A stretch of 64,000 bases of DNA, taken from assembly GCF_004010195.1 (NCBI RefSeq), contig NC_057760.1:2632647-2696646 (forward strand), written 5' to 3'. Below, one piece after another: positions 1-64,000 of the stretch; within the stretch, counting starts at the first letter, position 1; each line of letters begins with the position of its first letter. The position numbers and the translations under genes were made by a program. The DNA comes from Chiloscyllium plagiosum. Its lineage: Eukaryota. The notes under the pieces are model-generated. The model saw only the letters and a list, made by a program, of their open reading frames with translations. It was not told the origin of the DNA and did not search any database.

Positions 1-510
1 AGTAGCCTCCCGTGTGGCACCTTATCAAAGACCTTTTGGAAATCTGGGTAGACCACATCCACTGGGTTTCCCCGGTCTAACCTACTTGTCACCTCTTAAA
101 AGAACTCCAACAGGTTTGTCAGGCACGACCTCCCCTTACTAAATCCATGTTGACTTGTTCTAATCCGACCCTGTTCTTCCAAGAATTTAGAAACCTCATC
201 CTTAATGATGGATTCTAGAATTTTACCAACAACCGAGGTTAGGCTAATTGGCCTATAATTTTCCATCTTTTGCCTTGATCCTTTCTTGAACAAGGGGGTT
301 ACAACAGCGATCTTCCAATCATCTGGGACTTTCCCGGAGTCCAGTGACTTTTGAAAGATCTCAACCAACGCCTCCGCTATTTCCTCAGCCACCTCCCTCA
401 GAACTCTATCCTATCTACCTGCGACTCCACGTTCAAGGAGCTATGAACCTGCACTCCAAGGTCTCTTTGTTCAGCAACACTCCCTCTGACCTAACCATTA
501 AGTGTATAAG
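1..510 (-). mobile_element. CR1-clade LINE ORF2 (RT) fragments; two pieces joined near 404
   Basis: ORF 96..392 contains VPDDWKIAVVTPLFKKG...NYRPISLTSVVGKILE...SQHGFSKGRSCLTNL. Confidence 0.9.
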
Positions 511-1401
511 AAGACTTTTTCAGATAATGCAATGTCTTAAAGCATTGTGGAGGAGCATTTAATTACATCTTTCAAAACTGAATTGGACAATTAATGAAGA
601 AATGCCTTGTACGGCAACAGGAAAAGACAGTGGAATTGAACCAGATGAATTGCTATTGTAATGAGTGGAATAGTTTCCTTTGTGTTGTAACCATTCTGTG
701 AAAGATGACTGAACTTTAGGTTTTACAATCAGGGGAAGTCTATAAAATATTCAGTGCTACCATGAGTAATATGTCAGGAAGAACCTTCTTTTCTGAGAAT
801 GTTAAACACTTGTGGAAGAATGTGCTTCCACTCCAATCTGGAACCTGAATTTCTGCTGTTAGCTATCAGCTGCTGTACAATTTGACCTGAGGTGGTTTAA
901 ATGAATCTTAGTCTACACACTGACTTCAATGTTGCAATACAGCAGAACCTATTTCAGTGTGTTGCCAAAGCTGGTATGCGGTTGCAGCCTAGGTATCTGA
1001 TCCTTGGCGGCAGGGTAGTAGAGGCAAAGCAATGGGATATTCAAATGCACTTGGTTCCTGGGTTTAGATCGTAACTGTGTATGCTGGCTTTCTCACCTAA
1101 TTGAGTCAGCAGGTTCAGGCCAATCCAAAGCCCTGCTTCATGGTATGTCTTGTGTTCCATTCACTGTTGTATATGGTTTGACCCAACTCTCAACATTGTA
1201 AATTTCACTAGACTTTTAATCTCCTGTGCTGTTAGTGGAGTTTCAAAAAAAGTAATTCTTCAGATTTGGTGCCTTTAGAATCTTAGTGGTGAAATTCCAC
1301 TTTGAGGTTGCTTTGTGCTAGTGTGGCTTGTGTGTATGCAGTTTGTAGTTAGTAGATTAACTCCCCTTTTAATTCACCTTCTCATTGCTCTGAAATATGC
1401 T

Positions 1402-3090
1402 TTAAAAAATCTCTCAACACCAGGTTATAGTCCAACCGGTTTATTTAGAAGGACAAGCTTTTGGAACACTGTTCCATTGTTAGGTAGTTAAAGGAGCAGC
1501 CAGGACACAATTTACAACAAAATATCAGTGTAGTACAACTGATGCGATATATTGAACAAACCTAGATTGCTTCTAAGACTTACCTTTTTTATATAGGATG
1601 GGTTGCAGGTTTTGATACATTATGTAAATCCCAGAACTTCCTTCGAGTCATGTTCCTGAGATAACAAGGTTTTATTTTTTAAAAAAGGGACATCTTAGCT
1701 CAGACAATGCTTTAAAGGTGTGAGGTAAGTATTCCGACCTTGAGTCATACTGGTTCTATTTCCAAAGTAGGAACTTATAAAATGTCACACAGATTGCCTA
1801 CAGATTGTGTGCTTTTTGAACAATATAGAATATATCTGTAAATACAATTCTGCAAATGCAAAGTCATCCCATAGACTAATGTGTGTACATGTGCATGTGA
1901 CGCAGAGAGAGAGTACGTGCGTAGTTAATGGCCTGCGCATGAGTGTGATGGAGTATATGGTGTATGTGGGCTCTGTGTGTGTGCACATGCGCCTGAGAGC
2001 GCATGTATGAGAGAGAGTCTGTGTGAGTGAGACAGTATGACTGTGTGTATGTGCGCTTGTGTTTGTGAGAGTATACAGTGTGTTGGGGTCATCTATAGCA
2101 AGACATGAACCCACGGTCCCAGTTGAGGCCATCCTCATGGGTACCGCACTTGGCTATCAACCTCTACTCAGCCACTCTGCGTTGTTGCATATCCCGAAGT
2201 CTACCTTGGAAGATGGTCACCCGAAGATCCGAGCCTGAATGTCTCTGACTGGGAGGGAACATCCCTGTTTGGAAATTGTTGCGCAGTGTCCATACATCCA
2301 TTGCCATAATGTCTGCTTTGTCTCACCAATGTACCGTGCCTCAGGGCATCCTTGCCTGCAGTGTATGCGAAAGACAACGTTGGCTGAGTATAGACTCTAA
2401 AGATGTGAGGCTAATGCATTGTCTGAGCTGAGATGTCACTTTTACATAAAAGCTTAGGTTAACTTGAATGTGACTTGAAAAAGTTCTGCGATTTACATGT
2501 TAATGAATCAAAACCTGCAACCCATTCTAAAATTGTAGCATGAATGGTTGGCAATGCTGCTTTCCCACGCCAGGGACCTGGGTTCAATTCCCACCTCGGG
2601 CAACTGTCTGCTTAGAGTTTGCACATTCTCCCTGTGTCTGCGTGGGTTTCCTCCGGGTGCTCTGGTTTCCTCCCACAATCCAAAGATGTGCAGGTCAGGT
2701 GAATTGGCCATGCTAAATTGCCCATAATGTTAGGTGCATTAGTCAGGGGTAAATGTAGGGGAATGTCTTCGGGTGGGTTACTCTTCGGAGGGTCGGTGTG
2801 GATTTGTTAGGCCAAATGGCCTGTTTCCATACCGTAGGGAATCTACTCCAATCTAAAAGATGAAAGACTTGATAGCGATCTTGGCTTGTTCAATATATTG
2901 TATCAGTTGTATGACACCGCGATCTTTTGCTATAAATTCTATGTCCTCTGATTCTGCTCCACTAGCTACCTGACAAAGGAGCAGCATTCCAAAAGCTTGT
3001 ACAGTACTTCCAAATAAACCTGTTGGTCTACAACCTGGTGGGGTGTGATTTTTAACTTGTCCACCTCAGTCCACCACCAGCACCTCTACA
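1402..3090 (-). mobile_element. Penelope-like element (Neptune-like) with inverted terminal arms and 13-bp TSD
   Basis: Minus strand ~2100-2390 reads SANVVFRIHCRQGCPEARYIGETKQTL (GIY-YIG endonuclease). ~1410-1715 is an inverted copy of ~2415-3050. TCTGAAATATGCT occurs at 1389-1401 and 3091-3103. Confidence 0.85.
2540..2855 (+). mobile_element. HE1-type tRNA-derived SINE nested in the PLE arm
   Basis: B box GGTTCAATTCC, central GTTTGCACATTCTCCC...GGTTTCCTCCGGGTGCTC, AATCT tail. Confidence 0.85.
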
Positions 3091-3529
3091 TCTGAAATAT
3101 GCTAACCTAGTACAGGTCTAACTGGATTTTTTTTTTCTTCTCATTTTCCCCCATTCAGACTTCGTTTTGATGCTTATAGCTGGGAGATTAGAGGGTCGCA
3201 ATTCTATTCCTGCATGTCACTTTAAAATTTAATTGTACAAAATGTGGCAGTTGATGTGGAGAAAGCTATGCCCTGTGAATAGGACAGCAGTGTGTAATTG
3301 AGATAAGAAACTGTTTGTGCAGTTCCCACATTGTCGTCTTGCTCAAAGTAATGGATTGTTTTGTCCCACATTTAAAAAAAATTCATAAGTTTTGACACCT
3401 TACTAAGAGGAATGATATAAATGGTTGAATTGATGTTGCAGTTTTAATGAAATCCTGCTAAGCATGATGAGTCTTCTCAGCTTGAATTTGTTGTGACAAA
3501 ATCTGAATGCTTACCCATTTTTAAACTTA

Positions 3530-3690
3530 GTTCATGGTCTGTGGATGTTGCTGGCTAGACCAGCATTTGTTGCCCAAGAGTCAACTGCGTGACTGTGGTG
3601 CTTGAGTCATATATAGGCTAGACTAGATAAGGCTGGTACACTCGTTTCCTTAAAGGGCATTAGTGAATCAGGTGGATTTTTAAACCAACA
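3530..3690 (-). mobile_element. Deu-type (SacSINE1-like) SINE fragment
   Basis: Reverse complement resembles the copies at 21240 and 45910 (ttcactaatgccctttaagga...tatgactcaagcaccacag). Confidence 0.55.
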
Positions 3691-3764
3691 AAACTCCTTT
3701 GTAAATGCAGTGGTAGCAAAGTGTAATGCTTGTAAATTTGTTGACAATATGAAACCCAGATGAG

Positions 3765-4640
3765 AGGGTGTGTTATGATGAGGATGTAAGGGATCAGCAA
3801 TGGGATATAGATGGATCGAGAGAATGGGCAAAACCTTGGCCTTTAGAGCTTAATGAAGGAAAGTGTGAAGTCATGCATTTTGGTAGGAAGAATCAAAAAG
3901 CAGACTCTTATTAAATGGAGATACACCAACAAGATGCAATAAAAAAAAAAGAGATCTGGATGTTTTTATGCATGAAACGCAAGGGGTAGCGTGCAGGTAC
4001 AACAAGTGATCAAGGAGGCAATTGGGATTTTGCCTTTGCTGGGGTGGTGAAGTTTAAAAGCAAGTAAATATTGCTACAAATGTACAAGGTGTTGGTGAAG
4101 CCACACCTGGAGTACAGTTTTGTTTAAGAAAAGATATGCTAGCACTGGAGGCAGTTCAAAAGAGATTCCCTAGGCTGATTTCTGGGATGAAGGAGTTGAC
4201 ATATCAATGGCTAAACAGGTTAAGCCTTTATTCATTGGAGTTTAGAGAATATGGGGTGATATTACTGAAGCATGCAAATATTCTGAGCGGGCTTGACAGG
4301 ATAGATGTCGAGAAAATAGGTGATGAAACCAATGCAAGCATGATGGACCAAATGTTACCTCCGCTAGTGGAATCTTGAACGAGGGAATATAGTTCGAGTG
4401 AGGAGAAACTTAATTAAAACTGAGATGCAGAGGAATTTCTTTGAGAGGATAATGGTTGTCTAGAATCTCCTACCTTAGGGACTTGGGGAAGCTAGATTGC
4501 TAAAGTATTTAAAGAAGTTTGAAATGTTGACAAGTTGAGGGCCATGAAGAGGAGTTAAGGCCTAGGGCAGATCAGTCAGGATCTTGTTAAATGGTGGGAC
4601 AGGCTTGAGGGGCTGAATAGCTTACTCTGCTACTTCTGTC
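3765..4640 (+). mobile_element. CR1 LINE 3' part, decayed
   Basis: KCEVMHFGR and LEAVQKRFPRLI motifs followed by a CR1-type 3' UTR. Confidence 0.8.
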
Positions 4641-4757
4641 ATATAGGAATAACATAAGAACTGTACAGAGCACCTCATCTCAACGAGACAGAGTCACCAT
4701 TCCCAAATCAGGGGCTTCCTTGCATTAACAGCCAGTGACCAAAAAAAATGCTTTCTA

Positions 4758-5410
4758 GACTTAGGGGTGCAGTTGCATCGTTCCTGGAATGCGGAGCTGC
4801 AGGCAAGCAGGGTGGTGAAGGTGTGGGTCAGTGCATTAAGAAGGGGGGTTGAGATGTCATGTTAGAGCTGTACAGGACATTGGTTGGGTCACTTTTAGAA
4901 TACTGCAGACAATTCTGACTTCCTGTTATAGGAAGAATGTTAAACTTGAAAGAGTGCAGAAAAGATTTATAAGGATATTGCTGGGACTGGAGGATTTGAG
5001 TTACAGGGAAAAACTGAATAGGTTGGGGCTTTTTGCTCTGGAAGATTGGAGACTGACTTTATGGAGGTTCATAAAATCATGAGGGGCATGGATAGGGTGA
5101 ATAGCCATGGTCTTTACCCCAGGATGGGGGAGTCCAAACCTAGAGGACTTGGGTTTAAGAAGATAGGAGAAAGATTTAAAAGGGACCTAAGGGGCAACAT
5201 TTTCATGTGGAGAGTGGTGCGTGTATGGAATAACCTGCCATAATAAGTGGTGAAGGCAGGTACAGTTAGAACATGTAAAAGGCATATGGATGGATATATG
5301 AATTAGAAGGACATGGACCAAATGCTGACAAATGGGGCTAGGTCAAATTGGGATGTCTGGTTGACGAGGGCAAGTTGGGTCAGTTTCTGTGCTGCATGAC
5401 TGAGTCTAAA
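4758..5410 (+). mobile_element. CR1 LINE 3' end
   Basis: LERVQKRFIRIL, EVHKIMRGMDRV, RVVRVWNNLP. Confidence 0.85.
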
Positions 5411-5619
5411 TTGGACAAAAGTACAAATTAGAAATATGAGCTCAGATAGAATTTGGTTCTGGGATCTCCTGGGTTAGCCCTTTTGTGGTGGGGGGGGGGG
5501 AGATATTGTGTTTGTCTCTGGTATTCTGTTCCCCAAATACATTGGAAGCTAATGTATTAAAAACTGATTTTTTAGAATTTCAATACAGGGAACAGAGAAT
5601 TCTCAATTATTTACAATCT

Positions 5620-6600
5620 TTATTAATAACTTAAATGAATGGACAGGTGTGACATAATCAAATTTGCTGAATGTATAACAATACAAGTGTGTCTGCAATA
5701 GAATATAAGTAGGTTCCATGAGTGGGCACAAATTTGGTAGATAGAGTATGATGTGAGACTGAGAGTTTGTTGACTTTGCATGGTGTGTAATAGAAAGCTC
5801 TGGCTATCCTTAGAGTGAATTGCACAAGCTTAGTATGCAGGTACAGCTATAATTCGGAAGGCAAATAGAATGGTGGCCACTATTTTTAATAACATGGAAT
5901 ATAAATGTATGGAAAAGTGCAAATGTCATTGTATTGATGAGAACACACAGAATACTGTGTACAGGTTTGGTCCCATTACATAAGGCCTGCATTGAAGACA
6001 GTTCAGAGAAGGTTCACTAGGCAGGTCGCTGGAATGGAGAGGTCACTTTCTGAAGAGAATTTGAGCAGGTTGACGCTTTACTTATTGAAGTTTAGAAGAA
6101 TGAAATGTGATCTTACTGAAACATCTATGATCCTGAGGGGGACTTGACAGGGTAGATACAGTGAGAATGTTTCTTTGTGAGGTTAGCCATGATGTGGAGG
6201 TGCCGGTTGGACTGGGGTGGACAAAGTCAGAAGTCACACAGGTTTATATGAAATTACAAGCTTTCAGAGCGCTGCTCCTTTGTCAAGACTATAACCTGGT
6301 GTTGTGTGATGTCTGACTTTCCCCTGATGGGGAAATCTAAAGCCAGGGACCGCAATTTAAAGATCAAGGGTTTCCTATTTAAGGTGGAGATTTAAGGGAA
6401 TTTTCCTCCAAAGGTTATCAATTTTGACATTCCCTGCAGTGAAGGTTGGGTCATTAACTAGATTCAAGGCCAAGGTGAGATTTTTGAACGACACAGGCTT
6501 ACAGACACACCGAAAAGTGGAGTTGGGCCATGCTCAGATCAGCAATGATCTGGCTGAGGGACAGAGCTGAGCAGTCAACCGAGTAAGTACTCTTATGTTC
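5620..6600 (+). mobile_element. Old CR1 LINE fragment interrupted by a short PLE terminal-repeat piece (~6188-6322)
   Basis: VQRRFTR-type coding remnants. The insert matches the PLE terminus seen at 3000-3090 and 36846-36965. Confidence 0.65.
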
Positions 6601-6721
6601 GTACAGTCCAGAATTGTCTTTGGATATGATTGGAAAAAGCAAGTAGAATTACATATCTTTATCAATTTTGTGAGATTTGGCATAAATAAATGGGATTATA
6701 AATAAATAAATAGCGATATAT

Positions 6722-6860
6722 AGCATAGGAACAGACCCCTTCAGTCCAACTCGTCCATGCCAACCAGATATCCTCAATTAATCTAGTCCCATTTGGCCCA
6801 TATCCCTCTAAACCCTTCCTATTCCTATACCTTTTAAATGTTGTAGTTGTGTCCGCCTCC
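6722..6860 (-). mobile_element. CR1 3' UTR fragment
   Basis: Reverse complement of the CR1 tail at 8900-9060. Confidence 0.75.
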
Positions 6861-8237
6861 TTTATTTCTTTAAGCAAAAGTTATTGGTAGGTGCAAAGGC
6901 CATCTCCGAGGTGTCTGCAGCTGCTCCTTGTTAGGGAGTGGACTGTAGCACTGTCCTGTTGGGAATTTTGTGAAGTTGATACGTGGAAGTATTTTCCATC
7001 TAGTTCGTAAATGCAAAGGATTTCTCCAGCAAGTTGAGCTTATGGAAAATTGTATGTTGCAGTGGGAACTTTTTCTGTTTCCTTCTATTCTAAACCAAAG
7101 TGATGTGGCTCAGTTAGAATTTTGTTTCTTCAAGGTGGCAGGAGGAGGGAGTTTGCACCACAATATGAATTTCGGCTGCAATGACAAACTTGCTACTGTT
7201 TATTATAACACAGATGCAGCAACAAATTTTCCAGAGATATTACGTTTTGCACCCAGCTATTAGAGGTTAAAGTGATAACAGAAACGACTTTCAAATGAAT
7301 TAGTTCTGTGATTAAATGCAGACAGGTGCTGGAGTTCCAAATAGAAAGCCCACACAAAAGTATTTAGTACAGCATGTTCATCAGTTTGATTGTAGATATG
7401 TTTATAATGTGCTTCAGGCTGAAACACTACACTAGCTACAGTGCTTGGTTTCCATGCTTCAAAATGAATTGTTTGTTTCAGAGGGCAGTCACGCTTTAAG
7501 GGTTTAATGCATTTCAGTGGCAAACATGAATCTGGCACCAAGCCCAGCCTGTTCATGGCAGCCGCACTGGTATGCAAATTCCCCTTGAGCTACACATTCC
7601 GCTGTACTTTCAGCCACTTGCGCACAGCAAGCAGCTCTGAGTGAGAGCCATGATTCTCTGCTCAACAAACCAGAAAAAAAAAGACAGATCTCTTTCTTTC
7701 TCCAAAAATATCTCGGGCATCACATTCGAAACACAGCAAAATATTATGCAATTGTGAATAACAGCAGGAAACCCAAATCAGGAACATAAGAGTCAAATAC
7801 CACCAGGGAACTATTTTATTTGAAATAAATAGAAATAGTTCTGGATCAACCAGCTGAAATAAATCATTTCCGTCACACCTTTTTTCTCCCCCCCCCCCCC
7901 CCCCCCTTTCTCCCCCTCTTCCCCTCCCCCTGCCCCCAGTCAAAATAAAATCTTATTATTTGAGAGTTTATAATTCTGTCAGATTTTAAGATATGTACAG
8001 CGCTCGTTGTAAGGTTTGATCCTAATTTATTTCACTTTGGATGTGAACAACCAGTAATTCCCATACATTGGAATTGATCCCTGGATCACACTTGTGCATC
8101 AATCAGGTATGCATTCATTTGAATTTGATTGCGTGCAGCTCACCGTGCGAAATAGTAAATCAGTCTTGATGTCTAGGAAGGTTTCTTGGTCTACGCTGAA
8201 CTGTTTGCGTGTTGAATAGTTAAAATGCTAAGAAAGA

Positions 8238-9173
8238 GATGTCTTTTTTAAAAAAAAAAGCATGTATTACAGTGCCTACTCAGTTCACCTTGATGCAACT
8301 TTATCGTACAAAAGCAAATCAGAGCAGGACTTACACACTTAATGGTAAGGTCCTGGGGTGTGTTGATGAACTAAGAGACCTTGGAGTGAATGTTCATAGT
8401 GCTTTGGAAGTAGAGTCGCAGGTGGATAGGAAAGTGAAGAAGGTGTTTGATATGCTTTCTCTTGGTCAGACCATTGACTATCAGAGTTGGGAGGTCATGT
8501 TGCAACTGTACAGGACATTGGTTTGGCCACTTTTGGAATATTGTGTGCAGTTCTAGTCTCCTTCCTATCGGAAGGAAGTTGTGAAACTTGAAAGGGTTCA
8601 CAAAAGATTTACAAGGGTTTTGCAAGGGTTGGAGGATTTGAAATACAGGGAGAGGCTGAATAGGTTGAGGCTGTTTTCCCTGGAGTGTCGAAGACTGAGG
8701 GGGTGACCTTAGAGGTTTATAAAATCATGAGGGGCATGGATAGGGTGAATAGACAAGATCTTTTTCCTGCGGTGGGGGAGACCAGAAGTAGAGGGCATAG
8801 GTTAAGGGTGAGAGGGGAAGGATTTAAGAGAGACCTAAGAGACAACGTTTTCACACAGAGGGTGGTGCGTGTGGAATGAGCTGCCGGTGGAGGCTGACAC
8901 AATTACAGCATTTAAAAGGCATCTGGATGGGTATATGAATAGGAAGGTTTTCGAGGGATATGGGCCAAATGCTGGCAAATGGAACTAAATTAGGTGAGGA
9001 TATCTAGTTGGCATGGACGAGTTGGACCGAATGGTCTGTTTCATGCTGTACATCTCTGATTCTATACTTTTAGAGTTCTGTGACTGTCCAATTGAATGGC
9101 CTTTTGTGTGGTAAAATTGCATAAAGGTGAATTTAGTAGACAATGTAATACATTTTTTTTTAAAAAAGACATC
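8238..9173. repeat. ~75-bp inverted repeat arms (8238-8314 and 9101-9173) around a CR1 insertion
   Basis: Left gatgtcttttttaaaaaaaaaagcatgtattacagtgcctactcagttcaccttgatgcaactttatcgtacaaaag aligns with the reverse complement of the right arm. Confidence 0.85.
8315..9065 (+). mobile_element. CR1 LINE 3' end
   Basis: RDLGVNVH, LYRTLVWPLLEYCVQF, EVYKIMRGMDRV, 3' UTR. Confidence 0.9.
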
Positions 9174-10074
9174 AACCCTTGGGCCAAGTTTGTGGCAAGC
9201 TTTGAATGTGAGAACCTTCTGATGGGAATCCATTCTGGTGCTTAAGTCTGTCAGCTAGGGTTAGATGAACTGTAACCCAAATATTTTCAGGGTCTGAGCA
9301 GTATAGAAGCTTAATTTAGCTCTCCTAAAGGAGATTATAGGAGCTATTACTTCTAAATTGAGAGCAATTAGATTTGTAGCCATCTCTTAATTTGATGGTT
9401 TAATTTGAGCAAGATACAACATTAATCATTGTATCCTCATTAGATAAAACCATCCATGTTCAAATTTTTTAAAAAGTCTCTTAATTCCTCTGTTGAACAC
9501 AAATACCATGATTGTGATTTTATCGAAATCTCATTGAGTGGAAAATCTGATGTGATTCAGTGCAGATTCGCAGGCTACTGCCCAGATGGGACCTGGGTTT
9601 TGCAGTATTTACACTCCTGCGGATATTGAAGTGAGTCATTCAAACATACAATGAATCTCCGTGTGACACTGCTTCCAGTTGCCAGGCAATGGATGACGTG
9701 GTCAAAAGTTGATTGTCAAATTTAGTAGTGTTACAGTCTCCAGACTCTACTGAACGTTTGAGTTTTTTCCTAAACAGCTCCATAGCATTCCATGAAATTA
9801 CACTGGTACATTTGCAGTATTTGAAGAGAGCATTTTAAAATGACTCAGTGCATCAGAAGACTTATTTATTGAATTGCACTCTTGTGTGAATAAATACAAG
9901 AGCTACTTTACACGTAGCAAGATCCCACAAATATCAGATCAGGTGAATGAGTTTTTTTGTTGGTGGTTTGAATTGCTTTGGTTAGATACTGGGAAAATTG
10001 TTTTAGTTGCCTATGTGAGGTACCGATAATAAATTTATACCAAGTGCAAAATAACATTGCTTCACTGCTGTCTT

Positions 10075-10934
10075 AGAGTCATACAGCACTGAACATGTCC
10101 TTCAGTCCAACTTGTCCATGCCAACCAACTTTCTCAAACCAAACTAATCCCACTTGCCTGTGTTCAGCCCGTATTGCTCTAAATCTTTGCTGTTCATGTG
10201 GGGGAAAGTGAGGACTGAGCTTGTGCTTGAAATGTTGACTCTCCTGCTCCTTGAATGCTGCCTGACCAGCTATGCTTTTCCAGTGCCACACATTTTGACT
10301 CTTTCCTATTCATGTACCTGTCCAATGTCTTTTAAATGTTGTAACTGTGCCAGCATCTACCACTTGCACTGACAGCTCATTCCACATACAAAACTACCCT
10401 CTGTGTTCAAAGTCTGAGAGAAGATTTGTAGCTCGGGTGCTCGTTGTTGTGGTTCTGTTCGCCGAGCTGGGAATTTGTGTTGCAGACGTTTCGTCCCCTG
10501 TCTAGGTGACATCCTCAGTGCTTGGGAGCCTCCTGTGAAGCACTTCTGTGATCTTTCCTCCGGCAACTCGCTTCCGGTTGTCAGTTCCAGATTCAAACCA
10601 CTACAAATTCCGGAGGGGAGGAAACCCACACCGACACGGGGAGAATGTGCAAACTCCACACACAGTTGCCTGAGGTGGGAATTGAGCCCAGGTCTCTGGA
10701 GCTGTGAGGCAGCAGTGCTAACCACGGTGCCACCGTGCCACCATTTAATGATATCCTTCCTATAGCAGGGTGACCAGAACTGAACACAACTCCAAAAGTG
10801 ACCTCACTAGTGACCTGTCCAGCCACAACATGATGTCCCAACTCATTTACTCAGTGGTCTGAGGAATGAAGTAAAGCATGTCAAACACCTTATACCACCC
10901 TGTCTAGCAGTGACGCAACTTTCAAAGAACCATG
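10075..10934 (-). mobile_element. CR1 3' end broken by nested PLE pieces (~10200-10300, ~10410-10617) and an HE1 SINE 5' part (~10618-10742)
   Basis: Each piece matches other copies in this window. Confidence 0.7.
10482..10521 (-). ncRNA. Minimal type I hammerhead ribozyme motif in a PLE terminal repeat, intact core
   Basis: Minus strand: GCA-CTGAGGA-T-GTCACCT AGAC AGGGGAC-GAA-ACGT-C-TGC. Stem I GCA/TGC, palindromic helix III ACGT, GUC cleavage triplet. Confidence 0.8.
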
Positions 10935-11840
10935 TACGGTTTGTCCGGCTATAACAGTAGTTGTGTTCTAGTGCAACTTCATGTTATAGAAAATCAGCCT
11001 AACACAATACCACAGTCCATGTAAATGCTAAAACCATATATTTTCATGAAATAATAAATTTAACACTAAGGGGTTTGAGAGTTTGCTGAGTTACAGTATT
11101 GTATTACGAGAGGAGCTGAGGGTCATCATGAGAGTCATCATTGCTTTCAAGTGCAGTTCTGAGTGCAGGATTATGATGAAAGTAAGTCCGGAAGTGGATG
11201 ACTGTGATTTATGGTCCTCCGACTGTTTCTTGGGTTGGCTTAAAAAAGGCATCTAGTTTTTGGTTTACCATCTTTCTTCTTTCTTGAAGAAGCTGTTCAT
11301 AGGGTGCAGATAAGACTTGATGTAATGAACTGCTATCCTGCATTCTTCACTGTAATCATTGTCTTCTAAGAGCTGCAGCTGCTTCTCAATTTCCCTCAGG
11401 AAAGAAGGCAAAAGACAAGTGAAAGGTTCTTATGGTGTTGAATCCTGGACTTCATTGTCGTCATCTCGAGCTTCAATTTCCTCCTCAGCATCAAGTTGCA
11501 GATCAGTCTCCATTTCTTCAAAGCCAACTTGCTTTGCAAGAGTAACGCCATGTTCTTTGATTACTGGAAGCTCCTCTGATGGTTCAACACCTTTAAAATC
11601 ATGAAGAGAAATCTGGGAGAAGCTTCTGCCAAACTGCACGCAAGCAGTCCTTAACTGACCTCACCCCAGGCCTACCCAATGATGTCAATAGCATTCTTAA
11701 TGTTTTAAAAACATCCTCAAAACTAACCTCAATAAGGTCAGAAGAGTTTTGCTCCGTCATCCAACCTCTTTTGCTTGATCTGAAGTAAACACCAAGAGTG
11801 GGTTTAAGGTAGCCGGGGATGGAATCGCATAATAGCCAAC
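10935..11840 (-). mobile_element. Tigger/pogo-type DNA transposon fossil (3' part of transposase plus one end)
   Basis: Frameshifted minus-strand peptides NIKNAIDIIG*AWGEVS, AVWQKLLPDF, HDFKG, LAKQVGFEE and KLDAFFK. TA + TIR-like cggtttgtccggctataac at 10935. Confidence 0.7.
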
Positions 11841-12050
11841 GGCATTCCCCAGGGCCATACCATGAACTGTATAAATCCTGCCCTTGTTCGTTTTACCAAA
11901 ATGCAACACTTCACATTTATCCAAATTAAACTCCATCTGCCACTTCTTGGCCCATTGGTCCAATTGATCAAGATCCCTTTGTACTCTGCGATAACCTTGG
12001 CTGTCCGCTTTAACGCCAATTTTGGTGTCATCTGCAAACCATGCTTTCTA
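11840..12050 (-). mobile_element. CR1 RT fragment
   Basis: FADDTK and QWAKKWQMEFNLDKCEVLHFG. Confidence 0.85.
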
Positions 12051-12089
12051 AATTCTCTTTGTTTATCTAAATGATAAACAACTGTGGAC

Positions 12090-14280
12090 CTAGTTATGGA
12101 GAGGGACAAAACTGGTCCACAAGTTCAAGTTCTAAATAAGGGCAAGACAAATTTAGATGGAATTAGACAGGAGCTGGCAGGGGTTAATTGGAGTGGTTTG
12201 TTTGCAGGCAAAGGGACCTCTGGCAAGTGGGAGGCTGAGAAAAGTGAGGGGGGGGCCTAAACTGGGAACAGATGTTCTCGGGGAAATGCATGACAGAAAT
12301 GTGGAGGTTCTTGAGAGAGCATTAGGGCTGGATAGGTTTGTCCCACTGAGGCAAGGAAGTGATGGGAGGGTAAAGGAACCTTGGGTGATAAGGGATGTGG
12401 AACATTTAGTCAAGAGGAAGAAGGAAGCTTAGTTAAGGTTGAGGAAGCAAGGATCAGACAGGGTTCTAGAAAGAACTGAAGGACTTGAGAGCTCGATGAG
12501 GGCATGAGGAAAGCTTTAGCGGGTAGGATGAAGAAAAACCCCCAAGGCTTCTACACTTCTGTGAGGACCAAGAGGATGGCCAAAGTGAGGGTAGGGTCGA
12601 TCAGGGATAGTGGAGGGAACTTCCGCCTGGAGTTAACGGAGATAGGGGAGATCCTTAATGAATACTTTGCATCAGTATTCACTACAGAGAGGGACCTTGA
12701 CATTTGTGAGGACAGTGTGAAACAGGCTGATACGCTTGAACAGGTTGATGTTAAGAAGGAGGATGTGCTGGAAATTTTGAATAACAAGAATTGATAAGTC
12801 CCTTTGGCTAGATGTGATATACCCAAGGTTACTACAGGAAGCGAGGGAAGAGACTGCTGTGCCTTTGGCAATGATCTTTGTGTCCTCACTGTCTATTGGA
12901 GGGTGACAAATGTTATTCCTCTGTTCAGGAAAGGTAATAGGGATAATTCTGGAAAATACAGACCATACAGTCTTTGGTCAGTGTTAAGCAAAGTATTGGA
13001 GAGGATTCTGAGAGACAGGATTTATTATTACTTGGCAAACCATAGTCAACGTGGCTTTGTGAGGGGCAGGTCATGCCTCCCAAGCCTTATTGAATTCTTT
13101 GAGGATGTGACAAAACAGATTGAATGTAGAGCAGTGGAACAGGCATTTAATAAGGTACCCCTTGTTAGGCTCATTCAGAAAGTAAGGAGGCATGGGATAC
13201 AGAGAAATTTGGATGTCTGGATACAGAGTTAGCTGGCCCATAGAAGACAGATGGGAGATGGGAAGTATTCAGCCTGGAGCTCTGTGACCAGTGGTGTTCT
13301 GCAGGGATTGGTTCCGGACCTCCTCTTTGTGATTTTTAGGAATGGAAATGCAAGAGTGGGTTAGTAAGTTTGTTCATGACAGAAAGATTGGTGGAGTTGT
13401 GGATAGTGGGGAGGCTGTTGTTAGGTTGCAGTGGGACATTGACAGGATGTAGAACTGGGCTGATAAGTGGCAGATGGAGTTCAGTGTGGAAAAGTGTGAA
13501 GTGATTCATTTTGGAAGGTCAAATTTGAACGCAGAATCCAGGGTTAAAGGCAGGATTCTTGGCAGTGTGGAGGAACAGAGGGATGTTGGGGTCCATGTGG
13601 GTCCATAGATCCCTCAAAGTTGCCACCCAAGTTGATAGGGTTGGGATAGGGTTGTTAAGAAGGTGTATGGTATGTTGGCTTTCATTAGCAAGGGGATTGA
13701 GTTTAAGAGCCGTAAGGTTATGCTGCAGCTCTATCGACCCCTGGTTAGACCACACTTGGAATGTTGTATTCAGTTCTGGTCACCTCCTTATAGGAAGGAT
13801 GTGGAAGCTTTAGAGAGGGTACAGAGGAGATTTACTAGGATGCTGCCTGGACTGGAGGGTGTGTCTTATGAAGAAAGGTTGAGGGAGCTAGGGCTTTTCT
13901 CATTGGAGTAAAGAAGGATGAGAGGTGACTTGATAGAGGTGTACAAGATGATGAGACGCATAGATAGTGAATCGTCGGAGACTTTTCCCCAGGGCAGAAA
14001 TGGCTATCACAAGAGGGCATAATTTTAAGGTGATTAGGGGGAAGTTTAGGGGAGATGTCAGAGGTCAGTTCTTTACACAGAGAGTGGTGGGTGTGTGGAA
14101 TGCATTGCCAGCAGTGGGAGTAGAGTCAGATATGTTAGGGACATTTAAGCGACTCTTGGATAGGCACATGGATGATGGTACAATAAAGGGTATTTAGGGT
14201 AGTCTGATCTTGGAGTAGGATGAAAGGTCAGCCCAACATCGAGAGCCGAAGGGCTTGTCCTGTACTGTTCTATGATCTAA
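12090..14280 (+). mobile_element. Long CR1 LINE ORF2 remnant with frameshifts and stops (main copy from ~12260)
   Basis: LNEYFASVFT, NVIPLFRKGNRDNSGKYRP, SQRGFVRGRSCL, LYRPLVRPHLECCIQFWSP, FFTQRVVGVWNALP. Confidence 0.92.
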
Positions 14281-14281
14281 T

Positions 14282-15055
14282 ATAGATAAATGTGAGGCCT
14301 TGCATTTTGGAAAGTCAAATAAAGGTAGGAGTTTCATGGTGAATGGTAGGGCCTGAAGGAGTGTAGTGGAACAGAGGGACCTTGGAGTTCAGGTGCATGG
14401 TTCTCTGAAAGTACAGGCCCAGATAGACAGGGCAGTAAAGAAGGCTTTTGGCACACTGGCCCTCATCGGTCAGGGCATTGAGTCTAGAAGTTGGGAAGTT
14501 ATGTTGCAGTTGTGCAGAGTGTTGGTGAGGCCGCACCTGGAGTATTGTGTTCAGTTTTGGTCACCTTGCTATAGGAAGGATATTATTAAACTGGAAAGAG
14601 TGCAGAAGAAATTTACAGGGGTGTTACCTGGACTCCATAGTCTGAGTTATCGGGAGAAGTTGGATAAGCTCGGAGTTTTTTCTTTAGAGCGTAGGAGAAT
14701 GAGAGGGGAATCTTAGAGATATATAAGATCATGAGAGACTGGATAAAGTGAATGCACTCTGTCTTTCTCCCAGGGTTGGGGAACGGAGGATGCGAGGGCG
14801 GGGGGGGGAATAAAAGTGAACTGGAGGGGCAACTTTTTGTGCACAGAGGGTGATGTGCATAGAGAATGAGCTGCCAGCAAAGTGGTTGAGGCAGATACAT
14901 TAACAATAGTTAAAAGGCATTTGGACAAATCCATGGATAGGAAAGTTTAGAAGGATACAAATGCAGGGAAATATGGTTAGCATGGATGGACATTATGGTC
15001 AGCATAGATGAGTTTGGGGCCAAAGGGCCTGTCTCCGTGCTGTAGAACTGTATGA
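14282..15055 (+). mobile_element. CR1 LINE 3' end, tandem to the previous copy
   Basis: EQRDLGVQVH...[14 protein letters not shown]...LERVQKKF. Confidence 0.9.
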
Positions 15056-15059
15056 CACA

Positions 15060-16530
15060 TTACTGCTCTGAGTTCTGGTCAGAAGACTGCTTGAAGTAAT
15101 ACTATCAGCAAATAACTTAGGGTTGAGAATGGAGAGGTCATCACCGACTACAATAAATATTTGCAACAGAAGTTGGAATGCTGCTTTGAGTTGTGCTGTC
15201 TTGTCGCTGAGGAAGGTCCCGACACCAAACGAGAGCTTGCCAGTTATGGCAGAGTTGGATGTCCAAGCCACAGTACACCAACCACAGGCAAAGGTCCAGG
15301 TTGGATGCTGTAACATCAAACTTGTCAAACACAGGAACGGGTACGCTGCAGCATCTGCACATTTTCTTTCTGCCTCTGCAGAAGGGAGGGGCAATACCTC
15401 ATGTATATGCAAAGGTTGTGACCCTGGTCAAAAAAAGGCTGACTGCAGCAATTGCAAGAGCTATCAAGGCAGCTCCTTGCTGAACGTTAATCTGCATTGC
15501 CCTCGTCAGACTGCAGATTCTAGCTAAATGGATCTACTCTAATCTCAGTGCAGTTTCAGAACTGGAGCATTGGCAATTGACACTATATCTTAGTTAAGCA
15601 GCTGCAAAATTATGCTATGAATGAAAGATAAAGTTTAAAAAACCATACAGTGCCAGGTTATAGTCCAACAGGTTTATTTGGAAGTACAAGCTTTCAGAGC
15701 ACTGTTCCCTCATCAGGTAGCTAGCTACCAAGCTGCTTAATCAGTTGAAGAAAGTGGGTTTCTGCTGAAGGTATTGATATGATCTCCTGTTTCGATGACA
15801 GATCTCATCCATGATGCTATCACTGGGCAACATTGACACTCTTTGACATCCACAGTGAAATCAAATAGGTGTTCTGACACCAACCCTCTAACACTTAGTA
15901 TTTTATTGCTGTTGCATGTCTTCAGACTACCTCGTAAAGGTATCTACTCATGTGCCAGGACTAACAAAGCTGTTTAACTTTGCTTGCCTGAGATCTATAA
16001 CAAAAATGTGCCAAGTCCTCATCAGTACTGTAGCAATATTCTGTACCGTACTGTGGGACATCTTCATATCAAATGTACAAACTCTATTGCCTCTAAAGCA
16101 TTTGATTTGACCATCAGCATCAGGAAGACTAATGTCACAGTCCAGAATGTTGCTATATTGCCATCAATCAATAATGTGAGCTGAAGTTATTAGCTTCACC
16201 TATCTAGCCACCTCAATCCCCAACCATCTGTTATTTAATGCTGAAGTCATGCATTACAAAAACTGCAGTAATGATGTCCAGAAGTGTGAAACAAAAGCCT
16301 GGCTGAACGTTTATCAAGCCTTCATCTACAGTATACTCCAACAGGAGTGAGACCTGTAACAATGTTTGTTTGACAGCAGGAAAGTTTACGCCTTTGATGT
16401 CTTGTTCATATCTTTGGCATCTCTTGACGTGACCAAGTCACCAGCTCCCAGTTTCTGGAGCATGAGCTCATTGCCAAGCTCAATGACCACTGCGGTAGCT
16501 CGACCATAATCACTGATGGACAGCATATAC
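15060..16530 (+). mobile_element. Highly decayed RTE-clade LINE
   Basis: Remnants EG.IP..AKVVTLVKK.ADCSNC, KLFNFACLRSITK, FDLTISIRKTNV, VYQA, GIS*RDQVT fall in RTE ORF2 order. Confidence 0.6.
15685..15719 (-). ncRNA. Hammerhead motif in a PLE terminal-repeat fragment (~15630-15725)
   Basis: Minus strand: TAC-CTGATGA-G-GGAAC AGT GCTCT-GAA-AGCT-T-GTA. Core intact, stem II weakened. Confidence 0.6.
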
Positions 16531-17054
16531 CCAAAACTCTTTTCTTCCATTTTCTGTTTGAGTGTACATCCATGGTAACATACTTAAACATATTTCGTTG
16601 AAAAGTGATTTCTTGACCAGAAGACAGCAACCGATGTAGGCCATTCCACTCGTTGCGTCTGCTCAATCATTCGATCGTGGCTGATTTAATCCTCAACTCC
16701 CACTTTACTGCCTTTTCCTCATATCCCATTAATTGATTTGTTTTTTTCTGAATTCTATGTGCGTTTGAGTAAAGGGTCACTAATTTAGCTTTCTGTCAAC
16801 ATTTTCCCCCTTTTGACGTATTCGCTGTTAATTTCCAAGTTTGCACACTATTCCTTTCTGTCCCACCTCGGTTATTCTTTTCCAACTAGCTGACCTGCAA
16901 TGTCACCATGTCCTTTTGCTTTGAAACCATTTTCCTTCCCCATGACCCACTCTGTTAGTTTAAAGCGTGCTCTATAATCCCTTAAAATTTTGATTCTCCT
17001 GGATAAGGAGTGGTCTCTGTTTCGTGGTCAAAAATCACATGATGCCAGGTTATC

Positions 17055-17405
17055 GAACCATAAAACCCCTACAGTGTGGAAATAGGCCATTTGACCAACA
17101 AGTTCACACTGACCTGCTGAAGAGTAATGCACCCAGACCCATTCCCCTACCCTATTATTCTACTTTCCCCTGACTAATGCACCTAATCTACACATCCCTG
17201 AACAATATGGGCAGTTTAGCATGACCAATTCACTTAACCTGCAAATTTTGGACTAAGGGAGGAAACCGGAGCACCCAGAGTAAACCCACGCAGACATAGG
17301 GAGAATTTGCAAACTCCAGACAGGTAGTCACCTGAGGGTGGAATCAAACCTACGTCCCTGGCGCTGTGAAGCAGCAGCGCTAACCACCTAAGCAACCATG
17401 ACACT
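17055..17405 (-). mobile_element. HE1-type SINE flanked by PLE terminal-repeat pieces (~17025-17055, ~17415-17525)
   Basis: SINE head and central domain on the minus strand. Flanks match the PLE terminus. Confidence 0.8.
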
Positions 17406-17609
17406 CCTTTCTCAGGCTCTGAAAGCTTGCGGTTTCAAATGAACCTGTTAGACTATAACTCTGTGTTATGTGGGTTTTATTTTTAAACTTTGTCCTCAGT
17501 CCAGTACTGGCACCTCCACATCCATGCCTGTGTTTCACTGGATCAGCTCCTTTCTACCGAAGTGCTGGTCTCATGAACTGAAAACTATTCCTTGCATACT
17601 AATCTTTAA

Positions 17610-17810
17610 GACCTGTAATAAACACATTGATTTAGATTCCATCTACCTTCCCCCAGAAAAAAAACCCAGAAATGACATCACCCACCTTAAGAAAGCAAGA
17701 CCTATAAATAGAGAGGTGGGACATACCACCGACGCTCACTGATGTTACCTCGTCATGGTGATGAAACGTCTAAAAATAAACCTTCCAGCTCAGTGAGCTA
17801 ACTTAGCATA
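17610..17810 (+). mobile_element. PLE 3' end with a degenerate hammerhead (~17736-17772)
   Basis: NKHIDLDSIY matches SINKHIDLDPIY of the ORF at 31859. Followed by CTGATG..TTACC..GGTGATGAAACGTC. Confidence 0.7.
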
Positions 17811-19129
17811 CTTACAAAGGAAGATCTTGAAGCTGATCAGGAACTACCTTGTATCAGTGATACATTGCAGTAATACCTTGCGGAAGCCATTCAACCTTAT
17901 TATAAACTCTTAATTTTGCTGTTTTTCTTCTAAGTTAACGTTTTGAGTGTAAAGTTTGCCAGTTACTACCTAATTTTTTTTAATATGCACTGGCTGGCTC
18001 TGCTTTGCTTGGCTCTTGAGTTGTCCAAATAGTAAGGTTGTCATGATTGGCTGTTACAGGAGAGCTCTGTTTAATTCGTCAGTCCCTTTTAAGGACCATG
18101 TGTGTTAGTATTCCAAAGATGTAACCTGAAGGCCAATTGTTCAAAGATGGCAGCTGCTTGCACGTTTCTCTGTTCTGCTCTTGGAAGACCTTACTTGAAC
18201 TTGGGTGGTTGCATAAGAGAATGAATTTCCGTGTCCACAACACTTTCCCTGACTCCAAAGACATTTTCTCCAACTACTGAAGTACTTTTGAAATCTGTCA
18301 ATGATGTTGAGTGAGGAATTAATCTTCACTAAGATATAATTGAAGTGACTAATAATTTGTTGTGTTTTGTCACCAAATCACACTTTTCTGCTCACTTATT
18401 TACTGTGATGAACGTTCTGGAGATATGGAGTGCTGGTCTGGGATTAATAGTACAAGGGTTCAACATTTTACTGCTGAGTCTCCAAGACTCTGGAAAGAGA
18501 ATGAATTTGTGAGGAGTCATTTTTGTTTTTAATAATATTTGGTAAATGTTTTTTTCCGACACAATTGTGTTCTGTTTTACTTGACAATGTATCTGAATTT
18601 TCTACGAATGGATATTGAGCATGAGTCAGGATGCAAGGAGCCACTGATTCATTGTGAATGTGCTCGGTGAAATATTGTTGCAGTGACAGGAATAATAATG
18701 TTTATAGCAGGTGTTGGAAAGCTAGAACCTTATAGGATGTTTTTTCAGCCTGATCTGACATCTGGTGTCCTGTGTGTGGGTTGAAAAAGCAAAACACACC
18801 AGCCGTGTACTGTCATAATTTGTATTTCTCTTCATTATTGTAAAACCTTCAGATATTCAGGGTTTATGTATCAATGCACTGCTGAGGGTTCCGCTCTTAG
18901 CGCAAGTAAAAACAGGAAGGGATATTTGCCACATAAGACTTGGGAAAATTTGAAGCCTGTTGTTGTCATGACTGAGGCATTAGAACTGGGGTCCAAATGA
19001 AATCCAGCTCAAGTACAACATAGTTTTTTTCATGTTTAACTTAAAGTTTTGGAATCACCATTTTCTAATGATTCTGACTTGTTTTCAAGGTGCATATAGG
19101 TCATATGTAGAACTTGTTCAAGTGGTGTT

Positions 19130-19510
19130 TTTCATCGAAGGTCTTGAAGGACGTGGAATGGCAGAGTTTATAGTTGGACAGCAGGAACCAGGCAGCAAAC
19201 AACAGAGCAAAGAGAATGGTAGATCCAAAGATGGCCAGAATTTGACGAGCCTGGCATTTTCAGAAGGTTTTGAGGCAGGAGGAAGTTGGAGATGGTTAGG
19301 GTTAAGGACAAGGCCATGGAGATATTTAAATAAGGATGATTTATTGAACTTGAGGCTTTTGGGGGCTATTGTGTGCCTGAATCTGCAGGAGGGATGAATA
19401 TGGACATACTAAATTTTACAAAGGATGAGCATTGGGAGGACAGGAGAGGGAGCATAGGAAGAAAAGTCTGGAGGTGACAAACGCATGGATTAGAATTTTG
19501 ACATCCATGA
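19130..19510 (-). mobile_element. Old L2-like LINE remnant
   Basis: Resembles the 36400-36840 remnant (ggccatggagatatttaaataaggatg). Confidence 0.4.
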
Positions 19511-19609
19511 CTTGATGAGCATGTAGCAGGCTGAATAAGTTGCTCCCTTCCCATGTAGCCATGTGGCGCTCTCCTTGATCTTCAAAAACGGTGGTCTGAT
19601 TTGTGTTGT

Positions 19610-19940
19610 ATCATAGACTCCCTACAGTGTGGAAGCAAACCATTTGGCCTATTGATTCCACAGTGGCCCTTCAAAAAGCATCCCCACCCCCCACCCTGTA
19701 TCTGTAACCCTGCAATTATGATGCCTAGTCCATCTAGCCCCCTCACCCCTGGAAACTATGGGCAATTTAGCATGGCCAATCCATCTAACTGGTACATCTT
19801 TTGGACCGAGAGGAAACCGAAGCGCTTGAATGATGTTCCTGCAGACACTGGGAGAACACAAAAGTTCCACACGCTCACCCAAGGATGGCATTGAAACTAG
19901 GTCCTGGGTGAGGCAGCAGTGTTAGCCATGTGCTGCACTG
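19610..19940 (-). mobile_element. HE1-type SINE
   Basis: Similar to the other copies in the window. Confidence 0.8.
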
Positions 19941-20789
19941 TTTGAAGTTTTCACTTTGCTCTTCAGTTGTAAAGGTGTTTAAGGTTACCTGAAAAGGGTG
20001 TGCTGAGGTGAAAGTGGGAGAGTGTCACTGAGTGCATTGCTTATTCAGAAACCCAGCAAGACGTGAAGAACAGAAAGGCTGCTGTCTGTGCTGTGATGTT
20101 CTACTTTATGATTCTTTATGGGGCTCTGAGCGTATGCAACGCCAATCTGAAAACTTTTTGCCCAGATACAATGGATATTGCTGGACTATTTGACCATGAA
20201 GAAGGAACACCCCCACCTCCCCACCGCCAAAGAATCCTGTCTGTGCCACGCCACTCCAATTTAAGATGAATTTTCATAGTCATAGTTCAGGGATGTTCGC
20301 CTGGGACCCTCTTTGGGTTGTGGCTTTAACAATTGGGGCTTTATTGAAGCTGCCACCAGTTTCTGAAAAATGTGTTATGAAATCATTTGTAGCGGAATAA
20401 TTTGTAACCTGTTGTCTCGACCCAACTTGGAGGCTTGGAAACAAATGAGGCAACAACAATAGCAAACAATTGTTGTAAATTGTCATTAATTAACTCCAGC
20501 ATTGAAATGCAGCATGTTTATTACCAATGGCAACAACTGTTCTGTGTTTGATGCCAGTTTGTAATATGTTCATCAGCAGTTTCTCTGCTACCTTCTGTGT
20601 ATTTATCATATTGCAATTTCAGTAGGGAGAAGGGAAATTTGAATATTGTGATACACTAAAAAAGATTACACGGCAAGATTTCATAGTTTAAAATGAATTT
20701 TTCTACCTAGCAAACAATGAAAACAAATGCTAACGAACTAACGCTATCCTAGACACATTTATATTTTACATTGAGAAGCATGTAAAACA

Positions 20790-21150
20790 CAATAAGAAGT
20801 GAGTGAATTGAAACATACGGGATTTTTGGGGACCTTGACAGTGTAGATGTTAAGATGTAGGAATCTCAAACTAGGGGACATAGTTACAGAATTTGGGGAC
20901 ACTTGTTTAAAACAGAGCTGTGTAAAATCTTCTCTTGGAGTAGTGAATATTTGGAATCCTCTGCCTCAGTTGTGGAGGCTAGATCATAAATGGGGTTAGA
21001 AACTTTTTTGCAATATTAGGGAGTTGATGGCTGTGCTGTGCTGAGCTGACACCGAAGAGTTGAGGCCTCAGACAGATCACCATGATGTTGAATGGTAGGG
21101 CAGGCACAAAGGCCAGGTAACCTTCTCCTGCTCCTACTTCTAATGCTGTT
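20790..21150 (+). mobile_element. Old CR1 3' end
   Basis: Similar to the 4250-4640 tail. Confidence 0.6.
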
Positions 21151-21239
21151 TGTTCAATCGTGCATACTCTTAATTAAAATTCTCAACTCAAATTCCCCTT
21201 TTTTTTTTATGATGTTGCCCTCCTCCCAAAATTCTGGGG

Positions 21240-21580
21240 TTTTGGTAATATCACTGGACAGACAATCCCAGAACCCCAGTTTAATGTTCTGCGGACATGG
21301 GATCAGATCACAATGGCAGATTGATGAAATGTGAATTCCATTTTGTAAAAATCGAATAATAAAACTAGCCAGTAGTGACCATGCAACCACTGCCGATTAT
21401 TCTAAAAGCCCATCTGGTTCACTTTAGGGAAGGAAATCTACTGTCCTTACCTGGTGTGGCCTTCATGTAACTCCAGATCCACAGCAATATGGTTGAATCT
21501 TAGCAGCCCACGAGGCAATTCGGGATGGGTGTTGCATGCTAGCCCAAGCAGTGACAATCACATCCTGTTAATGATAGGAA
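21240..21580 (+). mobile_element. Deu-type (SacSINE1-like) SINE
   Basis: cccatctggttcactttagggaaggaaatctactgtccttacctgg...actccagatccacagcaatatggttga central domain. Family name is from recall. Confidence 0.6.
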
Positions 21581-22344
21581 AAACCTTTACAGGCTCCTGG
21601 AGGTTTGTTTGCTTGTCCTGGGACCAAACAAGCTATGAAACAAGCTTCCAAACTTCTTTTCTATTTCTTCTTCATGTCCCAGCTGTTCTAAGCTGGAAAA
21701 TTTCATGGGGACTCTTTCTTATGGCTTAAAAATTCTCTAATTCCTCTCCTACATCCTTGTGGTGATGGACATCTCAGTTCCAGCTCCATTGTACACTTAC
21801 ATAGTACCTCTGTCTCAGAAACACCTGCATTTCCTGAGCTCATTTGCTTCTGGGTTTAAAGCTGTTTTTCAGCTTTGAGCAGACTCCCTCTCCTTTTTAT
21901 CTGCTGAAGTCAGGGCTTACACCCACCAAATTTGGTGTTTATAGCACCAACCTCCAAGGACCTTGTGGAAAAAGAACTCCCCCAACTTCCCAGGATTCCA
22001 ACTAAGGCTCCATTCTGAAATAACACTCGAAAGCAACAATGTTAGTTGAGATGTCAAATAAGTTTTGATTGGATTTTTAAGCCAAAAATTAATCATTTTC
22101 TTTTTTGAATCATGTAAATTTCTAATGAAGTGAGCGCAGTTCTCATCAGACTTCCAGGCTACTGTTGCCCAACTAAATGAAGACCACCTACTGTTTTTAC
22201 AATATTCACCTTCCTAACTCTGACCCCATACGCAATCCATTATACTATCATTATTTGAGCCATTTTTAACTCCAGCATTTTAATTATGTCACCCTTACAG
22301 TTTCATTCTTTCCATAACTAAAAATTGCCTTTAAACTATGAAGA

Positions 22345-22990
22345 CGACATTTGGTACACTTGCCTTTACTGGTCAGTCCATTAAGTATAGGAGTTGGGAG
22401 GTCATGTTGTGGTTGTGTACACAGGGCATTGGTGAGGTCACTATTGGCATACTGCATGCGGTTCTGGTCTCTCTGCTGTAGGACGGATGGTGTGAAACTT
22501 GCACATGTACAGAAAAGATTTCAAAAATGTTGCCGGGTTTGGGGGTTTTGAGCTATTGGGAGAGGCTGAATAGATTGGGGCTGTTTTCTTTGGAGTGTCG
22601 GAGGCCAAGGAGTGACCTTGGAGAGGTTTATAAAATCATGAGGGGCCTGGATAGGATAAATAGGCAAGGTCCTTTCCCTGGGGTGGGGTAGTCCAGAACT
22701 AGAGAGCATAGGTTTAGGGTGAGAGGGGAAATATTTAAAAGGGACTGAAGGGGGAACTTTTTCACCCAGAGGATGAAACATGTATAAAATGAATTGCTAA
22801 AGGAAGTGGTGGAGGCTGGTACAATTGCAGCATTTAAAAGGCATCTGGATGAGTATGAATAGGAAAGATTCAGAGGGATATGGGTCAAATGCTGGCAAAT
22901 GAGACAAGATTAGTTTAGAATATTTGGTTGGATTGGACAGGTTGGACCAAATGGTCCATTTCCATGCTGTACATCTCTATGACTATGACT
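22345..22990 (+). mobile_element. CR1 LINE 3' end
   Basis: ORF2 C-terminal remnants plus a tail with gactat repeats. Confidence 0.85.
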
Positions 22991-23089
22991 GGTTGTGAAT
23001 TGGTGAGTCGCGACCAACTTTACTTTTGACTGTTCAGTTCAAAGAGTCGCAGTTAATCCTCTGTCCAAATCATTCCATCACTTTTTCTT

Positions 23090-25545
23090 TATTCACTCAT
23101 GGGATGTGAGTGCCACTCGCTGGTCAGTATTACCTGTCTCTAGTTGCCATTAAGAACGTGTGATGAGTTGACTTCTTGAACTGCTGTAGTTCACGTGTTG
23201 TAGGTTTGCCCTTTGGGAGGGAGTTCTAGGATTTTGACCCAGTGGTAGTGTAGGAATGGCGATCTATTTCCAAGTTAGGATAGTGAGTGGCTTGGAGGGG
23301 AACTTTCAGATTGTGTTCCCATGTACCTGCTGTCCTTGTCCTTCCAGATAGAAATGGTTGTGGGTTCAGAAGTTGCTGTCTAAGGATCTTTGAATTTCTG
23401 CAGTGCGTCCTGCTGCTACTGAGTGTAGGTGGTGGATGCCATACCAATCAAGTGGACTGCTTTGTCTTGTTTGGTGTTGAGCTTCTTAAATGTTGTTGAA
23501 GCTGCACCTATCCAGGCAAGTTATCGTATTCTGTCATACTCCTGACTTGTGTCTTGTAGATGGTGGACAGACTTTGGGGAATCGGGAGTTACTCACTGCA
23601 GGATTCCCAGCCTCTGATCTGCTCTTGTGGCCACTAGGTTTAAGTCATAGAGGTGGATAGCACAGAAATAGACCTTTCAGTCCAACTTGTTCATGCTGAC
23701 CAGATATCCTAATGTAAATCTAATCCCATTTGCCTGCAATTGCTCCATATCCCTCCAAACCCTTCCTATTCATATACCCATCCAGATGTCTTCTAAATGC
23801 TGTAATTGTACCAGCCTTCACCTGGCAGCTTATTACACGCACACATACATGCACGCACGCACACACGCACGCACGCACACACACACGAAAACATTGCTCC
23901 TTAGGCCCTTTTAAATCTTTCCCCTCTCACCCTAAACCTATGCTCTCTAGTTGTGGACTCCCCCACCCCAGGGAAAAGACCTTGTCTATTTATAATCATG
24001 TGAGGCATAGGTAGGATATAAACCTCTATAAGGTCACCCATCAGCCTCAGACGCTCCAGGGAAAACAGCCCCAGCCTATTCAACTTCTCCCTCTAGCTCA
24101 AATCCTCCAACCCTGGCAACATCCTTGTAAATTTTTTCTGTACCCTTTCAAGTTTCACAACATCTTTCCGATCAGAAGGAGACCAGAATTGCACACAATA
24201 TTCCAAAAGTGACTTAACCAATGTCCTGTACAGCTGCAACATGACCTCCCAAATCCTGGACTCAGTACTCTGACCGACAAAGGAAAGCATACCAAACACC
24301 ACCTTCACTATCCTATCTACCTGCAACTCTACTTTCAGGGAGCTGTGCACCTGCACTCCAAGGTCTCTTTGTTCAGCAACACTACCTAGGACTTTACCAT
24401 TAAGTGTGTAAGTTCTGCTAAGATTTGCTTTTCAAAAATGCAGCACCTCATTTATCTAAAACTCCATCTGCCACTCCTCAATCCATTAGTCCATCTGATC
24501 AAGATCCCATTTTACTCTGATGTAACTTCTTTCACTCTCTATTACACCTTCAATTTTGATGTCATCTGCAAACTTACTAACTATACCTGTTATGCTCACA
24601 TCCAAATCATTTATATAAATGGCAAAAAGTAGTGGACCCATCACCAATCCTTGTAGCACTCCACTGGTCCTAGGCCTCCAATCTGAAAAGCAACCCTCCA
24701 CCACCACCTTCGAACCAGTTCTGTATCCAAGTGCTGAGTCCAGTTGAGTTTCTGGTCAGTCATAATCCCAACGATGATAGTGAGGGATTTAGTGATGTTA
24801 ACACCACTGAACGTGTCAAATAGCAGTGGTTGGATTGTCTCGTTTTGAAGATAGTCATTGCCTGGCATTTGTCTGGCACAAATGTTGCTTGCCACTTGTC
24901 AGCCCAAATCTGAATATTGTCCAGGTCTTGTTGCATTTGAACATGGTCTGCTTCACTTTGAGGAGACACAAATGGTGCCGAATGTTGTGCAATCATTGGC
25001 AAACGTTTTCACTTCTGAGCTCTTGATGGAGGGAAGGCATTGATGAAAGAGCTGATGGTTGGGCATAAGATACTACCCTGTCGAACTCCAGAGAGTCCTG
25101 GTCTCCAACAACCCAACCATCTTTCCATATGTCAGTTATGACTCCAATCAATTGAGAGTTTGCCCCCAATATGCATATATTGCAATTTTGCTTGGGCTTC
25201 TTGATACCATACTGTTGAATGTGACCTTGATGTCAGCAGCTGTTATGCTCACCTCACCACTTTAATTCAGCTCTTTAGTCTATGTTTGAACCTAGGCTTT
25301 GATGAGGTCAGGAGTTGAAATGCCGAAATGGAACCCAGACTGTGCCTCCATGAGCAGGTTATTGCTAAACTGCTCAATAGCAGCTTCGAGACCTTCCATC
25401 ACTTTACTGATGATCAAGAATAGACTGAAGTGGTAATTGGCTGGGTTGGATTTGTCCTTTTTCTCTATAGGATAGACGTGAGAAATTTTCCACATTGTTG
25501 GGTAGATGCCAGAGTTGTGACTGTACTGAAAAGCATTGCCATTTT
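23090..25545 (-). mobile_element. Second CR1/L2-group LINE family, split by a CR1 insertion at ~23640-24720
   Basis: WKISHVYPIEKKDKSNPANY, QQDLDNIQIWADKWQATFVPDKCQAMTI. 3' tail resembles the Deu-type SINE tail. Confidence 0.75.
23640..24720 (-). mobile_element. CR1 LINE containing a (CA/CG)n microsatellite at ~23836-23886
   Basis: SGVLQGLVMGPLLFAIYINDLD...[25 protein letters not shown]. Confidence 0.9.
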
Positions 25546-25586
25546 CCTTTATGTAGTTATTTTAATGACTATGTACTCGCAACAAG

Positions 25587-25912
25587 TTTAGATTAGATTC
25601 CCGACAGTGTGAAAACAGGCTCTTCAGCCCAACAAGTCCACACCAACCCTCCAAAGAGCACGCCACCCAAACCCATTCCCCTACATTTACCCCTGACTAA
25701 TGCACTTAACACTACAGGCAATTTAGCATGGTCCATTCACCTGGCCTGCACATCTTTGGGCTGTGGGAGGAAACTGGAGCACCCAGAGGAAACCTACGCA
25801 GACACTGGGAGAATGTGCAAACTCCACACACACACACAGTTGCCCGAGGTGGGAATTGAACCCGGTTCCCTGGTGCTGTGAGGCAGCAGTGCTAACCACT
25901 GAGCCACCGAGC
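25587..25912 (-). mobile_element. HE1-type SINE
   Basis: A/B box head, central domain, (TTAGA)n tail on +. Confidence 0.88.
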
Positions 25913-26139
25913 CAACTAACGCAAAATAATTCAGATTGGATCCTTCAAAATTATGGATCAGTGGTTAAGTCCCAGTTGCTCAAGTGATTTTCGACAAGTC
26001 TTGTGGAGATTGAGCTGGGCCTCTTGTCTATCAAATGAAATAAGTGGAGACTGATCAATTAATTCCAAGTCTCAGAAGTGAAACACCATATTCTGATGTT
26101 TAATGCTATCTCTGTGTGGTCTATTATTGTGAGAATTCT

Positions 26140-26234
26140 AGTTCAGAGAAAATGCTGGAAGTACTCATCAGGTCAGACAGCATCTGGGGAGAGAAATGTG
26201 TTGACATTTCAGGTTGGTGGCCTTTCGTCAGAAC
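26140..26234 (-). mobile_element. PLE terminal-repeat fragment (fourth family) with hammerhead motif at 26200-26234
   Basis: Minus strand: GTT-CTGACGA-A-AGG CCACCAA CCT-GAA-ATGT-C-AAC. Confidence 0.6.
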
Positions 26235-26440
26235 AGAATATCTGAACCTAATGTTTTCTTCAAAGAAAAATAAAATCAATAAGTTGGATCTTAACAAATC
26301 TTCATAACACTGCTTTATTCTGGTTTTCTTTCCTGACATGGTTCACTCAATTCCTCAAAAATATTCCTGATCAGACAACGGTGTTTGGTCCCACAGTCAT
26401 TTCTTCCTCTTGCAGAATTGTAATATTTTAATGTTGTATC

Positions 26441-26749
26441 TTAGATTAGATTAGATTACATTAGATTAGATTACATTACATTACAGTGTGGAAACAGGCC
26501 CTTCGGCCCAACAAGTCCACACCGACCCGCCGAAGCGCAGCCCACCCTTACCCCTAACCTAACACTGCGGGCAATTTATTATGGCCAATTCACCTGACCT
26601 TGCACATCTTTGGACTGTGGAAGGAAACCCACGCAGACACGGAGAGAACGTGCAAACTCTACACAGTCAGTTGCCTGAGGCAGGAATTGAACCCGGGTCT
26701 CTGGCGCTGTGAGGCAGCAGTGCTAACCACTCTGCCACCGTGCCGCCCA
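26441..26749 (-). mobile_element. Young HE1-type SINE with (TTAGA/TTACA)n tail
   Basis: Intact head GGGCGGCACGGTGGCAGAGTGGTTAGCAC...GGTTCAATTCC. CpGs retained. Confidence 0.9.
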
Positions 26750-28013
26750 CAAACGCCTGGTACAAGTTAATAAAGCCAGATGTATTGTACAGCTGGTAAT
26801 CTCAGTTTAGTAAACCTTTTTGCTGGTAGTCTTGTCATCTATCTATATGCTCCAAGACCTCAGGGTGCCATCCTCCTCTCCAAGCTGGGTCATTTGATAT
26901 TCTAATGTGTTCACTTTGTTTTTTCAACTGTCCCTTTTAGATTTACTTTTTGCTTGACCATAATATGGTTTTAATTAATTGCAAAGGTCAGTTGATTATT
27001 GAACAGCAAAACTGGCTTAATACTCGGATTTTGTTATTGTGTGCTATATGTCTTATTTTAGTTGTCTTCAATTTTATATTGTTTGGGGACTGCAGTAGTA
27101 TTCCTTAATGCACATTCCCAAAGGTTTTACCTGATGGTCAGCATTTACAGAATTCAGACAGCTTCAGAAATTTGGAAATAAATGGGAGGTCATCCTCAAT
27201 AGAGTTAGCAACAAGTCTTGATTTTGGTCCCTGAGTGACTGGCAGTGGAAAATGTGGAGCACTGCACTGCAACAGAATTGGATTTTGTTTGGCCTGTTTG
27301 TTCCTCAGGGTGCTGTCTCTTGCAGCAATACTGCTCTACAGATTGCAGGCCCACATCCAGCTACCTCAGCTGAGTGGTCTATAACATCTGTGAGAGGGCT
27401 CGGAGAAAGGGAGGATTGCGGTTGCTGGAGATCAAAGTAGAGAGTGTGATGCTGAAAAAGCACAGCAGGTCAGGCAGCATCCGAGGAGCAGGAGAATTGA
27501 CATTTTGGGCGTGAGCCCTTCATCAGGAATAGGCTAGTGGGCTGTAGGGTGCTGAGAGATAAATGGTTGGGGGGAAGGTAGCTGAGAATGTGGTGGGTAG
27601 ATGAAGGTGGGGGAGAAGGGGATGGAGCAGATAGATGGGAAAGGTGATGGGCAGGTCAGGAGGGCAGTGCCGAATTGGACGCTTGGGACTGGAATAATGT
27701 GGAGGGGAGGGTAAATTAGGAATCTGGTGAAATCCACATTGATCCAGAGTGGTTGAAGATTTCCAAGGCAGCATATGAGGCGTTCTTCCTTCAGGTGTCA
27801 GGTGGTAAGCTTTTGCCTGTGGTGGAGGCCCAGCACCTGCATGTCCTTGGAGGGGGAATTGAAGTGTTCAGCAGTGGAGTGGTGGGGTTGGTGCGGGTAT
27901 CCCAGGATGTTCTTTGAAATGATCTGCAAGTTGGCTTCCTGTCTCCCCAATGCAGAGAAGACCACATCGGGTGCAATGGATCCTGTAGATGACATTGGTG
28001 GACATACAAGTAA

Positions 28014-28167
28014 GTTTGTGAGAAGATTTGTAGCTCGGGTGCTCGTTGCTGTGGTTCTGTTCGCCGAGCTGGAAGTTTTTGTTGCAAACGTTTCGTCCCC
28101 TGTCTAGGTGACATCCTCAGTGCTTGGGAGCCTCCTGTGAAACTTCCAGCTCGGCGAACAGAACCAC
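28014..28167 (-). mobile_element. ~155-bp mini-PLE inserted in the Neptune-like element
   Basis: TACAAGTAA duplicated at 28005-28013 and 28169-28177. Perfect 28-bp inverted repeat at 28051-28078 and 28140-28167. Confidence 0.85.
28084..28123 (-). ncRNA. Minimal type I hammerhead ribozyme motif, intact core (GUU triplet)
   Basis: Minus strand: GCA-CTGAGGA-T-GTCACCT AGAC AGGGGAC-GAA-ACGT-T-TGC. Confidence 0.75.
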
Positions 28168-30869
28168 GTACAAGTAAATTTGTCGGATGCAGAAGGATCC
28201 TTTGGGGCCTTGGATGGAGGTGAAGGGGAAAGTGTGGGTGCAGGTTTTGCACTTTCTGTAATGGCGGGAAAGTGCCAGGAGTGAGGTGAGGGCTGGTGGG
28301 AGGCGTGGATCTGATGAGGGAGTCACTGAGGGAATGGTCTGTCTGAATCAGCCGGTAGGGATGGGAAAAGAAAAACATATGGTGGGGTCTGTTTGTAGGT
28401 GATGGAGGGTGATGCAATGTATACGGAGGTTGGTGCGGTGGAAGGTGAGGATCAGGGACGTTGTGCCCTTGTTGGGTTCAAGGGGGGGGTGGGGGAGGGG
28501 GGAGGGGGAGGGGGAAGGGGAGGAGAGGAGAGTGGAGGAGTGGAAGAGATGTGCCAGAGGGCATCGACCACATGGGAAGGGAAATTGCGATCTTGGAAAA
28601 AGGAGGCTGTTTGGGATTTTATCAGGTGGAATTGGTCATCCTGGGAATAAAGGTGGAGGAATAAGGGATGGCGTTTTTACAGGAGGTAGGGTGGGAGGAG
28701 GTGTAGGAGTCATTGGCCTTATAGTAGATATCTGTGGTTAGTCGGTCTCCAGGGTTGGAAATGGAGGGGTCCAGGAAGGGGAGGGAGGTGTCCGAGATGA
28801 TCCAGCTGAATTTGAAGTTGGAGTGAAAGGAGTTAGTGAAGTTCATAAACTGTTCAACCTCATGGGAACATGAGGTAGTGCCAATACAGTCATGGATGTC
28901 ACAGAGGAACAGGTGGGAGGGGGGGGTGATGCTGCAGAAGGTGAACTGTTCCGCATACCTGACAGAGGCTGGGTCTCATGTGGGTGCCCATGGCTACTCC
29001 TTTTGGTTTGGTGGAATTGAGAGGATTGGAAGGAGAAGTTAAGGGTGAGGACTAGTTCAGCCAGGTGGATAAGGATGTCACTGGAAGGGTACTGGTTGGG
29101 ACAGCTTGAGAGGAAGAAACAGAGGGCTTGGAGGCCTTTGTTATGGCGGATGGATGCATGTCACCTTTCCCACCTATCCGCTCCATCGTCCCCTCTGACC
29201 TATTATCATCTCCCTCACCTTCATCTACCTATCGCATTCTCAGCTGCCCCTCCCCCCCCCCCCCCCCCCCAATCCCATTTATCACTCCGGTCCACAAGCC
29301 TATTCCTGATGAAGGGCTTATGCCCAAAACATTGATTCTCCTGCTCCTCGGATGCAGCCTGACCATCTGTGAGAGTACTGTCAGGTTATTTAACGATTTG
29401 AGGGTTACCAGTTGCATCTAATTGTTCTTTAGCCCACTTTCTATGTGGAATGTCAGAGATTAACAATGTTTGCCCCTTGTCTGAGGACCATTATCAAGTG
29501 TATCCTGAGTTGAAAGTGAACCCAGCTCAGGTCTGTGGTTTTCATGGCCTGTATGGGTCAGTCATGAAAGACAGTGGGCTACTGTTCAATCATAGGACCA
29601 CTTAATGCAGAGTAGCATGAGTGGTAGCTTTTGGTGAAGTACAGTGGCTAAATGGCTGTGCTCCACTTGTCAAGAGATGGGAGTTTGACAGCAGGGCATG
29701 ATGCTAAAACAACAGAGATCAGGATTTTAATAATATTTAGTTATGTGGCATTGAATCATTTTTAAGTTTTTGTGGAAGGATAGTCAGCTTTTCATAAATT
29801 TAGAAAAATTATACTTCCTAATTTCTAGTAATGACCTGTTTGTATTACAGTGACTGATTCAAACTAAAAATGAACTTAGTGGGTTTATCTTGATGGCTGC
29901 CTGGATACAGTTTGTGATTGCCAGTATGAAGTTGTCTACATAATCATGAATTGAAATATGTACAGATACTAGACCCAGGATAATCCAGTGACAGTGCATT
30001 CTCCACATATAGGAACATCTTGGGCAACCTCTTAAAACAAGCTATTTGCCTGTGGTCACTGCAATATATTTTCAGTTAATGAACCTATAGTTGTAAATGT
30101 ATCTGGCAAATGTTATGTTTTTAAATGCTGATCCTCTGTCCCGTGATTCTGTCAGTTTTAAGTTTGAACTCCTGCCTTGGCTTTTGCTGAGATGCAGAGA
30201 TCGTATCAGGCTTCGATGTCAACCTGATGCCAGTCTTTGGATCCCAGTCTAACTTAAACTGAAATCGTTATTCTGAATGGAAAAAGGACTTACTCATTGT
30301 TCTGTGTGGTTAGACAATTTATGATTACTCACCTGTGAATCCAAAAGATGGGCATTGTTACAAGTACAGCACCATTCACCTGTAAAAATGCTGAAAAGAC
30401 TGTGTTCCGATTTCTCACGTTTGTGGGGGAAGAGAGTTACTGTCCACAGGAATTTATTACTGGTTCAATTCTAATCTTTGTTCATCTGGAGTGGGGCTTC
30501 CCAAAGCAGGGTTCCAGATCCAGGTGGGGAGGTGAGCTGAAATCGTGGGCTCCTGAGCCATGAGTCAGCAATGGCTGTTCTTGGAGCTCTGACAAAGTAT
30601 AACAATTGTCTTCCCACTCTCTCTGTTCTCACTGAGGGGTGTCAGCAATTTTCAGTCCTCGAAGTTGAAAAATGTTTGGGCAGCCCTGATCTAGAGCAAG
30701 ACTGTGCCTCTCGTGCCTTAAGTATTCCTGTGGCCTTAAGGTCACCTTGAGAGGGAGGTGGGTATGAATCCCACATTCAATAACCAAGAATATTTTCTCA
30801 TTCTCCTTGTCCCCTCCTTTTGTCATTTCCATCACCCAGGTGTAGTCTAAAGCCACCAAATAACAACAT

Positions 30870-33260
30870 CACATTGGGGTGGGCAATCAGCAAAGTAGTA
30901 ACCAATGCCCGTAAAAATGGTACGGCAATTATCATGGAGGATTTTAATCTGCGACTCGATTGGTCAACCAACTCGGTCAGGGTAGCCTTGGGGAGATCAT
31001 TGAGTGTATCTGCAATAGTTTTCTTGAGCAGTATGTAATGGAACCAACGAGGAAGCAAGCTATCCTCGATCTGGTCCTGTGTAATGAGACAGGAATAATT
31101 AATGACTTCATAGTTAGGGATACTCTTGGAAGGAGCGATTACAGTATGGTCAAATTTAGAACACAGAAGGAGAGTGTGAAGATAAAATCCAATACCAGGG
31201 TCCTGTGCTGAAACAAGGGAGACTAAAGTAGGATGGAGGACTTGGCCGAAAGTAGACTGGAAGCTAAGAGTTTATTGTGGCACAGTTGAGGACTTTCAAA
31301 GCAATTTTTCCAAGTGTTCAGCAAACGTATATTCCAGTGGAAAGGAAGGACTGTAAGAAAAGGGGTAATCTGCCACGGGTGCCTAAAGAAATGGGCATTT
31401 AGTCATAGGATATGACGAAATGGCCGAGGCGTTGAATAGGTATTTTGTGTTGGTCTTCACAGTGGAAGACATAAATAGCATGCCAGTAATTGATAAAGAG
31501 ACACAGGTAGGTAAGGGCCTGGAAACAATCATTATCACGGAAGAGGTAGTATTGGGCAAGCTAATGGAACAAAGGATAGACAAGTCTCTTGGCTCTGATG
31601 GAATGCATCCCACAGTACTAAAAGGGATGGTGGGAGAAATAGCAAGTGCACATGTAATTTTCCAAAATTCGCTGGACTGTGGGAGAGTTCCAGCAGATTG
31701 TGTCACCATTGCTGTTTCCCAATGTTTAAAAAGGGTGGTAGACAAAAGGTGGGGAAATAGAGACCATCAAAGTTTGTGAGAAGATTTGTAGCTCGGGTGC
31801 TCGTTGTGGTTCTGTTCGCCGAGCTGGGAATTTGTGTTGCAGATCTTTCGTTCCCTGTCTAGGTGATATCCTCAGTGCTTGGGAGCCTCCTGTGAAGCGC
31901 TTCTGTGATGTATCCTCCAGCATTTATAGTGGTTTGAATCTGCCTCTTCTGGTTGTCAGTTCCAGCCGTCCGTTGCAGTGGTCGGTATATTGGGTCCAGG
32001 TCGATGTGCTTATTGATTGAATCTGTGGATGAGTGCCATGCCTCTAGGAATTCCCTGGCTGTTCTCTGTTTGGCTTGTCCTATAATAGTAGTGTTGTCCA
32101 AGTCGAATTCATGTTGCTTGCCATCTGAGTGTGTGGCTACTAAGGATAGCTGGTCGTGTCGTTTTGTGGCTAGTTGGAGTTCATGGATGCGGATCCTTAG
32201 TAGCCACACACACAGATGACTTGGAACCTGTTTACGACCCCCTGAGAAAAAATAACAGGAAATGACATCACCAAAACACAAATGGAAAGCGGGCCATGCC
32301 ACCAGTGCTTCATCCGGAGGCTCACTGATGATTTTACCTAGTCTGGTGATGAAACGTCTGAAAGTGAACCTTCCAGCTCAGCGAGCAAACCTACATCCAT
32401 GAGTGGCAGAGCAAAGCATACAGAGGACTGTAAAACTTTGCAGAGGAATATAGTTTGTGAGTAGGCAAAGGTCTGGCAGATGGAGTACCATGTTAATAAA
32501 TATGAAGTCATCCATTTTGGTAGGATTAACAGTAAAAAGGACTGTTACTTGAATGGTAAAACATTGCAGAATGTTATGCCGAGGGACCTAGGTGTCCTTG
32601 TGCATGAATCGCAGAAGGTTGGTCTGCAGGTAATTAGGAAGGCAAGTGGAATTTTGCCCTTCATTGCTAAAGGGATTGAGTTTAAAAGCAGGGAGGTTAT
32701 GTTTCAACTCTACAGAGTGCTGGTGAGGCTGCACCTGGAGAACTGTGTGCAGTTTTGGTTTCCTTACTTGAGAAAAGATGTACTGGCACTAGAGGGGGTG
32801 CAGAGAAGGTTCACTAGGTTGATTCTGAAGTTGAGGGGTTTGACTTCTGAGGGTAGACTGGGATTATATTGATTGGAATTTAGAATGAGGGGGTATCTTA
32901 ACTACTCCCTTCAAAATTTTACGTTTCTATAAGATAGAAGTAGGGAAGGATGTTTCCACTGGCGGGTGAAACTAGGGCAAGAGGGCATAGCCTCAGTGAG
33001 GGGGAGCAGATTTAGGACCGAATTAAGAAGGAGGAGCTTCACCCAGAGGGCTGTGAACCTATAGCATTCCCTGCCCAGTGAAGTAGTTGAGGCTTCCTCA
33101 ATAAATATTTTTAAAGCTAAGATTTTTTGAACCGTAAGAGAATTAAGGGTTATGGTGAGAGAGCAGGTAAGTAGAGCTGAGGCCACACAAAGATCAGCCC
33201 TGATTGACTGAGCAGGCTCAAAGGGCTAGATAGGCAACTCCTGCTCCTATTTATTATGTT
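30870..33260 (+). mobile_element. CR1 LINE ORF2 remnant (AP endonuclease to 3' UTR), internally deleted and interrupted by a PLE
   Basis: IIMEDFNL, ILDLVLCNE...LGRSDYSMV, LNRYFVLVFT, RDLGVLVH, LEGVQRRFTRLI. Confidence 0.88.
31770..32399 (-). mobile_element. PLE (probably Poseidon-like) GIY-YIG C-terminus plus terminal repeat, with an inverted second terminus at ~32193-32399
   Basis: RIHELQLATKRHDQLSLVATH...HEFDLDNTTII...REFLEAWHSSTDSINKHIDLDPIY. Hammerhead variants at 31839-31878 (-, decayed) and 32322-32361 (+). Confidence 0.85.
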
Positions 33261-34101
33261 TTTCTGTATCTCTTCTACTGAATCCTAAACAAATAACATT
33301 TTGCCTACTTCCAACTCCTTCAGTTACCTTATTGCCCTACCCTTGACTAAGTGTTTGCTATCATGTAAATAGCTCTCTTTGTACAGGTTATCACTTCCTG
33401 CCTATCAACATGATGGTGTTGACCCTCTATGACACTGACATTTGTCAGAAACACAATCTTTCCAAAGATAATTCTGAAGTCTAGCCTCCTTTATCCTGTA
33501 ATATCCTTGAACATCTTGTGCCCTATTCTGAAGAAAGCGAGGATTTATAAAGGGTCACAATAACTTACTTTTGTACTCTATATTGCTCTATTAACAAACC
33601 CCAGGAGACTTTTAAAAAAAACACTTTTTCTCATCTTATTCTGCGACCCACACTCCCACAAAAAAGTTACTTTATTCCTGTGCGGTCTTTGTAAACGCTG
33701 CAGTTCATTTATGTTGGCTCTCTTGGTTCATTCTATTGAAATATGACTGTACACTTATCCACATTAATTTGGCGTTCATTCATTTCATCAGCCTATGTCT
33801 TTCCCTTAACTGTCTTCCATATTGTTTACTACTTTTTTTTTGAAAACTATAAAATGAAGTCTTGCATTTTGAAGTTCAAATCATGAAACCACTGCATTTC
33901 ATGATGCAGGTAATAGCCCTAATCTCAACTCCTGAGAATTACTATATGTTCCACCAGCCAGATAAAGAGTAGTTGACCACTACACTCTGCTTTTGGTCAC
34001 TAAGCCAATATTGAACCCACACTGCCTTTTGTTTATTTAATCACATGGATTTAAATTTGGTAGCAGACCTTTTGCATCGCATGTCAGATGCCTTTTGCAA
34101 A

Positions 34102-34230
34102 TTTCTGAAGAACCATATTAGATTTGAAACATTAACTCTTGTTTTTCTCTCCACAGATGTTGCCAAACCTGAGTTTCTCCAGCACTTATTTTTTTTCTGA
34201 TCTCCAAACTGCAATATTTTACTACTTATT
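34102..34230 (+). mobile_element. Decayed PLE terminal-repeat fragment (same type as 26140, 60575 and 62605)
   Basis: ctgaaga...gaaacattaactc...ctccacagatgttgcc...tttctccagca. Confidence 0.5.
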
Positions 34231-35139
34231 ATTGCTTTTTTTATTCCTTTTACATTTTATTTTGCTCTTCTGCTTCATCCAGAAACGATTGTCATTTTGT
34301 CTTTAAGAGTTTTAAAGCATTCACAGTTTTGTTGAAAATCGCCAGTCTCAATGTATTCCTTGACTGTTGCATTTGTTTGACACAATTGAGCATACTATCC
34401 TCTCCCTTTCAGTACTTGCTGGTTGATAAGAGGACATGAAAAAATTAGAAATGGGGCATTGTGTAGATGGAGAGGAAACAAATGAGAGAGGTTGGTTCTT
34501 GGCAAGGAGGAAAATGAGACTCTGAATGGCCCTGTGGGCATGCAAAGTCCTACGGTACTTGTTTTATGGGGCTTACAGTAATCATATTATCATGTGTGAT
34601 GTGTTTATGGTTTCTGCAATGTGTGACTGGCCTGTCATTCAGAATGTAAACATAAGTGTCCATCGCATTGAAGCGAGCCCTAGAAACCTTAATTGCTGGC
34701 ACTGATGTTTTGAAGAAGCCTCTTCTCCTGCCTCTGAAACCATTGCTCTGCCTTGGACGACCTCATCCAGTATGTCATGACATCACTTGAAACATAAGTT
34801 TACATTTTACTAGTATCCCATTATTCCTGTCTTCAGTTTCACCTTTTCACTTTCAAAACAGAACTTTTCAGCTATTGTCCAAAATAAGAACTCCGTTTTT
34901 ACTTATAGCTTTGATCTCTTGGAAAATTTAACTTTTTTTTGGAGAGAGTGTTTTTTTTTCTTTGGGCCAACTAATGAGACTGAGTAGGTATCAGGTAAAA
35001 TTGGGACTGCAAATCCTTGAGCACTGGGAGAGGGGGGAGATTACAAATATTATCGGAGCAAACAGGAACAGTTCTGATGGTACTAAGCAGAGCATTGACT
35101 TCTATTAATGTAGGATGGTGAACAGAAAGACAAACAGCC

Positions 35140-35640
35140 AAGAATTGTCATCCAGCCAAAGAAAGGATATTACAAAAGATGCGATAAAGCTTGGGTTGAA
35201 AGGTATGCTTTGTGGAGAGTCTTAAAGGAGGTGGACAGATAGTGACAGATGAACTTAAGACCCAGGCAGCTGAAGACGCAGCTGTCTGGATCTAGGGGTC
35301 ATTATTTTTAAAAAAAAAAGGTTGCCCATTTAAGGAGAAATTTCATCTCAAAGATAATCGGGAATCTTTGGAATTCTCCTCCTCAAGGTCCTGTAAGTTG
35401 AGACTTTTGAAGGCCAGAGGTTTGTAGATTCTCGATAAGCTCAGGGCAAAAGGTTATTGGGGTTGGTGGGAATGTATAAGAACCAAATCAGCCTTGATCT
35501 TGTGGAAAGGGGGGAAGCAGGCTCAAGGGGCTGAGTGGTCCATTTCTCATTCGCATAACAGGGGATAAGGGCAAACAGAGTAGGGACTGTGTTAGAGGAA
35601 CATAAGAGTTCTAAATGTGGAGGAAATGTGAAATTTGAAT
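35140..35640. mobile_element. Old L2-like remnant with a nested CR1 tail (~35290-35550)
   Basis: Weak similarity to other copies in the window. Confidence 0.4.
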
Positions 35641-36399
35641 GTGAGGAAAAGTAAGATGTGACTTATTTTTCCCCCATTTCTCTTTCTGGGAAGGTGCTTA
35701 TCTCCACAAATGTTCTTTTTATTTGGTATACAAGCAGAGAGATTTTTATGTGCATGGTAACTTGTGGGCCAAGTTGAAATTCTGCAATAGTAATTACTAG
35801 ACAGATGTTTCTGCGTGGAACTCATTGACTGTAATCTATGCTATCAATTACTAGACAAATCTTTTAAAATATCTACTATTCAGTCGTGGATCTACCAGCT
35901 AGGAAAATCTTTTCCTTTGTGAATTGGCAAAGATAGCCTAAGATCAATTACTTCAAAGTTGTGAAGCAGGATTTTAGTGTTGTGCTACCATTCAGGTTTG
36001 GAATCAAGAGTATGACTATGAAAACTGATTACTGAACATAGCAATACTGAGGCATGTCAAATGCCCCCTGGTGTAGAAAGATCATTTCAGCTGTATGAAT
36101 TGAAGATGTACCTGCCACAGACATTTGTCTTTTTTTAATCAGCCAGCTGCTGCAGACGTTGTGGGCTTTAAACTATTCTTGCAATATGACAGGCTTGTTC
36201 AGCAAATATTTCTTCTTCTTACGCAATGCTTTGGCTTTGAATGGAATATAATGTATTTTGTGCTGTGGCACATAACTGTGTTCTTTTGTTGAGCAGCCTT
36301 GATAACGCACGTGGTTGGTGGAGGTTTATGTGTGTTCTTCACCTCATAATGAATTGCAAAGAAAATGAAATTGGTGGATTCACAGCACTGCAAATTTTG

Positions 36400-36840
36400 G
36401 AATAAGATTGTACACAGTGAAGGTTACAGTGATAGGGAGCAATAAGGCCATTGATGTATTTGTGAGGATGGAATCTAAAGCATTGAGAAATAGAAGGGAG
36501 CGAGTGGAGATCAGATAGATGAGTGGGAGATGATGTGGAATAGGAAACAGGCAATGCAGTTCAGCGTGAGCTAATGTTTACTGGCTTTGGAAAGGAATGT
36601 CAGCCAGGAGAACATTGGAATAAATTTGGTGGTTACGCACAAATGGACGAGAACCTTTAGCAGTTTTGTTGAGTCAGGTCATACCATTGAGGGTTCTTTG
36701 TAATGGAGAGAGTGTAAGGTCACATGCTCAGCTCAGTGTCAAATGGAATGCTGGAGGTCATGAACTGTCTGATCAATTTGAAGGGGAGGGGAAAGTACGT
36801 CATGAAGGACAAAGACTGTAGCTTTGATCTTCTCAAATTG
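36400..36840 (-). mobile_element. L2-clade LINE ORF2 C-terminal remnant
   Basis: SPTHLSDLHSLP...INGLIAPYH resembles the L2 motif SPITPVLxxLHWLP...LHGLAPPYL. Confidence 0.55.
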
Positions 36841-36845
36841 ATCTT

Positions 36846-36967
36846 CACCTGACAAAGGAGCAGCACTCCGAAAGCTTGTGATTTGAAATACAACTGTTGG
36901 ATTATAACCTGGTGTCGTGTGACTTCTGACTTTGTCCACCACAATCCAACAATGGCACTCCACGTCA
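36846..36967 (+). mobile_element. PLE terminal-repeat fragment with hammerhead (36846-36880, G8 to A)
   Basis: CAC-CTGACAA-A-GGAG CAGCA CTCC-GAA-AGCT-T-GTG. Confidence 0.7.
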
Positions 36968-37511
36968 AATTAATCCTTTTTTCTTAATGCTGGCTTCACT
37001 GTTCACTATTTACTTGTTCCTTTTTGGTACAAAATGTCAAAGAAAAATCCAAGACCCAAGTTAGGAGGAAATCATATTCACCTCAGTCCAGTAATCAAGA
37101 TTCAGATTTAAAAGTTTCATTTAATATCTTCAACCAGTACTGTCAACAAAAGTTGCCTTTGAAGCATTTCTAATGTTACGATCCTTTTTTAATTATTTAA
37201 ATCTTAAGATATATTGCCCAGTATTGCTTTGGTTCCATCTGAGGTCTGTTATATTTTAGTTGTTATCCTTTGTATGTCCATCTTACAGACAGCACTGAGT
37301 TAACCCTTTGATCATTTATTTTTCAGCAATTTTTGCTGGCATTGCTTTGAAATTAAGGGAATTTTCAAAATGGGCAATGTTAGTTGGGAATATTGGGTAA
37401 CAATTGTAATTTTTGAATAGATTTTATCAATGAACAGAAACACTAGACTCTGCTTCTATCAGGTGAAGAGCCTCATGTGACCATTTCTTTTTTTTTCTGC
37501 AATGTACACAG

Positions 37512-40500
37512 GGTTCTCTGAAGTTGCACAAGAAAAGTGAAGAAATAAAGACGGTTGAACCTTCAGTGGAGGAAAATCGCTACCTACAAACAGGTGGTGA
37601 CGTGAGAAACCCCCTTCCTTCGAGTTTGGAACACTCTGAATGTAGTAAAGCTGCTGTGTGTAGCATGGGAAACATGCGAAATGCTGACACAAAAGAACAA
37701 GGACAAATGAATGGTGAAGCATCTTTGGTTGAGAAATCAGCAATGCTAAAAAATACCTGTCCTGCATCAAAGTCTTCCAGAACTAAGTTTAGGAAGCAAG
37801 GAGCTGGCAACGGGATGGTGATGAACAAAGACTTGGGTCAGCTGAAAGCTAGCCTTGCTGCTGCCAGTTCAGTTAAGGAGCACTTGAGCACTCCAAACTA
37901 CGTAGATTACAAGAGTGTGAACTTAACTGAGCAGGAGGCTCCACAATGTACAAAGGACATTGTCCACAGTAAAACTTGTGGCAAGACTGTTTTAATGCAA
38001 ACAAATAAGGAATCCACTCTAGAGAAAGCATTGGTAAGGCAAGACTCTCCGGGGCACGATGCAGTGTTGTGTAGTGAAGGAATCTCACCCCGGCATGATA
38101 GGCCCCCACCTTCAGAAAAAGCAGAGCACATGATCCCGAAACTAGATAAGCAACCTACAATAAATTGCACTTCAACAGACCATAGAACTACAACTAGCAC
38201 GGACATCTATGGGCGGAGGTCCACCAGTGGTGCAGGGGTGGAAGGGACCCCATCTGCACCTTCACCAGCAGGGCCTGCAGCTTCAGTAAACAGAAGTACT
38301 GTGTTTCCTCCTCCTCCTCAGTTAGAACCTGACCCAGTCTTGGTCATTTCAGAGTCAGACAGCAAACCAACAACTGAAAGTCAGCCAGCATCGAGCAACC
38401 TACCCCTTCACTTCGGTTTCAAGCTGCATGCTCACAGCTTCAGTGCAGAATCTGTGACAGTTGAGCGCATGAGTGAAAGTGGTTTGCAGCCACCACGTTT
38501 GGATAGCATGAAGGCTTTCACTCAACTAACAGGGGGAAGTCGTGAATTGGGATCTTCTCCAGTGCCTAAAACTGACTCTTCGAGTTCTGTTGGGAGCACT
38601 GTGGCTAGCTTCAAAAGCATCCTGAACAACAAATCCTCATTCAAGCCTAGCACGCTGAGAGTGGCCCATCAACAGCTACAAAGGACGTACCAAAACTGTC
38701 CAGTCCCTAATTCTCTCCAGCTTAAACCTGTAAACAAAAGGAAAGGCAAGAGACCGCGAATGAAAGTGGTTACAAGTAGCAGCAGCACTGTTGCTGCTTT
38801 TGGTGAATGTTTGCCTCCATCCATAGTCTCATCCGGGCTATTGAAAACCGCTACATATAGAACAGAACAAAAAATGCATAGTGACCAGGCTCAAATGATC
38901 AGAAACACAGGATTTTCACCAGTTTTAACTGAAACGAAAATCATTAAGCCCCGACTGCCAAAGTTAACTAAAGCTTGCATTTCACCACCACTACCCCAGA
39001 AAGCTGAGAGTGGGAGACATTTTATATCACTGCAAGCTCATCATGACGATAAAGTCTCTAAAAATGGTTCTCAAGACTCCCAGTCATTAAGTGGTAATTT
39101 AAATGTTCATAAATCAAAAAGAAGCAGAGCCAAACCTGACCCTATGCCACTACTTGAAGAGCCTCCACGTAGGACTTTAAAGATTCCTGCTTCCAAAGTA
39201 TTTTCAGTGATGTCAAAGACGAAAGAATTTATTAGGGAGAAAGAACCTCCTATCCTTCAACCAGAAACTGAAATTGTACCCAGTCCAAGTTTTGAGGACT
39301 CTCTTCCAGAAAAACGAAGGCGGGGACGGCCTAAAAAGCAGCTGATGTCCACAGCCAAAGCTGTAGTGCCTGCCTCACTCCTCTCAACGCCGTTAACTGT
39401 TCCAGATAGTTTGGAGACTGAATCAGAGGTTGCACAGCACAGAGGGCTTGACACAAGTGAAGTAAAGAATAAGCCAGTAGAACATGTGCAGAAAATAACC
39501 TCTGGTGATGGCATTGAACTGGGGAGTGAAACAGATTCCAAATCTATGAAGAAAGGGAAGAGGCAATTAATGAAAACACTTTTAGACAAGAAATTTATCA
39601 AAAAGATCAACAAAATGAAAACGCTGAAAAGGAAAAAGCTTCTGAACCAGATCCTTTTGAGTGCAAATGGATCTAGTAGTAAAGGGAAAGTGCAATCAAA
39701 ACTCAATAATACCGTCTCAACTCTCACTGCCACATTTGGCTCCAAGTTGGGCCAACAAATTAATGTTAGTAAAAAAGGAACTATTTACATAGGCAAGAAA
39801 AGGGGCCGAAAGCCCAAAATCTCATTAGATGGTCCATTTCTAAGTAGCTCATTGTCTATTGATAATAAGATGACATCACCAACACCCACTACAACACTCG
39901 GGCAAGTCCTTCCAAACTTCTCACAGTCAGCAGTTGTAAATGTTCCTGATGTCCTGCCTTCACCAACTTATTCCCAGTCATCAGGGGTGAGTGGAAGTCA
40001 GAGTCCTGTCAGCAGTGATGCTGGGTTTATTGAACCAACCCCAGTGCCAAATCTGCACGGAAGTAAAGGCAATATGGTGCAGACACTCGCAATGCGGAAG
40101 GTCTCCAAAGGACGCAGGAAGCTTTCACCCCCAACGTTGCTGCCAAACTCCCCGTCTCATTTGTGTGAGCTGACATCATTGAAGGAGGCCACTCCTTCAC
40201 CCATTAGTGAGTCGCATAGCGAGGAGACCATTCCAAGTGACAGTGGCATCGGGACAGACAACAACAGCACATCAGATAGGGCTGAGAAGTTCTGTGGACC
40301 GAGGAAACGGAGGTACTCCTTTGATCATGTCTCTGTAATACCTCCTGAGAGTGCAGCTGTTTTAACTGGGCTGAAAGAGAAACATAAACACAAATGCAAA
40401 CGTAGAACACATGATTATCTTAGTTATGACAAACTTAAGCGGCAGAAAAGGAAACGGAAAAAGAAGTATTTACAGCTGAGGAGCAAAGAAGACCCTAATT

Positions 40501-41628
40501 TTCTAGCTGAACTGGAGGAACTAATAACCAGCTGGAGTGAATTGAGAATAACCCATCGAAGTCATCACTATATCCCAAGGGATATCCTTCCTTCTATCTT
40601 CCGAATCAACTTTGGCAGCTTTTACACCCATCCACCTTTCCCCTTTGACCCTATGCACTATGTCCGAAAGCCCGAACTGAAGAAGAAGAGGGGAAGGCCT
40701 CCAAAAATGCGAGACGCAATGGCTGAAGTCCCTTTTGTCCACAGCCTGGGTTTTCCTCTTGCAAACGGTGGCTTCTTTCCTTCATACAGTATGCCTTACT
40801 CTCCAACCCCAGTTTCAGCAGGCCCTCTGGGGTTAGGTTATTATGCTCGTTATCCTCCAACACTATATCCACCACCCCCTCCTCCTCCCCCTTCCCTGAG
40901 CAGCACAATGCCACCTCCCTCATATATGCATACTGGTCACTTGCTTCTGAACCCCAACAAGTACCATAAAAAGAAACACAGACTTCTGAGACCAGAGGCT
41001 TTCTTGGCTGGCAGTCGGACCTCTCTCCTGTCTATGGGCACTTATGCCAGCATTCCAGCAGAAATGGCTTACAGTTGGATGCATGAGCATAAGCATAAGC
41101 ATCGACACAAGCATCGGGAGCATCGTTCCTCTGAACAGACTGCGCCATCTGTGGATGGCTTAACGGTTAATCCTTCATTGTTACGACGGTATACATACGG
41201 GAAGGAAGCCATGTCAGAAAGACATAAACACAAAGACAAACACAGGTGCCATATGCCGTACTCCCACTTGAGCTCATCAAAAGGCTTATTGAGTAGAGGG
41301 GATCAGTGGGCCCGAAGGGACTCAACAGAGCATGGTTCCATTTCTGTAGGATTGCAGACTCCTCTCCAAATAGACTGTACAGATGGGTCAGTGGGTTCAT
41401 GTTCAGAGCGGTACATGCCCAGTTCAGAATCAAACATCAGTGAAGAACATACCAATCTGTTTACAAGTGTAATAGGAAGCTACAAGCCAAGCAAACTGTC
41501 TAGTGGCATGGGGCGAAAGAAGCAGTCTGACAGTCCTGAACTTAATGTCTCTCAGGATGGCGTGCCGAACAGGTTAATAAGGAGAGACAGGCCACCTTCC
41601 AGTGAAAGAACTTCTCAGACACCACCAG
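37512..41628 (+). CDS. ASH1L: ASH1L giant internal coding exon (AT-hook region; equivalent of mammalian exon 3), 4117 nt, phase 0 to phase 1
   Basis: 1372-aa open frame with ASH1L-type motifs: KRRRGRPKK, ATFGSKLGQQINVSKKGTIYIGKKRGRKPK, SPISESHSEETIPSDSGIGTDNNSTSDRAEK, KKKRGRPPKMR, HKHKHRHKHREH. Acceptor ttttttttctgcaatgtacacag|GGT at 37511/37512 is in frame (GSLKLHKK). Donor CAG|GTAGGA at 41628/41629. Confidence 0.95.
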
Positions 41629-41639
41629 GTAGGAATGTA

Positions 41640-41970
41640 TAGAGTTATAGAATCATAGAATCCCTAAAGTGTGGAAGCAGGCCGTTCAGCCCATCAAGCC
41701 CACACTGACCAATGAGTATCCCATCCAGACTCCCACCTCCCCTCTATTCCTATAACCCTGTATTTCCCAGGGCTAATCCACCTAGCCTGCACATCCCTGG
41801 ATACTGGGGGCAAATTAACATGACCAGTCCATCCTAACCTGGGGGAGGAAACTGGAGCACCTGGAGGAAACCTATGAGATATGGGAAGAATGTGCAAGCA
41901 CAACACAATCAGTTATCCAAGGCTGGAATCAAACCCCTCCCTAGCAATGTTAACTACTGTGCCACTCCAC
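41640..41970 (-). mobile_element. HE1-type SINE immediately downstream of the exon donor
   Basis: Similar to the other copies in the window. Confidence 0.8.
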
Positions 41971-42589
41971 AGAAAAATTCTTGAGGGGAAGAAATAGCCT
42001 TTGGTGGAATTTAATATTATGCTGCTTGTACTGCCCTCAATGTTTGATTTTCTTTGTGAACTTAAATTCCATGCCATTCATCCTCTGAAAGGTTACCTTC
42101 ATATTTCATGCTGGACTGAGTAAAATCTGGTAATTGATATGTGGTGCTGTTCTGGCATCTAAAATTGGCACATAGTGCCTTTGTGGTGTGACACACAAAA
42201 ATATATTTCACTGTTTGCTCAGCATTGATATAGAGACCACCCTCACTTGCAACTTGTTGAAGAGAATTTCCTGAAGGAAGTGCTGAGCATGTGTGTAATA
42301 TTGATGCCTGGCCATTCCTTTTTGAATTATACTTAACAAAAGACATGCTTAGGATTAATTAAAGTAACTTGTAAATTACAAGGTTCTGTTAAAATAATAG
42401 GTGAACTTTTCTTATTGGAAATATATACTGCTGGCAGCTGACCTTGTACAGTTTCTTTTGTCAGAAATGTAATAATAAAACAAATATGCGAATGACATTG
42501 AGCATTAATGTGTTAAAATTTCAGGACATCTTTCAGAACGTTGATTTGTATAACTTTCCATTTAGAAAATTGAAGAGTGTGATTGAGTG

Positions 42590-43030
42590 TTTCAAGTGTT
42601 CAAAGGTGAATATGGAAAATCTATTTTCTTTAGTTGGGGAGTTCAGAGCAAGAGTTCGTAAACTCCGTAATGGAGCAAGGTCGTTGACATGGTAGTTACT
42701 CAGATGAGGATAGCAGAAATCTAGTTGCATTCTTTTTCTCTCGTGAGAAGTTTAACTTGACTCGGCCTGTGCTACATGGAGTGTAGAAGAATGGAAGGTC
42801 ATCTCATTGATACACATGCAAAGATTGTTGACAGAAGAAATGATGATAAAATGTTCCCTGTTCAAGGAATCTAGAACGTTGTCACAATCTTAGAATGCAA
42901 GGTCAACCATTCAGATTCAGACGAGAAAGTTCTTCTCTTAAAGGGTTGTAGGTGGATTTCAAGGAGATTATCAGCCATGATTCTGTTGACTTGGATTGGG
43001 GTAGGACAGAGCATGGGGGGGGAACCCATG
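42590..43030 (+). mobile_element. Very old CR1 3' fragments
   Basis: gagtgtagaagaatggaaggtcatctcattga-type remnants. Confidence 0.45.
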
Positions 43031-45909
43031 GTATACCTGTTTCATATCATCACCCTTACTGATATAATGAAGCTGTCAAGACTTCACTATCACTAAAACT
43101 TTGTAGGCATGCATGTGGGAGATAGAAGAAAAAATGCAGAAGGGGAATTAAGGTACATGTCAGCCATGCTCCATTTGAATGGTGGTACGGACTTTGGATG
43201 CTAACTCCCCTTGTTCCTGTTTCAGTTCAGTATAATCTAAACATTTGTACTGTCACTTCTTCTATAATTCATTCTTTTGTGAATTAGATCACGTACGTTG
43301 TATTCAATTCTTCAGTATTATTCAGGCTTTTATCCAAAGTCCTTTGACTGGATTTTCATATCAATGTCTTAGCTTTGTCCTTTTCCCTTAATACAAGAAG
43401 GGATTACTAGGAAGTGAATTGCAATTTCGTGTTGATTTCAGTTTGAAATTTGATAATGTGGTTAGTGTATATTGTTTGTCTGATCCGCCAGAGTCAGTAG
43501 AAATTGTTTTCCAGAATTATTTTAACTTCTATTAGAGGCTGCAGAGGGTTTTAACTGTATAAACTTGTATTAAAAATATGTCCCTTTTTATTTAATACAT
43601 TCCCTATCTTTAAGAACCGTTGTGTTCCCATGCATTTGTTTGAATTAATGTGAATGAATTTGAAATCATGGGAAAGAGTTTACTCCATGGTAAGATCATT
43701 TCCAAAAATGTTTCCAAACTATCCCTGTGGTAGCTGATAATTACAGATTATTTGTTACATGTTTGGTATTATTTCAAAGCAGAATAGTACATTGGCTCAA
43801 CATAATAGTTCTTGATATTATGTTAACACTAAGTAGGAATGTTCAGCTGTTGTGGTACATGCTGTTTGTGTTGAGAGAGATTATGGCTGTGCTCATTCTG
43901 GAGCAACATTGTTAGAGATGGTGCTGCTGTAATTGGTATTTACTTCTGCACTTTCCTGTACATTGAGACTTCATTGGAGGCATGCTACCTGACCCATCAA
44001 GCAGGGGAAGGCACATCAATTCATGATCACTTGGATTATGGGTTCGTTTGACACCGGCAGTAGTGGTTACTTGTCTCTTGTCCATAGTGCAGAAATTAGA
44101 TATGCAACTCCAGCAAAGTACTGATTGCAGAACCATCCAAAGGAAAAGATGCTTAAATCCTGCAGCTCAACACAACAGTGGGAGCCTGTATTAGTGTTAG
44201 TTCACCAGCCCTGCTCAATTCTTTGCTTTTTCCATTGCCTGCGTCATCACCTTGTTTGAGACATCTCTCTTTTACTTAAAGCGAATTGAAGGTATAGTCC
44301 TATTGGGGTCTCCCTTTACACACATGCCTACAGTTCTTTTTGTGGCAGTAATGATTGACCAGCTGCTTATGGGGTGGGGCCTGAGAATTTGATTATTATT
44401 GTCAAATTAATTTAGCAGGCACTTCTTGGAAGAAAAATACTGAATAATGTTGGGTAAAAGCACAGAGCTTAGGTGAACCTGTTGGAGGGGACCCGCAGGG
44501 GTAACAAAGTCTTAAGTCTAAAAAGCTTCTCAATTTAACAATTCTTTGCTAATTTACAACTGTTAATGCTCTTTAAGGTTATATGTGAAGCTTTTAAATT
44601 CTGAATGCAAGTGTACCAAACAGCCTGTATACTCGTACATAGCAACTATTTGGTAGATGTACCAACACAAAGGTTGTAATTGGAGTTTTGATTCCCTGAA
44701 TGAAGTCACCTGAACCTGCAAATTTAATTACAGCTTTATTTCTCACTGCCACAATGCTTCTAAAGAAATTACAGGAAAGATAACGATTTGGAGGTTATTT
44801 TGATGCTTGGAATGTACTATCATGTGATTTAAAAGCTCTTTCTATAGGTTTTATGCATATTATGCAGTGGCTGGTATTTATCAAATGTGTTTTTCAAAGG
44901 TGAGGTTGATAGGGTGGTTTCAGGAGGAATGGGTATAATTTGTGAATCTGGGTGCAAGATTTTATTCCAAAAGAAGGCAATTCAAAACATTTTTGTGTAT
45001 CTCCTTCCCAACGAATGCTGAATCCTTCAAGGTTTTGATTGTAGCCTTGAACAGCACCATTGAAATTTTTTGGGAGTTGATGCCTTCAAATGACCTGGAA
45101 AACTGTCGAGAGTTGGTCATTAGGTGGGGGTATGTTGAAGAGGGTATTAAACAAGAATGATTGATGGAATCTTTTAAAGCATAAAAAAAGTTGTTTAGGC
45201 AATTGAGTCCATGCCACGTTGTGTACTCCTCAGTGATGCTGCATGACTTTATCATGGAGTGATTTCAATTCACAACGTCCTTTTTTAATGTGGTTTCTAA
45301 CATTAAAGTTCATGGAGCAACTTCTGTAGATCATACGAATGTACAAATGAGCAGGAATCATTCATTCAGCCCCTCAAGTATATTCCACCATTCAGTAGGA
45401 TCTTGGCTGATTTTCTATGATAAGTAGTGAATAAAGCTAAGCCTTTGAATTCTGCTCATCGGTTCGATTTTTCCATCTGTAGACCATTGGGAGCTTTCAT
45501 CATCGTACACACACTTGCTCCATTCAAGTGGAAGAATATGACAGTCTTGTGCAGCCTTGCTGCTGTAAAGTTGACCTTGTCATTTACTATAGAAATAGTT
45601 ATCATATTTTAACCATTGACTAAACAGGAAATGTACCATTGATCTGTAGAAAAAAAGCCAGTCATCCATTCAGATGGGACTTGTTGCAGTGAAGTTTGTT
45701 TCTTTGGCACTGAAAAGACACATTGATGTGGATGAGGTACTGGTAAGGGGAGTAGCACTTAACTTCCCTGCCACCTGCTGAATCAAAACCTAGCAATAGA
45801 GGATAGTCATGTGAACAGAACATTACTATTAGCTTGATGCCAAGAAACATGTCAGTGATATAAATGTGCCTTTTAAGCAGAAACTACTCTTCTGGATGTG
45901 TGGATGAGA

Positions 45910-46235
45910 AACCAGAGGGACCTGCTAAAATACTCTGGACACATGAGTTGCAATCCTATCTTGGCAGCCGACGGAATTTAAAATTCAGTTAATAAATTCA
46001 GTGGTGACTGAGATTATTAATGATTATAAATATTATAAAAAACCCATCCAGTTCACTCATGTTCTTTTAGGGAATGAAATCTGCTATCTACCTGGTCTGG
46101 CCTACATGTGACATTAGTGTGGTTGACTCTTAATTGTCCTCTGAAATGGGTTATCAAGCCACTCAGTTCAAGGCATTTGAGATGGACAACGAATTCTGAT
46201 CCTGCCAGTGACAGTCAGATCCTGTGAAAGAATAT
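45910..46235 (+). mobile_element. Deu-type SINE
   Basis: Central domain plus ctctgaaatgggttatcaagccactcagtt. Confidence 0.6.
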
Positions 46236-47319
46236 TTTTAAAAATACATGGATGTCTGCTTTTTGTCCCTTTTTATTTTCATGGGGCTTTGACCAATAAC
46301 CAACTGAGTAATAGCTGATAATTTTAACAAAAGGATAAGCTTGACATTATTTATTGCAGCTGTGGTGTAACAGGCTGTATTATTTCTGACATGACACCAC
46401 CGAATGTATATTTGGTATTAGCCAAACTTTGTATATTGTTGCTCCTCTTAACACTCAAAAAGTCCCTTCAGTGAAAGGACTGAATATTAAATTATTTCCA
46501 TCTTCTTTTGCACTTGCGACCTCATCTTCTGACGTAACCCTTAGAAACTTTCATAATCATGTCCTGATTATGCTCTTACTCAATTTCAGAGTGTAGCAAC
46601 TCTGAATCATACAGGTTGCTTTGCATCTGTATCACAGGCAATATGCTGTTGATCAGACGCAAGGTTTTAACTATTCTTTTGTCTGTAATAGTGCTGTGGG
46701 TCACAACGCGAACCTTGGGGAACAGCATTGATATTGTTACTCAGCCTTCAGCAGCTGGAGTTGGATAAACTTTGTAGAACAATATTATTAATCATGTCTT
46801 GAGTGCACGTAGACCTTTGCTGCTGGCTAATGCTTGCTAAATCACTGCAGCAAAGTAATTGAAACAATAAGCAGTGACTTGCATGGCCAACGCAGAGTGG
46901 TACTAGTCACAAAGGCCCTTCCAGTCCTCTTACTATTGGACACAGTTCAGTATAATTGATTCCCTAGATGCTGCTGCTTTGGGTCCAGCATGGAGAACAT
47001 GCTCGGTGTCCTGCAGTTTTGTCTTTGTACCTCCCATTTATTGCTATATGTTAATAAAGTTTGGAAAACACGCTGTCAACTTGAGAGATTTTCAAGGCTT
47101 CCGGTTGCTCTGGCTGAACATTGGCTGCTGCTCTAACAGGGCGAAAGTGAGGCTCAGAATATCTCTCTATGTAGGCAGATCATGTCAGGAGTAGGAGAAA
47201 CAACTACATTGAAGCCATGGGTTTTCAGGTGGGAAACATCAGCACATGTGAATGCCGATAGGTTGAAAGTGTTCCCCCAGGTATATTTTCTCCTTTTGTA
47301 TAATTGTTTTTGATTTTTC

Positions 47320-48690
47320 TGAGATCTGGGCTTCAGCAAGGCCAGCATTTATTATCCATCCCTCTATGTTGAACTGCCATTCTAAATCTCTAGTTGATGT
47401 CCCCACAATGTTGTGAGAGAGGAAGCCCAGGGTTTTGACTGACCTAAAAAGGAACCACAATATCTTTCCAATTAACGAATGTTTGCAGCCTGAAGGAAAA
47501 TGTGGTAGAGGTTGCAAGCTTGGAGATTCTGTCAAAGGAGCCTTTGTATATATACATATATGCAATGTGCCTAATATGTGGCACACTGGTACCACTGGGT
47601 GCCACCAGTGAAGGCAGTGAATGTTTAAGTTTATGAACGGTGTGCCAGTCAAGTGGCTGCCTTGGCCAGATGGTGTTGAGCTACATGTGTTGGAAATGCA
47701 CTTGTCAGACAAATGTTTAGAACCTAACACATTCTTGACTTGTGCCTTTTATAGATGGGGGTCACAGGCGAGTTAATGATCTCTGACCTGTTGTAGCTGG
47801 AGTATTTATATAGAGTCATAGAGATGTATGAAAACAGGCACATTGAAATGGAAACAGACCCTTCGGTCCAACTTGTCTATGTTGACCCAATATCCTAACC
47901 TAATCTAGTGCCATTTGCCAGCACTTGGCCCATATCCCTCTAAACCCTTCCTATTCATATACCCATCCAGATGCCTTTTAAATGCTGTAATTGTATCAGT
48001 CTCCTCCACTTCCTTTGGCAGCTCATTGCACACACGCACCACCCTCAGCGAAAAAGTTGATCCTTAGTTCCCTTTTAAATCTTTCTCCTCTCACCCTAAA
48101 CCTATGCCCTGTAGTTCTGGACTCCCCCACCCCAGGGAAAAGACCTTGTCAATTCACCCTATCCATGATTTTATAAACGTCTGTAAGGTCACTCCTCAGC
48201 CTATGACGCACCAGGGAAAACAGCCCCAGCCTGTTCAGCCTCACCCAATAGCTCAAATTCTCCAACCCTGGCAGCATCCTTGTAAATCCTTTCTCTACCC
48301 TTTCAAGTTTCACAACATCCTTCCTATAGCAGGGACACCAGAATTCCCCCCAATATTCCAAAAGTGGCCTAAGTAATGTCCTGTACAGCTGCAACATGAC
48401 CTCCCAACCCCTATACTCATTGCTCTGTATTATACAATTAAGTTTCTGTTCAATGGTGATGGACAGGATATTGGTGGTAGAGAATTTAACAATGTTGAAT
48501 GCTGGGGGGGGGAGATGATTAGGTTGCCTCTTGTTTTTAGATTGCCATTTCCTGGCATTTGTGTGACTCAAATGTTACTAGTCTCATATCAGTGTGGATA
48601 TTGCCACTTGTATCTAGGGAGTTGCAAATGAAACTGAAAACTCTGCAAATCATCAATGAATTACCCTGTTTAAGGTGGGGGTGATCAGTG
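47320..48690 (-). mobile_element. LINE of the 23090 family interrupted by a minus-strand CR1 (~47812-48420)
   Basis: Similar to 23090-23640 and 24720-25050. The inner CR1 reads LYRTLLRPLLEY...LERVEKGFTRML. Confidence 0.75.
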
Positions 48691-48698
48691 TTAGAGTT

Positions 48699-49785
48699 GG
48701 CAGTGGTGTAGTGGTAATGCCACTGGATTGTAATCCAGAAACCTAGGCTAATGTTCTGGGAATACCTGTTCAGACGTTATGCGAGGGGCAAAGATAAGGT
48801 GAATAGCCAAGGTCTTTTCCCTAGGGCAGGGGAGTCAAAAACTAGAGGACATACGTTTAAGGTTTAGATTAGATTAGATTAGATTAGATTAGATTACTTA
48901 CAGTGTGGAAACAGGCCCTTCGGCCCAACAAGTCCACACCGACCCGCCGAAGCGCAACCCACCCATACCCCTACATTTACCCCTTTAACCTAACACTACG
49001 GGCAATTTAGCATGGCCAATTCACCTGACCCGCACATTTTTGGATTGTGGGAGGAAACCGGAGCACCCGGAGGAAACCCACGCAGACACGGGGAGAACGT
49101 GCAAACTCCACACAGTCCGTCGCCTGAGTCGGGAATTGAACCCGGGTCTCTGGCGCTGTGAGGCAACAGTGCTAACCACTGTGCCACCGTAAGGTGAGGG
49201 GTGAAAGATTGAAAGGGGACCTTAGGGTCAACTTTTTCACAGAGGGTGGTGCATATGTGGAATGAGCTGCCAGAGGAGCTGGTAGAGGCGTGTGCTATTA
49301 TAACATTTAAATGACATTTGGACAGGTACGTGGATAGGAGTAATATGGGCCAAATGTAGACAAATGGGACTAGTTTACTTGAGGAAACCTGGTCAGCAAG
49401 TTGGGCCAAAAGGTGTGTTGCTGCCTGAACTTCTGTGCTCTTCCAGCACCACTAATCCAGAATCTGGTTTCCAGCATCTGCAGTCATTGTTTTTACCTAG
49501 TGTTTCCAGATTATATGACTCTAAATTCCACCACAACAGCTCATGGAATTTAAATTCAATTAGTAAAAATTCTGGAATTGAAAACTGGCCTCCAGCGGTC
49601 GCTCAAAATCAGATGGTTCACTAATACCCTTTAGAAAAGGAAATATGTTATCCGTACTTGGTCTGATCTACATGTGATTCGAGAGCACTTAACTACCCTC
49701 TGAGATCGCTGAATAAACCAATTACTTTAGGGGATGGGCAGTAAATGGTTTTGCCAGTTAAGCCCATATTCTATGAAAGAATAAA
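48699..49785 (+). mobile_element. Nested cluster: Deu-type SINE > CR1 tail (~48775-49520) > HE1 SINE and PLE fragment (~49412-49500)
   Basis: SINE head at 48699-48772 resumes at ~49522. Confidence 0.65.
48864..49189 (-). mobile_element. Young HE1-type SINE with TSD TAAGGT
   Basis: TAAGGT at 48858-48863 and 49190-49195, (TTAGA)n tail, CpG-rich. Confidence 0.92.
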
Positions 49786-50854
49786 GTAATAAATACACAC
49801 TGAGGTCTAAAAAGTATTCGATTTATTTTTAACTGGATCACTTTAATTCCAGTCATCTAATCATGAGAAAGGATTTTCTTCTTTTGAAGACTGGGTCCTA
49901 ATGGCAATGTGACCACGTCAAGTGACGGTAACAGTGGGAGGAAATATCACAGCCGGTTACCCCAGCTGCTATTACACGTTCAAGCAGTTGCTTTCACTGC
50001 AGCATTGGTCTGTCTCACTCGCCTCTTTGGTGGAAATGTCTGAGAGATGAGGGAGAATGAACAAGAAGTCAGGAATAGTTGTAGCCTTGATACAGACTAT
50101 AGAAAACAAACAAATGAGACTAATTCTTTCCTTGTGTATATCAGCCAAACTTCCAACTGTGCTTGTAGCCCATCCTAATCTTGGAAAGAGTCATGCCGAA
50201 AGTATGATTATTCATTAAACGTTGGCAGTTTGTCCCTGTAATTATTTGCATGCTGAGACAGCTTGTGGCAATAGTGGGTTCAAATTATCAGAAACTTGCA
50301 GAACCACAGCTGACTCACTGTGGTCAAGAGAAATAACAAAAGCAGTCAGTTTGGCTTTGCACACTTCTGTAGTGAGTTGTTTGAAAAAGCTAGGGGGTTC
50401 CTTTCACTTGCACAGAGACTTCACTTGGGATTGTTCTCCAACTAGTGGAATGTGCATTTTCTCCCCAGTTCTTATCCATGTCGTTTATTGGCTTACTTCC
50501 TCCTCCCTATTTCTCCCAGTCTGTGAAATTTCCATCAAATAGTTTTGAACAGTTTGGTTTGTATGTTCTCCAGACCGGAAAGTAAAATATATTTTTCACT
50601 CTAAGATCCTTAAAGCTTCCTGTAACTGTAAGCAGTGAAGTTCATTGGGTCCAAGTAAGGAAAAATTAGCAAACAATATTGGAAGATTTTCTCCATTTTG
50701 GACATTTGTAACAGAACATTCCAGTATTTATTGAAGACAAATCTATCTGTCTTTCAACTTGATGAAAGATTTCCTTTTACAATATTCACATGCACACACT
50801 TAAGCAGTGTAAGAATGTGCTGGTTGCCCTGTGCACAGTGTGTCCTGTGTGTGA

Positions 50855-51085
50855 GATGGCACTGGTGAGATTTGAATTCAGTTGGAGAAAAAACAAATCT
50901 AGAATGAATAGTCTTGGCCCAATGTTAACTTTTAACCACTGTGATAAAAGTCCATCTGGTTCACTAATGTCATTTAGGGAAGGATACCTGTAATCTTTAC
51001 CTAATCTGGCTTAGACCCTATATCACTATGGGTCACAAATAGCAATTAATGCTAGGCCTAGCCAGCAATGCTGTCCTCCTATAAA
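50855..51085 (+). mobile_element. Deu-type SINE fragment
   Basis: ccatctggttcactaatgtcatttagggaagga. Confidence 0.55.
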
Positions 51086-51270
51086 CAAACTTTGTTTGCA
51101 TGTTTATGTTACGATCTGGTATAGTTTTCATGTGCTGCTGAAAAATGTCACCTAAATGGACTCTGATTTGTTCAGGTCAATGCAAACACACGCTACACCG
51201 TTGTATAGCCTTTCATGATGGCTTGATCTGCTGAATCATTTATTGAATCATTTATTTAATCATTGACCTA

Positions 51271-51485
51271 CAGTCAGTCCCGCTATAATGCGTGTTTCTT
51301 CAATGTGAATTACTATAACATGATTGAAGAATTTAGTCCATTATTTGTAGAACGTGAACTGTCCTTACCTATATTGGCTGTTGTGTGATTCTGGTCTCAT
51401 TGGTTTAAATGGTGCTGCTATTATGTGGTTTTTCTTATAACGCGGGATCGCACAGGAACTGCACTATTATATCAGAACAGACTCT
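51271..51485. mobile_element. Tigger/pogo-type MITE
   Basis: TA + CAGTCAGTCCCGCTATAAT at the left, imperfect inverted ATTATATCAGAACAGACTC at the right. Confidence 0.6.
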
Positions 51486-52069
51486 TTCAGTATACAACAT
51501 GCTGTCTGATTCTGACAGTAGTTGGCAAAACTGAAGGTATTCTTAATTGTCGGTTATTGGTGGTTATTGTGAGGTGGCTGCATGTTTCCTCTGTCTACTG
51601 CTCAAGTCTGCTCATTATCATTAAGTACTATGGAAACAGGAAGTCTGTTTTCTCTGGGAGCATGGTGCTAAAGTTGAGCCACGTTTCATAGGAACCTGTT
51701 AGTGGAAACCTGTTGTTGCCTTGTGGTTCTTGAATTGTCAGTAATATTAAACCAAGAAAATTGATCTGGATCCATGATTTAGCATGATAGAGGATTGGTT
51801 AACTAACAGAAAGCGAAGAGTGGGGATAAATGAATGTTTTTCTGGTTGGTGATCAGTGACTAGTGGTGTGCCTCTGGGATCAGTGTTGGGACCACAACTA
51901 TTCACAATTTACATAGGTGATTTGGAGTTGGAGACCGCCTGTAGTGTCAATGTTTTTGGATGACACAAAGATGAGTGATAAGGCAAACTGTGTAGAGGAC
52001 AGTGAAACTTTGCAGAGGTTCATAGTTTAATTGAGTGGGCAAAGGTCTTGCAGATGAGGTGTAATGTTA

Positions 52070-53837
52070 ACAAGAAGAACAAAACAAAATTACAACACGA
52101 GAACAGGCCCTTCGGCCCTCTAATCCTATGCTGATCCAGATCCTCTCTCTAAATCTGTCGTCAATTTTCTAAAGGCCTATATCCCTTTGCTCCCTGTCCA
52201 TTCGTGCATCTGTGTAGATACATCTTAAATGACACTATCGTACATGCCTCTACCCCCTCTGCTGGCAACACGTTCCAGGCACCCACCATCCTCTGCGTAA
52301 AGAACTTTCCATGCGTATCTCTCCTAAACCCTTCCCCTCTCACTTTGAACTTGCGACTCCTAGTAATTGAGTCCCCCACTCTGGGGGAGGAAAAAGCTTT
52401 TTGCTATCCATCTTGTCTGTACCTCTCGTGATTTTGTAGACCTCAATCAGGTCCGCCCTCAACCTCTGTTTTTCTAATGAAAATAATCTTAATCTACTCA
52501 AACTCAAACTCTCTTCATAGCTTGCACCCTCCATACCAGGCAGCATCTTTGTGAACCTCCTCTCTGTCCAAAGCATCCCCATCCTTTGGTGACCAGAACT
52601 GTACGCAGTATTCCAAATGTGGCTGAACCAAAGTCTTCTCCAACTGTAACGTGACCTGCCAATTCTTGTACTCAGTACCTCATCCAATGAAGGAAAGCAT
52701 GCCGTGTACCTTCTTGACCACTCTCTTGACCTGCATTCCCACCTTCAGGGAACGATGGACTTGAACACCCAGATCTCTCTGTGCATCAATTTTCTCCAGG
52801 ACTTTTCTATTTACCGAATAGTTTGCTCTTGAATTGGATCTTCCAAAATACATTACCTTGCATTTGTCTGAATTGAACTCCATCTGTCATTTCTCTGTCC
52901 AACTCTCTAATCTATCTATATTCTACTATATTCTCTGACAGTCCCCTTCACTATCTGCTACTCCACCAATCTTAGTGTTATCTAATCAGGCCACCTAAAC
53001 CTTCCTCCAAAATATATATATCTCACCAAGAACAGTGGTCCCAGTACAGATCGCTGTGGGACACCACTGGTCACAGGTCTCCATTTTGAGAAATCCCTTC
53101 CACTATTAGTCTCTGTCTCCTGTTGCCCAGCCAGTTCTCTGTCCATCTAGCTAGTACACCCTGGACCCCATGCGACTTCACTTTCTCCATCAACCTACCA
53201 TGGGGAACCTTATCAAACGCCTTACTAAAATCCAGTTATATGACATCAATAGCCCTTCCCTCATCAATCAACTTTGTCACTTCCTCAGAGAATTCTATTA
53301 GTGGTAAGATGTGACCTTCCTTGCACAAAACCATGTTGCCTATCTCTGATAAGCCCATATTCTTCCAAATGGGAATAGATTCTATCCCTCAGTATGTTCT
53401 CCAGCAGCTTCCTGACCACTGACATCAGGCTCACCAGTCTATAATTACCTGGATTATCCCTTAAACCAGGGACAACATTAGCAATTTTTTCAGTCCTCTG
53501 GGACCTCACCAATGTTCAAGGATGCTGCAAAGATATCTGTTAAGGCCCCAGCTATTTCCCCTCTCAGTTCCCTCAGTAACGTTGGATAGATCCCACCTGA
53601 ACCTGGGACTTGCCCACCTTTAATGCCTTTCAGAATACCCAACACTTCCTCCCTCATGCCAACCTGACCTAGAGTAATCAAACAGTTATCCCGAACATCA
53701 ACATCCATCATGTCCCTCTCTTTGGTGAATACCGATGCAAAGTATTCATTAAAAATCTCATGCGTTTTCTTTGATTCCACAGATAACATTTCTCCTTTGT
53801 CCTTGAGTGGGCCAACGCTTTCTTTAGTTACCCTTTT
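52070..53837 (-). mobile_element. CR1 LINE ORF2 remnant
   Basis: FNEYFASVFT, NPGNYRLVSL, QHGFVQGRS, MEFNSDKCKVMYFG, FFTQRMVGAWN. Confidence 0.9.
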
Positions 53838-54337
53838 NNNNNNNNNNNNNNNNNNNNNNNNNNNNNNNNNNNNNNNNNNNNNNNNNNNNNNNNNNNNNNN
53901 NNNNNNNNNNNNNNNNNNNNNNNNNNNNNNNNNNNNNNNNNNNNNNNNNNNNNNNNNNNNNNNNNNNNNNNNNNNNNNNNNNNNNNNNNNNNNNNNNNNN
54001 NNNNNNNNNNNNNNNNNNNNNNNNNNNNNNNNNNNNNNNNNNNNNNNNNNNNNNNNNNNNNNNNNNNNNNNNNNNNNNNNNNNNNNNNNNNNNNNNNNNN
54101 NNNNNNNNNNNNNNNNNNNNNNNNNNNNNNNNNNNNNNNNNNNNNNNNNNNNNNNNNNNNNNNNNNNNNNNNNNNNNNNNNNNNNNNNNNNNNNNNNNNN
54201 NNNNNNNNNNNNNNNNNNNNNNNNNNNNNNNNNNNNNNNNNNNNNNNNNNNNNNNNNNNNNNNNNNNNNNNNNNNNNNNNNNNNNNNNNNNNNNNNNNNN
54301 NNNNNNNNNNNNNNNNNNNNNNNNNNNNNNNNNNNNN
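53838..54337. other. Assembly gap (500 N)
   Basis: Run of N. Confidence 1.
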
Positions 54338-54561
54338 AGGGAGGTTATATTGCAGCTGTATAGGGTGCTAGTGAGGCCATATTTGGAGTACTGCGTGCAG
54401 TTTTGGTCTCCTTACTTAAAAAAGGGTGAACTGGCACTAGAGGGATGCAGAGGATGTTCACTAGGTTGATTCCAGAGTTGAGAGGGTTGGCTTATGAGGA
54501 GAGACTGAGTAGACTGGGGTAATATTCATTGGAATTTACAACAATGAGGGGGGGAAATCTT

Positions 54562-55960
54562 GTAGAACATAAAACAATACAGCACAGAACAGGCCCTTTG
54601 GCCCTCGCCATTACACCAACCTGTGAACTAATCGAAGCCATCCATATGCTTATCCAAAGACTGTTTAAATGCCCCTAATGTGGCTGAGTTAACTACATTA
54701 GTAGGCAGGACACTCCACGCCCTCACCACTCTGAGTAAAGAATCTGTCTCTGACATCTGTCTTAAATCTATCATCCCTCAATTTGCAGCTATGTCCCCTT
54801 ATACAAGCCGATGTTGTCATCCTTGGAAAAAGACTCTCACTGTCCACCCTATCTAATCCTCTGATCATCTTGTACATCTCTATTAAATCCCCTCTTGGTT
54901 GCCTTCTCTCCACTGAGAATAGACCTAAGTCCCTCAGTCTTTTCACACAAGACCCTCCCATCCTGGGAAATCTCCTCTGCAATTTTTCTAATGCTTCCGC
55001 ATTCTTTCTGTAATGGGCGACCAGAACTGTGCACAATTTTCCAAGTGAGACCACCACACTCGCATTTTGTACAGTTACAGCATGACATCATGGCTCCAGA
55101 ACTCAATCACTCTATCAATAAAACCTAACACACCATATGCCGCCTTAACAGCACTTTCAACCTGGGTGGCAACTTTCAGGGATCTATATACATAGACTAC
55201 AAGATCCCTCTGCACATCCGCACTACCAATAATCTTTACAATGACTCAGTATTCTGCCTTCCTGTTATTCTTCTCAAAGTGAATCACCTCACATTCATCT
55301 GCATTGAACTCCATTTGCCACCTCTCAGCCCAGTTCCCTCTGCAACCTGCAACATTATTCCACACTGTACACCACTCCACCGACTTCAGTGTTATCTGCA
55401 AACTTACTAACCCATCCACCTATGTCTGCGTCTAAATCATTTATAAAAAGTGGTCCCAAAACAGATCCCTGTGACACACCACTAGTAACCAGGCTCCAGG
55501 CTGAATATTTTCCATCAACCACCACTTGCTGCTGCCTTACAGAAAGCCAGTTTCTAATCCAAACTTCTAAATCACCTTCAATCCCACGCCTCCGCATTTT
55601 CTCCAAAGGCCTACCATGTGGAACCTTATTAAAGGCTTTACTGAAGTCCATGTATACCATGTCAGCTGCCCAACCCTCATCCACATGCTTGGTCACCTTC
55701 TCAAAAAAACTGAGGTTTGTGAGACACGACCTGCCCACGAAACCATGTTGACTATCTTAAATCAAATTGTTGCTCGCTAGATGATGGATCCTATTTCTTA
55801 CAATCCTTTCCAAAACTCTTCCTTCAACAGACATAAGGCTCACTGGTCTATAATTACCTGGGTCATCTCTACTGCTCTTCTTGAACAACGGCACAACATT
55901 TGCAATCCTCCAGTCCTCTGGTATTAAACCTGCAGACAATGACAATTCAAAGATCAAGGC
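54562..55960 (-). mobile_element. CR1 LINE ORF2 remnant
   Basis: IPEDWRIANVVPLFKK, YMDFSKAFNKVPH, SGVSQGSVLGP, SKFADNT. Confidence 0.92.
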
Positions 55961-57704
55961 CAATTATGCAGGGAATAGGTAAGATGTTGCCACTGGCGGG
56001 TGAAACTAGGCATAGCCTCAAAAGTAGGGGAAGCAGATTTGGGGCCGAATTGAGAAGGAGCTACTTCACCCAGAGGGTTGCCAACCTGTGGAGTTCCCTG
56101 CCCAGTGAGGTAGTTGATGCTACTTCAGTAAATGCTTTTAAAGCTAAGATAGATTTTGTTTTTGAACAATGAAGACATTAAGGGTTTTGGGGAGAGAGCA
56201 GGTGAGTGTAGCTGAGGGCACAAAAAGACCAGTCCTGAATGACGGAGCAGGCTTGAAGGACCAGATGGGCCACTTCTCCTCTCTCTTATGTTACGTTATT
56301 CATGGATTTGCTGCTAAAGTTGTCCATCGGCTTAACTAGCAGACAATGAGCTTCAAGATCTTGGAGGCCAAATGTACTAAGGTCTGATCTTCCCTCTTCA
56401 TTCAACTGCTGGTCTTGTTTTCATATCCCTTTTTAAATTCTAGAGTTTTAAACTAATATCGGTTGACTAAGTAAGCTTCTGGGTAAGGTGGGTTTGGCAT
56501 GGCAGCGGAGAGAATTGATTTAAACAATTAGTTTCCTCTTTCCTTGAGAGGGTTCATTTGTAACCCTCCCAAAGTCTGGGATTGATTTTGAGCAGTCACC
56601 TGAACAAACCAGATCATTGGCATATACCATAAGACAAGGCAGAGCGGATTGTCACCTTGCTTTATACATATGAAGTACATGGTCATGACTATGTACCCTG
56701 AATGTGCCTAGTATTTCTTCTGTATATGTAGTAGGTGTTTGTGGTAAAATTCTTACATTCTTGCAAATAGCATGCATTTTTGTGAAATTACTACTTGTTT
56801 TGGAACCAATCTGCAATCATTGTTTGCACTTGAGTAAGTTGCACCACTTCTTCCATCTGTTAGATCCTGGAGACACGACAACAGATGCTGTGTCAAATCA
56901 ACAGAAATCTCAATATAAAATACAGCTTCAGACCATTCTTGTAAATACGTAGTATAAACAGCCTAGAATTACCTATATGCTTCAACAATGAAGTGGATTA
57001 TACAGTTTCCCCTGTTGATGCTAACTGCTCTACTTGAGTTTGATCTTCCTGCTCTTTCTGTAGACACAAGATAAGCCTCTTTTAGTGCCACTCAATTCTG
57101 TCTGAGGAGCGAGCAAGAAGAGTGGGAATGCTGGCTGAAGAATTCAAGAGAGGATATATGGTTGACACAGTTACAGAATCCAAAGTACAAGACAGTGAAG
57201 GAACTTGATGATGTGAACCAAGACTTGAATTTGATGCTTAGAAGACATGGTGCTGAATTAGGCCACTTAGGTGCTGAGCAAGTGAACACTTGGTACAGTA
57301 CAGGATATGTTTTTTTTTGTCTTGAGGTAACAAACCAAAGGCTTCAGGGGAAATCAAAGTACAAGTGGAGGCAAAGCAATTTGGAAGCAGAGATCTTAGT
57401 GAAAAGATGCTCTGTCTTGAAGCTAAGAATGCTTTTGTTCAGTTGAAGTATATGGCTAAGGAGGGGCATGCTACTAGAGAAATTACAGCTATATTCAACT
57501 GAAGAAATTTGCTTCTAATCCAAAGCATAATGTCAGTTACTTCAATGCTGTTTCTGATCATCTGACAATTAAAGCTCTAGCTTTGTTTTTGATCTCACAG
57601 TTGAATTTTAACTCTCTCCAGGAGAACAGGTGATATTTTTGATCAGATTTTAGATTAGCTGTTTGTCATTGAATTCACATCTTTCTTAAAAGTTATCACC
57701 GCAT

Positions 57705-58025
57705 CCGTACAGTATGGAAACAGCCCCTTTTGACCCTCCGAAGAGTATCCCACTCAAACCCATTCTGCTACCCTATTACTCTATATTTATCCCTCACTGA
57801 TGCACCTAACCTACACATCACTGAACACTATGGGTAATTTAGCATGGCCAAAATACCTAAACCACACATCCTTGACTGTGGGAGGAAACCGGAGCACCTG
57901 GAGGAAACCCATGCAGGCACAGGGAGAATGTGCAAATGCCACAGAGTTGCCTGAGGCTGGAATTGAATCCAGGTCCCTGATGCTGCGAGGCAGCAGTGCT
58001 AACCATTGAGCGACTGTACCGTCCC
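57705..58025 (-). mobile_element. HE1-type SINE
   Basis: Similar to the other copies in the window. Confidence 0.82.
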
Positions 58026-60396
58026 ATTGTCACCCTCCCTCCCCTTTCCCCCCCCTCCCCAAAATCACCTTATCCCTTCCTTACCCCATCAGACTCAGTA
58101 CAAACTGAACTCCCTCCCTCCCATACGGCCCCTCTTTTTTCCCCCTCCCCCATCCAAAGTCGCATGTCATTGATGCAGTGCTGTTTCGTTGACCATTTAC
58201 TAGAGTGTGTACCTCTTTTCTTTTAGCTGCAGTATTTTTGCTTCACAGGAGTTCATTAGATTGCTTTCAAAAATTGTGCCACCATAACTTAACAAATTTG
58301 TGCTTTATTGTGAGAGGACGGCTATTTTTAAACGCACTGTTAAAAATTATCCAAGTATAATTTATTCAGGTCATTTGAGAAACAAGACTACTCAGTAAAG
58401 AATTCTTGGAATTGTTCGCAGCTGCATTCACATACCGTCGTATCCCTTATGGCCACATTTGTCATTCTTCATATTCTCTCTCTGTGCTAAATATTTTTGA
58501 CAACATGAGCAGTGATGAGTTAAATCTGTTCGTGAATTTAGGAGAGGGTGGTATAGTAGATATTGAAGACCCAAGATTCATGCTGGGAGACTGCGTGGGG
58601 TTTCCAATCTGATTGAGTAATTTTGGTCAGTTTGTCTGAAGCCCAAGTTACTGCTACAAGGAAGTAATACATAACCTTTTTTTTTTCTTGATTGATGTGA
58701 GTCAGATGAAACCTATTCCTTTCAACCAGTGTGTGACTCAACTAAAGCCATGTGTGCCTGTGGTTTAACTGACATAGGAAACTTTGGGACCAGAAAATAG
58801 CACATCTTAAGTTTTCAATGAAGTTGGTCATGTTTAGCAATTGTATTGCCTCTTGAGCCAAAGGCAAAATGCTAAGTGTTAAATACTAATTCTGTCTAGT
58901 TTGTTTAGAATTTGATAGCAGTCTGTTCCGCATTCAGTTTCTGGCCTCAGCTTTGCTTCTCTGGAGAGATACAGACTAAGGACTGGATATCCACCCATGG
59001 AATGTGGAAATTCTGGTGACTTTACGCTGGCCCAATCTCATGGCAAATCGAAAGCAGCACTAGCATTATCAGAAGGGGAAATTAACATCAATTTTTTTCC
59101 CCATCCCTGTCCGCTTTAAGTATGAAATATCAGTTCCATGTTTACCTGGTGAGGAAAGCCACCAGCTAGCACACCACTAACCACAAACCAATAGGGCCAA
59201 GGGTCAATCCCCAGTTTGGAATGAGTTGTTGGAGTTCAGTGAGAACAGAGGATTGCACACTCCTAAATAGCCTCTGTTCTTATCGATTTTGGGGGCGTAA
59301 GGGGAAGAGGAGGAATTGGCTAGGAGTGCCATTCCCAATCATGGTTTTTTTTTGGTTTTGAAATGAACGAAATTACATGCGTTATTTTTCAAACAAATAC
59401 GTAAAAGTTTATCCTGAATCTCAATTCTCATTCTGCTTAGTTCCAATCATTTCAAAAACTGAAAGGTGGGAGTGACTGATTATGTCATCTGAGTGGGCTA
59501 GCACTTCTGTAACATGCTTCAACTCTGCACCTTTGCAATGCCTCAGGTGACATGTAGATCATGTTGTTCTGTCATTATAACCTTGGTTTGTTTCCGATGT
59601 CTGAATACTTCTCAGTTGCTTCGGCTGTTCTAAGTTCCGAATACTGTGGCGCTTGCTGTAGCGAGCTTTTATTTACATCTGAAACTATAATCAAACTTTG
59701 CAAAGACAGAAGTGTTCGCAAACTACTTCTCAAAGGCATGATGTCCGATGGAGGTTTAGAACAAAATTATTTTTATCCAGTTGATAACTGACAGAGTTGA
59801 AATGGATTTCACTGCAATTAGAATTCCAAGCTATATATGGAATTTTACTGTTTCTATCTTACAAGACATTGTATAATAATTACAGGCAAAAGATATGGCT
59901 TAGTTATATATTTTGTTTTATAATTGGGTAATTTTTTTATTAAGCTTTCTGTCAGGTTTTGTGTTTTTTTTTTAAATCTCAGCAGATGAACATATATTCT
60001 GGCAATACTCTTTCTTAATGTTTCGGAAGCAATTTTGAATTGAAAACCACTCTGCCTGTTCAGCGAGGTTTATGTCAGCCTATGCAGTAGTGAGAAAGGC
60101 TAGCAGCACTTGACCTGTTGCATTGTTACTGTGGCTGGTGCTGTGTCTGGATAAATCAGCAGACAGATCGGTGAATTATAAAAGGAACTGTTGTTTGACC
60201 TTCACCAGGCATTGGTTTTGACTCCATTCTGAAAGCCCGTGTTTTACATGGATGTGTGCCACCGTGCTCATACAGCAGTTCAAATAGCATTGGCAGCCTA
60301 AATCTTGGGAATAACTGTTTGGAAGGGTGATGTCCAGTGCAGTAATAGTTAATAGTTTTGCATTATTCTCATTGTTTCTCTTCAACTAATTTACAG

Positions 60397-60501
60397 GTTT
60401 ACAACCAGTACAAGATAAGCAGGCATCGCAGAGGCATCAGGACAGTGTTAATTGCAGTCCGACCAGAAGGAGAACTCCATCAGACTGCACAACCTCAGCA
60501 G
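60397..60501 (+). CDS. ASH1L: ASH1L next coding exon (equivalent of mammalian exon 4), 105 nt, phase 1-1
   Basis: Acceptor ttctcttcaactaatttacag|GT. In phase 1 it continues the upstream exon as (G)LQPVQDKQASQRHQDSVNCSPTRRRTPSDCTTSA, matching the recalled human segment [33 protein letters not shown]. Ends at CAG|GCAAGA. Confidence 0.88.
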
Positions 60502-60968
60502 GCAAGACCATCATTAATATTTTTCTCTTATTTGCCTTTCTCAACCCGAGAAACCTGCCAAAAGTCTCCCTTTCTCTAAAGAAGTCATTTTGGCACCTCA
60601 ATGTCAACTGTTTATCTTTCCACAGATGCTGCTCTCTTCTCAGACTTGCATGAGTTTCTCCGGTAGTTTTTATTACTTGTCCTCCTTTCTGTTTGTCAGC
60701 AAGTTTCTCGGTTAGTGCTATTAATATCCTTTTTAGAACCAAGGCATTTTAGAGGGTAAAGAACAGGAGCAGCAGTAAACCACAGAGCTCCTTGAGCCTG
60801 CTCTGCAACTCAGGCTGATCCTTTGCCTTGGCCTCACTTTCCGACCTACTCCCCATATTACTTGATTCATTGAGACCAAAAATCTCTCTCTCTCTCAGAA
60901 TCGTTGTGGATGCAGTTTCTTTGTGGATGCAGTTTATCAAATACTCTTAAGTGCTCTTTAAATATTTT

Positions 60969-61385
60969 TAATCAACCTTGTTTAAAGATGTTTTGACATG
61001 TCTGGAGTAGGTGGAACTTGAATCCAAACCTTCTGACCCAGAGGTAAGGACTCTGCCATTCGCCAAACTTGGTCTTGGATATTTTCTAATCAACCAGTGC
61101 AGAGTTGTTGTACACTTCTGGAGCAGGTGGGACGTGAATCCTGTCCTTACAACTAGTCCCTATGCAACACAAGAGCTTTTGACTACTCAGTCTTCAAGTT
61201 TCTTCCAAACATGAGTCCCACTTGCTCCCCCTTACTTTCATGTTTAAAAAAAACTTGCAGATGACTACAATGCAAGTAACTGTTCTTAATCAACCTGTTC
61301 AGAGATGCTATAACACATCTCAGGAGCAGGTATGACCTGAACCCACTTTCTCTGGCCCAGAGATACAGTGCACCACAAGAGCTCT
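60969..61385 (-). repeat. Three diverged ~95-bp tRNA-like/SINE-head units (60969-61062, 61087-61177, 61287-61385)
   Basis: Each has taatcaacc...ggag(c/t)aggt..gac.tgaa.cc on +, i.e. a B-box-like GG(A/G)TTCA.GT on the minus strand. Confidence 0.6.
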
Positions 61386-62604
61386 CACTATCTTCCCCAC
61401 CCCTTATATCTACTAGTCACTTAACTCATCAGTTAACTCCTATCCCTCATTTAACTAGCTATATAAACACTGGTGAGTGTCCCACTGTACACTGAGAGAA
61501 ACTATCGTTGTGAAGATTGGAAAGGAGTCTTAATCTCTTTCAGGTTTGGTTTTATAATTAACTTGTTACTCCTTTTTGTATCAAATGTGCGATGGTCTGC
61601 TGTGTTTATTGCACAGTCAGAAATTAACCGGACTGGAAACTTTTACTGCTTTTTCTGCTGGCTGGAAGCAATGTATCTGCAAAAGCCAAAAGGTGCAAAT
61701 GAAATGAAGCAACCAAATGTTACTCCTAATTGTAACTCCAGGCTGAAGATCTGATACAATGAGATGAAATCTTGTGTTTCCTGTTGTCTTCTCCATCTCT
61801 TGTCAGTTGTTTTATTTGTGGTTAGGTTATCTGTTCTTTGGTCTGTGAAAATATCCATCTGTTACACTTGTTAACTTCTTTGAAAATTCGGATAGTAACC
61901 CAAGTGAGGAGATACTGCCACTGATTAATTACCATTCACTGTAGTAATTGTGCTGCAGCCTCTTGATCTAATTCACTGACAGAAACTATATGACACAATT
62001 GTATGTTCTACAGCCAAAATCTGGATAACCAACCTGGTGATTTTGGTGATTTTGCAAATGCTTTGTTGACTGAAAAACCACAGGACAAAGCTGCTTAGTC
62101 TTGTGTCATCTGTTTATCTCTGATAACAAACATCTCCCTCATGGAACCGCAGTCTTTCATGTAATCTACTTTGTTAATGATTCTCTCGCTGACACAGTAA
62201 CCACATAACACACCCCTCACTATTTCACAGTCCTATGCACCACAATCTCAAAGTACATGTTTCTGACTCCTCTGAAGTGCAAACTGCAAAACAAAAGTTA
62301 GTATGAGCGTTGCAATCAGCTCAAACAAGTCCTAGCACTGTATCTGTTCCAATGAGCCCCATCCCTATTAATAATTCATTCAAATTCTTCTAACAGAGGG
62401 GCTTTTAATGAATCAAAATGTCTGTTAAACTGGGAGAGCCCATTGCAATGTTAGTTTATTGTTTGTGCTTCAGTAAAAAATAACAGTTGATCAATCACTG
62501 TAATCTCAGCAGTCTTGTGACCATGTAGCTTTCTTAGAGTGAGTCCTCTACTTCAGTCAGATGCTCATCAAATCTTTTTTCTTGGATGGGGGGTGTTGGG
62601 GAAT

Positions 62605-62720
62605 AAAAACCAAAATAACTGTGGATGCTGTAAATCAGAAACAGAAGTCACTGAAAAAGCTCAGCAGGTCAGGAAGCATTTGTGAAATCAGCGTTAGCGT
62701 TTCTGGTCCGGTGACTCCTT
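62605..62720 (-). mobile_element. PLE terminal-repeat fragment
   Basis: actgtggatgctg...aaaagctcagcaggtcaggaagcat...gcgtttctggtccggtgac. Confidence 0.55.
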
Positions 62721-63009
62721 AGGAGGACGATGTTGGACAATATTCAGGTCTCACTGGTACAATTTTTTTCTCTAGACCATGACGTTTACTTTTTATATTT
62801 TACGTTGAAAATCAAGCCTACTTGTGGATGTTTACCATTGAGTGGACTGTGCCACTTCACTCCATGAAGATCAGATGACTTGTAAACTCCACTTCAGTTG
62901 ATTGTGAGCTGTTGCATTCCAATTGCCAATGCTTGCTCCCCAGTCTGTGGCTTACTTTATTTCAGGTGAGGCATTAGTTGAATACTTCAACTTCAGCAGC
63001 TGATCTCTG

Positions 63010-63365
63010 CTGTAGTGGCACACTGGCTAGCAGTGCTGCATCATAGCATCAGAGTCCCAAGTTTGATTCAGGCAACTGTCTGTGTGAAGCTTGCACGTTC
63101 TCCCCATGTCTGCTCCAGTTTCCTCTGGATGCTGCAGTTTCCTTCCACTGTTCAAAGGTGTGCATGTTAGATGGATTGGCCATGCTAAATTGCCCCATAG
63201 TGTTTAGGGGCGTGCAGGCTTAGGTGGATTAGCCATGGGAAATGCAGGGTAGGGTAATCGGTCTGGTTCTGCTACAGACGGGTCCAGATGCTTTTCGGTG
63301 GTTTGGTGTGGATTTGATGAGCTGAATAGCCAGTTCCACACTGTAGGGATTCTATTCTGTTCTGT
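63010..63365 (+). mobile_element. HE1-type SINE
   Basis: Head, central domain and (ATTCT/GTTCT)n tail. Confidence 0.8.
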
Positions 63366-64000
63366 AAAATATAGTGGTCGACTGTAGTGTAGCGGGGTCT
63401 GACTGGGTGCATCCTCATGATTATACTCCAGTGGGGTTTCTTTTCTGCTGTAAGAGTCTGTGTACATAGCTATCAGCTTAAGACAGGATTGGACACCTCG
63501 TGTGACAGTATAGCCTGGTGGCACATGGTATCCAGACATGGATGAGGCGAAGCTATGCTGCCCATTCTGAGGATGCGTGGAGAGATTTGACACTATCCAG
63601 GGGAAGGAGAGGAAATGAAGATTAACTTTGAGATTTGCTGTGAGCTTTCAATTGTTGAAAGAAATATTTCTTGGCAGTTTTTACCTTAAAATCTCTAACC
63701 AATGTTATGTGTTTGCTACTGTGAAGGTTTTATAGCTTGGTTAACTATTTATGTCTTTTAAAATAAAATGTTTCTGCTACTGGAAATAATTTTAAGTCTT
63801 CAGGCATCCAGATGCTTGTGGGCTTGGTCTTCAGGCTGCTTTTCACCTCTGGAAGGTTTCTGTCAACTATGTCATGTTTTAGATAGTAAGCAGCAGCGTA
63901 GCAAGGCGCAGCTGTTTCTGCAGAGTGCAGGGGAGAGAAAGAGAATACATTTTATGTCCTGACAGTTTTCTGTTTCACGAGACTATGGTGCGGGTAAAAC

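Follow-up and report, generated by a model that had tools for sequence, protein, structure and literature searches.

The hammerhead motifs in this 64-kb stretch of shark DNA (the window) are retrotransposed, mostly decayed minimal type I hammerheads that stem from terminal repeats (for F3 only putatively so) in four families of shark repeats (F1 to F4). Judging from the sequence, the 40-nt ribozyme of two of these families, F1 and F2, carries the stop codon of the element and likely also its start codon. The F1/F2 ribozyme is doubly protein-coding, which the initial annotation of the window overlooked. We propose that it is a hammerhead of Penelope-like elements (PLEs) that holds the stop and the likely start, cuts likely only as a protein-assisted dimer, and probably serves as a switch that turns translation off.

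Hammerhead motifs and their families

All eight motif sites of the initial annotation are present in the 64-kb window with the stems quoted for them, and the cut predicted for the first copy, between 10485 and 10484 on the minus strand, is correct. A strict descriptor demands an intact core, a 4-nt palindrome, a stem I of at least 3 bp and three of the first four stem II pairs. It finds four sites in the window (C3 at 10518, 15716 and 28120 on the minus strand and at 32325 on the plus strand) and none in any of 60 dinucleotide shuffles, which rules out a chance origin of the motifs. A relaxed descriptor finds seven sites, every one among the eight (shuffles: mean 0.65, maximum 3). An Rfam scan gives no hammerhead family among six matches with E up to 10, a result that reflects the models and not the absence of hammerheads.

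That one architecture recurs at all sites is only partly true. The extra base after A9 occurs at 8/8 sites, but fully intact hammerheads at only two (10482 and 28084). The core (CUGANGA ... GAAA ... UH) is intact at five sites, and the other three carry G8A and/or G12A. The pair G10.1-C11.1 is G-C at five sites (10482, 28084, 2967, 36846, 29304) and G.U, U.U or A-U at the remaining three. Helix III is the loop-less palindrome ACGU or AGCU, as claimed, at six of the eight sites, but AUGU at 26200 and ACAU at 29304, where an original ACGU may be deduced from CpG decay. The reported covariation of stem I is two-sided between homologous copies, but at two pairs only (G-C to U-A between F1 and F2, U-A to C-G within F3), judged by eye from alignments of 5-6 copies. 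Compared with the predicted minimum, the hammerhead fold is 1-3 kcal/mol higher in F1/F2 and 6.6 kcal/mol higher in F3. When monomers and dimers are folded freely, the complete hammerhead dimer does not emerge, which is to be expected with a helix of 4 bp.

The repeats had been described as otherwise unrelated in sequence. This does not hold: homology among copies (72-80%) rules out seven unrelated repeats and joins them into four families. Copies 10482 and 28084 are homologous to 32322 (73% over 107 nt, E 1e-10); 15685, 2967 and 36846 are one family, 76-80% alike; and 26200 has 72% similarity to the family of 29304. Seven decayed or partial copies lie beyond the cited ones (31839, 17736, 27497, 10219, 1452, 6250, 17417).

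F1, a Poseidon-type family, lies on the minus strand. Its first intact hammerhead (10482..10521, C3 at 10518) belongs to a 5'-truncated copy that consists of the ORF end, the ribozyme, the first 37 codons and the tail (10403..10610). The second (28084..28123) has U at position 17 and sits in a short copy (28012-28141) joined to an inverted 5' piece (28140-28167). The whole insertion (28002..28177) has a 12-bp target duplication with one mismatch and went into the endonuclease remnant of an F4 element. A third F1 hammerhead (31839..31878) is decayed: AUG has become AUA and the palindrome is broken. F2 lies on the plus strand, with a copy whose core and ACGU are intact but whose 10.1-11.1 pair is lost (U.U; 32322..32361) and a decayed copy with a 3-nt core deletion (17736..17773).

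The F3 palindrome is AGCU. At 15685..15719 (minus strand) the core is intact and stem II is weak (0.0 kcal/mol). Two plus-strand copies carry core mutations: G8A and G12A at 2967..3001, and G8A at 36845..36881, where C-G replaces U-A in stem I. The others are heavily decayed (1452..1486, minus strand), truncated and decayed (6250..6287, minus strand) or reduced to the 3' half of the ribozyme and the tail (17417..17494, plus strand). F4 is represented by a broken, 5'-truncated PLE with inverted terminal repeats (27440..29380, minus strand). Both of its hammerheads carry G12A, the one in the 3' repeat with AUGU (27497..27528, minus strand) and the one in the inverted 5' repeat with ACAU (29304..29335, plus strand). 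Another F4 copy consists of the 3' half of the ribozyme and the tail (10219..10291, plus strand), and an F4-related hammerhead has an intact core and AUGU instead of a palindrome (26199..26235, minus strand).

The initial annotation suggested that families sharing ACGT might cross-dimerise. Sterically this is possible. Any two ACGU partners pair with -3.1 kcal/mol, and ACGU forms no duplex with AGCU; the idea found no other support. In an extended form, ACGU-sharing families would cleave each other in trans, or dispersed copies would cut host pre-mRNA. Helix III requires only a palindrome, F1 with F2 scores as F1 with F1, and at one locus an F1 copy is joined with an inverted F1 piece of 26 nt and with an F2 end, which could mean that both RNAs met one reverse transcriptase (RT). 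However, the duplex amounts to about -3 kcal/mol, and the window holds no same-strand pair of intact ACGU motifs from different families. The plus strand is the sense strand of the large host exon, and its sole motif with both an intact core and ACGU, 32322, lacks a partner. The intact F1 copies, both on the other strand, are separated by 17.6 kb. A literature search by title gave no work on cross-family cleavage. We consider cleavage across families very improbable.

Penelope-like coding remnants

The proposed PLE origin is supported for three of the four families. Poseidon-type endonuclease remnants lie next to F1 and F2: a GIY-YIG C-terminal remnant (31862..32200, minus strand) continues into the 31839 ribozyme, and another (17608-17736) accompanies the F2 copy at 17736. 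F4 sequences, inverted relative to each other, border an RT/GIY-YIG remnant (RT side 28667-28849, GIY-YIG 27751-28011). Adjacent RT/GIY-YIG remnants, inverted 5' repeats and a tail make up the terminal-repeat setting of F1, F2 and F4. For F3 the claim lacks such a link, with no PLE coding match near any of the six copies in the window; these copies have upstream and downstream repeat sequence in common.

Protein identities of 76-92% to Chiloscyllium and Hemiscyllium models support the shark origin. Pfam gives no match for six ORFs of the window and nothing meaningful for two remnants. The proteins P0001 and P0002 overlap with 86% identity and contain, in that order, the N-terminus, RT and endonuclease. 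Through these two proteins, other copies of the family, and not from the window alone, F1 is seen to have a single ORF with RT followed by a C-terminal GIY-YIG domain. Its domain order, the lack of a linker zinc finger and what we take to be a likeness to elements of the Penelope/Poseidon clade would place F1 in that clade. The broken F4 copy has a CxxC upstream of its GIY-YIG remnant, which may suggest the Neptune clade, where a motif resembling a zinc finger in the RT-endonuclease linker is a known feature (PMC8557442).

Stop codon and likely start codon within the ribozyme

In F1/F2, A9, the extra U and G10.1 make up an AUG that shares the frame of the PLE RT ORF (10510..10512 in the first copy, minus strand). 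The endonuclease ORF enters the same ribozyme and ends, after TEDVT, at a UAG on the border of stem II and loop II (10502..10504, minus strand). This UAG sits 8 nt after the AUG in a different frame, the 40 nt of the motif are coding in two frames, and the predicted cut falls 28 nt into the F1 ORF. Four of the five F1/F2 copies in the window have the UAG; the 17736 copy has UCG. The F2 copy at 32322 has the same register, with AUU in the place of the AUG. With the UAG this close behind the AUG and an ORF that runs into the ribozyme, the unit is predicted to be about 2.5 kb long and fully coding, with no untranslated spacer.

Protein models bear on both codons. P0001 (C. punctatum; Pfam RVT_1, E 4e-11) is 91% identical to 10566-10402 and has the AUG-frame peptide in frame with RT. 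Its annotated start is an in-frame AUG 54 nt upstream, also found in the 31923 copy, which counts against the ribozyme AUG. P0018, the best match among 1.84 billion representatives, is an intact protein of 832 aa, 48% identical, and begins at the aligned methionine. Two of the four members of its cluster start with MM and two with M, the pattern that would arise if an upstream AUG came and went with the base at position 7. P0007 has E where the extra U would give D, hence that copy may lack the AUG. Of the 12 models matched by the endonuclease remnant, seven, from three genera, end at the ribozyme-encoded (T/P/H)-(E/D)-D/E-V/D-T/S/I; two read through the ribozyme (P0003, P0009) and three end earlier. 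Together with the UCG at 17736, these exceptions mean that the stop is not universal.

Neither terminus is general to PLEs: among 164 proteins (the best 150 representatives plus earlier matches), the ribozyme-encoded N-terminus occurs only in P0001 and P0018 and the C-terminus only in shark models. A start codon does not explain the extra base in general either. AUG occurs in just 10 of 56 published motifs, counted by eye in the 2014 survey (PMC4209133), so the link to AUG is lineage-specific. Metagenome contigs contain no match to the exact F1 pattern, and a search for relatives there gives three loci (L001-L003), all decayed; they include a single degenerate hammerhead-like stretch and tell nothing about start or stop. 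A search of literature listings did not find shark PLE hammerheads or the stop overlap in print.

Coding in two frames also offers another reason for conservation. The hammerhead shape of F1/F2 could be a catalytically idle relic, kept by the overlapping frames and by promoter and RNP-binding constraints. Sequencing reads, placed on one F1 copy as a stand-in for a genome-wide consensus of F1 only, bear on this question. In a DNA-like run (X4), the four non-CpG variants above 10% within the 40-nt motif affect N7, the A.G mismatch, loop II and N17 (C/U), which are all free positions. Such placement has a chance probability of about 0.001-0.002 (post hoc), and the pattern is confounded by the two-frame coding; of the four variants, two leave the AUG-frame peptide unaltered. 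A raw RNA run (X21, 368 reads) has no pile-up of ends and flat depth over the cut, which agrees with an idle shape, but poly(A) single-cell reads such as these test the point weakly. A further run (X22) has no reads on this copy and carries no weight, and a search of sequencing runs lists none of RNA that contains the sequence. PAc, the Poseidon element of Anolis carolinensis, likewise lacks such RNA ends (PMC11167929). Weak activity of the class in vitro (PMC4209133) and a ribozyme that is dispensable for PAc insertion in vitro (PMC11167929) also speak for idleness. Yet F3 and F4 retain the architecture with no linked ORF frame over the ribozyme in their window copies, stem I shows two-sided changes, and PAc cleavage depends on C3/G8, with rescue (PMC11167929). 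We regard an idle shape as unlikely.

Proposed working and comparison with known systems

The ends of F1 elements are placed downstream of the cut. They pile up at 10443-10445 (+68 to +70 counted from the AUG; 40 nt past the predicted cut) and at 10406 (+107; 79 nt past it), which matches a PLE tail of 30-40 nt and the PAc start of RT at +111-118.

In the translation-off switch that we favour, the cutting partners would be the two terminal copies of one transcript. Ribosomes would start at the AUG of the 5' copy, stop at the UAG of the 3' copy and unfold both halves of the dimer; hence a translated RNA would stay uncut. Once the PLE protein binds, the two ACGU palindromes would pair. The cut would strip the RNA of its cap, its AUG and nine codons, and would also part the body from the downstream start sites of reverse transcription. 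Thus the cut RNA would be neither an mRNA nor a linear template, and insertions would come from uncut RNA. Single copies in the window would be passengers without a partner. Dimer cleavage has reportedly been studied by Lunse et al. (2017).

Several parts of this scheme have precedents. A loop-less helix III arises between two copies, and minimal PLE hammerheads are slow on their own, with low activity in vitro (PMC4209133); the dimer inference of the initial annotation is this published model and not new. PAc cleavage requires the element's own protein, and insertion in vitro proceeds without need of cleavage (PMC11167929). Naiad PLEs thrive without canonical hammerheads (PMC8557442).

Alternatively, the two ribozymes excise a cut-to-cut unit RNA, which is ligated into a circle that acts as mRNA and template. 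Cutting twice would leave the AUG with nine codons at the monomer's 3' end and the RT starts close to its 5' end, so that the circle alone would restore both AUG-to-UAG continuity and the RT starts; more-than-unit cDNA would give partial tandems. Circles as PLE templates have been proposed (PMC4209133). However, no circular PLE RNA was seen here, although a perfect junction is indistinguishable from tandem DNA in short reads. PAc inserts in vitro from unprocessed RNA (PMC11167929), and initiation on uncapped RNA at an AUG within a folded core is hard. Such circles are unlikely. It is likewise doubtful that F1/F2 elements are fully coding and viroid-like, the 40-nt ribozyme being catalyst, stop and start of a ribozyme-made circle of about 2.5 kb that is replicated and translated, with an ORF once round plus 11 nt and termination-reinitiation inside the ribozyme.

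The function of PLE hammerheads has been called unclear (PMC8557442). F1 offers a young, abundant family whose ribozyme would carry the first and last codons of its sole ORF, in which switch, circle and relic are testable by one short construct. The F1/F2 ribozyme would be a compact natural case of triple coding, a catalytic RNA plus two reading frames, and would couple self-cutting to the translation of an element without untranslated spacer.

The motifs as such are expected: they add new members from a shark to a class published in 2014, which the initial annotation had recognised as known. They fully match the printed PLE consensus NNN CUGANGAH G..C GAAAN palindrome NU H NNN (Fig. S3 of Cervera & De la Pena 2014, PMC4209133). 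Shared with the published minimal hammerheads are the type I topology, the short stem I, the extra base between 9 and 10.1, the palindromic 15.2-16.2 without a loop and the dimer model, as well as many families per genome, mostly single truncated copies, and inverted pairs. The Clonorchis (1) motif of that figure equals F1 at 34 of 41 positions, by eye. The list of 56 motifs includes no shark, and the parts examined do not mention an ORF start or stop within the ribozyme, as proposed for F1/F2.

Non-LTR retrozymes carry type I hammerheads related to PLE terminal repeats and occur in one chondrichthyan (bioRxiv 10.64898/2026.07.22.740005). Retrozymes are non-coding head-to-tail tandem arrays, whereas the window copies are dispersed single ends, three families with PLE coding remnants. 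Retrozyme arrays are ruled out here, with no adjacent same-strand units and the nearest intact same-family copies 17.6 kb apart.

PAc is similar to F1: stem II is where its ORF begins, and its cut lies 26 nt further downstream (Frangieh et al. 2024, PMC11167929). Its ORF-pLTR junction and the RNA templates tiled to -126/-145 before the start imply sequence between stop and start, whereas in F1/F2 the stop follows the start at a distance of 8 nt. The P0018 cluster, a flatworm-type, Cercyon-like relative of Poseidon, has the same N-terminal register as F1, and P0014 of Schistosoma mattheei has 44% identity in the N-terminal region. The ribozyme-encoded C-terminus is missing from P0018, hence the overlap of stop and ribozyme seems to be peculiar to the shark lineage.

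Hammerhead motifs in four repeat families

All eight hammerhead motifs cited in the initial annotation are present with the stems quoted there, and the predicted minus-strand cut in the first copy is correctly placed between 10485 and 10484. A strict minimal-hammerhead descriptor matches the window four times (10518, 15716 and 28120 on the minus strand, 32325 on the plus strand) and none of 60 shuffled sequences. A relaxed descriptor gives seven matches, every one a cited site (shuffle mean 0.65). The eighth site, 2967, is matched only when two core mismatches are allowed. Two of the eight sites are free of defects; three have G8A or G12A, the very mutations proposed as inactive controls, and most motif defects are of the CpG-decay type.

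The host repeats had been called otherwise unrelated in sequence. Sequence comparison instead sorts the sites into four families: F1 (10482, 28084 and 31839); F2 (32322 and 17736), 73% like F1; F3 (15685, 2967, 36846 and three more copies), with the palindrome AGCU and no link to coding sequence within the window; and F4 (29304, 27497 and 10219), to which 26200 is 72% alike. The reported stem I covariation holds for two stem I pairs, which change on both sides between homologous copies, and is seen at those two only. The motifs add new, for the most part dead, members to a class that is already known.

The surrounding DNA is repeat-rich vertebrate sequence. Its Penelope-like element (PLE) remnants share 76-92% identity with Chiloscyllium punctatum and Hemiscyllium ocellatum protein models, so the genome is bamboo-shark-like. 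An endonuclease remnant (31862-32200) leads into the F1 ribozyme at 31839, and another precedes the F2 ribozyme at 17736. A broken F4 element (27440-29380) has inverted repeats with hammerhead motifs at both ends and RT-side and GIY-YIG remnants inside. Its endonuclease remnant contains a PLE-into-PLE insertion (28002-28177), in which an F1 end carries a short 5' piece in inverted orientation and has a 12-bp target duplication. Such layouts are standard for PLEs (PMC8557442, PMC3846280). A mir-44 Rfam match at 28002-28177 is spurious and stems from the hairpin that this insertion created.

A head-to-head junction at 31767-32400 links a minus-strand F1 copy, an inverted F1 piece of 26 nt (about 32193-32218, 25/26 identical to the same F1 sequence) and the 3' end of a plus-strand F2. 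It may reflect a single insertion in which a template jump connected the two families, or F2 may have inserted later. F4-related tails at 62640-62740 (minus), 34144-34172 and 49419-49452, with ribozyme parts very decayed or missing, are probably older PLE subfamilies. A 151-codon open frame (15072-15527, plus) has no Pfam or PLE match and is possibly what remains of a retro-element or pseudogene. A 1391-codon exon (37467-41642, plus) resembles ASH1L/SETBP1-type proteins by language-model features (0.92-0.93), which we treat as a lead only; no exon was located upstream of it.

Stop codon and likely start codon inside the ribozyme

In F1 an AUG is made up of A9, the additional U and G10.1, and we count positions from it; F2 keeps its register. 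The 44-residue peptide read from this AUG found one protein among five candidates, P0001 from C. punctatum, where it is in frame with the reverse transcriptase. No further Met lies between the ribozyme-encoded Met and the conserved N-terminal domain. The annotated start of P0001 is an AUG 18 codons upstream, present in one of the two window copies long enough to show it. The best match among 1.84 billion representatives, P0018 (intact, 832 residues, 48% identical), begins at a Met aligned to the ribozyme AUG, and two of its cluster members start with MM and two with M. This match gives the ribozyme AUG independent support as a start codon. The ORF of the Anolis element PAc reportedly starts at stem II and is cut 26 nt farther downstream (PMC11167929); hence the start overlap is already published for one Poseidon, the type to which F1 and F2 probably belong. 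It is not general, since 10 of 56 motifs listed in PMC4209133 have an AUG at this position.

Some 50 nt upstream of the ribozyme, F1 (approximately 31925-31932, minus) and the 17736 F2 copy (approximately 17678-17686, plus) have a TATA-like ATAAAT, which encodes Ile-Asn close to the C-terminus of the endonuclease. A roughly 20-nt deletion near 10565 has removed it from the 10482 copy. It is a possible internal promoter, from which transcripts would have the ribozyme AUG as their first.

In four of five F1/F2 window copies the endonuclease frame crosses the 5' core as far as a UAG (+9 to +11), where it stops. The ORF of a following tandem unit would therefore begin 8 nt ahead of the stop codon of the unit before it. 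Among 12 shark protein models matched by the endonuclease remnant, seven end at the ribozyme-encoded peptide (P0002, P0004-P0007, P0012 and P0013, from Chiloscyllium, Hemiscyllium and Stegostoma), two read through and three end earlier. P0018 lacks this C-terminus. A UAG-to-UGG change reaches about 1% of depth in the DNA-like run X4. The 855-column P0001/P0002 alignment gives an ORF of about 837 codons and a unit of about 2.5 kb, an estimate from two different copies by which the unit would have no untranslated spacer. A literature search by title and abstract listed no report of the stop overlap. Stop and start overlapping inside a ribozyme are a modest variant worth testing.

Several shark host-gene models (P0004, P0008, P0010, P0012, P0013, P0016) include Poseidon coding pieces as exons, those named being 5'-nucleotidase domain 1, MAP3K7, CUEDC2, WBP2-like and DLG1; this is either real exonisation or an annotation artefact. 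Outside sharks, the named proteins closest to F1 come from flatworms, namely Schistosoma mattheei (P0014, 44%) and Sparganum, and a Clonorchis ribozyme is also close to that of F1; transfer between host and parasite is a possibility.

Variation and transcription of F1

Our read survey covers F1 alone, with reads at least 85% alike to it. In X4, 12,401 contigs were placed on F1, including 2,764 with an identity of at least 99%, which marks F1 as an abundant and in part young family. Its ends cluster at +107 and +68-70, which fits the PLE tail and the RT start of PAc. Among the variants listed, four non-CpG ones exceed 10% of depth in the 40-nt motif: N7 (23%), the A.G mismatch (14%), loop II (12%) and C17/U17 (31%). 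All four fall on free ribozyme positions (chance 0.001-0.002, post hoc, among the variants listed), and CpG sites within the motif decay at 6-10%. Coding constraint may contribute to this pattern, because two of these four changes leave the AUG-frame peptide unaltered as well. That the ribozyme is an idle relic kept by such constraint is unlikely in our judgement.

The RNA run X21 placed 368 reads on F1. At the ribozyme, first mates lie about 190 times on the plus and 25 times on the minus strand, which points to the ribozyme-sense strand. In this poly(A) single-cell library 94% of the reads continue into unlike sequence, as expected for dispersed copies within host transcripts, and the 368 reads show no pile-up of ends. 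Run X22 yielded no F1 reads.

Proposed cleavage and the published class

Most likely, the 5' and 3' terminal copies on a single transcript form a protein-assisted dimer. As translation begins in one copy and ends in the other, ribosomes would hold the dimer unfolded, and the cut would become possible once the element's own protein binds. Cleavage at +28 would take the AUG off the ORF and detach the body from the RT start sites (+70 and +107). It would then be an off-switch, with insertions arising from uncut RNA, as PMC11167929 reports for PAc. Circle formation seems to us unlikely.

Cutting across families, or of host RNA, is very improbable. The initial annotation proposed cross-dimers between families sharing ACGT, and any ACGU pair has a computed helix III duplex of about -3 kcal/mol, whereas ACGU with AGCU forms none. 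Heterodimers could therefore form in theory, but only if tethered. Nowhere in the window do two intact motifs of different families share a strand.

The remaining proposal, that a loop-less helix III means cleavage as dimers, agrees with what Cervera and De la Pena (PMC4209133) already described in 2014: a dimer model, with monomers inactive and dimers weakly active. A review (PMC6765202) repeats the model, citing Lunse et al. The 2014 account gives exactly the architecture of the window motifs, including the extra base after A9, G10.1-C11.1 and the palindromic 15.2-16.2. It also reports many families per genome, a prevalence of single truncated copies and opposite-strand pairs. None of the 56 motifs listed there is from a shark; a 2026 preprint (10.64898/2026.07.22.740005) describes hammerhead retrozymes in one chondrichthyan. 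Compared by eye, F1 and the Clonorchis (1) motif of the 2014 list agree in 34 of 41 positions.
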